Positions 1 through 64,000 of a stretch of DNA of 64,000 nucleotides are shown here, one piece after another. The notes under the pieces were generated by a model, which saw nothing but the letters and a program-made list of their open reading frames with translations, was not told where the DNA came from and made no database searches. The translations under genes and the position numbers were made by a program. Numbering within the stretch: the stretch's first letter is position 1; each line of letters opens with the position of its first letter. Source of the stretch: Macrostomum lignano (lineage: Eukaryota). Where the stretch lies: NCBI GenBank assembly GCA_002269645.1, contig NIVC01000046.1, forward strand, positions 1 through 64,000, read 5' to 3'.

Positions 1-595
1 AATGGCTTTGCCTTTGTTGTCATGTAATACTCGAGATGCTCAGTGGGTTTTGCAGGCATATAAAAACGCAATCTTGAATGATATCTGTAGTTTAAAGGTC
101 TTGCGTGTTTTGAGTGTGTGATCAACAACTGATTGGATGCTGTCTTTATAGTCGTAGATATTTGCGGTGGTACCGTTGGTGCCGATAATTGGGATTGTGT
201 ACTCTATGTAATGTTCTGTAAACTTCCTCTGTGCAAAATTAATCTCTTCAATGGCAAGCTCCGACTCTTTTAAATGGATTAATTGCTCTAATTTCTCTTG
301 TTCCTGCTATATTTTGTGGGTACTTTGCTTTTTCACCAGTGAGAGTTTCATATTTGTTAACTAAGTTACGACTCCTCTCTTTGGTGTTCCTTTGCAGAAT
401 TTTTTATAGGCGCATACTGGTTTGATTCTAATTGATTGATGATTTCCAACTGTTTTCATAGCTTCCCAGGTGACCAGGGTCGGTGTTGAACTTTTGTTTG
501 CATGCTTCTCTTAGTGAATTACTTTTGTCTTGAAATGAGACGCCTTTTGAAAAATATTTGTTGACTAAATCTTTTGCTGGATTAGCTTTTGGCAT
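1..595 (-). pseudogene. Frameshifted ORF running off the window, possibly the N-terminus of a protein-primed DNA polymerase B
   Basis: ATG at 595. Open stretches in shifting frames (..KTFKLQISFKIAF.., ..EYYMTTKAKP) loosely resemble Polinton pPolB N-termini. No catalytic motif is visible inside the window. Confidence 0.35.
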
Positions 596-719
596 TTTTC
601 TCGAAAATATAAAAAAAAATTTTGAGGGTGACCACCCTGATAGAAAAGTTGAACTGTTTCTACATCCTATCAGTAGCTTTAGGTTTATGAAGCTGGATAA
701 AGTGAGGTTTTAAACCTCA

Positions 720-1166
720 TCACATCCGCATTATTGTAAACCCAGCATTGTGCAGTGTCATGATGGCTTTGACAATGTCAGACTTGCTTACAGAATTTTC
801 ATGCTCACAATCATCACGATCGGGGCAGCCCTCTCCTGCCTTAATTGTTATACCTTTGTCTCTTGCAATCTTTTGCAATTCAAGCTGGTGGGCTCTATCA
901 TTCCCAGCTTTAACGCAGTTGCTACACCTCCAGCTACACCACCTGCGGCACTTTACAGCGCCTGCAATGATCGGAATAAGAGCTGCTAATGGTAGGATTC
1001 CTCCTGACTTTTCATCTGTGATGCTGTGTCTTTGCTCATTACACTGAACTATTTGCTGCGTGGGATCGACTTTTACTTTGGCACCTTTAATTGATATAAG
1101 ACCTGGTTTCTTTGATTCAATGATTTTATTGAGTTTATTGATGGTTCTAGTTTCAATCTTTGTCAT
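720..1166 (-). CDS. Adenovirus pX-like / membrane-active small virion protein of the Polinton
   Basis: Motif SGG-ILPLAALIPIIAGAV resembles adenoviral pX GGFLPALIPIIAAAIGA. Compensating +1/-1 indels restore ..AGAVSAAGGVAGGVATAVKAGND.. Confidence 0.6.
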   Translation of the reverse strand: MTKIETRTINKLNKIIESKKPGLISIKGAKVKVDPTQQIVQCNEQRHSITDEKSGGILPLAALIPIIAGAVKCRRWCSWRCSNCVKAGNDRAHQLELQKIARDKGITIKAGEGCPDRDDCEHENSVSKSDIVKAIMTLHNAGFTIMRM

Positions 1167-1182
1167 TTTTTATTTTAATATT

Positions 1183-2219
1183 TTAATTAATTTCTGTGTC
1201 AGCTGGTATCACTAGGAGTTCAGCTCTAGTGAATGACCGCGTGGGGGATTTAGGGTTAAAGGCTTGAGATAAAAGTAATAGTCACCGGAGTCGGAGGTAA
1301 AATGTCTGTCTATTTTATGCACATCAAGGCTGAAGTATGGATCTGTAGCTCTTCTTTTGGTGTCTTTCTCTAGCCTCCAGGTAGATATAAAAAGCGTAGA
1401 AACTTCAGATTTGTCAGTATGTATGGTGATTCAACTCCTGGAAGCTTAGGGTAGTTCGAGGTGTGTTTTGTGTTGTGCGTGTTGTGTGGGGTTGTCGTGT
1501 TGTTGTCTGTTCTATGAGATGCCTTAAGTTCGACAGTGTCTTGTTTTAATTGCATGGGACGGTTTCAATCCAGTCATACGTGTGACTTCATTGTTCAGTT
1601 GCTCTATAACAGTGGGGAGCCGGTCTATCCACTTGGTATAGTACTGACCACTTTTTAGTTTCAGCTCTTCAGCTGTCTGCTTAGTGAATAGTCTCTTGGC
1701 TAGAGTTAGATTGAATCTTTCCACAAAAGCCTGGTCTCTGTGGAGCTCAGTTCTGCCATAGCGAATCTCTGTGTTTTTCTTTTCCATAAGGGATTTCACT
1801 ACACCCATGAATTCCTTACCCGGGTCGGTCATAAGGGTTTGGGGGTATGTGAGCGGAGAGTTTTTATAAATATCTTGGAGGGCCGCTGCAACTGCTTCTG
1901 ACTTCTTCGTCTTAAGCGGTCTCGCTTCCTTATATCTGGAGGCAACGTCTGTAATTGTAAGAGCATACTTGTAGCCTGAGTCATTGGGGAGAAACAGAAG
2001 ATCTGCTTGGTGCGCCTCATTAGGTTTATAAATACTGAAATGGGGCCTTTCAAATTTTACTGGTGGGAAATAGACTTGAAAGACAGCCTGCTTAGAGAGC
2101 CACTTTTCTACTTTAGCTTTTGGTTCCTTACTCAGCTCCATGAGTTTACTAACGGCATTTTTGCCTACAAAGAATCCTTTGTCGCTGTAGTAGAGTTTTT
2201 TAAGTTTCTGATCTGTCAT
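1183..2219 (-). CDS. Polinton-type retroviral-like (DDE) integrase, frameshifted in the C-terminal third
   Basis: ORF 1524-2219 has QADLLFL, TDPGKEF and VERFNLTL. Downstream frames give LRFLYLPG, RRATDPYFSL and ELLVIPADTE, typical of the Polinton integrase tail, ending at TAA 1183-1185. Confidence 0.9.
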
Positions 2220-2249
2220 TTATTTAAAAAGAAAATTTTAAATAAAATA

Positions 2250-2582
2250 ATGCAGCGCTCTGGTGGTAAGTTAGATTCACATGGACTGATAGAAAAGCTT
2301 CCTCATCCAAACAAAGGCTGGACACTTCCCGGCTATAAATATTGCGGGCCTTTGAATCCACTTGAAATACAGTTAGATAAAAACAATAATCCACATCCTG
2401 GGCATGAGCCTGTGAACGAGCTAGACTCTGTGTGCATGTGGCACGACGTTAAATATAGAGATTTTCCTGAGGAGAAGAATCGTTGGGACAAAGAAATGCT
2501 TAAGAGACTAGACAATATAGGGGCTTCAAGCGGATTTCGTGAGTCGATCGCTCGGAAGCTAGTTAAAGCTGTTATTTTTTAG
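2250..2582 (+). CDS. Parvovirus VP1-like phospholipase A2 domain protein (PLA2X-type)
   Basis: LPGYKYCGPLNPL Ca-binding loop and NELDSVCMWHDVKY catalytic HD motif; ATG at 2250. Removing one T from the T6 run at 2575-2580 extends it as VIFSKTKLGLG. Confidence 0.85.
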   Translation: MQRSGGKLDSHGLIEKLPHPNKGWTLPGYKYCGPLNPLEIQLDKNNNPHPGHEPVNELDSVCMWHDVKYRDFPEEKNRWDKEMLKRLDNIGASSGFRESIARKLVKAVIF

Positions 2583-3578
2583 TAAGACAAAACTGGGGTT
2601 GGGGTGTACGCGAGGGCGGGTGTTTGGGGAGAGAGGGCGAGTGCACGGGGAGAGAGGGCGAACGCACGGGAGCAGAGTTTATTTTGTGCGCTCCTAACAA
2701 TGAATTGGGAAGACTGCTGAAAGAGCTGGGGGTAGAAAGGGGCGCTTGAATCGGAAGGGCATGAGCAAGTGTGGATTTGAGTAAGTACAGTTTTTTATTC
2801 CCTAAAGAGTTGCGCACAAGAGAGATTCTCATTCTCCAGAGAGCTAAGAGCAGAAAATAAAAAGTCAACCGCTTCGCCGCAATTAGCATGCATGGACTGT
2901 GTATGTTGAGATTCCCTCCTTGATTGATATTGATTATTGGCCAAATTGCGAGGCCAGTTGGCCCGCCGAGTTGGCCTCGGCCCGCCGATTTGGCCTCGGA
3001 ATGTGGCCCGCCTAGTTGGTCTATACGGTACGAAAATATGGGGGGGGGGGGTAGAGAGGGGCGCTTGAGTCGGGAAGGGCTTAACTATTATTCTCAGCCC
3101 TAACCAAGCGCAACAGCTGCATTTTGAAAAGTAGAAGCAGAAGGGGGGGTGGGTAACTGCTATTTGCTGAGGGAGCGCAGCCCTCTAATCGATTTTGCGA
3201 ATGTACAAGTTCCACGCGTGCTTTCCTTTCCGCTTTGACAAACCCAATCAACCAAGGAAATGTATGGGGACTTCAAGCGGGTGGAGGGAATCGATCGCTC
3301 ACCCTCACATTCACACGCCTCATGTTCTATCGTTCACTGAGCTATATCGATTATTTTTTCCCTGCTTGACTCCAAGATTGTACAGTCTAAGAATTTTCTG
3401 GAATTTTCTAGCTGTATAGCTGTATTTAAGCAAATGCAGAAACACTCGGGTTGATTCTCCCCGCATATGCCATCAACTGCGACTGAGAAACGACGACTGC
3501 AGGAACTTAAGCACGCTGAAAGTGATCTAAGAAATTGTCCGCCAAACTATAAGATTAGAAGACAAGAAGATTTAGAAA

Positions 3579-4256
3579 ATGGAAGTCGAGTGGAATCTTC
3601 ATTTGACAGATAAGCAAGGCCTTTGTGCCATGCTACAAAGAGTTTTACAGGATATTCCGTCACATCTACAAGCAAGAAGAAGAGAGGAACTAACCACCTT
3701 TTTCGGTCTAGAAACTGGCGACCTACCAATCGAGTTTTTCGCCATGGCCCCTGATGATATCGCCGCAGCGAATGAAGCGCAAAATGTGAGTAGCGAAGAG
3801 AAGAAGGCGGCGGCTCTGCAGAAGAAGATGGCGGATCTGCAGATATTCAGGGAGAAGTTGTACGCATCCCGCGTAACACTAGCTGATCAGCTGATGGACG
3901 CTGTTGATCACCAGCTTCCATCTGGCGAGCAGAACATCATCACTAGGGTGAAGGCGGCTCTAGCAAAATACAAGAAGACTCAAATTGGAGGTCTACATTG
4001 GATTCTCGAAGTTGGGCGGCTGCTAAAAACTTATCGCACCGAGAACTTTGGACAAGATGTTAAAGTGCGGTTCGCCCATTTGTGTAAAAATGTAAACATC
4101 CAGGAATCAACTGGCTATTTGTACATTCGTCTGTACAAACTGTCTGTTACCTACCCAGGCTTGAGACAGGTGTCAATGCCAATTAGGGAACTAAACTCTA
4201 AGATGAAGTTTCTAGAAGAAATTTTGGTCAGTGATCCTGCGTGGAAAGTTGTGTAA
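3579..4256 (+). CDS. Polinton accessory protein of unknown function (225 aa)
   Basis: Clean ATG-to-TAA ORF with normal protein composition inside the element; no recognisable motif. Confidence 0.7.
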   Translation: MEVEWNLHLTDKQGLCAMLQRVLQDIPSHLQARRREELTTFFGLETGDLPIEFFAMAPDDIAAANEAQNVSSEEKKAAALQKKMADLQIFREKLYASRVTLADQLMDAVDHQLPSGEQNIITRVKAALAKYKKTQIGGLHWILEVGRLLKTYRTENFGQDVKVRFAHLCKNVNIQESTGYLYIRLYKLSVTYPGLRQVSMPIRELNSKMKFLEEILVSDPAWKVV

Positions 4257-4283
4257 TTTTTAAATTCAGTTCATTTAGAATTT

Positions 4284-4730
4284 TTCTAACGCGTTAGAAT
4301 TTCAAAGAGAAGATTCAACAACTGGAGACAGCCGATTGGTTAAGTAGAGGAGGGTAGCAATTTTCTCAGTACTGTGTGCAACTCAGTCGGTGGGTTTTAA
4401 ATTCTAACGCTGTTAGAAATTTCTATGTGAAAAGTTTCCCGCAAGATAAGCTTGGGCACACCAAATTTTCACATAGAAAATTCTAACGCGTTAGAGAATC
4501 TAGCTGCTGGCTCAAAGGAACGCTAGGCTGGCTCTGTATGGTTAAATAGAGGGGGGGGGGTAGAAATTTTCTAACGCCGTTAGAATTTTCTTTGTGAAAA
4601 GCTTCCCGCATGATAAGCTTGGGCACACCAAATTTTCACATAGAAAATTCTAACGGCGTTAGAGAATCTAGCTGCTGGCTCAAAGGAACGCTAGGCTGGC
4701 TCTGTATGTTGTTGAAGAATTCTAACGCAG
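4284..4730. repeat. Subterminal palindromes and ~139-bp direct repeat of the Polinton
   Basis: Perfect palindrome TTCTAACGCGTTAGAA at 4284-4299 plus several variants; direct repeat at ~4402-4540 and ~4569-4708. Confidence 0.85.
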
Positions 4731-5041
4731 ATCCTACATAGTGTCTGTTTTTTCTACCATTTTTGATACTCTTGTAATAGTTAATAAATATCCTATCAGC
4801 TGTGCAACCGTTAATAAATATATAATTCTTACTAATGAATAATAAAATTATTTATTTTTTTTTCAATGGGTAAGGACCCTGGGTTAGGGGATTTAAAGTT
4901 TTAGGGATGTGGTAGCACGTTGCGGATTGAATGTGGGGAGAAGAATGCATATTTTTTTCTGATTGTTTCGAAGATGCTATGGATGGATGTCAGTGGATTA
5001 TGTCTGTGTCAGTGAGCATAACAGGTGTCCTACTGTTATGC

Positions 5042-5275
5042 TCTGATTCTGTCAGGGATAATGCTCTGATTCTGTCAGGGATAATATGGATGGATTTAAT
5101 AGGATTATGGAGGATGTTTTGTGAGCGAGTGCGACCCCCCTTTTTTTCTGATTCTGTCGGGGATAATATGGATGGATTTAGGTGGATTATGGAGGACGTT
5201 TTCGGAGCGAGTGCGACCCCCCTTTTTTTCTGATTCTGTCAGGGATAATATGGATGGATTTAGGTGGATTATGGA
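5042..5275. repeat. ~82-bp subterminal tandem repeats of the Polinton
   Basis: TCTGATTCTGTCAGGGATAATATGGATGGATTT.. recurs at ~5065, 5147 and 5229. Confidence 0.85.
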
Positions 5276-5320
5276 GGAGGTGAAAAATTTTGTCCCAGAA
5301 GCCCCCTCATGCCTTCTACT

Positions 5321-8300
5321 GTGAACGGGTGAAATTAGAACTTCTCTGATTGCAGAGGTCTCACGAGTCTCCTCAGCTGCTCGACCACTCCGCCGATGTC
5401 GCTTCTCAGCTCACAAAGTCGGTCTCGAACCCTCGCCTCCGTGTTGTCGAAGTCGCCGCCGATTCCAGCGTTCTTGAAGTAGAGCGGAGCGTCGGGCATG
5501 AAGAAGTGCGGCATGCACTCATCGGGCGAGCTGCTCGACCTCATGAATCTCAGCCTCATGTCGAGAGACTCCTTGAGCAAAGCGATCAGATTGTGGGGCT
5601 GCCAAGAACACCAACTATATCTGCCAGGCTTCTCCAGCATTGTGAAGAGCAGAGTCTTTGCATGGTAGGTCTTGAGTCCAGGTGTGTCCAGAGTGAGCGG
5701 CAAGTGTCTCTTGAAGATGAACTTGATGAGTGTGAACAGCTGGCCCTGGACTGTGCTCAGCCGTCTCATGATGTCTTTCTCTTGGAAGCTGAAGCTCACT
5801 CTGAGCTCGTTGGTCGAGCTCGGTCTGGTCGCCCGAACGAGGTGAACATAATTTCAGCTTCCATTGAGCAGGTTGGCTGCCTGCAGAGCGCAGTGAGCGG
5901 AGAGTCGCTTTGTGACAAGTGAAGAAGATGGGTATTTCTTAAAACTGGAAATATACCCATGCGCTAATGCGAAATATACACAGCTTTAGTAGTTAAATAT
6001 ATGCTCCTGTGAGGCAGGAGCCTCTGCACCCACTGCGTGTGTCCAGCTTCAGCTTCAGCTGTTCTGGCTTCATCAGGTAGCAGCTCATCACATCTGCTCA
6101 AGCATCCTCAGGATTCAAAACCCAATGGCCCGGTCCAATGATTCCAGTTGGCATCAGAGTTTTCTTACCAATTGAAATTTCAGTTTCAATTCCAATATCA
6201 CTTAAAACTAAAATATTTTCTCTCGACTGCTTTTAACGCTTCAATTAAATTTGCGGCCAGAAGAGGCAGAACATATTTTTTTCAATTAGCTCTTTCCAAA
6301 TGCTCAAGCATCATCAGGACTCAGTGCCCCGCTGCAAGGCACCAATCAGCAGTCAGGGCGGCTTCGGTTCATTTTGTTTGAAATTTCCAAGTGAGAGCAG
6401 CAGCACCTCAGCAGAGCCATCCCGCCTACCGTGGGTCACCCAAGCACCGCTGCACCCACTCTGCTGCAATCGGAGCCTGTGAATTCAAAACCCAATGGCC
6501 CGGCTCAGCCAGTCGGCATCAGAGTTTTCTTTTCAATTTCGCCTGCCGCTTGTTTCAGCACCCAAACCGACATTCGCAGTCACAGAAGCTGCTGGAGGCT
6601 GGGCGCCACACGGTTGCGAATTTAGAAATTGACCAAAGTTAATGGGGATAATAAGTTGCATGCGGATCTCAGCATTCTGATGATGAACCCAGCCTCACTC
6701 ACCTGCTCCCACTGCCACCTGTGCGTGGCCCTCCGTGACCTGCAGCCGAGTGGCGCCTCTGCATGCGGCCTTTCTTCTTTTGCAGCCTCCTTTGAGATGG
6801 AACTGCTGCCCAGCAACCAGCACAGTCCAGTCAATGTCCGAGTCTGCAGCTGTCCTGCCGTTCACTTGCACCAGACTGTTGGCCCAGCCCTCTGCGTAGC
6901 TGCCCGTCATCCGCCTGCCATCCTGTGTGAGGACTCGAGCGACTTCTTCCAGCCAGTCAGCCAGCATCTGCTGACACTTTGCTCTCTGCTCGGTGAATCC
7001 CGCATCGCTGAGCAGTCGATGCAGCTCCTCGCTCAGGCGCCTGCGTTGCTGGTAGTCGCCTGAGAGCCTGGAATGATCCCAGATGCGTGTGGGTGATTTG
7101 CTCAGAATTGGATGGACAGAACAAGCAGGAGAGCTGAGAGTGCTGCTGCTTCAGCACTCAGACTGGCATCTCAAGCAGGAGAGCTGAGAGTGCAGCTGCT
7201 GCAGCACTCAGACTGGCATCTCAAGCAGGAGAGCTGAGAGTGCAGCTGCTGCAGCACTCAGACTGGCATCTCAAGCAGGAGAGCTGAGAGTGCAGCTGCT
7301 GCAGCACTCAGACTGGCATCTCAAGCAGGAGAGCTGAGAGTGCAGCTGCTGCAGCACTCAGACTGGCATCTCAAGCAGGAGAGCTGAGAGTGCAGCTGCT
7401 GCAGCACTCAGACTGGCATCTCAAGCAGGAGAGCTGAGAGTGCAGCTGCTGCAGCACTCAGACTGGCATCTCAAGCAGGAGAGCTGAGATTGCAGCTGCT
7501 GCAGCACTCAGTCCAACCCAATCTGAACCCTCCTGAGATTCGCTGCAATTTCTGTCCCAAGCTGCCAGCCTGTTGGAAGGCGCAATGCGGCAGTGAAAGC
7601 CAAACCGGCCAGGCTCACCGATGGAAGCCCGAATCCAAGCGGTGAGCGGCTGCTTGCCGGGCCTCTGGGCTTCTGCAATGCGTGAAGGAAGCCAGGGTTC
7701 TCACAGCAGTTGCGTTTTAGAATGTATTGCATCACATATTTCTTGATTGAGTTAAAAATTCATCTTTAACTGCAGCTTCATCAACTTCCAACGCTCTTTC
7801 AGGTGGAAGTATCAAAAATCGGAGGGAGGGTACATGTAGGTAAAAGCAGATGACCGAAAGCAGTTGAGAATATTGAAGCGGCTGCTGTCTTCCGTGAGCT
7901 GCACCTGAGCAAACCGGTGCTTGGCTGCTGAGAGACGGAGCAGCTGTGTGATGCGAGCTGGCTGCATTCGAGAGAGGGTGTCGGTGAGAGCAGAGTTCCT
8001 GCCTTCGATGGCCATTGCTGCAGCGAAGCTGAGGATGGTGCTGGATTGGAAGAGCCAGTCAGGCTTGAGGCCGAGAGAGGAAACGACATTTTCGTCAAGG
8101 CGAGAGCAAGCCGCGACTGCGTATTGGAAACGGAGATTCGCTCTCTGATCCGGACTTGATAGACACGAAATGAGGAACTTGACCACTTCCCACTGGCCAT
8201 TTCTTGCAGCAGATTTAGCAGTTTTGTTGCAGCAGTGATCTCTTTTTATTTGGTCAGCGACTGTCGGCACGAGGAACCTGACGACTTCTAGGTGACCATT

Positions 8301-8835
8301 TCTGGCAGCAGATTCAGCAGCATTGATGCAGCAGTCATCTCTTTGTTTGTGTAGCGACTGTCCGCACGAGAAACTTGACGGCTTCTAAGTGACCATTTCT
8401 TGCAGCAGATTCAGCAGCCTCGATGCTGCACTGATCTCTTTTTGCTTGTTTCGCTCTCTCATACGGTCTTGAGCGGCATGAGATGAGGAACTTGTGGACT
8501 TTTAAGGGACTCTTGATTGCAAAATATTTCGCAGCCTCGATCCTGCACTGACCTCTTTTTGTGTGATCAGCGACTGGCTCCTCGAGAAACTTGACGAATT
8601 CTAAATGACCCTCACTGGCAGTAATTTCTGCAGTTTCAATACAGCACTGATTTCTTTTTGTTTGGTCAGTGACTGACTCCACGAGAAACTTGACGACTTC
8701 CAACTGACCCTTTCTTGCAGCAAGTTGTTTGCAAAATATATATCTCTTTTTCTTTTGCTGAAGGTCCAGATGATGTCTGAGTGCCTGGATATTCCCATTT
8801 TTGGCAGCCTCATCAGCACTGATTTGTTGGCGCAT
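5321..8835 (-). pseudogene. ANK-cGLR paralog A (pseudogene)
   Basis: Ankyrin exon 8835-~7930 (2-nt deletion near 8337, 3' end deleted), 54-nt exon 7672-7619, NTase exon 7067-6703 (GSYAEG..SDID). The Mab-21 exon starts at 5880, has a frameshifting replacement, and is truncated by the Polinton at 5320. Confidence 0.88.
7121..7510. repeat. 50-bp intronic VNTR (~8 copies)
   Basis: Unit CAAGCAGGAGAGCTGAGAGTGCAGCTGCTGCAGCACTCAGACTGGCATCT; about 1 copy at 28080 and about 2 copies at 51341. Confidence 0.95.
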
Positions 8836-9026
8836 TTTACTTGGTGCGCTGTGAAGTGCTTTTCACTGGAAGGTAAATATTTTTTGTGTTCGTTTAGTAA
8901 TTGAATTGGTTGAAAGAGGAAGTCAGAAATAGGGGAGAGGGGAAGATGGAAAGAGGGGCGGTTTCTTGGTTTGAAACGTTAAAAACACGTTTTGAAGAGA
9001 GTAAATACCTTAAATTACTGACTGGT

Positions 9027-9209
9027 GTCAGAGTGGCAGATGTCAGTCACGGCTGCTGTCAGAGTGGCAGATGTGAGTCACGGCTGCTGTCAGAGTGGCA
9101 GATGTGAGTCACGGCTGCTGTCAGAGTGGCAGATGTCAGTCACGGCTGCTGTCAGAGTGGCAGATGTCAGTCACGGCTGCTGTCAGAGTGGCAGATGTCA
9201 GTCACGGCT
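9027..9209. repeat. 31-bp tandem repeat (~6 copies) upstream of paralog A
   Basis: GTCAGAGTGGCAGATGTCAGTCACGGCTGCT; a single copy lies upstream of paralog B at ~40161. Confidence 0.95.
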
Positions 9210-9532
9210 GATTTATTATAGATAACATGCTAGATAAGCAGGAGAAAAAATTCTGGAAATAAAACTTTGCAGTTTTAAATCCAAAATAGAATGTAATAAC
9301 ACAAAAGAGTCGAATCCCTCAAGCACAGGGAATCTCAAGCCTACGACTGGTTCTCAAATGGGTTGCGACAGCTTTAGGAGAATTTTCAAAAATCTTCATG
9401 TTAATGCAAACAAAAATGCAGGATTTCTGACTTCTTTGGGTCCATTGAAATTGGAATTGCACCTGCTTTATGGCTCCAATGTTCCAATGTTCACTGGCTG
9501 AATTTCATGGCTGGACTTATGCTGAGAATCCC

Positions 9533-9860
9533 GAGCCCCATCCTTTACTCAGCTTCCGGTTCCCCATCCGCTACTCATCTTCCGGTTCCCCATCCGCTAC
9601 TCAGCTTCCGGTTCCCCATCCGCTACTCAGCTTCCGGTACCCCATCCGCTACTCATCTTCCGGTTCCCCATCCGCTACTCATCTTCCGGTTCCCCATCCG
9701 CTACTCAGCTTCCGGTTACCCATCCGCTACTCAGCTTCCGGTTCCCATCCACAACTCATCTTCCGGTTCCGCAACCGCTACTCAGCTTTCGGTTCCCCAT
9801 CCGCTACTCAGCTTCCGTTTCCCCATCCGCTACTCAGCTTCCGGTTCCCCATCCAGCCAG
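9533..9860. repeat. 26-bp minisatellite
   Basis: CAGCTTCCGGTTCCCCATCCGCTACT, about 12-13 copies. Confidence 0.95.
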
Positions 9861-9910
9861 CCCCCGCGGCCTCATCGCAGCGCTGAGCCCAGCATCCCAA
9901 CTGCTTCATC

Positions 9911-10195
9911 ATGGTATTCAGCGGAGCTTCCGGTGGCAGCAGGCAGTCGGCGCTGGCGCCGCGCGATCCGAGCGACGAGGCGTTCCGCAAAATCTTCGTC
10001 GGCGGCCTCAGTCCCGACGTGAGCACCGACGGCCTGCGCGAGTACTTTGCCAAGTTCGGCGAAGTCACCGACTGCGTGGCGGTCAGAAACCCGGCCACTC
10101 AGCGGTCCAAAGGCTTCGGCTTCGTCACCTTCAAGGACGCCGAGACCGTGAATGCGGTGCAGGCCAAGCGGCCCCACACCATTCAGGATAAGGAG
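9911..10195 (+). CDS. Exon encoding an hnRNP A/B / Musashi-like RRM domain
   Basis: RNP2 KIFVGGL, RNP1 KGFGFVTF, RPHTI; ends at donor GAG|GTGAGC (10195/10196). No downstream exon was recognised. Confidence 0.85.
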
Positions 10196-10225
10196 GTGAG
10201 CGGAGCTCTGAGTAGCCCAGAAATG

Positions 10226-10694
10226 CCTCAGCTGCTCCCAGCCTCCCAGATGAAGCCTCAAATGCCTCACTCACAGCTGCTCCCAGCCTCCAGATGAAGC
10301 CTCAAATTCCTCACTCACAGCTGCTCCCAGCCTCCCAGATGAAGCCTCAAATGCCTCACTCACAGCTGCTCCCAGCCTCCAGATGAAACCTCAAATCCTT
10401 CACTCACAGCTGCTCCCAGCCTCCAGATGAAGCCTCAAATGCCTCACTCACAGCTGCTCCCAGCCTCCAGATGAAACCTCAAATGCTTCACTCACAGCTG
10501 CTCCCAGCCTCCAGATGAAGCCTCAAATGCCTCACTCACAGCTGCTCCCAGCCTCCAGATGAAACCTCAAATGCTTCACTCACAGCTGCTCCCAGCCTCC
10601 AGATGAAGCCTCAAATGCCTCACTCACAGCTGCTCCCAGCCTCCCAGATGAAGCCTCAAATGCCTCACTCACGGCTGCTCCCAGCCTCCCAGAT
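10226..10694. repeat. ~44-bp minisatellite
   Basis: CAGCTGCTCCCAGCCTCCAGATGAAGCCTCAAATGCCTCACTCA, about 10-11 copies. Confidence 0.95.
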
Positions 10695-11763
10695 GGTCAC
10701 ACTTTTGCCCAGCCAAGAGCATGATTTCCTTGACAGGCTGCCTAATTGCCTGCAAAATGCACATATTTAGTGACTCTGAAATTTAAAAAATCAGCAATCA
10801 ATAATTCAATTACCGTATGCAGTGGTTGGTTTACATCTTGCTAAAGCCTGCTTTCTCGCTTCAGTTCTTCATGAACTCTTGGACGAAGCAGTGGCCTCTC
10901 GCAGCTGGTCGGAAGTTACTGCGGACGTCTTGTCCTTAGGCAAAGCTCAACAGTTCTGTATTGGAAGCGAATTTTTCGATACTGTAAAAGGCTTGGAGTC
11001 AGCCACGGCGATGCTGTGGTGTATGTATCTTTATGTAAAATAAAGAGAAACAGTCGATTCTATGCCTTTCTCTCTCTCCATTTTATTGTTTTGAACTGCT
11101 CTAACAAGTGGTAGATCAGTGCGAGCGCTAAATGCCAGGACCGCTACTGACGCTAGCGCAGTGTCCACTGTCCACTGTCCATATTGTCATGAGCGCTACT
11201 GTATTAAGCCTTCAATTCAAACAGACTTGTTTGTACTGTTTGTACTGACCAGAGAACAAATCGAACTGATGATAAAGTACGTATACTGCGTTTATAACAA
11301 ATATAATAATTTTTGAGACATAAAAGTTTCGAGCAATGTGTCTATACCAACTAGAAACAAGGACTCATTTTGCACCCCTGTATGCCGTGTTCAGTCAGCT
11401 CCTTCCGGCAGCAGGGCCACCCGAGCAGTGAAAGGCAGTCCGAGCAGCTGGGCCCTGCTGAATTCAGCCGGAGCCCGAATCTCAATGGACTCCCGTTCCT
11501 CATCTCCAGCTGCCGCGGGTCTCTCCAGCAGCCTCAGCTGTTCGGCTGGAAGTCTCTCGGGAAGCAGAGTCGTCGAGGTCCCTAATCTTTGACGCAAGGG
11601 AACTCACAGTGTTGAGTCTCAGACTGTGCGCTGTTGAGCACCAGTCTACCAGGACACAGTAAAGAGGTCACTTCTCTATTGTGGCTGAAAAAGGTGCTTT
11701 TGCGCTGTCCAGTCACCGAGATTTTTCAGTGGGTGGCTTTTCAGTGTCTGTCTTAATTTCATT

Positions 11764-13245
11764 TAGTGTCTGTCTCAGTGTCTGTCTCAGTGTCTGTCTC
11801 AGTGTCTGTCTCAGTGTCTGTCTCAGTGTCTGTCTCAGTGTCTGTCTCAGTGTCTGTCTCAGTGTCTGTCTCAGTGTCTGTCTCAGTGTCTGTCTCAGTG
11901 TCTATCTCAGTGTCTGTCTCAGTGTCTGTCCTAGTGTCTGTCTCTGTCTGTCCTAGTGTCTGTATTAATTTCATTTAGTGTCTGCCTTAGTGTCTGTCCT
12001 AGTGTCTGTCTCAGTGTCTGTCTCAGTGTCTGTCTCAGTGTCTGTCTCAGTGTCTGTCCTAGTGTCTGTATTAATTTCATTTAGTGTCTGCCTTAGTGTC
12101 TGTCCTAGTGTCTGTATTAATTTCTTTTAGTGTCTGCCTTAGTGTCTGTCTTAGTGTCTGTCTCAGTGTCTGTGTTAGTGTCTGTCTTAGTGTCTGTCTT
12201 AGTGTCCGTCTCAGTGTCTGTCTCAGTGTCTGTATTAATTTCATTTAGTGTCTGCCTTAGTGTCTGTCCTAGTGTCTGTCTCAGTGTCTGTCTTAGTGTC
12301 TGTATTAGTGTCTGCCTTAGTGTCTGTCCTAGTGTCTGTCTTAGTGTCTGTCCTAGTGTCTGTCTTAGTGTCTGTATTAGTGTCTGCCTTAGTGTCTGTC
12401 CTAGTGTCTGTCTTAGTGTCTGTGTAAGTGTCTGTCTTAGTGTCTGTCTTAGTGTCCGTCTCAGTGTCTGTCTCAGTGTCTGTCTTAGTGTCTGTCTCAG
12501 TGTCTGTCTCAGTGTCTGTCTCAGCGTCTGTCTCAGTGTCTATCTCAGTGTCTGTCTCAGTGTCTGTCCTAGTGTCTGTCTCTGTCTGTCCTAGTGTCTG
12601 TATTAATTTCATTTAGTGTCTGCCTTAGTGTCTGTCCCAGTGTCTGTCTCAGTGTCTGTCTCAGTGTCTGTCTCAGTGTCTGTCCTTGTGTCTGTCTCAG
12701 TGTCTGTCCTAGTGTCTGTCTCAGTGTCTGTCCTAGTGTCTGTATTAATTTCATTTAGTGTCTGCCTTAGTGTCTGTCCTAGTGTCTGTCCTAGTGTCTG
12801 TAATAATTTCATTTAGTGTCTGCCTTAGTGTCTGTCTTAGTGTCTGTCTCAGTGTCTGTGTTAGTGTCTGTCTTAGTGTCTGTCTTAGTGTCCGTCTCAG
12901 TGTCTGTCTCAGTGTCTGTATTAATTTCATTTAGTGTCTGCCTTAGTGTCTGTATTAGTGTCTGTCCTAGTGTCTGTCCTAGTGTCTGTATTAATTTCAT
13001 TTAGTGTCTGTCTTAGTGTCTGTCCTAGTGCCTGTCTTAGTGTCTGTGTAAGTGTCTGTCTTAGTGTCTGTCTTAGTGTCTGTCTTAGTGTCCGTCTCAG
13101 TGTCTGTATTAGTGTCTGTATTAGTGTCTGTATTGATTTCATTTAGTGTCTGCCTTAGTGTCCGTCCTAGTGTCTGTCCTAGTGTCTGTATTAATTTCAT
13201 TTAGTGTCTGTCTTAGCGTCTGTCCTAGTGTATGTCCTAGTGTCT
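11764..13245. repeat. 12-bp (AGTGTCTGTCTC) satellite with punctuating ATTAATTTCATTT motif
   Basis: Long degenerate 12-mer array; the same family occurs at 58131-58858. Confidence 0.95.
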
Positions 13246-13248
13246 GTC

Positions 13249-13396
13249 TGATGAGTCAGTGGCGCCAATACAGATGAGTCAGTGGCGCCAATACAGATGA
13301 GTCAGTGGCGCCAATACAGATGAGTCAGTGGCGCCAATACAGATGAGTCAGTGGCGCCAATACAGATGAGTCAGTGGCGCCAATACAGATGAGTCA
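13249..13396. repeat. 23-bp minisatellite containing TGAGTCA
   Basis: GATGAGTCAGTGGCGCCAATACA, about 6 copies; the same unit occurs at 46128-46443. Confidence 0.95.
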
Positions 13397-13962
13397 ATAT
13401 CTCAATGCCAATAACTTCTAAGGTCAAGTGCCCAAGTGTCTCAACAACGCTTTCATATTTTTGCGGTTTTCATTTCCTAGAAAGCTGTAGAGCCAAAATA
13501 TTTTGAACTGCGAGATGTATCTGTTTGTTTTACCAGAGAACAGAGAAGCTCAGAGAGATGCAGAAGATTACACTGCTCTGCTTCTGTCAGGGAGATTTTA
13601 TAGAATTAGGGAAAAATGGCTTCCCGTAAAAGCACTGAGCAATCCAGCTTTGAGCTCCTTGCAGTCTGCAGGCAGGCTGTGTGGGAGCAGCATGAGAATG
13701 AAAAAATAGATGGTGGGGTTCAAAAATTAAAACTAGAATTCTTCTAATATTTCCAAATTTATTCGCAGTGTCATAAGCAAGAAAACATTCTGAATATTTT
13801 AACAAAGCAACTTCAATTAATGCATTTGAGCCCTTGAACAAGCAATAAAAAGGATAAAATCAACTTGCAGACTTACTGAGCTTGTTCTGAGCATAAACAC
13901 TTAAATAATCCAGGAGCATGTATGCACAGTGTTTGAAACAAAAGTACATTAGGTAAAAATTA

Positions 13963-14050
13963 AACACCGTTTAAGTCACATTCTGTGGTTAGAATGTCCG
14001 AGGCTGAATTTAATGGTCCCGAGGCGAGCAAAGCGAGCCGAGGACCAATG
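13963..14050 (-). mobile_element. Orphan terminal ~90 bp of the MITE family found at 18919-19536, inverted
   Basis: Reverse complement of ~19449-19536 with few mismatches, preceded by TA at 13961-13962. Confidence 0.75.
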
Positions 14051-14059
14051 TTGGACAAC

Positions 14060-17000
14060 CACCTTGTGAACCCACTGCAAATTATCGATACAGCACCGGA
14101 TTTCCGTAATACGCTGGAGGCACACCCCGACGCTCTCGCAATCTGCGCAGAGACACGGCTGGCGCCGCTGGAGCTACCAGCGCGTCCGGCGCAACTGGCG
14201 CCCCCGGCCCCACTACCCCATGCCGGGGCCCAACAGCCACTGGTGGCACAACATACGAGTAAAACTCCTCCTCCTCCTCCAGTTCCGACTCTGTAGTCTC
14301 CGGCCCTGGGAGCTCCTGTCCGCACCCCGCCAGCTCAGGCGGACGCGTCGGCCGGCGCTGCACTGCCGTCTGCCTATCCGTCACCCTAAACTGCTCAGGC
14401 CGCTTGGGCACTTTTCGCAAATTATTATAATGCACTATTTTGCTCTTTCCTTTATTAGCGTGCTTTACACGGTAATTCAAATCGGATATCTTCTCTAATA
14501 CCCTCGCCGGCCCCTTCCAATTGCAATGGAACTTGGCTGCCTCCACTGCCTGCAGTGCAGGTGAGTATTCTAGGACGGCATTCCCAACTTCTATGGCCGA
14601 GCCTCACACCCTTGAGTCGTACAGCACTTTCTGTTTCCTCTGGTACTGCTGCAGGTTGGTCCGCACCTGCGAATGAGCCTCAGCCAGACTATTACCTAAT
14701 GACTGAACATACGCAGTTCATCAACATACGAGATCATTCACTGGCAGGAATGGACTCAGGCAAGGTTCCGATGTCCACTCCGATGCTCCTTGCCTGGCCT
14801 GTTAATGATCTCAAAGTCGAAGTTCTGGAGCGACTCAAGCCACTGTGCACACTGACCCTCTACGTCCTTCAGACTGGCTGACCACTGCAGAGCTTTGTGG
14901 TCTGAACGAACAGTGAACTTTCTACCTAACAAATAGTACCTATACTTTTTTACGAAGTGCACGACGGCAAGCAGCTCTAATCTGGTGGTGCAATAATTTT
15001 TCTCCGCCGCATGAATCATCCTACACCCGTACGCGATCACCTTCTCACGCCCATCTGCTTGACGCTGTGACAGGACGGCTCCCAGCCCGACGCGCGAACT
15101 CGCGTCCGTGTCGAGGATGAACTCCCCGGCACCAGGCGAAAAATCCGGGAATGCCATCACATTCGGTGAACACAAAGCGTCTTTCAGCCTGCAGAACGAG
15201 CTCTCCTCTTCACTACCCCACTCAAACTTTACTCCGTCTGCGGTTAACCTATACAGCGGCACTGCAATTTCCGAAAACTGCGGGATAAATGACTGATAGT
15301 AGGCGCGGCACACAACAACAACAAAATACGCTGTCAGGATGGCAAAAGTCAGCGTCAAAAGTAGGCTCACGTACCCAGGAATGCTTGCACCTTCTTGGCA
15401 CTACATGGCCTCGGCCAATTCTGGATCTCCTTGCACTTGCTCGGGTCCGTTGCGATTCCCTCCTGAGAAACGATGTGGCCCAGAAACTTTACCCTTTCTG
15501 AGAGGAACACACACTTGGTGGGCTTCAGCGTGACATTGGCATCCCGCAGGCACCGGAAAACGTGTTCCAATCGCTCGAGATGCTGACCCACCGACTTGGC
15601 GAACACGACTATATCGTCAAAGTACACCAGGCACTCCTTCCAGTTAACCTCAGACAGGGCCATAGACATTAGCCTGGCGAACGTGGCTGGAGCATTGCGC
15701 AAGCCAAAACTCATGCCAAAACTGACCCCTGTTGGGCACCACAAACGCCGTTTTCAACTGGTCCTTCGGCTCGATCGGGCACTGATGATAGCCGGAGGCC
15801 AGGTCCATCGTCGAGAAAACACATTTCCCGCCTAACGCATCAAGCGTCTCGTCCATCCGCGGCGGTGGGTAAGGATCTGGCACTGTGACCTCGTTGAGGT
15901 GCCGATAGTCCAGACACAATCTCAAGCTACCGTCGGCCTTTTTAACCGGCACGATCGGGCTCGCCCACGGAGAGTAGCAGGGATAGATGCGATCCTGCTG
16001 CAACAACTCATCAACCTGCTTATCAATCTCCCCTTTCCAGCGCGGTGGAATCTTACGCGCGGGCTGACTTACTGGCTTGGCATTTCCCGTGTCAATATCA
16101 TGCGCCATCAGGTTTGACTGCCCCAACTCTGTGCTATCCCTGGCAAAGACATCACGATTCCGAGCCATTAGGAGCTCAAACTCGTGCTTCTCATCGCCAG
16201 TCAGGCCGCAACCTCCCCACTCCTTGACTTTGCTGAGGGGGTTCCAGTCGTCTCGGACACTCTCCACCGAGTTCACCTGCCACCCAGCTGGCTGCTGGGC
16301 CGCCACTGGAGAGAACCAACCAATTCGGCTTCCCTTCCTTAATGACAGACTGCATCCTGACGTGTTCAACACCCTGACAGCCAAGCGACCGTCCCCGTCA
16401 GGCATCTGTACCGAGCTGGCCACCATCTGCTCGTTACTCACTTTCCTCTCAGACTCCACTATGCCTAGGAACTGAACCCCAGAGGGAACCCTTCTCTGAA
16501 ACCTGACGTGCACCACATTCTTTTGACCTGCATTGAACTGCTCAGGCTGACTCAGCACCAGACGGCAAAGACGCGGCTTATCTGCTGATAAGCGAAACGG
16601 ATACACACAGGATGCAGTCTGCAAGCAATTTCTAGCAAAGTCAATCGCCATCCGGTGCCTCACAAAAAGTCTGTGCCCAAAATGCATGCCACCGCCAGTT
16701 CCTCAACCACAGCGAACTCGTGCGCAAACTTCGTGTCCCCGACTGAAAACCTCATCGTCACCATTCTGTACACAGCAATCGGTTCCCCATTCGCAGCGAA
16801 AACGGTAAAATTCGGCAACTTCGGCAATAAGTCAACGTCGGCTTTTCTAGACTTCAGGAAACGGTTGCTTAACAACGACACGGTGGCTCCGCTGTCAAGC
16901 AGACATGCAATCGGGGGCCCAAACCTGAACTGTGCATCCACATAGCCCAGTCCCTGCCGACTCAGCGCACTCTGGGACAAGGCCGCGGCCCCAGATGCAC

Positions 17001-18870
17001 CCTGATTCACTGACGCTGGGGCCCGGACGGGTGCCCCGGCCGAGCCCCCAATCCGTTTCCCGAACCCGACTGGTCCCACCGACGATAGCAGCGGTTGCGC
17101 ATGTGCCCTGACTGGCCACACTCCCGGCAGACCACTGCCTTACGGCACCGAGCCGTAGTATGACCTGTCTGCAGGCACCGGCCACACTGCCACTGCTGCT
17201 GACTCTGATCAGGAGCTCGATGCTGCGAGCTCACTTTTGGCTGCTCAGACCTCGCCGTCGCCATCGGCACGGTGGGCGCTGAAGCACTTGCCTTTAACTG
17301 AGCTGCTTCCGCTCTCAGAGCCGCTATCTCCGCGGCTGCCCTGGACTCCTGACTGTTGCCAGCCGCTGCGGCCTGACCCCCCACCATGTGCACAGCTCGC
17401 TTGCCCTCAGGCTCTAGCAGAGCCAACGATGCCCTGACCTGACGCACCCGCCTAATAGCGTCCTGGAGCGTCTCTGGAGCTTGCAGCAGCACGCTCTCCA
17501 GCACCCACGCTGGCACTCGAATCCCCTTTAAGAACCTGTCTTTCACCAACTCTTCCCGCTGGGCCGCTGGCAGCATTGGGTACGATTTTCTCATGAGCTC
17601 CTTAAACACGTCTGCGTACTCTTCTATGGGCTCGCCCTCTTTCTGATTCCTACTCTGGAACTCGGTCTTGTAATCTTGAGCAGTCCTATTCTCATCAAAC
17701 CTAGCTTCTAGCTGCTCAACAAACTCATCATACGGCAAATCGTCGGCCAACTCAAGATTCGCAACGGCCTTAAAGGCGATATTAAAGTCAAGCAGACTGA
17801 GCAGCGCCTGCTTGCGCTAATCGTCTACAAAGTGAGCCGCCTCACAATACCCTGTGAACTGCTGCATCCAAAGGGCAAAGTCCTGTGTGGGCACATACTT
17901 ATTCGGCCTCGGCACCCGCTGTGCCACATTAAGCTCATTAAGTCAAGGCGTCAATGAAATTATCTAAATTGGCCATGGCTACCAAGACAAACACGACAGC
18001 TCCAAAACACCGAGACAACCCAGACAAACAACACACAGAGACTCACGACCAAACTGACCACCGAGACAACACGCACAAACCTACTCACAGGCGCTAAGAC
18101 AGCAGGGGAGAGGACCGGAATCCTGGTCACGGCACCACTTGTCTCGGCCTAATGGCCGCTGGACGGGTCGGGGTTCGGGTCCTCCCGCCTGAGACACCCG
18201 GTCCCAGCCCTCTACCCTGGCTACTCCTACAACCGCCTCGCTCGGTTCGGCGAGAGTTCGCCGGCCCGACCACCCTGGGATCGGCGAGTGTTCGCCGGTC
18301 CCAGGGCCCTACCAGCTCCCGGCCCCACGCGGCAACCCGGAAGACTGAAGCACGCGCTCACCTCTTGATGTATCAGCTTATTAACGAAGCGTTAGAATTG
18401 GCGACGCGTTTATTGGCACGAAGCAGTTATAGGCACAAAGCAGAGAGCAAAGTGACGCCGACGAACGGGATAGAATATAAACCAAAGAGAGAAAGGAGGA
18501 AGGAAAGGAAAGTGTGGAGCGCAGCCCGCTGCAGGGCTAGCCTTTAAATAATATTACACAAAAATGGGGGGAGGGGTGGGGCAGAATAGAGAGGGCGAGC
18601 CAAACCCTGGGGTCCAGCCGGCTTATCAGCCAGCCAGCCAATACGAGCAGCCCCAGGGTGAGGCGGACAATGAGGGAAGCGGGGGGGGCAGCACCCAGAT
18701 TGGACAGAAGTTGGGCCGGGGGCTGGGTGCAGAAGGGGCTAGGCCAGGGTTGAGGCTTACGCCTCTCACAAAGAGGCCAGGGCCCGGGCGCGAGACGGGG
18801 GACGGGGCGGGGCGGCATGCAAAACTAATAACACGACAAGTACACCCGCACTGGAAGGGCGCAGCCCAAC
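14060..18870 (-). mobile_element. Decayed Ty3/Gypsy LTR retrotransposon (Gypsy-A); boundaries approximate
   Basis: gag from ~17976 with stops and two CCHC knuckles; protease LDSGA; RT YFDD; RNase H DTDAS; integrase core deleted; tail RRGVPPAYYG. PBS present; 3' LTR not found. Confidence 0.9.
18118..18137 (-). promoter_or_regulatory. Primer-binding site of Gypsy-A, tRNA-His-like
   Basis: Minus strand reads TGGTGCCGTGACCAGGATTC, 2 nt after an LTR end (..GAGACA); resembles the complement of the tRNA-His 3' end. Confidence 0.7.
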
Positions 18871-18918
18871 ACATACAATCTCCTCAAAATCAGGAGCAAT
18901 CGAATTTAATACATGATA

Positions 18919-19536
18919 AACGCCGTTTAATTCACCATAGTCTATGGTTAGAATAATCCTCGGCTGCAATCAATGACCGGTCTGACATTGTTGTGCAATC
19001 GTGCCCTTTCTCGCCCTCCTGCCCCGCCCCAACCCTCCAGTCTGCCCCACCCCTCCAATCAATAATCAATGCGTACGCCGATCACACCACCCCGCCCCAC
19101 CTCCCCTGCTGTACTGTACATTTGTTCTTAAGTTATATTCATGTACGCGTAGGACAAATGAAAAAAAAAGGGCAGACTCCTCCCTTGCGCGCGTTGGTCC
19201 GCCTCCGTTGGCTATTGAATTAAACGACTCGTCGATCTACCATAAAAAGTGCACGGTGAACTGCATCGGCTACGGGGTGTAAGTTCGTGTTCGCGAGTTA
19301 CTGTCCTTTCTTCTGCTTCTCCCTAGGGCGCGGGACGGGAGCTCTGACTGGGGACCTGGGGGTCGCAGCTTCCCGACAGGTTAAAGCTGTAGGCGTTGCT
19401 CCGGAGGACGGGGCTTACAACAACATTAATGTGAAGTGACATTTCGATCAATGGTCCTCGGCTAGCTTTGCTCGCCTCGGGACTATTAAATGCAGCCTCG
19501 GACATTCTAACCACAGAATGTGAATTAAACGGCGTT
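18919..19536. mobile_element. MITE with 17-bp TIRs and TA target duplication
   Basis: TA|AACGCCGTTTAATTCAC ... GTGAATTAAACGGCGTT|TA; no coding capacity. Confidence 0.8.
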
Positions 19537-19540
19537 TATA

Positions 19541-21100
19541 CCTTTTTGCAATTGAATTCGCCAAAACTGCAATTGAATTCGCGCGGCTGACGCGCTATGT
19601 GCCCCCCGCGACTTGGCCATGACGAACAAACAAGGCGGCAATTCAATTCGCACAATCTGCCATAGAATAGCGATTGCGTAAGCTAGTTTACCAATTCAAC
19701 ATGCTGAGAGGACCGTACAAGCCTGTATCAACGACAGATCGGCTGCGGCTAGTGCGAGCGTGCAATGAAGGCAGAAACGCGAGGTGACTGCTGCACTTCC
19801 AGAGCTGACACAGCAGAAGTGTTTACGTTGGGTGAAGCACGCGACAACCTACTTCAATCGCTGCTTGGATCATAAAGACATTTTGGCTTAGCATGTACTT
19901 CTCATGACTCATCTATGGGTATTGACTCATCATGACTCATCTCATGACTCATTTCGACTCATTGATGTAACCACTCTCTGGTCGCAGGATAGGGCAGGGA
20001 AACTTTTTCAAAAGTACCTCCTATCGCCGCGCACCTTCTGCACAGGGCCGTCGAGACTGGGCCAGGTCTTCGACCAGGCCTGCAGACTCCCGCTCTGCTG
20101 CACCCCCCCACCCTGCTGCCTTGGCTCCGTTTCCCCTGCCGCCACACTTGCCTTTCCGGAGCTCCCTGTCCCTCTCTGTACCTCCCCTTCTACTCTTTCT
20201 CCTCTGCGCTCCACCCCATTCTCTATGTACTTTTCCTGCCTCCTCTCTTTTGCCCCTTCCTGCACTATTTTCCTGCGCTGTACCCCTTTTTTCCTGCGTC
20301 TACTTATAGCATTTTGCGTGCTCACCATCCCTTTTCAGACTCCCAAACGGTGACCCCTCCTTCTCCCCGATGACTCATCGATGACTCACCCCCTCTCATG
20401 CGCAACCTGTTGTCATGCTATTGTTCTCCTCCCAAATTTCTCATGCGACACCCACCCCACCTCCGCTTCTATTGTTCTCGTTTTTTTATTCTTTTGTTCT
20501 TTTTACACCCACCAATTATCACCATTTTCCCTGATTTCCAATTCCTTTGTTCCTGACCCCAGCCCCATTGTTCTCAATGTTTGCTTGCGCAACACTTTCG
20601 CGACCTCCCGCTGCGCCAATTATCACCCACCCCACCTCCAGATTGCGCAGTTCTCCCATTTCTCATGTTGCTATGCCGTTCTCATGCTTCTCATCATGAC
20701 TCATTCTGACGTCATTCTGCCGGCAGCCAATCAGAGAGAGGGAGTCATGGAAACGACCTTGGAGCGGCGGCTGGGAAGGCTATATAAGAAAGCGGTTTTC
20801 GGCCTGAGAATCTTAAACCTTCGGGAGTCGCCCCGAACCTTCGGGCTCCTCGTCTTTCTTTAGACTTGTTGTCAGACGTAGCTCTGACCCATTCGTCTAT
20901 AGGACGAACCTCTGCCGGTCCGCTGTCTGTTACCGCCAAGTTATCTTGAGCTCCCCAAGTGAGCTCGCCTGTCGGCCAGCGGTCTGATACCGCCCATCAC
21001 CATCAGCATCGTCTGATCTACATCAGCGCCTCGTCGCTCCAGCGCATCGCCGCTTCACGGTCTGCCTGACTGCAGCCTACAGCCGCCCTCGGTAACTCCA

Positions 21101-21177
<77 letters not shown>

Positions 21178-22261
21178 AGCTGCCGGAAAGTTCATATTAC
21201 TAATTTGTGCTCTAACTGCCTTGCTTATCCGGGGTTTACCTATTTTCCATTGCTTAATTAGAGAGCTGAGCCAATTGTGATATCGTATCATTTGCTGCAC
21301 TTTTACTCAATAGTGAAGCCGCCTAATCACCTAATTATTCGCCTAAGGGCCTAATTATTAACTACAACTAACCTCATCATTATTAACACTTTCGTCATTA
21401 TTTCACCCATGGCTTGCTAAGCCTTTCTCCCAGGGTGACAAAGCATAAGGAAGTTTGGGTAAGCTAATGGCCTCTCCCCGTGCAAAGCCCGCCTGTGTGT
21501 GTGTGCGGCGGGTCCGTGTGTGCGTGCAGTAGAGGGAATTAGCGAGTCTTGGCACAGAATGGCAACCCCATGCTGACGCGTCCCTTCGCCCTGCGCAATT
21601 TAAACTATAGACAGCACATGTTCACCTCACACTACTCTTAGTAATCAAAGCCGTGAGTCAGCCTCGCTCACAACCACAAAGTATCCCTGCTGAGAAATCC
21701 TCCAGATTGAGCCCAGAGTTCCCGATCATGCCCCAAGCAGAGTCCCTGTACTCGGCTGCATGTGTCTCCCCTGTTAGCCTCAATCTCCTGGAAACCAATC
21801 CAGGCGGGGCTCTAGCCTCGAGAGGTCTGGTAGTAAGATCCAGGTGCGCCAGGTCACATAGAGTGGTGGCAGCCACTTGGTCATGCTATGACCTAGTGAC
21901 CAACTATTGCACCTTGGCTACAGGCGGAGTCCATGTGGGTGTTGGCCCTCTGGTCACGAAAGCGCTACCAAAGCTATCAATGATGTGGGCGGGACAGTCT
22001 GGTGCTGGAGGTCCGTCAGGTCATTGCCCGGTCATCGGCAGCCTACGGTTATTGCCCCCTCTAGTCAAGCGTTCATCCCCCAGCGAAGCGGACAGGCGAC
22101 AAGGGCGGTTACATCATCATGAGCATGGAAATAAACTGCTGAATTTGCTGCGAATTTGAACTGCAGCTTGTGCGAAATCAACTGCTGCGTCTGCTGACTT
22201 GTCTATGGTAGACCATTCCTTTTTGCTCAACTTTGAAGCGGCGAATTCAATTGCAAGAAGC
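19541..22261 (+). mobile_element. Internally deleted Tc1/mariner-superfamily transposon carrying a nested solo LTR
   Basis: TIRs (C/G)CTT(T/C)TTGCAATTGAATTCGCC flanked by TA. 19701-19891 joins a transposase-like N-terminus (MLRGPYKPVSTTDRLRLV) to a transposase-like C-terminus (CLRWVKHATTYFNRCL). Confidence 0.75.
19963..22116 (+). mobile_element. Solo LTR Y1 (~2.15 kb)
   Basis: Ends TGATGTAACC...GGTTACATCA with 4-bp TSD TCAT; contains a (CT)n tract; homologous to inverted copy Y2. Confidence 0.8.
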
Positions 22262-22455
22262 TATATTATTTACATAATATCCTAGTTTTTGTTAAAAAAT
22301 TACCACAGACAACGCATTCCCGATTCAGAATAGTACGATTTTTTTACGATTAAATAGGCAATCGTATTTTATAAATGTGCAAAATATGTTCAGTAAAACT
22401 TCGAGTATTCAAAAGAGAGAAAAACCAGAGAAGCTTACAAAATTACGAGTTCAAC

Positions 22456-23888
22456 TCAAGCCGCTGCATCAAGTCTCTCCAGCTTCCGCCTGACCCAGCC
22501 GATCTTCTCCTCGTCCTGCGTCTCCATGGCGACGCGTCTCTCTTCCTCGATCATCTCCATCTGCTGCAGGCTGAGCTCCACGTGCTCGCGGCAGTCGCTG
22601 TAGTGAGCCAGAGTGAGCAGCTCCTCCAAGTCCGGGTCTCCAAGCAGCTGTTCAATCCAATGATCGAATGCGATTGCAGGTGCGCGATTGTGGAGCAGCT
22701 CAGCTTGGAGACTCCAGCTCAGGCAGCGGAAGTTCACGTGCAGGTGGGGCTGCGAGAGAGACTGCGACAGTCTGGCTGTGAACAGAGTCTGCGTGAACTT
22801 GGGAAGGAATGGGAAACGAGGCGGAGAGTCGCATGGGAGGCAGAACCTCCACGCCCAGTCAGAGTCTTCTGGCAGCTTTATCTCACTAAACTGGTATCTA
22901 CCCTTATCTCGAATATCCAATGGCTTCAACCCCGACTCAACCTGATGTCCCCGCAGCTTCATCGTGAGTCTCTCAGCCTCCTTAAAGTCTCTGAACTTCC
23001 AATGCGCCATGGCGGTCATGCACAGGGCGGCGCACTTGCACCACTTCAGCTTACGAAGGAGACTGAGCTGCCTCATCAGGGTGTCTCTGTCGCTCGATTC
23101 CGACTGCAGCTCGCTCACACACTGGTGCACCACACTGTACACGTCTGCGAACTTGTAGTACCTAGCTGGATAGTCACGTCCTTTCCTGATCTTCGTGACA
23201 GCAGGCGGCGCTGTCAGAGGCAGCAGAGTGAACGGGTGAAAGTAGAACTTCTCTGACTGCAGAGGTCTCACGAGACTCCTCAGCTGCTCGACCACTCCGC
23301 CGATGTCGCTTCTCAGCTCACAAAGTCGGTCTCGAACCCTCGCCTTTGTGTTGTCGAAGTCGCCGCCGATTCCAGCATTCTTGAAGTAGAGCGGAGCGTC
23401 TGGCATGAAGAAGTGCGGCATGCACTCATCGGGCGAGCTGCTCGAGTCGATGAAGCTCAGCATCATGTCGAGAGACTCCTTTAGCAGAGCGATCAGATTG
23501 TGGGGCTGCCAAGCCTCAGTTTCAAGATATTTGCCATGCTTCTCCAGCATTGTGAAGAGCAGAGTCTTTGCATGGTAGGTCTTGAGTCCATGTGTGTCCA
23601 GAGTGAGCGGCAAGTGTCTCTTGAAGATGAACTTGATGAGTGTGAACAGCTGGCCCTGGACTGTGCTCAGCTGTCTCATGATGTGTTTCTCTTGGAAGCT
23701 AAAGCTCACTCTGAGCTCGTTGGTCGAGCTCGGTCTGGTCGCCCGAACGAGGTGAACTGGAATATATGTGTCTTCAATCAGTTTTCTAATTCTGTCCTCA
23801 CAGAAACTGCTGCAGCACTCGATCGCATGGCACGTGTCCTGTGCAGGCCGCACACCGCACGCAGTGGCTCTCACTGCAGGTTGGTTGC
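22456..23888 (-). CDS. ANK-cGLR paralog B exon 4: Mab-21/cGAS-like C-lobe plus ~270-aa helical extension
   Basis: Acceptor CCCTGCAG|GC in phase 1. Motifs QDTCHAIEC, ELRVSFSFQEK, LKTYHAKTLLF and CMPHFFMP match Mab-21/cGAS family signatures; open to TGA. Confidence 0.9.
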
Positions 23889-24381
23889 CTGCAGGGCGCA
23901 GTGAGCGGAGAGTCGCTTTGTGGCGAGTGAAAAAGGATGGGTTGGTTTGAATCCAATGAAATATTATTTAAAACAACAATATTTTCTCTCGGCTGCTAGA
24001 TAATTCTGATGATTCGACAGTAAAATTAAATTTACTCTTCTTTCAAACCTAAAAGGCTAAAAGGTAGAAGTTTCCACCTAATTTTCATATTTTTAAGGCA
24101 TGCAATTATGAAAAATATTGAATTGGACTTAAAGACTTGATAAGAAAACTTAAGACAAGCGCTTAGTTTCAAAGCTCTGTCATTCATTCGACCATAATAA
24201 AGATCGCTTAACACCTGTTTAGATAAGTAACTATTCGTACTTTTGTTACCCCCAATGAAAAGAGAAAATACAAATGAGGTGACAAAATCAAACAGTGGAA
24301 CGAAAGAACAATAAGAGCAAACAGCTACGGCAGATGCAATAACAGAACTGTCCGCACCAGTCTCGGTCTCTCACTCAGTGC

Positions 24382-25146
24382 TCACACCAAAGAAGTCCTG
24401 GGCGCGACCTGGTGGGTCACCGGCTGCTGGCGGAGCTGCTCAGAGTTGGGTTGCTGGGTTTCAAACCGCCTGCACAGCCGGTTCACGTGCACCCAGCGAA
24501 TCGGCCGGCTGCCGAAGGCGCGGCGGATGCACACAGAGTGGCCGCGCTGCTCAAGCACTGTCCAGCCCGGCTCCAAATAGGGCGCCAGCTTCGAGCGCCG
24601 CATCTCAATGCTCAGCAGCACCTCGGCGCCTTGGAGAAACTGCAACAGATCTGACGCCTTCTTGTCGTGAGCCGCCTTCTGCTGCTGCCCGGCGGCTACC
24701 AGATTCTCCTTGACGAACTCGCGAATCCGGGCCAGCCGCCACCCCAGTAGTGCCAAGTAGGTGCTGGTGCTGCTCTTCACCTTCGGCGGGAGCGCCGGGT
24801 CGTAGCCGGTCATCACCGTCAGCGGTGCCACCTTGGTTGAGCTGTGGACCCTGGAGTTGTAGGACAGGACCACCAGCGGCAGCTGCTCCTCCCAGCTGGA
24901 ATCGGTATCGGCGAGCAGCCTCAACAGCTGCAGCAGCGACTTGTTGCCGAGCTGCACCAGTCCATTTCCCTGTGGATGGTACGGCGTGGTGCGCGTCTTC
25001 CTGATGCCCAGTGCTCGCAGCGTCTCCTGGAACAGCTCGCTATCCAAGTTCGCGCCCTGGTCCGAGTGGATGATAGATGGGACTTCAAGCAGGGAGAAGA
25101 CCTTCACTGCAGCGTCCGCGATGGTCTTGGCGGTCTGATCTGACAT
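24382..25146 (-). mobile_element. Gypsy integrase fragment in intron 3 of paralog B
   Basis: IIHSDQGANLDS and RTTPYHPQGNGL motifs; no upstream pol or LTRs. Confidence 0.85.
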
Positions 25147-25771
25147 CGGCCCGGCGGTCAGGAACTTGGAGAACTGGTCCTGGTAGCTGTTGCCATTGCA
25201 AGCAAGATTTTCATTTTTAGTAAATTGGAAGTCGTGTCATCAGTTGTGAGGGAGCGCACCTGTTTGCCACTTACGATTTATTTGCCTCGTATTTATACAC
25301 TAGCTGAGTATACACATGCTATTGTACATATGTACATTGTACATATACGTATGTTAGCCTTTAAATCTTTAGCTGGTATTCAATAGATTTTTGGCTGCTT
25401 GATGAGACGCAACAAAATTTTGGCGCCCTCTGAAGAGCCGAATAAATACCTCTGCACCCACCGAGTTTGCCCTCAGCTGCTCTGGCTTAATCAGGTTGTA
25501 GCTGAGCACAGCTGCTCAAGCATCATCAGGACTCAGTGCCCCGCAGCAAGGCACCAATCAGGCAGTCAGGGCGGCTTCGGTTTATTTTGTTTGAAATTTC
25601 CAATTGAGAGCAGCAGCACCTCAGCAGAGCTATGGTGTGGGTCACCCAAATACCGCTGCACCCACTCTGCTGCAATCGGAGCCTGTGAATTCAAAACCCA
25701 ATAGCCCGGCTCAGCCAGTCGGCATCAGAGTTTTCCTTTCAATTTCGCCTGCCGCTGGTTTCATTCGTTCA

Positions 25772-27506
25772 CTCAGTCAGTTGGCAGGGCGCGTTGCACT
25801 TTGAGGCTGGCTAGGGGGTTTGGCGGGCGTGGCAGGGTCTGGCTGCCGGTCGTGCTTTGCGCGTGCCCCTCTCCAGCCGTGCCCCTGCCCCGTGCTCAGT
25901 GCTGGTTGGCTGCGGCCGGGCCAGCTTTGTCGCGGGTGCAGCCCCTCCCTTCCTAGGCGGGGTTTTGATTGGCTGGCCGGCGCGGCCAGTCTTTATTTTG
26001 TTGTGTCATGAATGTGTTATGACAGTGTGCTCTTTGCTAAGTTGCTGCACCGGGCCAGTGGGCCGTCCTCTCCCCCCCTCCTTAGATATTTTCTGACTCA
26101 CCCACCTGCACTTCTGCGCGTGCGTACCCTCCCCCCCTCTCTGCCTAGGCCTTGTCTGTTGTTCAACCCCCATTCTCTGCGTGCGACCCCCCCATTCTTT
26201 GCGTGCGACCCCGCCCCATTCTTTTGTTAGCTTTGCTGCCCCGCCCCTGTTTGTGATTGGCTGCCAGTCCCAGTCTGCCGTGCTGCGCCCCGGCGATTGG
26301 CTGGTACAGCTCATGTGTTGCCTTGGCTGATGTCTAAGCCCCCTTTTCTGCCTTTATCCTGCGCCCTCAACCCCAGTTTGCTGCCTATTTATTCGGACCC
26401 CCTTGGGACCCCATTCTTGTCGTCTTCGTGGCTCCTCGGCGATTGTGCAAGCGTTGGTTGCTGAATTGCTATTCCTCGCAGAATTGCTAGACAAATATAT
26501 AAGTAAAGAATATCGAGATCACTACTGCTCTGACGGCGCTGTTTCTTGTACAACTGAAATCGCGGCTGGTAAGCCTTCCAATTTGTACGTCATTTGGGTC
26601 TGCATCTGTACTAGGCACCTTAGAGGGATTAAGTGCGTCGTACGCCGGTCCCACCCCAAGCAGCTCTGCGTCGTACGCGAGTCTGTAGGCTGTCGAGCGT
26701 CGTACGCTCGAGCAGCCTAGTCCCGACGGACACCGCGTCGTACGCGTGTCAGTGGAGGACCGCAGCCGGGGTCAGTACACGAACCCTGGTCTGGAAAAGG
26801 GGCACGAAAGGACCGAGCCCTTGAGCCCCAACATCACAGTTGGGGTTGTTTGTTTGTTTTTGTGGGCTTAGCCGGTGAGGCCATCGGCCCCAGGGTTTGG
26901 TTGTTATTTATAGTGCGGCTCTGGGTCTTGCCCACGCCCTTCGTGCTGTTTGCGCTTTTGTGTTTTGGTGTGCTCCGAGAGTGCAAGCGCGAGAATTGAC
27001 GTAATAAACAGCAACACTAGCTACTACGATAAACGAAACATAAGAGCCTTAGTGAGAAGAGTCTTTGAGAATTGAGAAGTCAGAAACCAGTCAAGAAGTC
27101 AAGTCAAGAAGTCAAGACCAACGAGCAAATCAATAAACGTACGAACGGCGATTTGGCCACTGGTAAGCCGCCTGCTGCTTGAGTTCATTCTTTTCTGGGG
27201 AGCTTGTTAGGTAGAGTTCTTGCCAGAGCGTCATAACGCCGGAGATCATATAGCTTCTTGTAGTACTGTACCGGCTACTCTATACAGTTTGTACAACCTA
27301 CAGTATCGAGACTAGAAGCACTCGAGAGTGTCACCACACCTCGAGCCGCAGCGTGAACTCTGAGTGTCAGAACACCAAATGGATCGAATTACTTTCGAAG
27401 AGCGTCATCACGTCTGCTCGTATCCAAAAAAGTACAGACAGAGCGTCACAATATACATCACAATATATAATATCACGTATATTACATATTGTACTCGGGA
27501 CTGGAC
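25772..27506. mobile_element. Unclassified ~1.7-kb insertion specific to intron 3 of paralog B
   Basis: Interrupts an intronic block (..GCCTGCCGCT.GTTTCA / CACCCAAACCGAC..) that is contiguous in paralogs A and C. LTR-like composition; termini unresolved. Confidence 0.5.
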
Positions 27507-27654
27507 ACCCAAACCGACCCAGGTTAAGACAAAGTCACAGAAGCTGCTGGAAGCTGGGCACCACTCGGTTGCGAATTTATATTTGAGCAAAGTTAATGGG
27601 CTTCCAGTTGCATGCGGATCTCAGCATTCTGATGATGAACCCAGCCTCACTCAC

Positions 27655-28025
27655 CTGCTCCCACTGCCACCTGTGCGTGGCCCTCCGTGACCTGCAGCCA
27701 AGTGGCGTTTCGGCAGGATCCAGATCTTCCTTTGCAGCCACCTTCCAGATGAAACTCCTGCCCAGCAACCAGCACAGTCCAGTCAATGTCCGAGTCTGCA
27801 GCTGTCCTGCCGTTCACTTGCACCAGACTGTTGGCCCAGCCCTCTGCGTAGCTGCCCGTCATCTGCCTGCGATCGCCTTCCTGTGTGAGGACTCGAACGA
27901 CTTGTTGCAGCCAGTCAGCCAGTCTCTGCTGACACTCTGCTCTCTGCTCGGTGAATCCCGCATCGCTGAGCAGTCGATGCAGCTCCTCGCTCAGGCGCCT
28001 GTCTTGCTGGGAGTCGTCTGAGAGC
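27655..28025 (-). CDS. ANK-cGLR paralog B exon 3: nucleotidyltransferase active-site exon
   Basis: Acceptor TCATTCCAG|G (phase 2), donor GCAG|GTGAGT (phase 1); MTGSYAEG...DSDIDWTVLV. Confidence 0.9.
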
Positions 28026-28226
28026 CTGGAATGATCCGAGATGCGTGTGGGTGAATTGCTCAGAGTTGGATGGTCAGAACAAGCAGGAGAGCTGAGAGTG
28101 CAGCTGCTGCAGCACTCAGTCCAACCCAATCTTAACCCTGCTGAGTTTCGCTGCAATTTCTGCCCCAAGCTGCCAGCCTGTTAGAAGGCGCAATGCGGCA
28201 GTGAAAGCCGAACCGGTCAGACTCAC

Positions 28227-28280
28227 CGATGGAGGCGCGAATCCAAGCCGTGAGCGGCTTCCTGCCGGGCCTCTGGGGTT
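28227..28280 (-). CDS. ANK-cGLR paralog B exon 2 (54-nt linker)
   Basis: CATTGCAG|...|GTGAGT, frame-preserving; exactly 54 nt in all three paralogs. Confidence 0.65.
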
Positions 28281-29351
28281 CTGCAATGCGGGAAGGAAAG
28301 CCAGGGTTCTCACAGCAGTGAGGATTTACAATGTTTTTTGTGCCACACATTTTTGATTGAGTTAAAAATTCATCTTCATCTGCAGCTTCATCAATTTTCA
28401 ACGCTCTTTAAGGTAGAAGTATCAATGAGCAAGAGAGAGAGTCGAGCCAAGAGCGAGTGAATTCCACAGATTGAAGGAGAAGCTCGCTTGCTGGACCGGA
28501 GATTTGAGACTTTAGTTTTAGTATATTGGATGCTTGATGATTTAAAAATATCAAACCGGCTGCGGTCTGCCGTGGACTGCACCTGAGCAAACTGATGCCC
28601 ATCTTTTTCTCCTCTTCTTTACTGTGCTCGCCATTTTGCCACGTAGCACTTGCTAAGCCAAGAATTATTGCACTTTGATGTAATCGCCCTTGATGACCGT
28701 CCGCTTCGCACGGAGGAGCAATGACCGTAGGCTGCCTATGACCGGGCAATGACCTGAAGGACCTTTGCCCTGAATGACCTGAAGGACCTCGAAACCAGAG
28801 GGCCGAGGACCCACATGGGCCCCACCTGCAGCCAAGGTGCAATAATTGGCGTGACCGAGTGGCTGCCACCACTCTATATGACCGGGCTCACCTGGATCTA
28901 TGACCAGACCTTATCAGGCTAGAGCCCTGTCTGGATTGGTTACCAGAGGATTTAAGCTAACAGGGGAGGCGCATGCAACCGAGTACAGGGACTTTGCTTT
29001 GGGCACAATCGGGAACTCTGGGATCAATCTGGAGGATTTCTCAGCAGGGGATCCTTTGTGGCTGTGAATGAGGCGGACTTCCGGCTTCAATTACTAAGAG
29101 TAGTGTTAGCTTAATATGTGCTAGCTAAAGTTCAGATTGCTCAGGGCGAAGGGATGGGGTTGCAACCTCCCTGCTGCCATTCTGTGCCACAAATCGCTAA
29201 TTCCCTCTACTGACACACACGGACCCGCAGCACGCACACACAGGCGGGCGTTTCACAGGGAGAGGCCATTGGCTTACCCAAACTTCCTTATGTTTTTTCA
29301 CCCAGGGAGAAAGGCTCAGCAACTCATGAGTGAAATGGTGGTGAAAGAGTG

Positions 29352-32300
29352 TGAGATGCCGGGCGTGTTTTGATGTACTGCACTGCACCTGACTCACCTG
29401 AGTCCAATAATGAGCAACTCTAACTAGCCAGCCGGCCTAACTAACCAAACCGGCCAACTCCGGTGTACGCTGCTCTGCGTACTTTCTCTCTCTCTCCCCC
29501 TTGACATGATAATATTCAGTAGTGATCGATTCTGAGTTTTAAGCCCACTTACTTGTTTGTCTTTTAAGCCTATATATTGGTCTCGCCACCTTCCACCTCG
29601 TATCTCACATACTTTGCAATAATTCGCTCATCTCAAATACACAACTTCGTACTTGACACAAACCAAGCCCACGGGCGGCCTTGTCATCGTTTACTGGGCG
29701 CGACTTGACAATGGCGTCGCAAGCAAACAACTCCGAACTAAACTTGGATGACCCAGACACAGCCGAAGCCTGGCTGCTCAGCTTTGCGGCTGCCGCACGA
29801 ACCAAGAAACTGACGGACACAGAAGAAGATCGGCAGATCACCGATCTATTCCTCGCCAGGGCAGGTCTCAAGGCACTGAGAACGCTGTCCCTCATGGCTG
29901 CCCCGGCCAGCCTGGAGAAAAAAACATTTGCACAAATTCGAGACATCATCAAGGAGACAATCCGGCCCAAGAAGCGCCTCGATATTGCCGAACGAGCAAA
30001 ATTCCTCGCCCTCAGGCAGGACCCAAGCGAAAGTGTCGCCTCCTACTACCGCCGACTCCGTGCAGCAGCGGCTACGTGTAGCTTTGAGAAGCTCGGGACG
30101 AAACAGTCAAGCGAGGACGAGCTCATCACCATGCGGCTCGTGGACGGACTCGCCTCTGTGGACCACAAGCATAGACTGTTGGAGAGAATGCAAGCTACCG
30201 ACATGCTGCTGAACGAGGTGCTGCAAACACTTGAGCAACTTGAGCAAATCCGCTGCTACAACACCAGCACCGGGGCCGCTGCCAACACCGAGGCCAGCAT
30301 CGCCTATGCAGGGCGGCGCGGCACGCCCCCACAGCCAGCGCCGGACACCAGACCACCGAGGAACATCAGCAAGACGAAGTGCCAATATTGCGGCGGTTTG
30401 CACCAGCAAGGCGCATGCCCTGCGTTCGGCAAGCGGTGCACCGCCTGCAACAAGAAAAACCACTTTGCAGCCGTATGCAGGTCCCGCACCGTGCATCTAG
30501 AGACCTGGGAGGAGAACGAAGGCGCCGAGATGGAGCGAGACACCGCCAACGTCTTCGTCATCAGACCGGAGCGCAGAGAGCGGAACGGCATCTTCCGGCA
30601 GGTCAAAATCAACGGCAAGGAGCTGCAAATGCAGGTAGATACGGGCGCTGATGTGAGTCTCATTCCACGGGGCCACTGGGAGACACTTGGATGCCCAGCA
30701 CTGAGGAAATCCAGACGAATTCTGAGACAGTTCGACGGATCGATCATAAGAACCCTGGGAGAGTTCACTGCCACGTGGGATGACCAAGAAAAGTTCCGCA
30801 CAGTCGACTTGGTGGTCACAGCAGCGCGCAAGTCACATGGACTGCTGGGTCTTGACAATCTGGATTGGAACCCCGAAGGCCAGGCAGCCAGTGCTCAGGA
30901 TTCCGTAGTTCAACATCTCGATTGTCTGAAGGGTTTCCAGGCCAGGATCAAGCTGATTGAGGGTGCCAAGCCTTTCTACTGCGCAGCCAGAGCAGTGCCG
31001 CTGCACCTGCGTGACCGCGTCAATCAGGAGCTAAAGCGTCTCGTGACTGAGGGCATCATCGAGCCGGTGACGGAAGGCGGCAGCGAATGGGCGTCCCCGA
31101 TCGTCTGCGTCCTAAAACCTAATGGCAATGTCAGAATTTGCGCCGACTACAAAGCGGGGGTCAACCATCAGGTGTGCGGGGACACCTACCCCATGCCAAC
31201 CGTCGAAACGATCTTCTCGGACGTGGCCGAAATGACTGACTTTGCCACTCTCGACCTATCTGACGCCTACTTACAGATCGAGCTCGAGGAGAAGAGCAGG
31301 GAGGTCACCACGATTGCAACTCCTTTAGGGCTGTTCCGCTACACCCGACTAGTGCCTGGCCTTAAGTCAGCATCCGCCATCTTTCAAAAAGCAATGGAGA
31401 CCACCCTCGAGGACGTAAGCGGCAAGGTCATTTATCAAGACGACATCCTTATCGGAGGTCAATCTGCCGAGGGTCTCAAGGCCAAAGTTGATGAGGTAAT
31501 CAAGACCCTACAGGCGGCCGGCATGAATATAAATCTCGCCAAATCCAACCTGGGGGCCAAGTCAGTCAAGTTCCTGGGCTACAGAATCAGCGCAGACGGA
31601 ATCTCGCCAGACCCCGGCCTGGTCAGCAAAATCATGGAGATCTCCGCGCCACGCGACCGTCGCCAGTTAGAGTCGTTCCTTGGTCTCTGCAATTTCTTCG
31701 GAAGGTTTGTCAACAACTATGCGCACGTTGTCGAGCCTTTGAACCAGCTGCGCAAGAAGGGAGCGGAGTTTGTGTGGGGAGCTGCGCAAGAAGCGGCCTT
31801 CCACCAGCTGAAGAAGCTGCTGAGCTCCGGCCCGATCATCCAGCCTTATGACCGAGCCAAAGAGACAACGCTGACGACAGATGCCAGTGAAAAGGCGGTG
31901 GCCGCCGTGCTCACGCAGGAAGGGCACCCCGTCATCTACTTCAGCCGGCGATTGACACAGGCGGAGGCGCGCTACTCCAACATCGAGCGGGAGGCTCTGG
32001 CGATTGTTTGGGCGATGGAGAGGGCTCGACAATTCCTTCTAGGCAAGCGTTTCACACTGCGAACGGACCACCGCCCTCTAGAGTTCCTGTTTGGAACAAG
32101 ACAACAACTCCCCAAGGTCGCCAACGCTCGACTGCTGCGCTGGGCCATCCGCCTCATGGGGTTCGACTTCGCAATTGAGTACGTCCGAGGAGCCCAAATT
32201 CCGCACGCCGATGCGCTCTCCCGGCTCGACTTTGCCGACGTTCCGGACGACCAGTCTGAAGCTGCGACTCACCACCAGCACCTGGTGCATTGGGCTGGTG

Positions 32301-33894
32301 AAAGCGTCATTGGTTGGAATGAGCTAGCAGAGGAGACAAAACGTGACAGGCTGCTAGCAGATGTCATGCGCAGGATAGCCGGAAATCGCTGGTCGGGCTG
32401 CTCCCCTGCAGAGCGGCCCTTCAAGGCAATTCGTCACGCGCTTACAATAGACGACTCGGTAGTGTGCTACGGAGACCGGCCAGTCATTCCCTCGTCTTTG
32501 CGAAGCCGCGTCCTGGAGTTGGTACACAGCGGGGCGCACCCCGGTGCCTCGAGCACACGAGCGCTGGTCCGCAACTCCGTCTGGTGGCCAGGCTACTGCG
32601 GCGACGTGGAAGGATTCGTCCGTGCCTGCCACACCTGCGCCAAGCAACGCCAAAGCGGCCACAGCAGCGTCCATCAATGGCCGGCCGACTCTGAACCCTG
32701 GGGACGCGTCCACATGGACCACGCTCACGTCCCAAAGGTCGGGCTCCTGCTGGTCCTGGTCGACGCCATGTCCGCCTGGCCGGAGGCCATCCGAGTGCCG
32801 GACAAGAGCGCCGCGACCGTCAGGAAGGTCCTCCAGGAGGTCTTCGCCCGCAATGGAGTTCCACGAACCCTGGTGAGTGACAATGCTGCTGAATTTCATG
32901 ATGAAGGGTTGGTGAGTTGGCTGAGCAGAATTGGCTGCCGCGCTGTGAAAACTCCGCCATACCACCCCCAGTCGAACGGCCTGGCTGAGCGCATGGTGCA
33001 GACGATCAAGGTGGCCTCGGCGGGCTGGGACCAGCAGGAGTCGTACGACGCGTTCCTCGCGCGGATTCTGCTAAACTACCGATGCGTGCCGCATGCCGGA
33101 AGAGAGTTCAGTCCAGCGCAGCTGATGGGCAGGCAGCTGCGGAACCCCATCACCATGAGAACAGCAATCCGGTCCGAGGTGTGGTACGCCCCAAGGAGAG
33201 GCGCGATCCCGGAGAAGGCAGAATTCCTAGCGCAGAAGGGATCCAACACGGCGCTGATCATGCGACAAGGCAACAGAGTCACACTCGCCCACCTTGACCA
33301 ACTTCGGCGACACGAGCCTGACAACACTGAAGGCGACGCGACTGCGACAACCGACCTGAACGGCGACCTCCGCTCCGAGGGGGCGGCGAAGCCCGCCGAC
33401 CTGCCAACAGTGACGCCCGGCAGCGACGGACCTCCGGTCTCGGCCACGTCAGAGCAGGTGGAGAACCAGCCGGCGGCGAGCTCAGTCCCGAGTATTCCCG
33501 AGTCCGGTGGCCACAACAGCTTAGCGGAGAGCAGAGCCGGAACTGACAGGGCGACTACGGCTCAGAGACCGAGCTACAACCTCCGAGCGAATCGAGGCGT
33601 GCCCCCATTGCGATTCGAAGGGGGGAGATGAGGTGTCGGGCGTGTTTTGATGTACTGCACTGCACCTGACTCACCTGAGTCCAATAATGAGTAACTCTAA
33701 CTAGCCAGCCGGCCTAACTAACCAAACCGGCCAACTCCGGTGTACGCTGCTCTGCGTACTTTCTCTCTCTCTCCCCCTTGACATGATAATATTCAGTAGT
33801 GATCGATTCTGAGTTTTAAGCCCACTTACTAGGGCGCGACTTGACAGACTTGGGCGCGACTTGTACTAGGGCGCGACTTGGGCGCGACTTGACA
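29352..33894 (+). mobile_element. Full-length Ty3/Gypsy (Mag-like) LTR retrotransposon, Gypsy-B
   Basis: 5' LTR 29352-29710, 3' LTR 33629-33894, TG...CA ends, 5-bp TSD GAGTG, PPT GAAGGGGGGAGA. Confidence 0.95.
29711..33631 (+). CDS. Gag-Pol polyprotein of Gypsy-B (intact single ORF)
   Basis: CCHC-type knuckles, protease DTGA, RT YQDD, RNase H TDAS, integrase HHCC and D-D-E core; no stops from ATG 29711. Confidence 0.95.
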   Translation: MASQANNSELNLDDPDTAEAWLLSFAAAARTKKLTDTEEDRQITDLFLARAGLKALRTLSLMAAPASLEKKTFAQIRDIIKETIRPKKRLDIAERAKFLALRQDPSESVASYYRRLRAAAATCSFEKLGTKQSSEDELITMRLVDGLASVDHKHRLLERMQATDMLLNEVLQTLEQLEQIRCYNTSTGAAANTEASIAYAGRRGTPPQPAPDTRPPRNISKTKCQYCGGLHQQGACPAFGKRCTACNKKNHFAAVCRSRTVHLETWEENEGAEMERDTANVFVIRPERRERNGIFRQVKINGKELQMQVDTGADVSLIPRGHWETLGCPALRKSRRILRQFDGSIIRTLGEFTATWDDQEKFRTVDLVVTAARKSHGLLGLDNLDWNPEGQAASAQDSVVQHLDCLKGFQARIKLIEGAKPFYCAARAVPLHLRDRVNQELKRLVTEGIIEPVTEGGSEWASPIVCVLKPNGNVRICADYKAGVNHQVCGDTYPMPTVETIFSDVAEMTDFATLDLSDAYLQIELEEKSREVTTIATPLGLFRYTRLVPGLKSASAIFQKAMETTLEDVSGKVIYQDDILIGGQSAEGLKAKVDEVIKTLQAAGMNINLAKSNLGAKSVKFLGYRISADGISPDPGLVSKIMEISAPRDRRQLESFLGLCNFFGRFVNNYAHVVEPLNQLRKKGAEFVWGAAQEAAFHQLKKLLSSGPIIQPYDRAKETTLTTDASEKAVAAVLTQEGHPVIYFSRRLTQAEARYSNIEREALAIVWAMERARQFLLGKRFTLRTDHRPLEFLFGTRQQLPKVANARLLRWAIRLMGFDFAIEYVRGAQIPHADALSRLDFADVPDDQSEAATHHQHLVHWAGESVIGWNELAEETKRDRLLADVMRRIAGNRWSGCSPAERPFKAIRHALTIDDSVVCYGDRPVIPSSLRSRVLELVHSGAHPGASSTRALVRNSVWWPGYCGDVEGFVRACHTCAKQRQSGHSSVHQWPADSEPWGRVHMDHAHVPKVGLLLVLVDAMSAWPEAIRVPDKSAATVRKVLQEVFARNGVPRTLVSDNAAEFHDEGLVSWLSRIGCRAVKTPPYHPQSNGLAERMVQTIKVASAGWDQQESYDAFLARILLNYRCVPHAGREFSPAQLMGRQLRNPITMRTAIRSEVWYAPRRGAIPEKAEFLAQKGSNTALIMRQGNRVTLAHLDQLRRHEPDNTEGDATATTDLNGDLRSEGAAKPADLPTVTPGSDGPPVSATSEQVENQPAASSVPSIPESGGHNSLAESRAGTDRATTAQRPSYNLRANRGVPPLRFEGGR

Positions 33895-34103
33895 GAGTGC
33901 CTAATAAGGAGTTTAGTAATTGTTAATAATTAGGCCCTTAGGCGAAATAAGCAGGCGATTCGGCGGCTTCACTATTGAGTAAAATGCAGCAAAGTACGGT
34001 ACACAATTGGCTCAGTTCTCTAATCAAGCAATGGAAATTAAGCAAACCCCGGATAAGCAAAGGCAATTAGAGTACAAATCAGTACACGAACTCACCGGCA
34101 GCT

Positions 34104-34226
<123 letters not shown>

Positions 34227-35404
34227 TGGAGTGAGCGGTTGACTGCAGACAGGCAGGTAGTGAAGTGGCGATGCGCTGAAGCGACGAGACGCTGATGAAG
34301 CTCAGGTGATGCTGAGCATGCTGGACCGCGGGCCGGCATAGGTTCGTCTTATAGACGAAACGAGTCCAAAGGTAGGACCGAAGGTACAAGCCCTAGGCGT
34401 TAGCCGTAGCAAAGGCCAAAGGCAACCATCCGAAGGAAGGAAAGAAAGACTTCTAGAGGTTCTCACGCCGTAGATCACTTCTTTAAACAGTCCTCACGGC
34501 GGCCGCTCGAAGCTCGTTTCCAAGACTCCCTCTCTCTGATTAGCTGCCGGGAAAATGGCGTCAATTAGTCATGATGAGAAGTATGAGAACGGCATAGCAA
34601 CATGAGAAATGGGAGAATTGCGCAATTTGGAGGAGGGGTGGGGGAAAATGAGCACAGCGGGGAGCCGAAGAAGTGTTGCGTAAGCAAATAAGAACAAAAG
34701 GATCCAGAACGAGAACAAAGGAAATGGAAAACGGGGATAATTGGGGAGAACCGAGAACAATAGCAGAGCAAAAATCGAGAGAGGGGTGCCAATTGGGTGC
34801 GAAAACGAGAACAAAAGAACGAGAAACTCTGAAAAATGTGATAATTATGTGCACAAAGGAGAACAAAAAATAGTAAAAGAGAACAATAGAGGCGGAGGAG
34901 GGGTGGGTGTCGCATGAGAAATCTTGATAAGAGAACAATAGCATGAGAAAAGGTTGCGCAAGAGGAGGGTGATGATCGAGTCATCGGGGTGAGGGAGGGG
35001 TCAGGAGCCTTGCGTCACCATTTGGGATTCTAAAAGGAGATGGGGTGACGAGGAGCACAAACAATACTCTAAGTAGGCACGGGATGAAGAAGGGACAGCG
35101 CAAGAAAACCGTGCTATAACGTTGACAAAAAGATGGGAAACATGAGAAGCACATGATGCATGGGGTGTGGCGCATGAGAAAAGGGGGGCAGGCGAGATGC
35201 ACAAAAAGGGGGCCCCGGAAGGGCAAGTGTGACTGATTGGAAGACGGAACAGGGACAGCAAGGGAACGCTACAGAGCGGGAGTCATTGCGCCTGGTCAGG
35301 GACCCGGTCCAGTCTCGACAGCTCTGCCCAGTGGGTCAAAGGGGATCGGGGACATTTCGAAAAATCTCCTGACATGACCCCGCGATCAAAACGTGGTTAC
35401 ATCA

Positions 35405-35930
35405 ACTTGATGAACCAAGGATTACTGCACTTGATGAACCAAAGATTATTGCACTTTATGAACCAAGGATTATTGCACTTGATGAACCAAGGATTCTTGC
35501 ACTTGATGAACCAAGGATTCTTGCACTTGATGAACCAAGGATTCTTGCACTTGATGAACCAAGGATTATTGCACTTGATGAACCAAGGATTACTGCACTT
35601 GATAAACAAAGGATTACTGTACACTTGATAAACCAAGGATTATAACACTTGGCAAACCAAGGATTACTGCACTTGATAAACCAAGGATTATTGCTCATAA
35701 TAAGCCAAGGATTATTGCACTTAGCAAACCAAGGATTACTGCACTTGATAAACTAATGATTTTTGCTTGATAAACCAAGGGTTACTGCACTTGATAAGCC
35801 AAGGTTTAATGCACTTAATAAACCAAGGATTATTGCACTTAATGAACCAAGGATTACTGCACTTGATAAACTAATGATTATTGTACTTGATAAACCAAGG
35901 ATTACTGCACTTGATGAACTAAGGATTATT
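35405..35930. repeat. 24-bp minisatellite (target of LTR Y2)
   Basis: AACCAAGGATTATTGCACTTGATG, about 20 copies; one more partial unit lies left of Y2 at ~28658-28675. Confidence 0.95.
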
Positions 35931-36650
35931 GCTAAGGATCTTGCCATCTTGGGGTATGCTATCTGGGGGATACTTGGGATTGTATTTTGGGGTTCTTGCT
36001 ATTGTTTGGGGGGTGCTTGCTGTTGTAATTGGGCGTATGCTTTGTATCTTGGGGGGGGGGGTAGGATGCTTGCTGTCTGGGTTGCTCTCTATCTTGGGGT
36101 ACTTGCTATCTGGGAAGGGGTGCATGCTACCGGAGGATGCTTGCTATTTAGGGGGATGCTTGCGGTCTGAGTTATAGATTCTATTAGGACAAATGCGTGT
36201 TGTCTTTGTGAAGGCTTTTTTGTTGTATTTTTTTCGTATTTTTGTTACTTTCACAAAATAGAGATTCTTAGCAAACATCTTTGTCCGTGACAATTTTACT
36301 CGAACAAGGTGATTTATAAAACAGAAGAAGGAATTGGTTCTTTGATTGCTTATTGTGCGCCCCGTAAGGGGGCACTAGATTTATAGTGCTTAGCTTAAAA
36401 AATAATATCATAAAAAGATGTTCGCGAAATTCCCGCCTCACTCAATGTTCGAGTTGTACTTTAGTTTTCACGTTGTTTCACTGTCACTTTCTCTCTCTCT
36501 CCCTCCCGTGACTGGTCATTCTTGCGCGCTATCGTTTTACCCCTAACAGTTTGTACATTTGCGCTTGCCAGTGAGCATGGTTCTGTTCAATCGTAGTCTT
36601 CTTCGCTTGCAAACATGACCTGGCTCAGTTTTGCCTAGACCAACACTCAC

Positions 36651-39600
36651 CCCGCTCCAATGGGATCCAGCAGCCGCAGCACCTGCCGCCGCTCGAATCG
36701 CTCTGCCACCTGCGCACACGTCAGACCCTGACCGTCTCGATGACTCGCATCCGCTCCTCTGTCCATCAGAGCCTTGGCTGCTCGCACGTGACCGGCTTCG
36801 CACGCTCGTGACAGAGCAGTCCGACCCTGACTGTCTTCAGCACGCACTGACGCACCGAGATCGATGAGTTTCTCAATGAGCTCGTGATGACCTGCATCAG
36901 CTGCCAGCATGAGAGCAGTGGCTCCAGTGCTGTCTGGCAGATCGACATGCTGTGTGCTGACTCGCTCATCATTGATCAGTGTGACAGCAAGAGCGACGTG
37001 TCTTTGAGAGATGGAGAGACGGAGCAGCTGTGTGATGTGAGCTGGCTGCATTCGAGAGAATGTTTTTTTGAGAACAGAGTTCCTGCCTTCGATGGCCATT
37101 GCTGCGGTGAAGTTGAGGATGGTGCTGGATTGGAAGAGCCAGTCGGGCTCGAGGCCGAGGGAGGCAACGACATCTTCGTGAAGACGAGAGCAAGCCATGA
37201 CTGCGCAATGGATACGCAGATTCGCTCTCTGATCCGGACTTGAGAGGCACGAGATGAGAAAATCAACCGCTTCTCCTTGATTCTTTTCTGTAGCATATTT
37301 GGCAGCCTGGATGCAGTACTGATTTCTTTTTCTTTGGTCAGCGACTGTCAGCACAAGAAACTTGACGACTTCCCAATGATAATTGTCAGCAGCAGATTCA
37401 GCAGCCTCGATGCAGCACTGATCTCTTCTAGTTTGGTCAGCGACTGTCGCCACGAGAAACTTGACGACTTCCCACTGACCACTGATTACAGCTATTCTCG
37501 CAGCCTTGATGCAGCACTGATCTCTTTTTGTTTGGTCAGCGACTGTCGGCACGAGAAACTTGACGACTTTCCACTGATAATTGTCAGCAGCAGATTTGAC
37601 AGCCTTGATGCAGCACTGATCTCTTTTTGTTTGGTCAACGACTGTCGGCACGAGAAACTTGACGACTTTCCACTGATAATTGTCAGCAGCAGATTTGACA
37701 GCCTTGATGCAGCACTGATCTCTTTTTGTTTGGTCAACGACTGTCGGCACGAGAAACTTGACGACTTCCCACTGATCATTGTATGCAGCAGATTCTGCAG
37801 CCTTGATGCAGCACTGATCTCTTCTTGTTTGATCAGCGACTGTCGGCACAAAAAACTTGACCACTTCTAAGTGACCATTTCTTGCAGCAGATTTGGCAGC
37901 CTTGATGCAGCACTGATCTCTTTTTGTTTGGTCTGCGACTGTCAGCACAAGAAACTTGACGACTTCTAAGTGACCTTTTCTTGCAGCAGATTTAGCAGCC
38001 TTGATGCAGCACTGATCTTTTTTTGTTTGGTCAGCGACTGTCGGCACGAGAAACTTGACGACTTCTAAGTGACCATTTATTGCAGCAGATGTGGCAGCCT
38101 CGATGCAGCAATCATATCTTTTTGTTTGGACAGCGACTTCAGGCACGAGAAACTTGACGACTTCTAACTGACCATTTCTTGCAGCAGATGTGGCAGCTCT
38201 GATGCAGCACTGATCTCTTTTTGTCTGGTCAGCGACTGTCGGCACGAGAAACTTGACGACTTCTATCTTACCTTTGTGTGCAGCACATTTAGCTGCCTCG
38301 ATGCAGCAATCATATCTTTTTTTTTGGTCCGCGACTTTAGACACGAGAAACTTGACGACGTCCCACTGATAATTGTCAGCAGCAGATGTGGCAGCCTGGA
38401 TGTAGCACTGATCTCTTATTGTTTGCTCAGCGACTTTAGGCACGAGAAACTTGACGACTTCCCACTGATCATTGTCAGCAGCAGATTCAGCAGCCTCGAT
38501 GCAGCACTGATCTCTTTTTATTTGGTCAGCGACTTCAGGCACGAGAAACTTGACGACTTCCCACTGACCACTGATTACAGCTATTTTTGCAGCCTTGATG
38601 CAGCACTGATCTCTTATTGTTTGCTCAGCGACTTTAGGCACGAGAAACTTGACGACGTCCCACTGATAATTGTCAGCAGCAGATGTGGCAGCCTCGATGC
38701 AGCACTGATCTCTTCTTGTTTCGTCAGCGACTGTCGCCACGAGAAACTTGACCACTTCTAACTGACCATTGTATGCAGCAGATGTGGCAGCCTTGATGCA
38801 GCACTGATCTCTTCTTGTTTGGTCAGCGGCTGTCGACACGAGAAACTTGACCACTTCTAACTGACCATTGTATGCAGCAGATGTGGCAGCCTCGATGCAG
38901 CACTGATCTCTTCTTGTTTGGTCAGCGGCTGTCGACACGAGAAACTTGACCACTTCTAACTGACCATTGTATGCAGCAGATGTGGCAGCCTCGATGCAGC
39001 ACTGATCTCTTCTTGTTTGGTCAGCGACTGTCGACACGAGAAACTTGACCACTTCTAACTGACCATTGTATGCAGCAGATGTGGCAGCCTCGATGCAGCA
39101 CTGATCTCTTTTAGTTTGGTCAACGACTGTTGGCACGAGAAACTTGACGACTTCCCACTGATAATTTTCAGCAGCAGATGTGGCAGCCTCAATGCAGCAC
39201 TGATCTCTTTTTGTTTGGTCAGCGACTGTCGGCACGAGAAACTTGACCACTTCTAACTGACCATTGTATGCAGCAGATTTAGCAGCCTTGATGCAGCACT
39301 GATCTCTTCTTGTTTGGTCAGCGACTGTCGGCACGAGAAACTTGACGACTTCCCACTGGTAATTGTCAGCAGCAGATTCAGCAGCCTCGATGCAGCACTG
39401 ATCTCTTCTTATCTTGTCAGCGACTGTCGCTACAAGAAACTTGACGACTTCCCAATGATCATTGTATGCAGCAGATTTTGCAGCCTCGATGCAGCAATCA
39501 TCTTTTTTTGTTTGGTCAGCGACTGTCGGTACGAGAAACTTGACCACTTCTAACTGACCATTGTATGCAGCAGATTTGGCAGCCTTGATGCAGCACTGAT

Positions 39601-39994
39601 CTCTTCTTGTTTGGTCAGCGACTGTCGGCACGAGAAACTTGACCACTTCTAACTGACCATTGTATGCAGCAGATGTGGCAGCCTCGATGCAGCAATCATA
39701 TCTTTTTGTTTTGTCAGCGACTTTAGACACGAGAAACTTGATGACTTCCCACTGATCATTGTATGCAGCAGATTCTGCAGCCTCGATGCAGCACTGATCT
39801 CTTCTTGTTGGGTCAGCGACTTTAGAGACGAGAAACTTGACTACTTTTAACTGACCCTTTCTTGCGGCAAGTTTAGAATACCTTTTGCAAAAAAGATATT
39901 TTCTGTTTGTCTCTCTCTGAAGGTCCAGATGATGTTGGAGTGCCTGGATATTTCCTGTCTTGGCGGCCTCATCGGATCTGATCTGTTGGCTCAT
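36651..39994 (-). CDS. ANK-cGLR paralog B exon 1: ~27 atypical ankyrin repeats, constant region, 3 canonical ankyrins
   Basis: 33-aa repeats such as DQCCIEAATSAAYNGQLEVVKFLVPTVADQTRR; C-terminal GATALMLAADAGH and GRTALSRACEAGH. The ORF stop lies inside donor GG|GTGAGT (phase 2). Confidence 0.92.
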
Positions 39995-40272
39995 TTCGCT
40001 TGGTGTGCTGGTGCGTGCTTCATCTGGAAGGTACGTAAATAGTTTTCTCCTGGTTTATTACGAGTACTTTAATGGATTTAGAGAAACGGTCAGAGAGAAA
40101 AAGGGTGGCGTCGTGATTTTGAAGACTTGTCAAGGGTATGCCCAATGATTCCTAGATGTTGTCAGAGTGGCAGATGTCAGTCACGGCTGCAGTCAGAGAG
40201 GCATGCATTTCAAACGTATGTGCAACAGGTTGCCAAAGTCTCTCAGCTGCCCACACTCTGTAGTCTCATGCA

Positions 40273-40452
40273 AGGCCGACCACCCCGGCCTGAGCAGCCG
40301 AAACTTCTCTCCCGAGCATGAGCGCTGAGTCGCCGCCTTCGCCTCTGTGCACCCAGCATGGCAACGGAGAGTCTGCGGTTGCAGCTGCCACGCCAAGCTG
40401 TACTTGATGAGGCTGAGCTGACCCATTGGGCCTCAGTGCAGTCTGAGATCTT
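40273..40452 (-). promoter_or_regulatory. Conserved upstream block shared by paralogs B and C (candidate 5' UTR exon or promoter)
   Basis: High-identity match to 54403-54583. All three paralogs have a splice acceptor ~29 nt before the ATG, implying an upstream exon. Confidence 0.45.
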
Positions 40453-43031
40453 AAAATCTCTTCTACTGAGCAGTGTAAGTAGTCACGGTGGTCAGGTCTC
40501 AGCCCAGAGTAAACCTGAACTCGAGGGAAAAAGAGGGGAGCGAGAAAAACAGGGGAAAGAAGAGGGGAAGAAGGAGGGAGAAGAGAAGGAGAAGCCAGTC
40601 TGTGAATTCGGAGTAAAGGATTCAGTGAGTGGGAAATCGACAGCTCACTCCAACGCCAACACAGCAGACTGCAGCAGGGCAGTGCAGGACTCACCGATGG
40701 CCAGTTCTGAACTCGCAAGGCTTCTGGCAGCAGAGACTCGCAGAGAAAGCACAACTCTCAAAAGCAGACAGGGCGCTCTGCAATAACCAAACACAGTACT
40801 TGTGGAAAAAGAAGAGACCAAATAAATTATGGTGGGCTGCTACAGAGGTATTGAACGCTGGTTGGAAAGCAATCTGGAAGAGAATGGCAAGCCAAAAGTC
40901 AAGCAAAGCACAGAAATGCACAGCAGAGTGAGCGCTTGTCGAAACGAGCGTACAAAGCCGTCACAGAAAGTCGACAGGAGGGCTGATGGTGCAAGCACAG
41001 AGCACAGGAAAGAAGGCCCTGCCCGCACACCAATGAGTACAATTTGACAGCGCATTGGCAGGAGAAGCGGGTTGGAAACGCATATGGCCATCTCATTTTG
41101 GCCAGACTAGCAGAGGCAGAGGCAGACAGAGTCATACATTCAGTGCTGGCTCCTCATCTTAACAATTTGCGTGACCTCATGAGATTGCACAGATTAGCAA
41201 GGTGAAACCAAAGCACTTGTCTCCAAACCGATTGAAGAACCGAGTCGAGGCAGTTGGAAATATCTTCTGAGGCGATTCTTTTTCGAAAAGCGCAAACAGG
41301 ATGGGAGCAAGTGCAATGCTTTAATTCAGCTGTTGCATGGGAGTGACTGTCTACATTTACACAGTTAATAATGTGATGAACTTTTGGACAATTGTTTTCC
41401 ACTTTTAACTACTTTTTGCCTCGTTGTTGCACACTTTTGTATTCATCTTGCTTCTACTCGTATGAGACGATTGAATCGTTTAAGTCCTAAAATCGTTTCT
41501 TTCTGAGTCCTCAACCTATCGTTTCTGAGTCCTCGTTTTGAGGACTGAGAAGAAATTTAATGGCTCGAAAAATACAATATCATCCAGTTGTAGACAGCAG
41601 ACACAGACAATACCGTCGACAAATCGACAGTCATGCACAATATCACAGAATCAGGGTGTTACAGTGTGCTGTTGCCTGTTAGAAATGCAACCTGCCGGCC
41701 CCCTGCTGTGCGGCGAGTCTCAAAGCCTGCCGCACCGGTCCGGGCTTCTCCCACTGCCAGCTCTGTTTTTTATTCATATTTACAAGCGACCTGACCGGCT
41801 GTTCAAAGTGACGCCTCACCCTACTGGCAGTAGTATATCGTCTGCGTGTCTCTAATTATTATTATCCTTTGTTATAATCGCTGTTGTTTCAAGTGGCACC
41901 AATTTAAACAGTTAATTGGGTTATCAGTTATCTGTAGGAATGTGAGATGGTCAGTCAGCTTCTGCTAATCATCCGGCCCCATATTGAAGTGACTGTGAGG
42001 CTGTGACGGCTTCGTTAGCGCCGGGGGCGTCAGCACATTTTCCCAGCCTAATCGCAAGCCTAACTGACAGCTCACTTCAATGCCAGCCCAGCAGACTGAA
42101 GCAGGGCAGAGAAGGACTCACCGATTGCCAGTTATGATTTTGAACTCGTCAATCTGCAGATGGAGCGGCAGGCAGAGACTCGCAGTTTGCAGAGAAGGCG
42201 GAACTTGCAAAAGCAGACAGGAGGCTCTGCAGCAAGCAAACACGGTACTTGAGATGAAATGAAGAGACAGAGGGTCAGAGGTAGGAAGACCAAACAATGC
42301 AGGGGAGAGCTGGAGGGAAGGCTGGGAGGGAAACGGAGCTTACGCAGCCGTCACAGAAATTCATTCCCGTACATCCGGATGGCTGACAGGGCAACTGCAG
42401 GTAATCCCTACCCTCAGACAATTGAGTAGAACTTGGCTGCGTACTGGCAGAAGTGGGGCCGAAACGCACATTGCAAAGCGGAACCTCTGGTCCACCCCAG
42501 AACAATGGATGAGCTGGCCGCGGGGAGCGCAGCAGACGTGGAAGGCTTAGGCGGCCCAGGCCGGTTCGTTTCCAAAGAGCAGCTTGTGAAGATTGGCGGA
42601 GGCAGCTGACTGTCTGCTCACAATACTACATAACACAACTGAGTTTCATTGGAAACTGAGCTCGAGTTCAATTTTTATGGTACGGGAAGTTTCAAAGAAA
42701 ATATTTTCACTATGTTATAAAACTCAGCCATAAAATTTGTGATGCAGAACACTTTTTTGTTCTGACAGCTCCTATTGTCTCCCGTGTTGCCAGGGCTGAC
42801 CGCTCGTCCACCTGCCCCACAGTGCATTTGCTCTCCTCTTGCTTCCACCATCCTGCTGCAGTTTGAGTTTGAGCAGTGCGGCACGCGGCCATTTTGCAGC
42901 AGGGGCGAATCCACTGGGCTGAGCTGAGGGGCTGCTGCGGAAGCACTGAAGTTTTGAGCTGCCCTTCTGGCGACCCCGCCAGGACAGCCACTGAGGACCG
43001 GCGCTCAAATGCAGCCTCTGCACCGCAGCCA

Positions 43032-43680
43032 TGGCGCCCTTTTCCTGCTGCCCCTGCACTGCGGCCTGGCATTGGCGCCCTTTTGCTGCTGCCCCTGCAT
43101 TGCGGCCTGGCATTGGCGCCCTTTTGCTGCTGCCCCTGCACTGCGGCCTGGCATTGGCGCCCTTTTGCTGCTGCCCCTGCACTGCGGCCTGGCATTGGCG
43201 CCCTTTTCCTGCTGCCCCTGCATTGCGGCCTGGCATTGGCGCCCTTTTCCTGCTGCCCCTGCATTGCGGCCTGGCATTGGCGCCCTTTTCCTGCTGCCTC
43301 TGCATTGCGGCCTGGCATTGGCGCCCTTCTCCTGCTGCCCCTGCATTGCGGCCTGGCATTGGCGCCCTTCTCCTGCTGCCCCTGCATTGCGGCCTGGCAT
43401 TGGCGCCCTTTTCCTGCTGCCTCTGCATTGCGGCCTGGCATTGGCGCCCTTTTCCTGCTGCCCCTGCATTGCGGCCTGGCATTGGCGCCCTTTTCCTGCT
43501 GCCCCTGCATTGCGGCCTGGCATTGGCGCCCTTTTCCTGCTGCCCCTGCATTGCGGCCTGGCATTGGCGCCCTTTTCCTGCTGCCCCTTCACTGTGGCCT
43601 GGCATTGGCGCCCTTTTCCTGCTGCCCCTTCACTGTGGCCTGGCATTGGCGCCCTTTTCCTGCTGCCCGCAGCGGCCTGG
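43032..43680. repeat. 41-bp GC-rich minisatellite (~16 copies)
   Basis: GGCGCCCTTTTCCTGCTGCCCCTGCATTGCGGCCTGGCATT. Confidence 0.95.
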
Positions 43681-43792
43681 AATTGGCGCACTGGAGTGAG
43701 CTGAGGCCAGATTTGTGACTCACTCATTGGTGACTGTGAGCTGAGGCCACATTGGTGACTCACTCATTGAAGACTCACTCAAAGGGGCTCAA

Positions 43793-44055
43793 TGGGGTCA
43801 ATGGGATCAATGGGGTCAACGGGGTCAATGAGGTCGATGGGGTCAATGGGGTCAATGGGGTCAATGGGGTCAATAGGAGTCAATGGTTTCTGTGGTATCT
43901 ACTTTTGTTGAGTGGCTTATCTGTCGATATATGATCACCTACCTGTCACATTTGATATATGATCACCTACCTGTCACGTTTGATATATGATCACCTACCT
44001 GTCACATTAGATATATGATCACCTACCTGTCACAGTTGATATATGATCACCTATC
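43793..44055. repeat. Adjacent 9-bp (AATGGGGTC) and 28-bp (GATATATGATCACCTACCTGTCACATTT) arrays
   Basis: Direct inspection of the sequence. Confidence 0.9.
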
Positions 44056-44334
44056 TTTCACCTTGTTGGCTAGCCTTACCCATTTTTATGATTTCTGCTC
44101 GCACCTGCCAAGTCCAATGGGGTCTCAAAGGTCGAGAGGATTTCAGAGTTTCGAGCTCAGCCAATCAGAGTCGAGCTGGTCATCCCGGGCTCGACCAATC
44201 AGAAAACCCGGAGCTTGATGCAACAAACACGCTGCTGGAATCCCCAGCCTTTAGTCGTTTAGACCGCCAAGGCTTCACCTGGTCGACATGCCGACACCGT
44301 CTGGGTTTGCCACAGCTGAGTGGCATCTCACGAG

Positions 44335-44410
44335 AGCAGAGTCTGCGTGAACTCGGGAAGGAATGAGAAGCGAGGCGGAGAGTCGCAGGAGAGGCGGAAC
44401 CTCCACGCCC
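44335..44410 (-). pseudogene. Relic of a further cGLR last exon
   Basis: Matches the AWRFCLPCDSPPRFPFLPEFTQTL-coding segment at ~22785-22855 and ~49222-49295. Confidence 0.7.
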
Positions 44411-44739
44411 GTGCATGAAGATGTTTTATTATTTTTGTCAATACACCTCGCATCATAATATAAAGTTATTAAATGTTAATTATGCTGAGCATTCTCCTTA
44501 CCTACTACTAACAATCTTAAAAAGCAGTAGTCAGTAGTGACTAAATATTGATGGAGTTGCAGCTCGTGTACCGCCAACCCCCAGGCCACAGAGAGTGCAC
44601 ATGCCTGCCGATTAGACAGTCCGGGCCTCTGTGCACCCTGTGTGATTGTGTGTATGAGCGAGAACACGAAAACCGAATACTAGAGAAATTCATTGACTGC
44701 CAATCAAACATGTCTATAATTAGCAGATCGCGTTGCTAG

Positions 44740-45215
44740 AGGAATCCTTGATCGGGTTGCTAGGGGAATCCTTAATAGGGTTGCTTGGGGAATCCCTAAT
44801 AGGGTTGCTTGGGGAATCTTTGATCACGTTGCTAGGAGAGTCGCGGATCAGGTTAATAGGGGATCCCTGATCAGGTTGCTAGGGGAATCCTTAATCAGGT
44901 TGCTAGGGGAATCGCGGATCAGATTGCTAGGGGAATCCCGGATCAGGTTGCTAGGGAATCCCAGATCAGGTTGTTAGGGGAATCCCGGATCAGGTTGTTA
45001 GGGAATCCCAGATCAGGTTGCTAGGGAATCCCAGATCAGATTGCTAGGGGAATCCCGGATCAGGTTGTTAGGGAATCCCGGATCAGGTTGTTAGGGAATC
45101 CCAGATCAGGTTGCAAGGGGAATCTCTGATCAGGTTGCTAGAGGAATCCCTGATCAGGTTGCTAGGGGAATCCCTGATTAGGTTGCTAGAGGAATCCCTG
45201 ATCAGGTTGCTAGGG
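44740..45215. repeat. ~23-24-bp minisatellite
   Basis: GATCAGGTTGCTAGGGGAATCCC variants, about 20 copies. Confidence 0.9.
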
Positions 45216-46127
45216 GGGTTGCCTGGTCCGAGTAAAAGTTGGGTGTCAGATGTGAGATTTGCATTTGAATAAGGCTGGCAGTTTATAAGAGGTTTATTTT
45301 CGGTCAGTACAGGTGGCTAAATGTGTTTTTGCTTTCAATAGCAATAGCAAGAAGGCCTGGCAATTTTATTTGGTGAGAAAGTTTGGACGCCTGCAAGCCA
45401 GTTCCATGGCAACACGGCCTGATCTGACCCGGCCATCCTGCATCCTCCGGCAGCTCCACCAGAGTCGCAGCTGTCGCAGATCCTGGGCGCTGGTCTCAGC
45501 AGTTTCCGTGAGAACCAGACGTTCTCAGTGCAAACCAGCTTCATTCGGCTGAACTTTTCCAACTTTCACTTGTGCAAGCAATTGAGCATGGGAAGCGCAA
45601 TGAAATCCTGCTGACCTTTTCCAACTTTCACTTGTGCAAACAATTGAGCGTGGGAAGCACAATGAACTCCTGCTGAACTGGTCTTGGCTGTCCTGGGCTG
45701 AGCGGCTCATTGCTGATGTGCGCACTGCTGAGATCCTTGATGCTGCTGATGGTGCGAGCCGAGCTGCGGTGGGTGTTTTTGACAGAGGCTGGCGACCGCA
45801 ATGTTGGGGCCAACTTCTTGACTTTGGTCCCCTCGCTCCAGGCTCTCATCGGGTCCTCTCGCTGCCGTTCAGCCTCGGCCAGGTGACACGACCAGGTGCT
45901 TTTGACCATCCCTGTTCCTAAACTTATGAGCATTTTCTTATGGCTCATATCGTTGATTGGTTCGAATTTCTGGTTGTGAATGATGCAGGGGAATGAAGCT
46001 GGATTGCAGAATTGTTCGGATTTGAGCACTGTTTCTAAGAAGCATTACCAGCTCTCCTTAGCAACCGGATAAGCTTGATGGTTTCCTTAGCAACCGGATA
46101 AGCTTGATGATTTCCTTAGCAACCGGA

Positions 46128-46443
46128 TACAGATGAGTCAGTGGCGCCAATACAAATGAGTCAGTGGCGCCAATACAGATGAGTCAGTGGCGCCAATACA
46201 GATGAGTCAGTGGCGCCAATACAAATGAGTCAGTGGCGCCAATACAGATGAGTCAGTGGCGCCAATACAGATGAGTCAGTGGCGCCAATACAAATGAGTC
46301 AGTGGCGCCAATACAGATGAGTCAGTGGCGCCAATACAGATGAGTCAGTGGCGCCAATACAGATGAGTTAGTGGCGCCAATACAGATGAGTCAGTGGCGC
46401 CAATACAAATGAGTCAGTGGCGCCAATACAGATGAGTCAGTGG
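46128..46443. repeat. 23-bp TGAGTCA-containing minisatellite (~13 copies)
   Basis: Same unit as 13249-13396. Confidence 0.95.
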
Positions 46444-47154
46444 TTTCTGATGTCCGTGAAGATCAATACAGATGATGGCTGCCTGTGGCTGTGTGAGGGC
46501 GGCCCTGCAGTCCGAAGCCCTGCCTCACCGTCAGAGGGCGGCGCAGCTCAGGCAACGCCGAGCGCAGGACTCTGACGGACTCGTTCGAACCGCAGCCTGA
46601 TGCACTTCAGGCTGGCTGCTGCACTTCAGATGCTTCAGAGCGAGTCATCCGCGTTGAGTGGCCACCCACAGCCGGAAGTTCAGGAGGTGCTGCTGTTGAC
46701 GCTGCAGGCAGCCACAGGCGATTCGTTGACTGCCTGCTGGCTGATGAAGTGCTGGCTGACCTTTTTTGACCCACAGCGTTCCATGTGTTTTGTGTTATTG
46801 TTGTCTTTAGGGATCTGCCTGTGATTTGGTTTATCATTATCATATTATATTCAGAATTCAATGCAATCCTCGTGTTGAGCCGCCGTAAAAAAATCAAATT
46901 TTGTTTCCTTAACCAAAAAACTCTTTGCCGCACTTTAAAGGCAGCATTATGGGCAAAAGTCGAAAATTTCGAGACTTCATGCACGAATTCTTCCATTATT
47001 TTCAAATTTATTTTCGAACTGTAACAATCAGGTAAACATAATATAAACCTTCTAGTACTGAAGTACACATTAGGGAATTTTATCATTCATATCGCTTTCT
47101 GACAAATATGAAACAGAAATAAAAAAACAAAATAAAATTTCATGACGGAGATGA

Positions 47155-48398
47155 TGTTCATGAGGGAGCTGTCAGGCTGTCAGTCACTGAATGCTCATGA
47201 GGGAGCTGTCAGGCTGTCAGTCACTGAATGTTCATGAGGGAGCTGTCAGGCTGTCAGTCACTGAATGTTCATGAGGGAGCTGTCAGGCTGTCAGTCACTG
47301 AATGCTCATGAGGGAGCTGTCAGGCTGTCAGTCACTGAATGTTCATGAGGGAGCTGTCAGGCTGTCAGTCAGTGAATGCTCATGAGGCAGCTGTCAGGCT
47401 GTCAGTCAGTGAATGCTCATGAGGGAGCTGTCAGGCTGTCAGTCACTGAATGTTCATGAGGGAGCTGTCAGGCTGTCAGTCAGTGAATGCTCATGAGGCA
47501 GCTGTCAGGCTGTCAGTCACTGAATGTTCATGAGGGAGCTGTCAGGCTGTCAGTCACTGAATGTTCATGAGGGAGCTGTCAGGCTGTCAGTCAGTGAATG
47601 CTCATGAGGCAGCTGTCAGGCTGTCAGTCACTGAATGTTCATGAGGGAGCTGTCAGGCTGTCAGTCACTGAATGTTCATGAGGGAGCTGTCAGGCTGTCA
47701 GTCAGTGAATGCTCATGAGGGAGCTGTCAGGCTGTCAGTCACTGAATGTTCATGAGGGAGCTGTCAGGCTGTCAGTCAGTGAATGCTCATGAGGCAGCTG
47801 TCAGGCTGTCAGTCACTGAATGTTCATGAGGGAGCTGTCAGGCTGTCAGTCACTGAATGTTCATGAGGGAGCTGTCAGGCTGTCAGTCAGTGAATGCTCA
47901 TGAAGCAGCTGTCAGGCTGTCAGTCACTGAATGTTCATGAGGGAGCTGTCAGGCTGTCAGTCACTGAATGTTCATGAGGGAGCTGTCAGGCTGTCAGTCA
48001 CTGAATGTTCATGAGGCAGCTGTCAGGCTGTCAGTCACTGAATGTTCATGAGGGAGCTGTCAGGCTGTCAGTCACTGAATGTTCATGAGGGAGCTGTCAG
48101 GCTGTCAGTCACTGAATGTTCATGAGGGAGCTGTCAGGCTGTCAGTCACTGAATGTTCATGAGGGAGCTGTCAGGCTGTCAGTCACTGAATGTTCATGAG
48201 GCAGCTGTCAGGCTGTCAGTCACTGAATGTTCATGAGGGAGCTGTCAGGCTGTCAGTCGCTGAATGTTCATGAGGGAGCTGTCAGGCTGTCAGTCACTGA
48301 ATGTTCATGAGGGAGCTGTCAGGCTGTCAGTCACTGAATGTTCATGAGGGAGCTGTCAGGCTGTCAGTCACTGAATGTTCATGAGGGAGCTGTCAGGC
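47155..48398. repeat. 37-bp minisatellite (~33 copies)
   Basis: GTTCATGAGGGAGCTGTCAGGCTGTCAGTCACTGAAT. Confidence 0.95.
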
Positions 48399-48832
48399 TT
48401 GCAGTTGCTGCTAAGCACATTAGCACATGGGAAAAGTACATGACGAAATCAATTTGCTTCTCCCTGACCCAGCCGACCTTTGAACTTTCCAGGTTCACGC
48501 AGATAACTGCTACCTGCACATTCGGCTTGAATATTTCATTAATAGCATTGGCAATCGGGTATTGAATTCTGCAGAACAAAATTGCAAAGAAAAGCTCGCA
48601 TCAAAGCAGACACGCAGTTTGAGCGGAAAAAGAAATTCAGCATGCAGTGTGAATTGAATTGCAGCACAAATGTGCAAAACTGCAGTTCATAGCAGGAGGG
48701 CTGCTCGCACTCGATGACTCTCGATGTGCTCAATTCCTAAAAAGCAGTCAAACCAAAGTAGCATTCAGTTGTTAAATAAACAAAACCAAAGTACATAGAA
48801 ATTGTGTCAGCATCGAACACCGCACCAGGCAG

Positions 48833-50319
48833 TCAGTCTGACTCAGCCTTCCTTTTCCGACCTCGATTTTGCGGCTCGTCTTTGAGGACTAAGGCTGCTA
48901 AGGCTGCTGCTTCAAGTCTTTCCAGCTTCTGCCAGACCCAGCCGATCTTCTCCTCGTCTTGCGTCTCCATGGCGACGCGTCTCTCTTTCTCGATCATCTC
49001 CATCTGCTGCAGGCTGAGCTCAACGTGCTCGCGGAAGTCGCTGTAGTGAGCCAGAGTGAGCAGCTCCTCCAAGTCCGGGTCTTATTCCAGCTCTCGCTTC
49101 CAATCCTCCAGTTTAATTGCAGGTGCGCGATTGCGGAGCAGCTCAGCTTGGAGACTCCAGCTCAGGCAGCGGAAGTTCACGTACAGGTGGGAGGAGAGAG
49201 GCTGCGACAGTCTGGCTGTGAACAGAGTCTGCGTGAACTCGGGAAGGAATGGGAAGCGAGGCGGAGAGTCGCAGGGGAGGCAGAACCTCCACGCCCAGTC
49301 TGAGTCTTCTGGCAGTTTAGAATGGCTATATTGATTTGCTTGAATATCATCTGGCTTCAACCCTGTCTCAACCTGATGTCTCTGCAGCTCCATCGTGAGT
49401 CTCTTAGCCTCCTCAGATTCTCCGAACTTCAAATGCGCCATGGCGGTCATGCACAGGGCGGCGCACTTGCACCACTTCAGCTCATGCAGGAGACTGAGCT
49501 GCCTCATCAGGGTGTCTCTGTCGCTCGATTCCGACTTCAGCTCGCCCACACACTGGTGCACCACACTGTACACGTATTCGAACCGGAATTTCTCTAGTAT
49601 ATAGTATCTACTGTCCCTTATCTCCGTGACAGCAGGCGGCGCTGTCAGAGGCAGCAGAGTGAACGGGTGAAAGTAGAACTTCTCTGACTGCAGAGGTCTC
49701 ACGAGACTCCTCAGCTGCTCGACCACTCCGCCGATGTCGCTTCTCAGCTCACAAAGTCGGTCTCGAACCCTCGCCTTCGTGTTGTCGAAGTCGCCGCCGA
49801 TTCCAGCGTTCTTGAAGTAGAGCGGAGCGTCGGGCATGAAGAAGTGCGGCATGCACTCATCGGGCGAGCTGCTTGAGTCGATGAAGCTCAGCATCATGTC
49901 GAGAGACTCCTTGAGCAGAGCGATCAGATTGTGGGGCTTCCAAGTCTCAGTTTCAGGATCTGTGCCATGCTTCTCCAGCATTGTGAAGAGCAGAGTCTTT
50001 GCATGGTAGGTCTTGAGTCCATGTGTGTCCAGAGTGAGCGGCAAGTGTCTCTTGAAGATGAACTTGATGAGTGTGAACAGCTGGCCTTGGACTGTGCTCA
50101 GCCGTCTCATGATCCGTTTCTCTTGGAAGCTGAAGCTCACTCTGAGCTCGTTGGTCGAGCTCGGTCTGGTCGCCCGAACGAGGTGAACTGGAATATATGT
50201 GTCTTCAATCAGTTTTCTAATTCTGTCCTCACAGAAGCTGCTGCAGCACTCGATCGCATGGCACGTGTCCTGTGCAGGCCGCACACCGCACGCCGTGGCT
50301 GTCACTGCAGGTTGGTTGC
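48833..50319 (-). CDS. ANK-cGLR paralog C exon 4 (Mab-21 C-lobe); premature in-frame TAA at 49082-49084
   Basis: Acceptor CTCTGCAG|GC in phase 1; same motifs as paralog B. The frame continues after the TAA as DPDLEELL... to 48833. Confidence 0.88.
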
Positions 50320-50925
50320 CTGCAGAGCGCGGTGAGCGGAGAGTCGCTTTGTGGCGAGTGAAAAAGATGGGTTGGTTTGAAACTTGCTAAATTTAAATTT
50401 TAAAATTCTCTTAAGAGCCAAATAGCTCGTAAATGCACCTGTGAGGCATGAGCCTCTGCACCCACTGAGTTCGCCCAGATTCAGCTTCAGCTGCTCTGGC
50501 TTCATCAGGCTGCAGCTGAGCACAGCTGCTCAAGCATCATCAGGACTCAGTGCCCCGCAGAAAGGCACCAATCAGCAGTCAGGGCGGCTTCGGTTCATTT
50601 TGTTTGAAATTTCCAAGTGAGAGCAGCAGCACCTCAGCAGAGCCATGCCGCCTACCGTGGGTCACCCAAGCACCGCTGCACCCACTCTGCTGCAATCGGA
50701 GCCTGTGAATTCAAAACCCAATGGCCCGGCTCAGCCAGATGACATCAGAGTTTTCTTTTCAATTTCGCCTGCCGCTTATTTCAGCACCCAAGCCGACATT
50801 CGCAGTCACAGAAGCTGCTGGAGGCTGGGCGCCACTCGGTTGGGAATTTAAAATTGAGCAAAGTTAATGGGCTTTCAGTTGCATGCAAATCTCAGCATTC
50901 TGATGATGAACCCAGCCTCACTCAC

Positions 50926-51287
50926 CTGCTCCCACTGCCACCTGTGCGTGGCCCTCCGTGACCTGCAGCCGAGTAGCGCCTCTGCAAAGAAAAGATTCTG
51001 TGCAGATACCTTCCAGATGGAACTTTTGCCCATCAACCAGCACAGTCCAGTCAATGTCCGAGTCTGCAGCTGTCCTGCCGTTCACTTGCACCAGACTGTT
51101 GGCCCAGCCCTCGGCGTAGCTGCCCGTCATCTGCCTGCCATCCTGCGTGAGGACTCGAGTGACTCCTTCCAGCCAGTCAGCCAGTCTCTGCTGACACTTT
51201 GCTCTCTGCTCAGTGAATCCCGCATCGCTGAGCAGTCGATGCAGCTCCTCGCTCAGGCGCCTGTCTTGCTGGGAGTCGTCTGACAGC
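50926..51287 (-). CDS. ANK-cGLR paralog C exon 3 (NTase active site)
   Basis: TCATTCCAG|G ... GCAG|GTGAGT, 362 nt, GSYAEG..DSDID. Confidence 0.9.
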
Positions 51288-51560
51288 CTGGAATGATTTG
51301 AGATGCATGTGGGTGATTTGCTCAGAGTTGGATGGACAGAACAAGCAGGAGAGCTGAGAGTGCAGCTGCTGCAGCACTCAGACTGGCACCTCAAGCAGGA
51401 GAGCTGAGAGTGCAGCTGCTGCAGCACTCAGACTGGCATCTCAAGCAGGAGAGCTCAGCCCAATCTCAAATCTGCTGAGTTTCGCTGCAATTTCTGCCCC
51501 AAGCTGCCAGCCTGTTGGAAGGCGCAATGCGGCAGGTAAAGCCGAACCGGTCAGACTCAC

Positions 51561-51614
51561 CCATGAAGGCCCGAATCCAAATGGTGAGCGGCTGCCTGCC
51601 AGACCTCCAGATTT
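51561..51614 (-). CDS. ANK-cGLR paralog C exon 2 (54-nt linker)
   Basis: CATTGCAG| ... GG|GTGAGT, frame-preserving. Confidence 0.65.
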
Positions 51615-51884
51615 CTGCAATGCGGGGAAGGAAGTCTGCGGTCTACTGTCAGCTGCATTTGTGCGCAGGCAGTGGCTGATTGACTTTTTTTATGTTGCAA
51701 TTCGCCATTTTTGACCGTGCCTTGCCTTAGAAATCCGCCTAGTTCTTCTTTCTTGTGTTCGCCACATAGTAATATACTGAAAATACGATCGGTGCGCCAC
51801 TTTGCTACATTTTTAGTACAGAAATGCTTAACTAAAAATGAAAATATACTGAAGAGATGTTTGCGAAATTCTCGCCTCACTCAC

Positions 51885-54151
51885 CGCGCTTCACTGAATT
51901 CCAGCAGTCGTTGCACCTGCCGCTGCTCAAATTGCTGTGCCACCTGCGCACACGTCAGACCCCGACCGTCTCGATGACGCGCATACGCTCCTCTGTCCAT
52001 CAGAGCCTTGACTGCTCGCAGGTGACCGGCTTCGCACGCTCGTGACAGAGCAGTCCGACCCTGACTGTCTTCAGCACGCACTGACGCACCGAGATCGATG
52101 AGTTTCTCAATGAGCTCGTGATGACCTGCATCAGCTGCCAGCATGAGAGCAGTGGCTCCAGTGCTGTCTGGCAGATCGACATGATCTGTGCTGACTCGCT
52201 CATCATTGATCAGTGTGACAGCAATGGTGACAGCAAGAGCAATGTGTCTTTGAGAGATGGAGAGACGGAGCAGCTGTGTGATGCGAGCTGGCTGCATTCG
52301 AGAGAGGGTGTCGGTGAGAACAGAGTTCCTGCCTTCGATGGCCATTGCTGCAGTGAAGCTGAGAACGGTGCTGGATTGGAAGAGCCAGTCGGGCTCGAGG
52401 CCGAGGGAGGCAACGACATCTTCGCGAAGACGAGAGCAAGCCGGGACTGCGCATTGGAAACGGAGCTGCGCTTTTTGATCCGGACTTGAGAGACACAAGA
52501 TAAATAATTTGACGGCTTCCCACTGACCCTCGCTTGCAGCAGTTTTGGCAGCCTCGATGCAGCACTGATCTCTTTTTGTCAGGTCAGCGACTATCGGCAC
52601 GAGAAACTTGACGACTTTTAAGCGACCATTGATTGCAGCAGGTTTAGCAGCCTTGATGCAGCAATCATCTCTTTTTTTTTGGTCAGCGACTGTCGTCACG
52701 AGAAACTTGACGACTTTTAAGCGACCATTTCTTGCAGCAGATTTGGCTGCCTTGATGCAGCACTGATCTCTTTTTGTCTCGTCAGCGACTGTCGCCTCCA
52801 GAAACTTGACGATTTCCCACTGACCATTGCTTGCAGCAGATTCAGCAGCCTCGATGCAGTAGTGATCTCTTCTATTTGGGTCAGCGACTTTCGGCAGGAA
52901 AAACTTGACGACTTCTAACTGACCATTTCTTGCAGCAGATTTGGCTGCCTTGATGCAGCACTGATCTCTTTTTGTCTTGTCAGCGACTGTCGCCTCCAGA
53001 AACTTGACGATTTCCCACTGACCATTGCTTGCAGCAGATTCAGCAGCCTCGATGCAGCACTGATCTCTTTTTGTTTTGTTAGCGATTGTCGGCACGAGAA
53101 ACTTGACGACTTTTAACTGACCATTGCTTGCAGCAGATTTGGCTGCCTCGATGCAGCACTGATCTCTTTTTGTTTTGTTAGCGACTGTCGGCACGAGAAA
53201 CTTGACGATTTCCCACTGACCATTGCTTGCAGCAGATTCAGCAGCCTCGATGCAGTAGTGATCTCTTCTATTTGGGTCAGCGACTTTCGGCAGGAAAAAC
53301 TTGACGACTTCTAACTGACCATTTCTTGCAGCAGATTTGGCTGCCTTGATGCAGCACTGATCTCTTTTTGTCTCGTCAGCGACTGTCGCCTCCAGAAACT
53401 TGACGATTTCCCACTGACCATTGCTTGCAGCAGATTCAGCAGCCTCGATGCAGCACTGATCTCTTTTTGTTTTGTTAGCGATTGTCGGCACGAGAAACTT
53501 GACGACTTTTAACTGACCATTGCTTGCAGCAGATTTGGCTGCCTCGATGCAGCACTGATCTCTTTTTGTTTTGTTAGCGACTGTCGGCACGAGAAACTTG
53601 ACGATTTCCCACTGACCATTGCTTGCAGCAGATTCAGCAGCCTCGATGCAGTAGTGATCTCTTCTATTTGGGTCAGCGACTTTCGGCAGGAAAAACTTGA
53701 CGACTTCTAACTGACCATTTCTTGCAGCAGATTTGGCTGCCTTGATGCAGCACTGATCTCTTTTTGTCTTGTCAGCGACTGTCGCCTCCAGAAACTTGAC
53801 GATTTCCCACTGACCATTGCTTGCAGCAGATTCAGCAGCCTCGATGCAGTAGTGATCTCTTCTATTTGGGTCAGCGACTTTCGGCAGGAAAAACTTGACG
53901 ACTTTTAAGCGACCATTTCTTGCAGCAGATTTAGCAGCCTCGATGCAGCACTGATCTCTTTTTGTTTTGTTAGCGACTGTCGGCACGAGAAACTGGACGA
54001 CTTCTAAGTGACCCTCGCTCGCAGCAAGTGTTAAAGCGGGTTTGCAAAAAAGATATATTTTGTTCCTTCCTCGTAGAAGGTTCAGATGATGTTTGAGTGC
54101 TTCGATGTTTCCTGTGCTGGCAGCCTCCTCAGCACTGATTTGTTCGTTCAT
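51885..54151 (-). CDS. ANK-cGLR paralog C exon 1: ~16 atypical ankyrin repeats, constant region, canonical ankyrins
   Basis: 33-aa repeats; the ORF stop lies inside donor CG|GTGAGT (phase 2). Confidence 0.92.
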
Positions 54152-54923
54152 TTCGCTTGGTGCGCTGTTTAGTGCTTACACTAGAAGGTAAGAGCAAAAA
54201 TATTTTTCCGTTGGTCCATAATTGGATTGAGTAAAAGATCGAGTAAGTAGGGTGTAGCGGGAAGGAAGAGGGAGCGAGGGTATAAAAGACGGAAGATAGT
54301 AAATGGGGCGGCTTCGTGATTGGAAATTTTTTTCTGGTTTTCAAAGGTTTGTGCAGCCGGTTGCCAGAAAGATTTTACCGCCTCATCTATCATCTATCGG
54401 CGAGGCCGACCACCCCGGCCTGAGTAGCCGAAACTTCTCTCCCGAGCATGAGCGCTGAGTCCGCCGCCTTCGCCTCTGTGCACCCAGCATGGCAACGGAG
54501 AGGCTGCGTTTGCAGCGGCCACCCCAAGCTGTACTTGATGAGGCTGAGCTGACCCATTGTGCCTCAGTGCAGTTTGAGATCTTTAATTAGATTTAGTGGC
54601 CTACTGAGCGGTGCAAAATGATGCTCAGTGTCTCACCTGTACTCAGTGTGTTTTGGTCTGTTCAAAGCAAAACAATGAATGGCTTGAAATCGCATCAGTT
54701 GGGTGAGGCGGCTCGGGTGCACAGGAAAGTGCCTTGTTAAACCGCCTTGGTGAGTTTTTCTCCCCAACTCTGCCGCTGCACGGCATCTCAACTGCCGCAG
54801 CTTCAGCCAGTTGGTTGGCAAGCAGCTCGGCTCTCTGCCTCTCTCTCTCTGTCTCACCCTCACTGCCGACCCGCCACTCCTTCCAGTGCGAATTGAGACA
54901 AAGGGTTGTCGCCCAACGCCCAA

Positions 54924-55222
54924 GTGCTCAGATCCCAGCCCAGAGTGACAGATCACAGTGCTCAGGTCCCAGCCCAGAGTGACAGATCACAGTGCTCAGG
55001 TCCCAGCCCAGAGTGACAGATCACAGTGCTCAGGTCCCAGCCCAGAGTGACAGATCACAGTGCTCAGGTCCCAGCCCAGAGTGACAGATCACAGTGCTCA
55101 GGTCCCAGCCCAGAGTGACAGATCACAGTGCTCAGGTCCCAGCGCAGAGAGACAGATCACAGTGCTCAGGTCCCAGCGCAGAGAGACAGATCACAGTGCT
55201 CAGGTTCCAGCCCAGAGTGACA
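54924..55222. repeat. 34-bp minisatellite (~8 copies)
   Basis: CCCAGCCCAGAGTGACAGATCACAGTGCTCAGGT. Confidence 0.95.
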
Positions 55223-55272
55223 AATCAAATAACAAATGAAAATTTTGTTAATAACAAAAAAGCAATTTAAAT

Positions 55273-55715
55273 CTATTTATCAGTGAGCCAATCAAAAGTA
55301 CACCTATAGTAACATCCGCAGCCGCTCATCAAGAGTGAGGAGTCTGCACAGCTCAGTAAAATGACTTCATGCAATGCAGCTGTTCTCTCATCTGCGCACC
55401 TGAGGCTCAGCACATTGGCTCGGCTCTCCATGAAAGCTCGCACCTCAGCGCTCCCCACGTTGAAGCCGTACTCCAAGTCCCTGACACCTTTGTACATGAT
55501 GTTCTTCTTGCCGGGATAGTACAGTCGGATTGAGTGAGTCATCTTCTCAAAGTCCATCGATGGCCGGTTTTTCACCTGGGCCCAGGTGCGGGCTGCTGAC
55601 TCGCTGTTGATGAAGCGGAACCGGCCTGAGGAGGCGTCCAGCCACTCCACTGATGGGTGACGGCTGATGAACAGGTGCAGCAGGTGCTTCCACGGTACTT
55701 TGCGGCGGCTTTGGA
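55273..55715 (-). CDS. Exon encoding a divergent ETS DNA-binding domain
   Basis: PWKHLLHL..VEWLD..GRFRF..ARTWAQVKNRPSMDFEKMTHSIRLYY matches the ETS pattern; acceptor TTTCCAG| at 55716. Confidence 0.85.
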
Positions 55716-55809
55716 CTGGAAACAAGGATGGATATGGGATTAGAGATCTGCTGCCTGATCCTAGCGAATCCCCGCTAACGCCATCAGAAACTCCCCGATA
55801 ATCCGCTCT

Positions 55810-56467
55810 ACCGGGGAGGACATGCGCACCCTACACACGGCTTACATCAGCACGAGTCGCCTAATCGCTGAATACGGATGAGTAGCCTGTGCAGCACCGT
55901 CCACGCGGCTCAGCATCAAACGCGAACAGCTTGCTCCATTACAGGCAGTATCCTGCCAACGGATGCCAGAGCAGTCCTGCAGCTTGCCGACCTGCTGCTG
56001 TTCAGCCACCTCGTCTCCGAGAGGGCCGCCTGCCTCCGCGAGCGGGTCCTCCGCCTCCCAGCCGACACGCCAGCCTCAGTCGCGTGCTGCAGCCTCGACT
56101 CAAAAGCCGCTGCCATGAGGCGTTCCTACTTTGCCAAGCGCACCGCACGGACAGCGCCCCCAATACAACGGGGACCCTCGTCGATCAACGCGATCTCACA
56201 CGCCCTTTCCGCGGCTGCTGGCGCCGCGCAGCTACCTATATAGACATTTGCCAGACCCTGGACGGCCTTTCACCCAGCGGCATGGATTCCGGCAGCGCAC
56301 CCTGGGACGCCCAGTGCGAGCATGTCTCCTTCGACCTAGACATCGCCAGAGCGGCCTCCCGATCCGACGGTCCCAAGGCCGCAGCTCGGCAGGCCCTCAA
56401 GAGCCGACCACTTAGCGACATCGAGGTCTGGACCGAAGGATCGGTACCGGACGGCACCGGCCCTTGA
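55810..56467 (+). mobile_element. Truncated non-LTR retrotransposon fragment (RT thumb region to RNase H start)
   Basis: RTLHTAYI..SR.IAEYG, AQHQ..ARSITG, AACLRERVLRLPADTPA and IEVWTEGSV (RNase H WTDGS-like), across frameshifts. Confidence 0.7.
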
Positions 56468-56790
56468 AATTATCATTTAGTCACTCTTGAAATTATTAAT
56501 TGGTCACTCTTGAAATTATCAATTGGTCACTCATGAAATTATCAATTGGTCACTCTTGAAATTATCAATTGGTCACTCTTGATATTATCAATTGGTCACT
56601 CTTGAAATTATCAATTGGTCACTCTTGAAATTATCAATTGGTCACTCGTGAACTTATCAATTGGTCACTCATGAAATTATCAATTGGTCACTCTTGAAAT
56701 TATCAATTGGTCACTCTTGATATTATCAATTGGTCACTCGTGAAATTATCAATTGGTCACTCTTGAAATTATCAATTGGTCACTCTTGAA
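56467..56790. repeat. 23-bp AT-rich minisatellite
   Basis: TGAAATTATCAATTGGTCACTCT, about 14 copies. Confidence 0.95.
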
Positions 56791-56988
56791 ATTTTTATCA
56801 ATTGCTCACTCTTGGTGACCTGTGCTCAAGTTTATGAGGGTTGGGCTGCTCATGTTGTGAGCAGAGCGGTTTCTATGGGGTTCGAATCAGAGCCTGACAC
56901 CCTAACAGCCGCCTTCCAGACCAACTGCATTCGATTTTTTGTCCTGCGCCTGTGGTTCTGTGTGTCAGTTCGAGTGAAATTATAACCT

Positions 56989-57390
56989 GTAATCAGTGAC
57001 ATGTCTGTGTAATTAGTGACATGTCTGTGTAATCAGTGACATGTCTGTGTAATCAGTGACATGTCTGTGTAATTAGTGACATGTCTGTGTAATCAGTGAC
57101 ATGTCTGTGTAATCAGTGACATGTTTGTGTAATCAGTGACATGTTTGTGTAATCAGTGACATGTTTGTGTAATCAGTGACATGTTTGTGTAATCAGTGAC
57201 ATGTTTGTGTAATTAGTGACATGTCTGTGTAATCAGTGACATGTCTGTGTAATTAGTGACATGTCTGTGTAATCAGTGACATGTCTGTGTAATCAGTGAC
57301 ATGTCTGTGTAATCAGTGACATGTCTGTGTAATCAGTGACATGTCTGTGTAATCAGTGACATGTCTGTGTAATCAGTGACATGTCTGTGC
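56989..57390. repeat. 20-bp minisatellite (~20 copies)
   Basis: GTAATCAGTGACATGTCTGT. Confidence 0.95.
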
Positions 57391-57834
57391 AATTGGTGTC
57401 TGGAACTTTCCAGGAACTTGGATGTAAATGATTGCTGCAGAAAATGGGAGACACTTTTGAGAACTCAAAACTGGAGCAAGGTGGACTCAGATCAAATCGT
57501 GCACTTTTCACATGCAGTCTGGCATCCTGCAGCCATTTTTTTACCATTAGTTGTCAGAGTAAACTTTGCAGAGCTCCCAAAATCAGCTTCTTTTTCAGCT
57601 GGTCAATCCAGTCCGCCCCAGTTCGGAGCAGCTGCTCACTCCTCCTGTCCGGGACAATGGCCGATGCATGCACAGCCGCACTTCCGGTTCAATAGAAGTT
57701 CTGGTTGCTAAGGGGAGCTGGATGCCACACCCCCAGACCCGCAGCAGCCAATGCCAACGATACTGCAATTAACTGCTCGATTTGATAAAAATGTCCATCT
57801 GGCAGCCGGATTGACAGATCGCATGTCTTGATTT

Positions 57835-58113
57835 ATGGCAGACATTTCTCATTGCATTGGCAAAATGACAGCAGCTTCAACTGAAGCGAGCTCAGCTGAC
57901 TGCCCGCAGACGAAGACCTACGCTCTGCTGACGCATCTCAATGTGCCTTTCTTGACTGCCTACGGGGCCGCTGGTGCGCTGAGCTCCGTGCTCAACTCGT
58001 TCATCTTGGAGGCTGCTTGCAAAGGCGGCATCACGAAGAGGTCCAGCTTCCGCAGACTGCTCAGTATTGTGGCGGTGCTGAACTGCAGCTTGAGCAGCCT
58101 GCTGATTGCTCAG
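57835..58113 (+). CDS. Class A (rhodopsin-like) GPCR exon 1 (N-terminus, TM1-TM2)
   Basis: GALSSVLNSFIL (TM1 Asn) and RLLSIVAVLN; donor CAG|GTGAGT in phase 0. Confidence 0.75.
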
Positions 58114-58130
58114 GTGAGTGGCGACGGGCT

Positions 58131-58858
58131 GTCTGTCTCAGTGTCTGTCTTAGTGTCTGTCTTAGTGTCTGTCTTAGTGTCTGTCTTAGTGTCTGTCTAG
58201 TGTCTGTCTCAGTGTCTATCTTAGTGTCCTTCTCAGTGTCTGTCTCAGTGTCCTTCTCAGTGTCTGTCTTAGTGTCTGTCCTAGAGTCTGTCTTAGTGTT
58301 TGTCCTAGTGTCTGTCATAGTTTCTGTCTCAGTGTCTGTCTTAGTGTCCTTCCTAGAGTCTGTCTTAGTGTTTGTCTCAGTGTCTGTCTCAGTGTCTGTC
58401 TTAGTGTCCTTCCTAGAGTCTGTCTTAGTTTCTGTCTCAGTGTCTGTCTCAGTGTCTGTCTCGGTGTCTATCTCAGTTTCTGTCTCAGTGTCTGTCTCGG
58501 TGTCTATCTCAGTATCTGTCTCAGTTTCTGTCTTAGTGTCTGTCTCAGTGTCTGTCTCAGTTTCTGTCTTAGTGTCTGTCTCAGTGTCTGTCTCAGTGTC
58601 TGTCTCAGTGTCCTTCTCAGTGTCTGTCTCAGTGTCTGTCTCAGTGTCTGTCTCAGTGTCTGTCTCAGTGTCCTTCTCAGTGTCTGTCTCAGTGTCTGTC
58701 TCAGTGTCTGTCTCAGTGTCTGTCTCAGTGTCCTTCTCAGTGTCTGTCTCAGTGTCTGTCTCAGTGTCTGTCTCAGTGTCTGTCTTAGTGTCCTTCCTAG
58801 AGTCTGTCTTAGTGTTTGTCTCAGTGTCTGTCATAGTTCCTGTCTTAGTGTCTGTCTA
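58131..58858. repeat. 12-bp AGTGTCTGTCTC satellite in the GPCR intron
   Basis: Same family as 11764-13245. Confidence 0.95.
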
Positions 58859-60387
58859 TCCGTGTCCCTATTTCAGCTCTGACTGTGAAGAGTCCATGCC
58901 AGTTAAAACTTTCAAGTTAGCATCGCCCTAGTTGCAGACAAAATAGTTCTATTTCAGTTCCGCATCTGCACCCTATTCTCCCAAAACTCGTATCTTCTCT
59001 AGGATTTCTGTTTCGTCTTCCATAAACAGTTGGAGCAGCAGTGCAGCTCCTGCTGTGTTTGACAAGCTCAAACAGCACCTGAGAACTGCCGTTAACCACT
59101 TGAAATTGGAATATCACCAGCTTGAATAAATATTCACACAGTTCGGCATTCAAAGAAGCTGCCATGGCACTGAATACGCAAACAATGTCTCCGATGGCAG
59201 CATGGCAGTATTTGCTGATTTGCTCATCTACAGGAGACACAATATGGATCGATGAAGGAAATGTATTTCTGGAAATTTGTCTTTACTAAAGAGGTTTGCC
59301 GTCAAAAGTACTGCGTTGATAGAAAAAAATCAGACTTCATTAGGTCGACAGGAAGATTAAGAGTTAAAAGTACAACTCGAAAACCCGACTGTACTTTTAA
59401 ACTGGTATATTGGACCGTTTTCTATTGGACTATTCCCTATAGACTTTGAGAACAATAGAACCAACCATGAAGTTGCCAGTTCAATCGATAAAATGTTGAT
59501 TGGCAGTTGCTTCTTTTGCAATTCCGCGTCACGTGCTGCTGTCGCTAAAAGGCTGAAAAGACAGAATCCGTCGCAGGAGACACTACTTACAGTAAAAATG
59601 ATAGATAGATTTAAAGACAGCGATGAGGTGCTCACTCCGATACTCCTAGAACTTAAAACGCTAGGATGAGATGACACATTCATTTGGGTCTTTTGTGCAT
59701 TTAAATTTGCCTAGGGGGTACACGTAAGATTCACCCAGCTAGCCATGAGGCTCAACCCAAAAGGCACAGAGTGTACTTGCTTGGTGAATGTACACCCTGT
59801 GTGAGCGTGTGTATGAGTGTGTGCCCGCGTACAGCATTGCCATAGCTTGCATGCTGAGGAGTCAGCAGAATTGACAGAATTGCCGTCATTGCTGGTTGTG
59901 GCACCGATGTCACCGAAGGCGCTGCGCCAGGTGCCCCGCAGCTTTTTTGCGAATGTTATTGATGATTTATTTGTTGCAGGTATCAATAAGGACAAAATAT
60001 TTATTAATATTTTATCTATAGCTAGATGTTGAACTTTACCAGCTTTTTTCATTAGGTCGTAGGCTTCCACCTGACTGACATTTTGTCCACCCCTTCGACT
60101 AAGGTTATCCTCTTGCCTTTAACTCTTCTTTTTTATAACCGACAGCTCAGCCGCAGCTATTGCGCGGCGCATCTGAACGCTGTTTCAGTCCAAGGACTGG
60201 GGGGGGGGTCGCCACACACACACAACCTCAATTACCCCAGCTAATGCTGGCACCCATTTTACAGCTGGGTGAACTGAAGCAATGCAGAGTTAAGGCTTGG
60301 TGTGTGGTGTGACATTTCAGCCGTGAGTCCTATGCTCAAACCCCTGCTCTACAATCCCATTCAACTGCACACCCCTCGCCCGTGCAG

Positions 60388-61167
60388 ATGTGCATCTACT
60401 GCTGGTTCGCGGCCACCCTGGGCCTTGGCAACGTCGAGGCCAATCCTCTGTTCCGCTTCGAGCGGTTCTACTGGCCGGCGTCGGCCTTCCTGGCACCCCG
60501 GGACGCCCTGATCGGCACGGAGATGGCGGCCAGCTTCTGCCTGGCTGTGGACCGCGCCCTGGCCGTCTTCCAGCCGCTGTCCACTCGTTGGAACCGTCGC
60601 ACAGCCAGCGGGCTGTTCCTGGCCATGGCTGCGCCCTTCATGGCTGCTGGCTGCGCCGTTCCCATTGCGGAATCGCTGACCAGCAGCTGCGACATTCGAA
60701 TGCGCCTCGGCGAAGCCATCCGCTGGCTGCACATGCTCATCGCCGCGTCCCTGTTTGTCGGATCGTCAGTCGCTTACGCTGCGACTTTTGTGCGACTTCT
60801 GCAGCACAGAAGCCAGCAGCAACAGACGCAGAACAACTGCATGCTCCGCCTGTGTGCCATGCTGACCGTCCTGGCTGCCTGTCGCCTGGTGATCATTGCG
60901 CCCTTCACGGTGCACTACCTTCTGGCTGAGACTGGACTCACCATGCCGTTCGCTCTGCATCACACTTTCCTGCTGGGCTGCCTCACAGACCCCTTGGTTC
61001 AGTTTGTCTTCATGGCCGAGCTGAGGAGAGAAGTGAAACGAATGTTGAGTCGCTGCGTGAGATGCTGTCCCGCCCAGAGTTATTGCTGTCGTCATGGCAA
61101 CACGGTTGGCGTCTTTACCAACGATCTCGCGGTGAATGAGACTGTGGTTGGAGACAGTCCGAACTGA
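60388..61167 (+). CDS. Class A GPCR exon 2 (TM3-TM7)
   Basis: Acceptor GTGCAG|ATG in phase 0; AVDRALAVFQPL (DRY-like), TDPLVQF (NPxxY-like) and hydrophobic helices. Spliced product is about 352 aa. Confidence 0.85.
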   Translation: MCIYCWFAATLGLGNVEANPLFRFERFYWPASAFLAPRDALIGTEMAASFCLAVDRALAVFQPLSTRWNRRTASGLFLAMAAPFMAAGCAVPIAESLTSSCDIRMRLGEAIRWLHMLIAASLFVGSSVAYAATFVRLLQHRSQQQQTQNNCMLRLCAMLTVLAACRLVIIAPFTVHYLLAETGLTMPFALHHTFLLGCLTDPLVQFVFMAELRREVKRMLSRCVRCCPAQSYCCRHGNTVGVFTNDLAVNETVVGDSPN

Positions 61168-61304
61168 CTGGAGAGCTCTGTGAAATTGGACCGCAAAATC
61201 TTTTGAAATTTTTATTCGTGTTGCAGATTTTTTACGAGAAATGTTGGAGAAATTCTTTATGTTGAACTTGGAAAAAATGAGATGCGATCGTGTCTTCATA
61301 ACAT

Positions 61305-61560
61305 CCACCGCACATTCAGCATCCACAGTACCTTCATCATCCACTTCATCTTCATCATCCACTTAATCTTCATAATCCACCTCATCTTCATCATCCACCG
61401 CACCTTCATCATCCACTTCATCTTCATCATCCACTTCATCTTCATCATCCACTTTATCTTCATCATCCACTTTATCTTCATCATTCACTTCATTTTTATC
61501 ATCCACCTCATCTTCATCATCCACTTCATCTTCATCATACACAGCACCTTCATCATCAAC
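61305..61560. repeat. 18-bp low-complexity repeat (CATCATCCACTTCATCTT)
   Basis: Direct inspection of the sequence. Confidence 0.9.
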
Positions 61561-63224
61561 TGCACCATCCACGTCACCTTAATTTTTCACCGCACCTCCA
61601 GCATCCACTGAATCTTCATCCGGCACCCATCCGCGACAGCAAGTCAGAAAACTACATGCGCAAAACCTAAAAATGTACCTGTAAGTTTTCTGGTTTCACA
61701 TGCAAGCGCCTAAGATCCGTATACACAAACTATACAAAAAGAGACCCAGTTTGTTCTGTTTTTCCGAGTCCACTTTCGATTTTCGCGCCATCAATCACTC
61801 AATCTTCACGGGCTTTTTTAATTAAAATCTTCTCTCGAACCTTGCAAGCTGTAATTTATATTGAGACCAGACCGAATACTTGATGTTACAGAATCTGTTT
61901 ATATGCTACTCGATCGACTCTTGGCGGCTCTCCATGCAGGGTTGCTTGATTTCCCAGTGGATGCGTCAAGTCATAAAACAGCTTGCGGTTCCCCTTTTCG
62001 CAGAAATCTGTGGAGCTGAATTAACATGCGAGCTGCGAAATGAGGGTCGGTGGCCATTTTTATGACCTGCATGGGCTGTGGATGGAGCATGCATGGACTG
62101 GAAGCAAACCCCCTATCAGAAGCAGAAAGCCTTGGATGTTCTTCCAGTTTGCAAAGGTAGATAAAAACATCTTCAGCAGAACCTGACATGTATAATAATG
62201 ACTGAAGGAGGGCCGTGTGGGGGCACCCTGACGCAGCGCCTTCAGTGACGTCATGCTGCAACCAGCGCTGACTGCAATTCTGCCTATTACGCCGACTCCT
62301 GACTGAGCACATGCAAGCACGCCAATACTGTACACACAGGGTGTGGGTTGGCTTGTGGGTTGGCCCTTCATGGGTGTGAATCACACGACAAAAACCCCCG
62401 ACAAATTTACACGATAACTTTACAAAACACTGCATGTCCATCATACAATCTCAGTGAAAGATGGCGACTCAAGGTTTATAAAGCAAGAGAATTCTGCAAC
62501 TTATACGGAATTGGAGTGATCTATCAGGTTAGGGGCCGCAAATTTATAACTGAGCTCAAGCATTAATTAATGCTGGATTAAATCCATCCATCAATTAGCG
62601 ACTCCCTAGTGACCATATAAAAGTATAAAACTGCCCTTACTTTACAGTCAGGTAAAGCTTAAAAAGGTCGTCGCCTCAGTTATTTTTAACTGAGTTAGAA
62701 AGGCCTGCTTTTCCTCTCGAAACACGCAGCGAGCCAATATTTTACGCTTACCTTCATGTTAGTAGCTTACTAAATGTACGAGCGTATTCCTAAATGTATA
62801 CTAAATGTAACAGGGAACTCCATCGCGTCACGTCAAAAAATGTCTTACCAATTTATATCTGACTTTATTCAGGATCGCAAGAACTGCATGTCTGGTTGGA
62901 CTGCAAAAGACTGAACGGTGCGTGAAGTGAATATTAACAGTAGGAATACCAAGCCATTTTTCCGCCCGTCGAACTACCAAGAGGGGGGGGGAAAATTCCC
63001 CCCCCCTGACAATTTTTTTTGCTGCGCCGGAACGGAGCAACGCAGACACACAAAATTCAAGAACACGGGCTAACTTTTTGTTGCGCACATTCTCAAACAA
63101 AAATCAAGTCGCCAGCCCTCCGGACCGTCAAGATATTCGACGATTCTGCCAGAAGGTCGGATTTTTCCCATAAGCGCTAGTGTATTCAGTACACCCCTGT
63201 GCGCCAATTAGCACTGCGCCTCAG

Positions 63225-64000
63225 TGCAGCCTTGCCAAGTCTCCAAATTTCATCAGCACGTCGACCACATGTGTCTGCATCAGCTCTGACTTCGTTGGTC
63301 ACTAGCCTTCACCCAGGCGGAGCTTCTGGACCTTCAACAGGTGGCACCAAGTGACTATGGACACTCTGATGCGAATTTCTCTAGTTTCGCCGATCAAGCC
63401 TCGACAGTAGGCAAGCCTCAACTGCCGGACACCTTCAGCTAGTCTCCTAAGCATTTAGCTATCACCCCGACGCCGTCGGCACCTTCAACAGGTGGCACCA
63501 GGGGAGTAAGGACACCTGAGCGTGATTTTTCAAAATCGAAAATCGAAAAATCGAATTATTCGAAAAGCTGTTTAGTTTATTCAACTATAATATTGAACCC
63601 AATTTTTATGCAGAAAGGGTTATGCTTTTAAGAAGCCAGTAAATTCAATCGGTTTTTTATTTTTTAATGATTCAGAAATGTTAAGAGCATGATGAAAAAT
63701 CACGCTCAGGTGTCCTTACTCCCCTGGTGCCACCTGTTGAAGGTGCCGACGGCGTCGGGGTGATGGCTAAATGCTTAGGGGACTAGCTGAAGGTGTCCGG
63801 CAGTTGAGGCTTGCCTACTGTCGAGGCTTGATCGGCGAAACTAGAGAAATTCGCATCAGGGTTTCCATAGTCACTTGGTGTCATCTGTTGAAGGTCCAGA
63901 AGCTCCGCCTGGGTGAAGGCTAGTGACCAACGAAGTCAGAGCTGATGCAGACACATGTGGTCGACGTGCTGATGAAATTTGGAGACTTGGCAAGGCTGCA
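63225..64000. repeat. Long inverted repeat (foldback/MITE-like); right arm runs off the window
   Basis: 63225-~63530 is the near-perfect reverse complement of ~63695-64000, with a ~165-bp AT-rich spacer. Confidence 0.93.

Follow-up and report, generated by a model that had tools for sequence, protein, structure and literature searches.

Polinton/Maverick elements were described by Kapitonov & Jurka (2006) and Pritham et al. (2007), and are presented here as summarized in PMC10748475 and PMC8097293. These elements are 13-25 kb in size, are bounded by terminal inverted repeats of 46-1,500 bp, and generate a target-site duplication of 5-8 bp, usually 6. Their genes include those for an rve-family integrase, a packaging ATPase, an adenovirus-type protease, and both double and single jelly-roll capsid proteins (PMC10748475, PMC8097293). 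The ends of Mavericks carry the motif 5'-AG.../...CT-3', which in vertebrates takes the form (AGT)2/(ACT)2 (PMC8097293). Among the adintoviruses, genes for phospholipase A2 (PLA2) are characteristic of the Alpha group (Starrett et al. 2021, PMC8502044).

The second system of relevance to the present locus is that of the cGLRs. These proteins share the bilobed Mab21/cGAS nucleotidyltransferase fold, with its G-S and [DE]-h-[DE] motifs and a third catalytic acidic residue. When activated by a ligand they synthesize a cyclic di- or oligonucleotide, which signals through STING.

Here we describe a locus of the flatworm Macrostomum lignano at which the two systems meet. A Polinton/Maverick of adintovirus-like character has very probably used its rve-family integrase to enter the last exon of copy A, one of the ankyrin-cGAS-like genes that stand here in tandem. 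In the searchable literature we found no description of Polintons in M. lignano, and nothing on a tandem, lineage-specific family of ankyrin-cGAS-fold proteins.

The window and the comparison set

The window, by which we mean the whole stretch of 64,000 nucleotides analyzed, is the first 64 kb of M. lignano contig NIVC01000046.1 (assembly GCA_002269645.1), so that the two share their first base. The contig begins within the element, whose copy is cut there, and hence no upstream window exists. Other copies of the element were fetched by means of its sole annotated gene, a 225-aa ORF (cluster members P0001-P0006). No called-gene records were found for the integrase and 148-aa ORF products of the window, and a search with the ATPase returned no M. 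lignano proteins usable as a handle. The 15 other M. lignano loci that were fetched reach 10 kb to the left of the 225-aa ORF, and all of them end still within the element. The comparison set consists of 13 other loci of the element family in the M. lignano genome, representing seven other independent insertion sites, and the element copies were compared pairwise only. In a metagenomic relative of 16 kb (L014) the genes are laid out differently, and it was set aside as uninformative.

The element and its right terminus

The right-hand 5.3 kb of the element occupies window positions 1-5320 and is collinear with the 13 other element loci at 96-97.5% identity. The whole of this 5.3 kb is collinear in all copies, which rules out that 2600-5320 is an element separate from the part with the integrase. 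Other copies extend at least 6.4 kb further left than the window copy, giving an element of at least 11.7 kb, and they are still homologous to one another at the left edge of the fetched loci.

The leftmost gene in the window is the 5' (N-terminal) part of a DNA polymerase of the protein-primed family-B type (PolB) on the reverse strand (3-595). It is broken and cut by the contig start, and its tracing by tblastn with a sibling ORF needs three reading frames, and so at least two frameshifts as assembled. In a sibling copy, the ORF at L003:4642-6492 scores 28.1 bits with Pfam DNA_pol_B_2 (cut-off 25.8), and this is the gene whose 5' end occupies window 3-595. An OTU domain, as in Alpha adintoviruses, was sought at the N terminus of PolB, and no Pfam match was obtained on L003:6453-7064, a weak negative as the ORF is fragmentary. 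An intact 148-aa ORF, also on the reverse strand (720-1166) and also present in sibling copies, shows a weak likeness to the adenovirus core protein pX that falls below the cut-off (Adeno_PX, E = 0.012). The adjacent rve-family integrase gene (1186-2219, reverse strand) is broken. It matches Pfam rve at 1524-2219 (6.6e-9, 36.4 bits versus a cut-off of 32.6), and needs two reading frames and therefore at least one frameshift as assembled; the integrase ORFs of sibling copies run to 341-345 aa.

On the forward strand, a broken gene for a parvovirus-type PLA2 (2040-2746; Pfam Phospholip_A2_4, 2e-14) has the HDxxY motif present, and needs two reading frames where a sibling copy has a single 236-aa ORF. 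It is followed by the intact 225-aa orphan ORF (3579-4256, forward strand), which GenBank lists as hypothetical protein BOX15_Mlig026570 and which provided the handle for fetching copies. The assembly is based on PacBio reads, and duplicates of one and the same insertion disagree on which ORFs are open, so that the frameshift counts may be assembly noise. Toward the terminus lie subterminal repeats of about 163 bp, with a palindrome in each (4402-4708), and an 82-bp tandem repeat present in 2.6 copies in the window (5065-5278). Both vary in copy number among element copies.

Two further genes, left of the contig start and hence outside the window, are found on the sibling copy L003. One encodes a packaging ATPase (Pox_A32, 27.1 bits, cut-off 22.8) and the other an adenovirus-type, adenain-like protease (Peptidase_C5, 21.9 bits, cut-off 21.3). 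Neither double nor single jelly-roll capsid genes turned up in the ORFs of the 11.7 kb covered, which stops short of the region left of the ATPase gene. The first-pass annotation had called the element Polinton/adintovirus-like, and this identity is supported by the rve and PLA2 domains of the window together with the PolB, A32-type ATPase, and adenovirus-type protease of its siblings.

With Polintons/Mavericks the element shares a protein-primed family-B polymerase, an rve integrase, an A32/FtsK-type ATPase, and an adenovirus-type cysteine protease, as well as a length above 11.7 kb, many near-identical copies, and one sharp terminus ending ...ACT-3'. Unlike them, it has at its right end a non-coding region of about 1 kb with the 163-bp and 82-bp repeats, along with the orphan 225-aa gene. 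This comparison draws on the right part of the element, in which the inverted repeats, the 6-bp duplication, and the capsid genes were not seen. The element resembles the Alpha (Mayetiola-class) adintoviruses in its animal host, in a PLA2-like gene similar to parvovirus VP1u, and in the possession of both PolB and integrase (PMC8502044), and also in having a small ORF with faint pX-like similarity near the PLA2 gene. In adintoviruses, however, a single protein holds both the PLA2 domain and, toward its C terminus, the pX domain (PMC8502044), whereas the pX-like hint in the M. lignano element is sub-threshold and lies on a separate ORF. The M. lignano element also differs from adintoviruses in being known from integrated copies alone, with no virion genes or free-ended genomes observed.

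The right terminus can be placed to the base. Similarity between the window and the other element loci ends at 5320, and the loci that keep the right end all finish ...CATGCCTTCTACT before passing into unrelated sequence, giving eight independent flanks with that of the window included. The terminal 40 nt (5281-5320, forward strand), which end ...CATGCCTTCTACT-3', are identical or differ by one mismatch in these copies. The ...TCTACT-3' with which all of them close, the single end seen, agrees with the ...CT-3' motif and is one mismatch away from the vertebrate Maverick end motif (ACT)2 (PMC8097293). One copy elsewhere (L011) is 5'-truncated and is without a terminus at its truncated side. The insertions of the family, at least eight in number, differ by about 2% in substitutions, and the element family is a young, multi-copy one in M. 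lignano.

The junction with exon 4

In direct reading, the element ends ...CATGCCTTCTACT at 5320 and is followed at 5321 by GTGAACGGGTGAAATTAGAAC. A BLASTN comparison of 5201-6200 with the window aligns 5321-5847 with 23228-23757 in paralog B (94.2%) and 49659-50188 in paralog C (94.0%); the similarity of A to its paralogs is also given as 94.5% over 527 bp. Both alignments begin exactly at 5321, and a three-way alignment reveals nothing similar to the left of this position. As exon similarity starts at 5321 and element similarity runs to 5320, every base of the junction is assigned, with neither filler nor overlap, and a gapless boundary of this kind would not be expected by chance. When the annotated relative P0051 is mapped onto the array, four coding blocks are recovered in A and B and three in C, and the junction falls 664 nt into the 1,437-nt last coding block of B. 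The first-pass annotation had placed the end of the element at 5320, the matching host sequence at 23228 and about 49659, and the interruption in exon 4. The first of these positions is borne out by a terminus common to eight independent insertions, the second by the exact BLASTN start, and the third by the location of the junction within the last of the four blocks.

The hexamer GTGAAC (5321-5326) opens the host sequence, and a 6-bp target-site duplication is predicted to have it as its right-hand copy. At the uninterrupted sites the hexamer occurs once each, at 23228-23233 in B and at 49659-49664 in C.

The interrupted gene family

The host family combines ankyrin repeats, a nucleotidyltransferase of the Mab21/cGAS fold, and an extension that adds about 260-300 residues at the C terminus, and the members found are all from M. 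lignano except for two metagenomic proteins. Pfam Mab-21_C is above its cut-off in the family. The N-terminal Mab-21 model of Pfam gave no sequence match, nor did a sequence search of the PDB with the cGAS-like region. The fold was approached through an AlphaFold model of an ankyrin-less family member (pLDDT 73, pTM 0.74), for which the top 50 Foldseek matches in the PDB were all cGAS, MAB21L1, or Sp-cGLR1 (probability 1.00, E 4e-6 to 1e-4, target TM 0.35-0.52). An earlier run with a full-length structure had been dominated by ankyrin-repeat matches. Of the 13 family members covering the region, 12 keep the motif TGSYAEGW...DSDIDWT and one has D-I-N; the exon 3 sequences of A, B, and C keep it as well. 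The structural matches and the conserved GS...DxD motif support the cGAS-like identity that had been proposed for the interrupted gene, and the family is, on its predicted structure, one with the cGAS/Mab21 fold. In common with the cGLRs and the Mab21 family, its members have the predicted fold of cGAS, MAB21L1, and the coral Sp-cGLR1, the Mab-21_C domain, and the GS and D-x-D catalytic motifs; unlike the cGLRs, they bear N-terminal ankyrin repeats and the long C-terminal extension.

Within the window, B has a full reading frame. Its exon 4 (22456-23892, reverse strand) is uninterrupted, with an open frame of 472 codons and the empty site between 23227 and 23228. The same holds for C save for a shortened C terminus, in that its exon 4 (48926-50326, reverse strand; empty site between 49658 and 49659) has an ORF ending early at 49082. 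A "partial" relative, P0059 (54% of the query), was considered as the missing half of exon 4 and ruled out, since it is the N-terminal half of another, uninterrupted paralog.

Decay of copy A and the order of events

Copy A lies on the reverse strand. The mapping of P0051 locates a remnant of exon 1 with the first 36 or so codons (7908-8015), the 18 codons of exon 2 (7618-7671), and exon 3 (6701-7069), which encodes the N-lobe of the nucleotidyltransferase with GS...DID in an open frame. The retained 5' portion of exon 4 (5321-5847), identified by BLASTN, alignment, and Pfam, encodes the Mab-21_C part of the cGAS-like core. Besides the insertion, the copy has at least three disabling lesions. 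The ankyrin exon has been lost, with about 600 bp of ankyrin-repeat coding DNA (C 51660-52260) absent. In exon 4, 118 bp (B 23758-23875) is replaced by a 20-bp filler that is unique in the window (5848-5867), and this net loss of 98 bp shifts the frame and also removes conserved core residues. Finally, the TAC codon of B and C is replaced in A by a TAA nonsense codon (5335-5337). A second native GTGAAC hexamer, at 5842-5847, adjoins the breakpoint of the 118-to-20-bp replacement. The retained portion of exon 4 also has a 3-bp in-frame deletion, and a cluster of A-specific changes beside it may be one event.

The evidence leans toward copy A having already been decaying before the insertion, given these lesions and a branch roughly five times the length of the divergence private to the inserted element. 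For the exon, the A branch shows about 4% divergence (some 21 substitutions), and the window copy of the element 0.79% private substitutions, part of which may again be assembly noise; on these figures the element copy appears to be about one-fifth the age of the A branch. The changes along the A branch are 11 nonsynonymous to two synonymous. The "pseudogene first" order depends on so few codon changes, 13 in all, and assumes that neutral rates are equal.

The reverse order, in which the insertion itself inactivated a functional A and the three lesions described above were acquired later, appears doubtful. Which event came first cannot be observed directly, exon 3 of A is still open with GS...DID intact, and the nonsense codon, only 14 nt from the junction, would have had no further effect once the exon was split. 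Yet both the difference in divergence and the excess of nonsynonymous changes tell against this order and, at equal rates, only about 4 of the roughly 21 substitutions on the A branch would post-date the insertion. The preferred sequence is one in which A was probably under relaxed constraint already when the element arrived and, with its lesions and longer branch, the insertion was most likely without functional consequence.

The integration event

The integration would have been an ordinary two-ended strand transfer with staggered cuts. The insertion point lies after the cGAS-like core, following ...FYFHPFT (about residue 510 of P0051), and the event would have detached a C-terminal extension of about 256 codons from A. 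On another contig, the far end would be expected to present about 770 bp of code for this extension, then ...GTGAAC, and then the inverted terminus, for which AGTAG... had been predicted. A search for the inverted right terminus (its closing 30 or 14 nt, reverse-complemented) gave nothing credible in the window or in the loci ending within the element.

It is unlikely that the junction is genuine and yet did not arise by simple insertion, the rest of exon 4 having come to lie elsewhere through a one-ended or intramolecular integrase event or because far-side DNA was later deleted or rearranged. Such a history would sit well with the single visible junction, whose far side is beyond the contig start, with the existence elsewhere of the 5'-truncated copy, and with the other rearrangements near by in A, one of them adjoining the native GTGAAC; but the terminus is complete to its last base, as in the seven other insertions, and standard integration suffices for everything in the window. 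That the join between 5320 and 5321 is a chimera created by the assembly, close to where the contig ends, deserves very little credence. A misjoin would need to fall by chance on the last base of the element without overlap or filler, and 5.3 kb fits within a single read length, even if the PacBio contig opens inside a repeated element, 5.3 kb from the junction, and belongs to a neopolyploid genome described as difficult to assemble (PMC10733133).

Target preference and significance

The first-pass annotation had raised a preference of the element for cGLR-like loci. Of this there is no sign, as none of the seven other insertion sites lies in the ankyrin-cGAS-like family. It would be most surprising if a recently or currently spreading endogenous adintovirus-like virus had landed in the array other than by accident. 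Were this so, the array would be a preferred target, or the loss of a sensor copy would be tolerated or favored in virus-host conflict, and the two breakpoints adjoining GTGAAC would hint at repeated action of the integrase on the exon.

The event is real but ordinary, the insertion of a mobile element into a paralog that was most likely dying. Its biological consequence is probably nil, because the copy that was hit is decayed, intact or near-intact paralogs adjoin it, and the seven other insertions lie elsewhere. What is gained is a terminus fixed to the base and part of the gene map of a Polinton/Maverick family, young and multi-copy, in a regenerating flatworm used as a model, and the documentation of a lineage-specific tandem family of ankyrin-cGAS-fold proteins. 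The main practical value is one of annotation: copy A is to be treated as a pseudogene, and NIVC01000046.1 as a contig that starts within a repeat.

Junction between element and host exon

The first-pass annotation, which read the start of the window as a Polinton/adintovirus-like element that ends at 5320 and interrupts exon 4 of a cGAS-like gene, is supported, and the finding is real. In kind, it is nothing out of the ordinary: an element of a known class has inserted into a redundant, decayed paralog. Read directly, the junction is ...CATGCCTTCTACT|GTGAACGGGTGAAATTAGAAC, where the bar separates base 5320 from base 5321. When positions 5201-6200 were compared with the window by BLASTN, 5321-5847 of the interrupted gene copy A aligned to 23228-23757 of copy B (94.2%) and to 49659-50188 of copy C (94.0%), the two paralogs with an empty site. 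Both alignments start at 5321, and leftward of it a three-way alignment of A, B and C shows unrelated sequence, which bears out the coordinates and description of the junction.

ORF225, a 225-residue ORF of the element, clusters at 90% with other proteins, seven M. lignano sequences in all, and these led to 13 further element loci. Window 1-5320 is collinear with each of these at 96-97.5% identity (pairwise BLASTN); substitutions amount to 1.5-2.6%, and the remaining difference consists of indels. The same terminus, ...CATGCCTTCTACT, followed by divergence, is found in 12 of the 13 loci, and in the thirteenth, L016, the right end is replaced by a second element. Comparison of flanks sorts the loci into the sites L002, L003, L004=L015, L005=L006, L007=L008=L009, L011 and L012=L013, so that there are eight independent right-hand junctions with the window included, and their common terminus identifies 5320 as the true end of the element. 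Since element similarity ends at 5320 and host-exon similarity begins at 5321, without gap or overlap, and since the terminus is shared, the abutting boundaries are as expected from integration, and a chance misjoin would be very unlikely to give them. The terminal ...TCTACT departs by one mismatch from (ACT)2, the end motif reported in vertebrate Mavericks (PMC8097293).

Identity of the element

Within the window, Pfam identifies an rve integrase core (1524-2219, minus strand) and a parvovirus-type phospholipase A2 (PLA2) domain (2250-2582, plus strand), the HDxxY motif of which is visible in the translation. Sibling copies run at least 6.4 kb further left than the start of the window's contig, and this leftward part encodes, again by Pfam, a Pox_A32-type packaging ATPase, an adenovirus-type Peptidase_C5 and a family-B "organellar and viral" (protein-primed) polymerase. 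Polintons/Mavericks are defined by polymerase and integrase, with the ATPase and protease part of their morphogenesis module (PMC10748475; PMC8502044). The genes found across copies thus uphold the proposed Polinton/adintovirus-like identity, and by this definition the element is classed, from its genes and one end, as a Polinton/Maverick with an Alpha-adintovirus-like PLA2 gene. PLA2-like genes with a pX-like domain at the C-terminus are described as typical of Alpha adintoviruses (PMC8502044); the M. lignano element shares the PLA2 gene, but its sole hint of pX is sub-threshold and lies on a separate 148-residue ORF, ORF148 (720-1166, minus strand). No capsid genes, inverted repeat or target-site duplication were seen in the portion covered, namely window 1-5320 and the leftward sibling sequence.

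The exact product of ORF225 has a single database entry, on contig NIVC01000046.1 (375,480 bp) of assembly GCA_002269645.1, at coordinates that agree with those in the window. Base 1 of the window is thus base 1 of the contig, so there is no upstream window; the contig starts within the element. All fetched loci are likewise still within the element at their left edge, coverage ending short of the left terminus, and neither the window nor these loci contain the right terminus in inverted form. The searchable literature yielded no paper describing Polintons or cGLRs in Macrostomum.

The interrupted gene family

The 472-codon open frame of the last exon of B matches only M. lignano proteins and two metagenomic ones. 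Proteins of the family have 650-820 residues, N-terminal ankyrin repeats and an above-threshold Pfam Mab-21_C domain. A PDB sequence search with the non-ankyrin part returned nothing relevant. An AlphaFold model of P0053, an ankyrin-less member, has a pLDDT of 73 and a pTM of 0.74, and its best 50 Foldseek matches are all cGAS, MAB21L1 or Sp-cGLR1 (coral cGLR), with E values down to 4e-6 and target TM scores of 0.45-0.52 for the best. The nucleotidyltransferase motif TGSYAEGW...DSDIDWT is a conserved feature of the family and is also present in exon 3 of all three copies. Because of these matches and this motif, the label "cGAS-like" given to the interrupted gene is justified for predicted fold and motifs, enzymatic activity being putative; the unusual parts are the ankyrin and C-terminal modules.

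Mapped on the window, the family protein P0051 is spread over four coding blocks in each of A and B; in C, three such blocks were recovered. The junction interrupts a Thr codon after ...FYFHPFT, at about residue 510 of P0051, past the cGAS-like core and before a C-terminal extension of about 256 codons.

A full-length last exon is found within the window in B only. In the last exon of C (48926-50326) the frame stops at 49082 and similarity to family proteins extends to 48926; the annotated protein P0060 ends shortly past ...AVTEIRDSRY, a stretch also present in C. B spans about 14.6 kb and C about 3.4 kb, and an intron of B holds a 254-residue ORF (24382-25146, minus strand) that looks like an LTR-retrotransposon integrase. 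Immediately upstream of all three copies are arrays that repeat every 99 bp (8172-8876, 37221-40033 and 52469-54191), each unit corresponding to one ankyrin repeat, and two distant sites, 11741-13226 and 58130-58856, have a satellite-like tandem repeat in common.

Target choice

A preference of the element for cGLR-like loci, raised in the first-pass annotation, did not emerge: the right flanks of the seven other sites, followed for up to 9 kb, hold nothing similar to the ankyrin-Mab21 family, and the first six flank bases have no consensus across junctions. Native GTGAAC adjoins both the element junction (5321-5326) and a 118-to-20-bp replacement in A (5842-5847). The exon of B, 1.4 kb long, has six copies of this hexamer, and the chance that both breakpoints lie next to it is roughly 1%. 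The 20-mer filler in exon 4 of A (5842-5867 region), directly after the native GTGAAC, is unique within the window, and no source for it was found.

Decay of copy A and order of events

Copy A lacks about 600 bp that in C encode ankyrin repeats. In its exon 4 the unrelated 20-mer stands in place of 118 bp, and this net loss of 98 bp causes a frameshift and takes away residues that are almost invariant. Two further changes in A are a TAA codon at 5335-5337, for TAC in B and C, and an in-frame deletion of 3 bp. In the 527 bp that the copies share, A is 5.5% from either paralog and B and C are 2.8% apart, which places about 4% on the A branch. Nonsynonymous and synonymous codon changes number 11:2 on this branch, 1:5 on B and 2:2 on C. 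The window element copy has private differences from all six independent siblings at 35 of 4,453 positions, and this 0.79% is an upper bound on its change after insertion.

Given equal neutral rates, these two values suggest that most of the decay of A is older than the insertion. The element therefore probably struck a paralog that was already decaying, although the numbers are low and a group of neighbouring changes in A may go back to one event. The reverse order, with the insertion first and the decay of A afterwards, is less likely, as the element has changed so much less than the A branch.

State of the element copies

ORF148 and ORF225 are open in the window copy, the integrase and PLA2 genes each need two reading frames, and the 5' fragment of the polymerase gene needs three. 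Duplicate assemblies of one insertion disagree on which ORFs are open (L005 vs L006; L007 vs L008 vs L009), so many breaks in this PacBio assembly may be sequencing, assembly or haplotype noise, and breaks were counted and given no weight.

ORF225 (3579-4256) is an orphan: a set of 1.8 billion representative proteins contains one remote relative, at 31% identity. GenBank annotates no other gene of the element. Almost every fetched copy has ORF225 open, a biased figure, as this ORF was the means of fetching them. Subterminal repeats of 163 and 82 bp (4402-4708; 5065-5278; L002:10824-12680) differ in number among copies, the 163-bp unit occurring about seven times in L002, twice in the window and once in L008. 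By eye, a stretch of about 40 bp at the coding end of the PLA2 domain (2515-2560) recurs in diverged form about 740 bp downstream (3255-3300), with G-rich low-complexity DNA between. At L016:11445-20678, the place of the first element's right end is taken by a second, divergent Polinton-like family, a compact series of uninterrupted minus-strand ORFs whose polymerase, protease and ATPase have 27-38% protein identity to the first; since first-family similarity ends inside the 82-bp repeats, this locus has the look of a nested pair, one element inside the other.

What the first reader, a model, noticed from the sequence alone, without database searches (positions are those of the whole stretch)
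5321..54151. Tandem birth-and-death cluster of ANK-cGLR genes
Three co-oriented paralogs share exon structure and even intron sequence. A is a pseudogene, B is intact, C has a truncated tail, and a fourth relic lies at 44335-44410. Ankyrin repeat number differs (about 6, 27 and 16). Rapid duplication, decay and variable repeats are typical of immune receptor clusters such as NLR and VLR loci, suggesting an expanded cGLR-based recognition repertoire in this lineage.
Basis: partly seen in the sequence, partly recalled or inferred. Interest (0 to 1): 0.85.

Follow-up and report, generated by a model that had tools for sequence, protein, structure and literature searches.

The report
Flatworm ankyrin–cGLR gene cluster
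This stretch of a Macrostomum flatworm genome holds a tandem cluster of genes that fuse a long, variable ankyrin-repeat array to a cGAS-like enzyme; one copy is intact, one recently truncated, one dead and one a 77-bp remnant. The family was already listed as cGAS-like receptors in 2023, but its ligand and activity are still unknown.

Summary
Three co-oriented minus-strand paralogs share four coding exons, GT-AG junctions and 90-96% identical intron sequence. B is intact (1733 aa, 27 ANK-type units). C (1306 aa, 16 units) has an in-frame TAA that removes about 70 conserved residues. A (6 units) is a pseudogene with a frameshift, two deletions and two stops. A 77-bp exon-4 relic lies at 44334-44410.

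The non-ANK part is a cGAS/Mab21-fold protein. It meets the published cGLR criteria: complete MTGS–X20–DIDW–X57–D active-site motif, homology over both lobes (hhalign E 9e-32 to bona fide Mab-21 proteins), and AlphaFold/Foldseek hits to cGAS, MB21D2 and a coral cGLR.

All close relatives are Macrostomum lignano (at least 92 clusters at 50% identity). Li et al. 2023 already catalogued this family as cGLRs and cloned five members, but named no flatworm enzyme among their active ones.

A collinear public contig carries one extra gene copy, and its C counterpart has an independent nonsense mutation, so birth-and-death turnover is real. Immune function is inferred, not shown. The cGLR core is under weak purifying selection, while the C-terminal domain evolves near neutrality with three hypervariable patches. 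Verdict: new member of a known kind, moderately interesting.

The parts
22456..39994 (-). Gene B, intact ANK-cGLR, 1733 aa. Exons: 39994-36651 (ANK), 28280-28227 (54-nt mini-exon), 28025-27655 (NTase N-lobe with GS and DxD), 23888-22456 (third Asp, Mab-21_C helical lobe, C-terminal domain, TGA stop).
   Evidence: Spliced ORF with GT-AG junctions and matching phases. The junction peptides match public M. lignano models. Pfam finds ANK and Mab-21_C.
37292..39856 (-). B ANK array: 99-bp tandem units; 27 units of 33 aa counted at protein level.
   Evidence: TRF finds 25.9 copies at 87% matches. Regex count gives 27 units with exact 33-aa spacing. Ank_2 E 5e-91.
29681..33631 (+). Ty3/gypsy-type retrotransposon pol ORF (protease, RT, RNase H, integrase), inserted antisense in B intron 1.
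   Evidence: Pfam RVT_1, RT_RNaseH, rve, Integrase_H2C2 and gag-asp_proteas. The segment is absent from A and C.
24382..25146 (-). Integrase fragment inside B intron 3. This insertion is absent from C.
   Evidence: Pfam rve E 3.4e-6. Collinearity gap between B and C.
49082..54151 (-). Gene C, 1306 aa. Exons: 54151-51885, 51614-51561, 51287-50926, 50319-49082. It ends at a premature in-frame TAA (49082-49084).
   Evidence: B and the public counterpart have GGA at this codon, and the paralog P0008 has Glu.
48833..49081 (-). Former 3' end of the C coding region, still an open frame (about 82 codons) after the TAA. The 59 codons that align with B's tail are 92% identical to it.
   Evidence: dN/dS 0.29 over 59 codons, so the nonsense mutation is recent. 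The next stop is at 48833-48835.
52509..54026 (-). C ANK array: 16 units, with a recent 4-unit (396-bp) block duplication.
   Evidence: TRF period 99 (15.3 copies) and period 198. Self-match 52502-53630 vs 52899-54026 at 93.7%. Unit listing.
5317..8835 (-). Copy A, pseudogene. It has an exon-1 remnant (6 ANK units, frameshift, stop at 8337-8335, 3' ~375 bp and donor missing), an intact mini-exon (7672-7619), an intact NTase exon (7067-6703), and an exon-4 remnant (5880-5317) with a ~98-bp deletion, TGA at 5856-5854 and TAA at 5337-5335. Homology ends at 5317-5321.
7122..7511 (-). 50-bp tandem repeat in the intron just 5' of the NTase exon. It is expanded to 7.8 copies in A, against 2.3 copies in C (51342-51455) and about 1 in B.
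   Evidence: TRF and alignment A1.
44334..44410 (-). Relic: a 77-bp fragment of exon 4 (region 'WAWRFCLPCDSPPRFPFLP') lying between C and B.
   Evidence: blastn 90.9% identity, E 5e-26, and tblastn 77% over 26 aa. The relic is present at 99% identity in both intergenic blocks of the public contig.

Best explanation
The window holds part of a tandem, co-oriented array of Macrostomum-specific ANK-cGLR genes.

Each gene has four coding exons. They encode, in order:
- an N-terminal solenoid of near-identical 33-aa ankyrin-type units plus about 3 canonical ANK repeats;
- an 18-aa linker from a mini-exon;
- a cGAS/Mab21-fold nucleotidyltransferase with a complete GS / DxD / D active site;
- a ~260-aa helical, TPR-like C-terminal domain with three hypervariable patches.

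Shown here: the array turns over at two scales by unequal recombination. Whole gene units are gained, truncated, inactivated and deleted (B intact, C newly truncated, A dead, a 77-bp relic, and one extra copy in a collinear public contig). The 99-bp ANK units also expand and contract (6, 16 and 27 units, with a 4-unit block duplication in C).

Inferred: the proteins act like other cGLRs. A ligand bound by the variable ANK and/or C-terminal surfaces would switch on the NTase core, which would make a nucleotide second messenger for a downstream receptor. The family would then be a diversified recognition repertoire. The core is mildly acidic (pI about 6.3), so the ligand is more likely a protein or other non-nucleic-acid molecule than dsDNA or dsRNA.
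For: Structure of the locus.

cGLR identity:
- Pfam Mab-21_C.
- The family profile hits only cGAS, cGLR1 and MAB21L1 among PDB sequences.
- The AF2 model (pLDDT 79.7, pTM 0.84) gives Foldseek top hits that are all cGAS, MAB21L1, MB21D2 or Sp-cGLR1, at E 2.5e-5 and weaker.
- The exhaustive profile search reaches bona fide PF03281+PF20266 proteins at E 1e-12 to 1e-15.
- hhalign probability 99.9%, E 8.8e-32 over 289 columns, aligning GS57-58, D79/D81 and D141 with the canonical residues.
- These residues are invariant in 14/14 family sequences, or 13/14 for D141.

Literature: Li et al. 2023 give the cGLR criteria and cloned five M. lignano family members. One of them, PAA68676.1, is my hit P0008, which is 81-85% identical to B and C.

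Turnover:
- The public contig NIVC01001976.1 is collinear at 94-97% identity but has an extra copy and a duplicated intergenic block.
- The C counterpart there has an independent TAT>TAA nonsense mutation.
- Other public loci also hold adjacent paralogs and fragments.

Variability:
- The most variable position of the ANK unit (entropy 2.48 bits) corresponds, by my own alignment to the ANK consensus, to a canonical target-contact position.
- Exon 4 has three hypervariable patches.
- dN/dS is 0.25-0.44 for the core and 0.6-1.04 for the C-terminal domain.
- pI values are.
Against: - There is no activity, ligand or expression evidence.
- Li et al. tested five family members (cGLR domain only, with dsDNA or poly I:C). 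The active enzymes they name come only from insects, anemones, molluscs, hydras and corals.
- A STING homolog in Macrostomum could not be found, but the search only reached deuterostomes, so this is uninformative.
- The residues flanking the third Asp are Q-D-T rather than hydrophobic.
- Pfam's NTase-lobe model PF03281 does not hit the window proteins directly.
- dN/dS near 1 in the C-terminal domain fits relaxed constraint as well as diversifying selection. The variable patches are partly shared between paralogs (for example 'KLEDWKRELE' in C and P0008), which points to gene conversion rather than point-mutation-driven selection.
- The extra copy in the public contig could be an assembly error or a homeologous rather than allelic difference.
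Confidence: 0.6

Rival explanations
1. The genes are real, enzymatically competent cGLR-family members, but they serve a non-immune, fast-evolving process. Candidates are reproduction, germline or sexual conflict (for which Macrostomum is a model), or transposon control. The turnover would reflect that process rather than pathogen recognition.
For: Tandem turnover, pseudogenes and dN/dS near 1 are generic features of fast-evolving multigene families. No immune link was tested. The acidic core (pI 6.3) argues against classical nucleic-acid PAMP sensing.
Against: Every functionally characterised catalytically complete cGLR acts in innate immunity (Li et al. 2023). One annotated family member is joined to a caspase domain, which would fit death or immune signalling, but that model is unverified.
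Confidence: 0.2
2. The proteins keep the cGAS fold but are catalytically silent scaffolds or adaptors, as proposed for MAB21L1/2, and work through ANK-mediated protein binding only.
For: No flatworm enzyme is among the actives described by Li et al. although five were cloned. PF03281 does not hit. The flanks of the third Asp are atypical.
Against: G57, S58, D79 and D81 are invariant and D141 is present in 13/14 sequences, across paralogs as little as 29% identical. That conservation is hard to explain without catalysis. The core is under purifying selection (dN/dS 0.25-0.44). The screen omitted the ANK and possibly the true ligand.
Confidence: 0.15
3. The copies are assembly duplications or collapsed haplotypes or homeologs of a single gene in a polyploid genome.
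For: M. lignano has a recently duplicated, repeat-rich genome. The window and the public contig differ in copy number.
Against: The copies differ by 4-9% in introns and have different ANK unit numbers, different transposon insertions, different lesions and unrelated flanks beyond about 40 bp 5' of the ATG and the stop codon. An independent assembly shows the same gene order, the same relic and the same intergenic satellites. Other loci also hold tandem paralogs.
Confidence: 0.03

Closest known systems
Macrostomum lignano cGLRs catalogued and cloned by Li et al. 2023 (PAA68676.1 / Mlig016402g1, PAA93208.1, PAA86972.1, PAA45980.1, PAA57558.1)
   Same: Same family and subfamily. PAA68676.1 (P0008) is 81% identical to B and 85% to C over the non-ANK part. 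It has the same GS / DIDW / D motif, the same C-terminal domain and the same ANK N-terminus in the full-length protein.
   Different: They are different paralogs at different loci. Li et al. expressed only the cGLR domain and reported no activity, ligand, genomic organisation or ANK-array variation for them.
ANK- and TPR-fused cGLRs of corals and bivalves (e.g. Stylophora pistillata ANK-cGLRs; Crassostrea/Mizuhopecten cGLR radiations)
   Same: Both have a cGLR core fused to repeat-type interaction modules and show a lineage-specific radiation of tens to hundreds of genes. The nearest non-Macrostomum relatives found by the profile search are 600-750-aa Mab-21 proteins with a helical or TPR-type tail, which look like that mollusc type (hhalign E 8.8e-32).
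   Different: Here the ANK module is a very long array (up to 27 units) of near-identical, atypical units ('CCIEAA' in place of 'TPLHLAA') that changes in length between neighbouring paralogs. Sequence identity to those proteins is only about 20%.
Vertebrate cGAS
   Same: Same bilobed NTase fold (Foldseek E 2.5e-5, TM about 0.55 normalised to the target), same catalytic triad, and the 'LVP..H…WRxSFS' strand and 'YH.KT' helix motifs.
   Different: There is no Zn-thumb insertion and no basic N-terminus. The core is acidic (pI 6.3 vs above 8.5 for nucleic-acid sensors), and ANK and C-terminal domains are added.
MAB21L1/MAB21L2
   Same: Same superfamily and Mab-21_C domain.
   Different: MAB21L proteins are single-domain, slowly evolving developmental factors. 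Li et al. say most flatworms have only these. The window genes are multi-domain and fast-evolving, with a conserved catalytic triad.
NLR / VLR-type immune receptor clusters (analogy only)
   Same: Tandem birth-and-death dynamics, pseudogenes and relics, repeat-number variation in a solenoid domain, and copy-number differences between genomes.
   Different: There is no homology, no evidence of somatic assembly, and no demonstrated immune role or positive selection.

Membership tests
cGLR (criteria of Li et al. 2023) | Active-site motif h[QT]GS X8-20 [DE]h[DE]h X50-90 h[DE]h | tested here: met
   The motif is M-T-G-S, X20, D-I-D-W, X57, Q-D-T. hhalign places GS57-58, D79/D81 and D141 on the canonical residues. 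They are invariant in 14/14, or 13/14 for D141. Caveat: the positions flanking the third Asp are Q and T, not hydrophobic.
cGLR (criteria of Li et al. 2023) | [quoted passage not shown] | tested here: met
   hhalign to 16 bona fide Mab-21 (PF03281+PF20266) proteins gives probability 99.9%, E 8.8e-32, covering query residues 9-319. A direct Pfam scan hits only Mab-21_C (26 bits against a cut-off of 24.1).
cGLR (criteria of Li et al. 2023) | Predicted structural homology to cGAS/CD-NTases | tested here: met
   AF2 pLDDT 79.7 and pTM 0.84. The top 50 Foldseek PDB hits are all cGAS, MAB21L1, MB21D2 or Sp-cGLR1, with 68 hits at E<=1e-3.
cGLR (functional definition) | Ligand-dependent synthesis of a nucleotide second messenger | not testable with these tools
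   Li et al. cloned five family members, but the active enzymes they describe include no flatworm protein.
cGLR-STING pathway | A STING-type (or other) receptor for the product encoded in the same genome | tested here: inconclusive
   A search with the human STING CBD returned only deuterostome STINGs among 252 word-sharing candidates. The sensitivity was too low to judge a flatworm.
Ankyrin-repeat proteins | Tandem 33-aa helix-turn-helix repeats matching ANK profiles | tested here: met
   Ank_2 E 5e-91 (B) and 3e-73 (C). Spacing is exactly 33 aa. The units are atypical ('CCIEAA' for 'TPLHLAA'), and about 3 canonical repeats follow the array.
Birth-and-death multigene cluster | Tandem paralogs with intact, decaying and relic members, and copy-number differences between genomes | tested here: met
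   Caveat: the comparison contig may be a homeolog or another strain rather than an allele.
Immune receptor repertoire (NLR/VLR-like) | Diversifying selection on the recognition surface | tested here: inconclusive
   dN/dS is 0.6-1.04 in the C-terminal domain and 1.09 in the post-array part of exon 1, against 0.25-0.44 in the core. There are hypervariable ANK positions and patches. No site-model test was done and gene conversion is evident.
Immune receptor repertoire (NLR/VLR-like) | Expression or function in infection | not testable with these tools

The most novel reading that the evidence does not exclude
Macrostomum has built a germline-encoded repertoire of dozens of 'natural DARPin-library' receptors. 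Near-identical ANK units with a few hypervariable contact positions would be shuffled in number and order by unequal crossing-over. These arrays would recognise protein (non-nucleic-acid) ligands and switch on a fused cGLR enzyme, in a phylum otherwise thought to have lost cGLR immunity. That would be a new ligand class and a new activation mode for cGLRs.
Probability: 0.2. Interest if true: 0.8.

Novelty: new member of a known kind. Interest (0 to 1): 0.5.

Why it matters
cGLRs are a recently recognised major family of animal pattern-recognition receptors, and the ligands of most of them are unknown. Flatworms were reported to lack them almost entirely.

This locus shows that the exception, Macrostomum, has a large ANK-fused family and is actively making and losing copies, and that it varies the length of the ANK solenoid between neighbouring genes. 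That pattern points to the ANK array (left out of the only biochemical test so far) and the hypervariable C-terminal patches as candidate ligand-sensing parts.

It also gives concrete constructs to test in an animal where RNAi and transgenesis work: B intact, C naturally truncated. If the proteins are active, the family could reveal non-nucleic-acid activation of cGLRs.

Tried and rejected
1. 'Third catalytic Asp replaced by His169 (VHLVRA)'. This was my own by-eye alignment. It was rejected by alignment to canonical Mab-21 proteins and by hhalign. VHLVRATRP is the 'LVPxxH…WRxSFS' strand, and the third acid is D141.

2. Three-exon gene model. It was replaced by a four-exon model after public gene models revealed a conserved 54-nt mini-exon. 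The skip isoform stays in frame and is not excluded.

3. Single-sequence searches. Pfam found no NTase-lobe hit and PDB phmmer found no relevant hit. Profiles were needed.

4. First dN/dS run. It was wrong after C's stop because MAFFT dropped the '*'. Redone.

5. First comparison with the public contig. It used a wrong offset because two loci were in one file. Redone.

6. STING search. It only reached deuterostomes, so it is uninformative for Macrostomum.

7. C-terminal domain fold. The AF2 model is good (pLDDT 82.9) but has no significant PDB match (best E 0.42, weak TPR/solenoid-like hits only).

8. ANK-cGLR-ANK-caspase architecture of P0043. The link runs through separate exons and cannot be verified without RNA data.

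9. Literature searches for Macrostomum plus cGAS, STING or Mab-21. They found nothing specific beyond the Li et al. supplement.

10. Assembly-artefact or haplotype explanation. Rejected on divergence, distinct lesions and insertions, and an independent collinear assembly.

Full report
**Observation.** A self-comparison of the window shows three collinear copies on the same strand: A (5321-8876), B (22460-40033) and C (48903-54190). They are 78-94% identical, and the similarity runs through introns as well as exons (alignment A1). Intron divergence is K2P 0.065-0.093 between B and C and 0.041 between A and C. All genes are on the minus strand.

**Gene models.** C is compact and gave clean GT-AG junctions with matching phases. 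I first built a three-exon model. Comparison with public gene models then showed an additional 18-aa segment between the ANK exon and the NTase exon. It corresponds to a 54-nt block flanked by ttgcag| and |gtgag that is conserved in all three copies: A 7672-7619, B 28280-28227, C 51614-51561.
- B: exons 39994-36651, 28280-28227, 28025-27655 and 23888-22456, giving 1733 aa.
- C: exons 54151-51885, 51614-51561, 51287-50926 and 50319-49082, giving 1306 aa.
- B's introns 1 and 3 are inflated by transposon insertions. These include an uninterrupted Ty3/gypsy-type pol ORF at 29681-33631 (+) and an integrase fragment at 24382-25146.

**State of the copies.**
- B is intact.
- C has an in-frame TAA at 49082-49084 where B and the public counterpart have GGA. 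The frame stays open for about 82 more codons, to the next stop at 48833-48835. The 59 codons that align with B's tail are 92% identical to it with dN/dS 0.29, so the stop is recent.
- A is dead. It has a frameshift in exon 1 (stop at 8337-8335) and has lost the last ~375 bp of exon 1 with its donor. The mini-exon and NTase exon are intact. Exon 4 has a ~98-bp deletion, a TGA at 5856-5854 and a TAC>TAA change at 5337-5335. Homology ends at 5317-5321, next to transposon- or virus-like ORFs. The missing 3' part could lie beyond the window.
- The relic at 44334-44410 is a 77-bp piece of exon 4, 90.9% identical to B, in the same orientation (E 5e-26).

**ANK arrays.** The 33-aa units number 27 (B), 16 (C) and 6 (A), with exact 33-residue spacing. 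TRF sees 99-bp arrays of 25.9, 15.3 and 2.7 copies. C has a recent 4-unit block duplication. The units are atypical ANK repeats ('CCIEAA' where the consensus has 'TPLHLAA') but score strongly with Pfam (Ank_2 E 5e-91). About three canonical ANK repeats follow the array. Variation between units is concentrated at a few positions (entropy 2.48 bits at unit position 4, then positions 21, 33, 16 and 30). By my own alignment to the ANK consensus, position 4 corresponds to one of the canonical target-contact positions on the first helix. That mapping rests on general knowledge of ANK and DARPin structure, not on a test here.

**What the non-ANK part is.** A direct Pfam scan hits only Mab-21_C, just above its cut-off (26 bits against 24.1), and a single-sequence PDB search finds nothing. 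Profile and structure methods are clear:
- A family profile hits only cGAS, a coral cGLR and MAB21L1 among PDB sequences.
- The AlphaFold model (pLDDT 79.7, pTM 0.84) gives Foldseek hits that are exclusively cGAS, MAB21L1, MB21D2 and Sp-cGLR1 (E from 2.5e-5, TM about 0.55 normalised to the target).
- An exhaustive profile search of 1.8 billion representatives finds 702 proteins at E<=1e-3. Its second tier consists of bona fide Mab-21 proteins carrying PF03281 and PF20266.
- hhalign between the two groups gives probability 99.9% and E 8.8e-32 over 289 columns covering both lobes.

**Catalytic residues.** I had first thought by eye that the third catalytic acid was replaced by an invariant His ('VHLVRA'). 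That was a misalignment. hhalign places G57-S58, D79-I-D81 and D141 ('RPAQDTCHAIECC') on the canonical GS, DxD and third Asp. 'VHLVRATRP…ELRVSFSF' is the counterpart of cGAS 'FYLVPKH…WRLSFS'. These residues are invariant in 14/14 family sequences (13/14 for D141), down to 29% identity. The motif MTGS-X20-DIDW-X57-QDT satisfies the active-site criterion of Li et al. 2023, and their two other criteria (homology over both lobes, predicted structural homology) are also met.

**Family and literature.** All close relatives are Macrostomum lignano: 36 clusters at 90% identity in the first search and 92 representatives at E<=1e-30 in the exhaustive one, with every protein I looked up being M. lignano. 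The best matches are 86-97% identical, so the window's own genes are not in the public protein set. [quoted passage not shown] Their table of 140 cloned cGLRs contains five M. lignano proteins. One is PAA68676.1 (my P0008, 81-85% identical to B and C) and another is near-identical to P0012. All were expressed as the cGLR domain only. The active enzymes they describe come from insects, anemones, molluscs, hydras and corals. The family is therefore already catalogued as cGLR, while its activity, its ligand and its genomic organisation have not been described.

**Turnover.**
- The public contig NIVC01001976.1 (126655-171723) is collinear with window 61231-38959 at 94-97% identity. Between the counterparts of C and B it has one more gene copy and a second copy of the intergenic block.
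- The relic is present in both blocks at 99% identity, so it predates that duplication.
- The public counterpart of C has its own nonsense mutation (TAT>TAA at 'DSRY*ILEKF'). At the site of the window C's stop it has the B-like version of the third variable patch. So the C lineage is truncated independently in two genomes, and patches are exchanged between paralogs.
- Two other public loci also show adjacent paralogs of different ages and fragments.
- I cannot tell whether the public contig is an allele, a homeolog or another strain.

**Selection.** Nei-Gojobori estimates give dN/dS 0.44 for the cGLR core between B and C (0.25-0.42 for the exon-4 part among B, C and the two public copies). The C-terminal domain gives 0.6-1.04, and the post-array part of exon 1 gives 1.09. 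Divergence in exon 4 is concentrated in three short patches (Bc 354-369, 444-464, 526-537) that also vary across the whole subfamily. This shows a constrained core with fast-changing periphery. It does not prove positive selection, and gene conversion is evident.

**Other properties.** The cGLR core is mildly acidic (pI 6.3) and the ANK exon is basic (pI 8.3). Li et al. associate nucleic-acid sensing with pI above 8.5. The ~260-aa C-terminal domain models well (pLDDT 82.9) but has no significant structural match, only weak TPR/solenoid-like hits (best E 0.42).

**Mechanism.** Shown: a tandem array of catalytically complete cGLR-fold genes fused to variable ANK arrays, evolving by unequal recombination at the gene level and the repeat level. 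Inferred: ligand binding to the ANK and/or C-terminal surfaces activates synthesis of a nucleotide messenger. The ligand is probably not a nucleic acid, given the acidic core. The downstream receptor is unknown, and my STING search reached only deuterostomes. One annotated relative joins the module to a caspase domain, but that model is unverified.

**Rivals.** The alternatives are a non-immune fast-evolving role, a catalytically silent scaffold, and an assembly artefact. The last is largely excluded by the divergence, distinct lesions and insertions of the copies, and by an independent collinear assembly.

**Verdict.** The cGLR family assignment is already in the literature, so this is a new member (and a new locus-level description) of a known kind. 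Interest is moderate. The notable points are the scale of the expansion in a phylum otherwise lacking cGLRs, the exceptionally regular and length-variable ANK arrays, and the naturally occurring intact and truncated pair, which could be used to test what activates these enzymes.

Noticed in passing
window 1524-2582: An ORF with a parvovirus-VP1-type phospholipase A2-like domain (PF08398, E 7.5e-14; 2007-2582 +) overlaps, on the opposite strand, an rve integrase ORF (1524-2219 -). This is a transposon or endogenous viral fragment lying just beyond the point where copy A's homology ends.
   Followed up: partly
window 29681-33631 (+) and 14082-17750 (-): There is an uninterrupted 1316-aa Ty3/gypsy-type pol ORF (protease, RT, RNase H, integrase) inside B intron 1, which may be a young insertion. 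A second, decayed gag/RT/integrase element lies between A and B.
   Followed up: partly
window 21104-21886 vs 28849-29336 and 33902-34177: An inverted duplicate of a ~780-bp segment flanks gene B's 3' end and lies in its intron 1. The intronic copy is split by the retrotransposon insertion.
   Followed up: no
window 7122-7511, 51342-51455, ~28100: A 50-bp tandem repeat lies directly 5' of the NTase exon acceptor. It varies from about 1 copy (B) to 2.3 (C) and 7.8 (A), and the same repeat is expanded in public locus L001.
   Followed up: partly
window ~40025, ~54182, ~8866 (minus strand, about 30 bp 5' of each ATG): All three copies share a 'TACCTTCCAG' acceptor-like motif, and similarity between copies ends just upstream of it. 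It may be a spliced-leader trans-splice site or a 5'UTR acceptor.
   Followed up: no
B protein, non-ANK residues H92, C97, H116, C148, C149: A set of His and Cys residues is invariant or nearly invariant across the whole family in the NTase lobe. It may form a structural metal site that differs from the cGAS Zn-thumb.
   Followed up: no
locus L003 (NIVC01000031.1), protein P0043: An annotated 2111-aa family member reads ANK, cGLR-like, ANK, then caspase (Peptidase_C14, E 2.8e-27). The parts are joined through separate exons, so it could be a real fusion or two merged genes.
   Followed up: partly
window 9911-10297 (+), 55273-55725 (-), 60382-61167 (+): Neighbouring ORFs carry an RRM domain, an Ets domain and a 7TM receptor-like domain. 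They are ordinary flanking genes or exons. The right-hand flank is collinear with the public contig at 95-97% identity.
   Followed up: partly
window 43032-43689, 47154-48399, 11743-13249, 58130-58857, 13250-13396 and 46127-46443: The intergenic DNA is dense with minisatellites: 41-bp x16, 37-bp x34, and two related 12-bp arrays. The same 23-bp unit occurs at two distant sites.
   Followed up: no
window 63225-63532 vs 63693-64000: A 308-bp inverted repeat at 98% identity lies at the right end of the window.
   Followed up: no

What the first reader, a model, noticed from the sequence alone, without database searches (positions are those of the whole stretch)
22456..39994. Hidden spliced gene: ankyrin-array cGAS-like receptor (ANK-cGLR), predicted intact at 1733 aa
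Seen in the sequence: the 1115-aa ankyrin ORF 'stops' at a TGA that is part of a GTGAGT donor (phase 2, 36651). The 54-nt exon (28280-28227) preserves phase. The NTase exon starts in phase 2 (28025) and ends in phase 1 (27655). The Mab-21 exon starts in phase 1 (23888). The total 3344+54+371+1433=5202 nt is stop-free, and the same phases hold in paralog C. Established: GS..EG..SDxD, xRxSFSxxEK and LxxYHxKTxLF are signatures of the cGAS/Mab-21 nucleotidyltransferase family, whose animal cGLR members make cyclic dinucleotides. Inference: the third catalytic Asp is in QDTCHAIEC, and the gene encodes an innate-immune sensor-enzyme whose ligand specificity comes from a large ankyrin array. Ankyrin-fused Mab-21 proteins may already exist in invertebrate annotations, so novelty needs checking.
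Basis: partly seen in the sequence, partly recalled or inferred. Interest (0 to 1): 0.95.

Follow-up and report, generated by a model that had tools for sequence, protein, structure and literature searches.

The report
Ankyrin-repeat cGAS-like receptor gene, flatworm

Summary
Four minus-strand exons (39994-36651, 28280-28227, 28025-27655, 23888-22456) join through GTGAGT donors and CAG acceptors into a 5202-nt, 1733-codon frame whose only stop is the last codon. Exon 1 encodes 27 near-identical 33-aa ankyrin-type repeats plus a degenerate ankyrin tail. Exons 3-4 encode a cGAS/Mab-21 nucleotidyltransferase with family-invariant GS, DxD and a third Asp, and a predicted fold that best matches cGAS.

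The window comes from the flatworm Macrostomum lignano or a very close relative. A GenBank model built from RNA-seq transcripts, PAA62074.1 (1217 aa), has the same four-exon plan and the same junction sequences.

The family is not new. At least 81 clusters at 50% identity match at E<1e-30. Li et al. 2023 list these ankyrin-cGLR fusions and cloned five M. lignano members, one 80% identical to this gene. None is among their 15 flagged active enzymes.

This copy has no exact match on record. Its introns are swollen by transposons. One neighbour is a pseudogene and the other carries a nonsense codon. Expression, enzyme activity, the ligand and the presence of STING were not tested. I rate it a new member of a known kind, with modest interest.

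The parts
36651..39994 (-). Exon 1 (3344 nt, ends in phase 2): start codon, 27 x 33-aa ankyrin-type repeats, degenerate linker repeats and canonical ankyrin repeats
   Evidence: ORF and donor GTGAGT at 36650. Pfam Ank_2 E 5.1e-91. AF2 of residues 693-1114 has pLDDT 92.9, and the top Foldseek hits are DARPins, ankyrin-1 and AnkB at E 5e-11. The N-terminus MSQQI... is shared with PAA62074.1.
37292..39856 (-). 99-nt tandem repeat array (25.9 copies, 87% matches) that encodes the ankyrin repeats
   Evidence: Tandem Repeats Finder. The repeats are in exact 33-aa register. Variation is concentrated at unit positions 6, 9, 13, 15, 17, 25 and 32.
36734..36952 (-). Canonical ankyrin repeats at the end of exon 1 (residues 1015-1087)
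   Evidence: Best Pfam Ank, Ank_2 and Ank_5 stretches; coordinates.
28281..36650 (-). Intron 1 (8370 nt; 270 nt in paralog C)
   Evidence: Junction sequences. Comparison with paralog C. It contains a 24-nt minisatellite at 35405-35932.
29352..33830 (+). Ty3/gypsy-type LTR retrotransposon inserted antisense in intron 1
   Evidence: 202-nt LTRs at 29352-29553 and 33629-33830 are 99% identical. The 1316-aa ORF 29681-33631 has protease, RT, RNase H and integrase domains.
28227..28280 (-). Exon 2, a 54-nt microexon that preserves phase (TPEARQEAAHGLDSRLH)
   Evidence: Acceptor TTGCAG and donor GTGAGT. It is conserved at 85-89% nt in paralogs A and C. The same microexon is in the PAA62074.1 coding sequence.
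27655..28025 (-). Exon 3 (371 nt): N-terminal helix and NTase N-lobe, with G1190-S1191 (27856-27851) and D1212/D1214 (27790-27782)
   Evidence: GS and DxD are invariant in the family. Predicted strands lie at these positions.
23889..27654 (-). Intron 3 (3766 nt; 606 nt in paralog C, about 6 kb in the PAA62074.1 gene). It holds an integrase fragment at 24382-25146 (-).
22456..23888 (-). Exon 4 (1433 nt including the stop): third Asp D1274 (23838-23836), RVSFSFQEK, the Mab-21_C helical lobe (23610-23389), and a helical C-terminal extension of about 250 aa with no Pfam match
49082..54151 (-). Paralog C: the same four exons and phases, about 15 ankyrin repeats, and a nonsense TAA at 49084-49082 that removes the last ~59 aa
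5317..8722 (-). Paralog A: a decayed copy with in-frame stops, loss of the third-Asp segment and of the canonical ankyrin repeats, and a truncated last exon

Best explanation
The region is a genuine four-exon gene of Macrostomum lignano, or a very close relative. It encodes a 1733-aa ankyrin-repeat cGAS-like receptor (ANK-cGLR).

The protein has five parts in order:
- an N-terminal solenoid of 27 near-identical 33-aa ankyrin-type repeats;
- degenerate and canonical ankyrin repeats;
- an 18-aa linker encoded by the microexon;
- a cGAS/Mab-21 nucleotidyltransferase core with GS, DxD and a third Asp;
- a helical C-terminal extension.

It is one copy in a tandem cluster and belongs to a very large lineage-specific family that is already annotated and catalogued as cGLRs.

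Inferred mechanism: the ankyrin solenoid binds or is released by a ligand, more likely a protein or other non-nucleic-acid cue. This switches on the NTase core, which polymerises or cyclises NTPs into a nucleotide second messenger read by a downstream receptor.

What is shown: the exon structure, the domain identities, conservation of the active-site residues, and family membership. What is inferred: expression of this copy, catalysis, the ligand and an immune role.
For: - Reading frame and consensus splice sites.
- Identical junction sequences and the same four-exon plan in the coding sequence of PAA62074.1 / BOX15_Mlig034155g1. That annotation comes from RNA-seq and transcriptome assemblies (Wudarski 2017, PMC5730564).
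- All 43 word-index homologs are M. lignano apart from one unnamed JGI protein. Many span ankyrin repeats, the microexon peptide, the NTase core and Mab-21_C.
- Pfam Ank E 5e-91, and Mab-21_C at 26.1 bits against a cut-off of 24.1. All 12 aligned members hit Mab-21_C.
- A family profile against the PDB finds cGAS first (E 6.7e-7), then cGLR1 and MAB21L1.
- The AF2 model of the C-terminal 618 aa has pLDDT 81 and pTM 0.84. Its top Foldseek hits are all cGAS, aligned over 360-390 columns with target-normalised TM about 0.55.
- GS, S-D-x-D and the QDT Asp are invariant in members down to 37% identity.
- dN/dS of the catalytic core is 0.44-0.58 between copies, against about 1 in the flanking regions.
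- The ankyrin segment models at pLDDT 92.9 and matches ankyrin-repeat structures.
- Li et al. 2023 include paralogs in their curated cGLR set and in their table of ankyrin fusions.
Against: - There is no transcript evidence for this copy, and no identical protein is on record.
- Intron 1 carries a young 4.5-kb LTR retrotransposon and is 31 times longer than in paralog C.
- Both neighbouring copies are damaged.
- dN/dS is about 1 in the ankyrin tail and the C-terminal extension. This fits relaxed constraint as well as diversifying selection.
- The NTase N-lobe has no sequence-level match to Pfam PF03281 or to cGAS. The AF2 model is weakest there, with pLDDT 32-38 just before the third Asp.
- The third Asp sits in Q-D-T rather than a strict hydrophobic-D-hydrophobic context.
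- Five M. lignano cGLRs, two of them from this subfamily, were in the Li et al. screen with pooled nucleic-acid ligands. None carries an 'active' note.
- Presence of STING in Macrostomum was not tested, and planarians lack it.
Confidence: 0.6

Rival explanations
1. This copy is a decaying or silenced family member. The open frame only reflects how recently it was duplicated, so it is not a working gene.
For: - Paralog A is a pseudogene and paralog C has a nonsense codon.
- There are transposon insertions in introns 1 and 3.
- dN/dS is about 1 outside the core.
- No exact protein is on record, and the counterpart position in NIVC01001976.1 yielded no annotated protein in my searches.
Against: - 5202 nt remain stop-free, and all six splice sites keep strong consensus.
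- Core dN/dS is 0.44-0.58, also against the transcribed PAA62074.1 gene.
- PAA62074.1, whose model is transcript-derived, itself has a ~6-kb intron 3, so long introns are tolerated. The average M. lignano intron is 1.1-1.4 kb.
Confidence: 0.25
2. The ankyrin exon and the NTase/Mab-21 exons are mainly expressed as separate products. One would be an ankyrin-only protein of 1115 aa that ends at the TGA inside the retained donor. The other would be an NTase-only protein from an internal or trans-spliced start.
For: - The stop codon lies immediately inside the exon-1 donor.
- About 39% of M. lignano genes are trans-spliced.
- Annotated family members without an ankyrin part exist, for example P0006 at 659 aa. 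P0001 skips the repeat array.
- The 8.4-kb intron with an antisense retrotransposon could impair splicing.
Against: - Most annotated relatives are fusions, and PAA62074.1 runs from the same start codon through all four exons.
- The order ankyrin, microexon, NTase, Mab-21 is kept in all three copies in the window.
Confidence: 0.15
3. The protein is a non-catalytic Mab-21-type scaffold. The NTase-like fold would serve binding or regulation and would make no second messenger.
For: - The N-lobe has no Pfam PF03281 match.
- Foldseek also matches MAB21L1 (E 6e-5) and MB21D2.
- Close paralogs in the Li et al. screen are not flagged active.
- STING is absent from other flatworms that have been examined.
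Against: - GS, DxD and the third Asp are invariant across members as low as 37% identical.
- Li et al. placed paralogs in the set curated for an intact active-site motif.
- Their constructs lacked the ankyrin part and were offered only nucleic-acid ligands, so missing activity is expected if the true ligand is different.
Confidence: 0.25

Closest known systems
Macrostomum lignano PAA62074.1 (BOX15_Mlig034155g1, 1217 aa), with PAA68676.1 (BOX15_Mlig016402g1) and other annotated ANK + Mab-21_C proteins
   Same: - Same start peptide, the same four exons with identical junction sequences, the same domain order and the same catalytic motifs.
- 80-86% aa identity over the C-terminal 618 aa for the best hits.
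- Its locus NIVC01001976.1 is colinear with the window at about 95-96% nt in the spacers.
   Different: - The window gene has 27 array repeats against about 10.
- It has much larger, transposon-filled introns 1 and 3.
- No annotated protein is identical to it.
Ankyrin-fused cGLRs catalogued by Li et al. 2023 (Fig. 1C, S2A, Table S2), e.g. in Stylophora pistillata
   Same: A cGLR core with an appended ankyrin repeat module, proposed there to mediate protein-protein or protein-ligand interactions.
   Different: - No function has been shown for any ankyrin-fused member.
- The flatworm arrays are long, nearly identical tandem units, and there is an extra ~250-aa C-terminal helical extension.
Vertebrate cGAS
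   Same: - Bilobed NTase fold by Foldseek (E 2e-5).
- GS / DxD / D triad.
- The motifs RxSFSxxEK and YHxKT.
- Best PDB sequence-profile match.
   Different: - Only about 13% identity.
- No sequence-detectable N-lobe similarity.
- An ankyrin array in place of cGAS's basic N-terminus.
- 20 residues between GS and DxD, against 12 counted in the human cGAS sequence of Li et al. Table S3.
- The ligand is unknown.
MAB21L1/MAB21L2 and MB21D2
   Same: The same fold family. Foldseek gives E 6e-5 to 5e-4 and the PDB profile gives E 0.03.
   Different: From my own knowledge, those are conserved low-copy developmental proteins without ankyrin fusions. This gene belongs to a fast-evolving tandem family of at least 81 clusters.

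Membership tests
cGAS-like receptors (criteria of Li et al. 2023) | Active-site motif h[QT]GS - X8-20 - [DE]h[DE]h - X50-90 - h[DE]h | tested here: met
   M-T-G-S (1188-1191), 20 residues, D-I-D-W (1212-1215), 57 residues, Q-D-T (D1274). G, S, both Asp of DxD and the third Asp are invariant in 12 members down to 37% identity. Two caveats: the spacing of 20 is at the upper limit, and the residues flanking the third Asp are Q and T, not hydrophobic.
cGAS-like receptors (criteria of Li et al. 2023) | [quoted passage not shown] | tested here: inconclusive
   C-terminal bundle: met. Pfam Mab-21_C scores 26.1 bits against a cut-off of 24.1, and PDB profile hits to cGAS reach E 6.7e-7. N-terminal core: no hit to PF03281 up to E 10. 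hhalign against human cGAS and an oyster cGLR aligns only the C-terminal half.
cGAS-like receptors (criteria of Li et al. 2023) | Predicted structural homology to known cGLR / CD-NTase enzymes | tested here: met
   The AF2 model has pLDDT 81.1 and pTM 0.84. The top 50 Foldseek PDB hits are cGAS, MAB21L1 and MB21D2. The best is 6edc_A at E 2.1e-5, probability 1.00, target-normalised TM 0.56, 384 aligned columns.
cGAS-like receptors | Ligand-dependent synthesis of a nucleotide second messenger | not testable with these tools
Literature only. Five M. lignano cGLR cores were cloned for the Li et al. screen: PAA86972.1, PAA45980.1, PAA57558.1, PAA93208.1 and PAA68676.1. The last is 80% identical to this gene's C-terminal part.
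cGAS-like receptors | A cognate receptor (STING or other) in the same genome | not tested
   No tool here searches a flatworm genome. M. lignano is absent from the held text of Li et al. Table S5. The planarian S. mediterranea lacks cGAS and STING.
Ankyrin repeat proteins | Tandem ~33-residue helix-turn-helix repeats that match ankyrin profiles and stack into a solenoid | tested here: met
   Pfam Ank_2 E 5.1e-91 with 15 stretches and Ank_4 E 3.8e-77. The period is exactly 33 aa over 27 units. AF2 pLDDT is 92.9, and the Foldseek top hits are DARPins, ankyrin-1 and AnkB at E 5.5e-11. Array repeats differ from the canonical form: helix 1 is about 17 residues, and there is no TPLH motif or beta-hairpin loop.
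Macrostomum lignano ANK-cGLR multigene family | High identity, shared exon plan and synteny with annotated M. lignano members | tested here: met
   80-86% aa identity to the best hits over the C-terminal 618 aa. P0020 is 97% identical to paralog C. The coding sequence of PAA62074.1 has identical junctions. Spacers are 95-96% identical to NIVC01001976.1.

The most novel reading that the evidence does not exclude
Macrostomum would have kept cGLR signalling, which planarians and parasitic flatworms lost, and turned it into a repeat-based receptor repertoire. That repertoire would consist of a large number of tandem ANK-cGLR genes (at least 81 clusters at 50% identity). Their near-identical 99-nt ankyrin units would expand, contract and vary at a few surface positions, so that the ankyrin solenoid recognises diverse non-nucleic-acid ligands and gates second-messenger synthesis. 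This would also explain why isolated cores were not flagged active with nucleic-acid ligands.
Probability: 0.15. Interest if true: 0.7.

Novelty: new member of a known kind. Interest (0 to 1): 0.3.

Why it matters
The result shows that a spliced eukaryotic gene can be read correctly from raw sequence. It also adds one unannotated copy, with one of the longer ankyrin arrays I saw, to a family that is already public. The family deserves some attention of its own. It is a very large flatworm-specific expansion of cGAS-like receptors in a phylum otherwise reported to have lost them, and it has no known ligand, product or receptor. The finding as stated does not open that question, because Li et al. 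2023 already listed these proteins and sampled them biochemically.

Tried and rejected
- Pfam PF03281 (Mab-21 NTase) on the model and on 12 family members up to E 10: no hit.
- hhalign of the family profile against human cGAS and an oyster cGLR, with sequences taken from Li et al. Table S3: only the C-terminal lobe aligns. The N-lobe assignment therefore rests on motifs and predicted fold.
- Exact look-up of the 472-aa exon-4 ORF in public assemblies: not on record. The source assembly stays unidentified.
- Target-site duplication around the LTR element: none evident.
- tRNA and Rfam scans of the window: nothing found.
- Literature searches for Macrostomum with cGAS, STING, Mab-21 or cGLR: nothing beyond the supplementary tables of Li et al..
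- A STING homology search was considered and not run. A word-index search with a vertebrate STING query is unlikely to reach a flatworm ortholog, and a negative result would be uninformative.
- Prokaryotic or viral origin was rejected. The region has GT-AG introns, a eukaryotic retrotransposon and flatworm homologs.
- An alternative exon-4 acceptor at 23874 (CCTGCAG|T) was rejected. The 23888 acceptor reproduces the annotated peptide ...GAG|NQPAV....


Full report
**Observation.**
- The 1115-aa ORF 36647-39994 ends in a TGA that is part of GGG|GTGAGT, so an exon ending at 36651 is in phase 2.
- The 54-nt segment 28280-28227 is bounded by TTGCAG| and |GTGAGT.
- The segment 28025-27655 is bounded by TTCCAG| and |GTGAGT.
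- The segment 23888-22456 follows CTGCAG| and ends in TGA.
- Joined, they give 5202 nt and 1733 codons with one terminal stop.

**Domains.** Exon 1 matches ankyrin profiles strongly (Ank_2 E 5.1e-91). The C-terminal 618 aa hit only Mab-21_C, just above the gathering score (26.1 against 24.1 bits), and do not hit the Mab-21 NTase model.

A 99-nt tandem repeat (25.9 copies, 87% matches) encodes 27 units in exact 33-aa register. Variation is concentrated at unit positions 6, 9, 13, 15, 17, 25 and 32. An AlphaFold model of residues 693-1114 is confident (pLDDT 92.9). It shows a 17-residue helix, a turn and a 10-residue helix per unit. It matches DARPins, ankyrin-1 and AnkB best (E 5.5e-11). The array is therefore an ankyrin-type solenoid with a lengthened first helix and no TPLH motif or hairpin.

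**Catalytic part.** In an alignment of 12 family cores down to 37% identity, several residues are invariant: the G and S of MTGS, the S-D-x-D of SDIDW, and the Asp of AQDTCH. So are residues of RVSFSFQEK and YHAKT. In the full model these are G1190, S1191, D1212, D1214 and D1274.

The spacing is 20 residues, then 57. This fits the motif Li et al. 2023 use to define cGLRs, with the caveat that the third Asp is flanked by Q and T.

A family profile searched against PDB sequences finds cGAS first (E 6.7e-7), then cGLR1 and MAB21L1, but only over the C-terminal lobe. hhalign against human cGAS and an oyster cGLR likewise aligns only that lobe.

The AlphaFold model of the 618-aa part has pLDDT 81 and pTM 0.84. 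It places DxD and the third Asp on strands. Its top Foldseek hits are all cGAS over 360-390 columns (E 2e-5, target-normalised TM about 0.55), followed by MAB21L1 and MB21D2. Confidence is lowest in the loop just before the third Asp. I could not measure the triad geometry.

About 250 residues after the Mab-21 lobe form a confident helical extension with no Pfam match.

**Origin and support for the splice model.** The 43 homologs found by the word-index search are M. lignano proteins, apart from one unnamed JGI protein. Many are annotated with ankyrin and Mab-21_C domains. P0020 is 97% identical to paralog C.

PAA62074.1 (BOX15_Mlig034155g1, 1217 aa) starts with the same peptide and carries about 10 array repeats. 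It contains ...GAG|SPEARQAAAHPLDSGLH|RLSDD... and ...GAG|NQPAV.... Mapping it onto its contig gives exons 10001-11574, 12034-12087, 12988-13349 and 19402-21065 of locus L001. These have the same GGAGCGGG|GTGAGT, TTGCAG|, CATCG|GTGAGT, TTCCAG|, GAGCAG|GTGAGT and CTGCAG|GCAACC junctions as the window gene, and an intron 3 of about 6 kb.

The BOX15 annotation was built from RNA-seq and transcriptome assemblies (PMC5730564). The exon plan is therefore supported by transcripts for a close paralog, though not for this copy.

L001 is colinear with window 54190-38959 at about 95-96% identity in the spacers. That contig carries at least three tandem family genes. The window is thus a duplicated, homeologous or other-assembly version of a known cluster. 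No exact match to the exon-4 ORF is on record.

**State of the three copies in the window.**
- Paralog C keeps all junctions and phases but has a TAA at 49084-49082, with homology continuing beyond it.
- Paralog A has in-frame stops, lacks the third-Asp segment and the canonical ankyrin repeats, and is truncated.
- The gene of the finding is the only copy with a full open frame.

That gene's introns are swollen. Its intron 1 is 8370 nt against 270 nt in C. It holds an antisense Ty3/gypsy element (29352-33830) with 99% identical LTRs and an intact 1316-aa gag-pol ORF. Its intron 3 is 3766 nt against 606 nt in C and holds an integrase fragment.

Pairwise dN/dS among B, C and the PAA62074.1 gene is 0.44-0.58 in the catalytic core, about 1.0 in the ankyrin tail and 0.8-1.4 in the C-terminal extension. 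This fits a constrained enzyme core flanked by regions that are either diversifying or relaxed. It does not tell those two apart.

**Size and spread of the family.** An exhaustive profile search of 1.84 billion representatives gives 1124 hits at E<=1e-3, 184 at 1e-10 and 81 at 1e-30.

They reach 3379 aa and are typically labelled as ankyrin-repeat-region proteins. Among weaker sampled hits, about E 1e-12 to 1e-18, are an annelid and a clam, as well as another M. lignano protein. The family is therefore a lineage-specific expansion.

**Comparison with what is known.** Li et al. 2023 (PMC9980059) make several relevant points:
- Some cGLRs carry ankyrin or TPR modules.
- M. lignano ankyrin-cGLRs appear in their domain table.
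- Five M. lignano cores are listed in the biochemical screen, including PAA68676.1 (my P0008, 80% identical to the window's C-terminal part) and PAA93208.1.

The planarian S. mediterranea lacks cGAS and STING (PMC13563047). I found no paper that discusses the Macrostomum family itself.

**Verdict.** The third-Asp inference is well supported by conservation. The gene is a real member of the cGLR family on two of Li et al.'s three criteria: motif and predicted fold. On the third, sequence homology across both lobes, only the C-terminal lobe is detectable.

Its expression, enzymatic activity, ligand, downstream receptor and immune role are not shown. The role of the ankyrin array in ligand specificity is an inference, and it is the same speculation Li et al. 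offer.

Since the architecture, the family and even an activity screen of close paralogs are already public, this is a new member of a known kind and of modest interest. The more interesting open reading is a repeat-diversified receptor repertoire in a flatworm that retained cGLR signalling. My evidence does not exclude it, and nothing here establishes it.

Noticed in passing
window 49082-49084 (-): Paralog C has a TAA nonsense codon (…KRELE*DPDLEELL…) where relatives have Glu. Homology continues in frame to about 48929, so the last ~59 aa are cut off.
   Followed up: yes
window 5317-8722 (-): Paralog A is a decayed copy. It has in-frame stops, the segment with the third Asp is deleted, the canonical ankyrin repeats are missing, and exon 4 is truncated at 5317. 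A 50-nt x 7.8 tandem repeat (7122-7511) lies in its intron 2.
   Followed up: yes
window 29352-33830 (+): A young Ty3/gypsy-type LTR retrotransposon with an intact 1316-aa gag-pol ORF and 99% identical 202-nt LTRs. No clear target-site duplication was seen.
   Followed up: partly
window 14082-17750 (-), 1524-2219 (-), 24382-25146 (-): Further retroelement pieces: gag, RT and RNase H ORFs, plus two integrase-core fragments.
   Followed up: partly
window 55276-55725 (-): An ORF with a clear Ets DNA-binding domain (Pfam E 1.8e-14). It is probably an exon of an ETS transcription factor gene next to the cluster.
   Followed up: no
window 60382-61164 (+): An ORF with weak matches to 7TM GPCR families (Srd E 3.6e-5; 7tm_1 below its cut-off).
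   Followed up: no
window 40810-48457; L001 1-9130 and 21517-31061: The ~8-kb spacer between paralogs C and B is full of minisatellites with 37-, 23-, 24- and 41-nt units. It recurs on both sides of the PAA62074.1 gene in NIVC01001976.1 at about 95-96% identity, so gene plus spacer is the unit of tandem duplication.
   Followed up: partly
window 44334-44410 (-): An isolated 77-nt fragment, 91% identical to part of exon 4, sits inside the spacer.
   Followed up: no
window 52522-54026 (-): Paralog C's ankyrin array has a 198-nt higher-order period (7.6 copies, 89% matches) on top of the 99-nt unit. This indicates expansion by two-repeat blocks.
   Followed up: no
window exon 3 and start of exon 4 (about 27740-27690 and 23830-23810, -): Family-invariant Cys and His residues lie in the NTase N-lobe (C96, C103, H115, C142, C148 in A2 numbering, e.g. 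FHLEGGCxxxxxC and DTCHAIECC). They might form a metal site or disulfides. This is not the cGAS zinc thumb position.
   Followed up: no
window 22456-23247 (-), C-terminal ~250 aa: A confidently predicted helical extension follows the Mab-21 lobe. It has no Pfam match and dN/dS of 0.8-1.4 between copies. Its function is unknown.
   Followed up: partly
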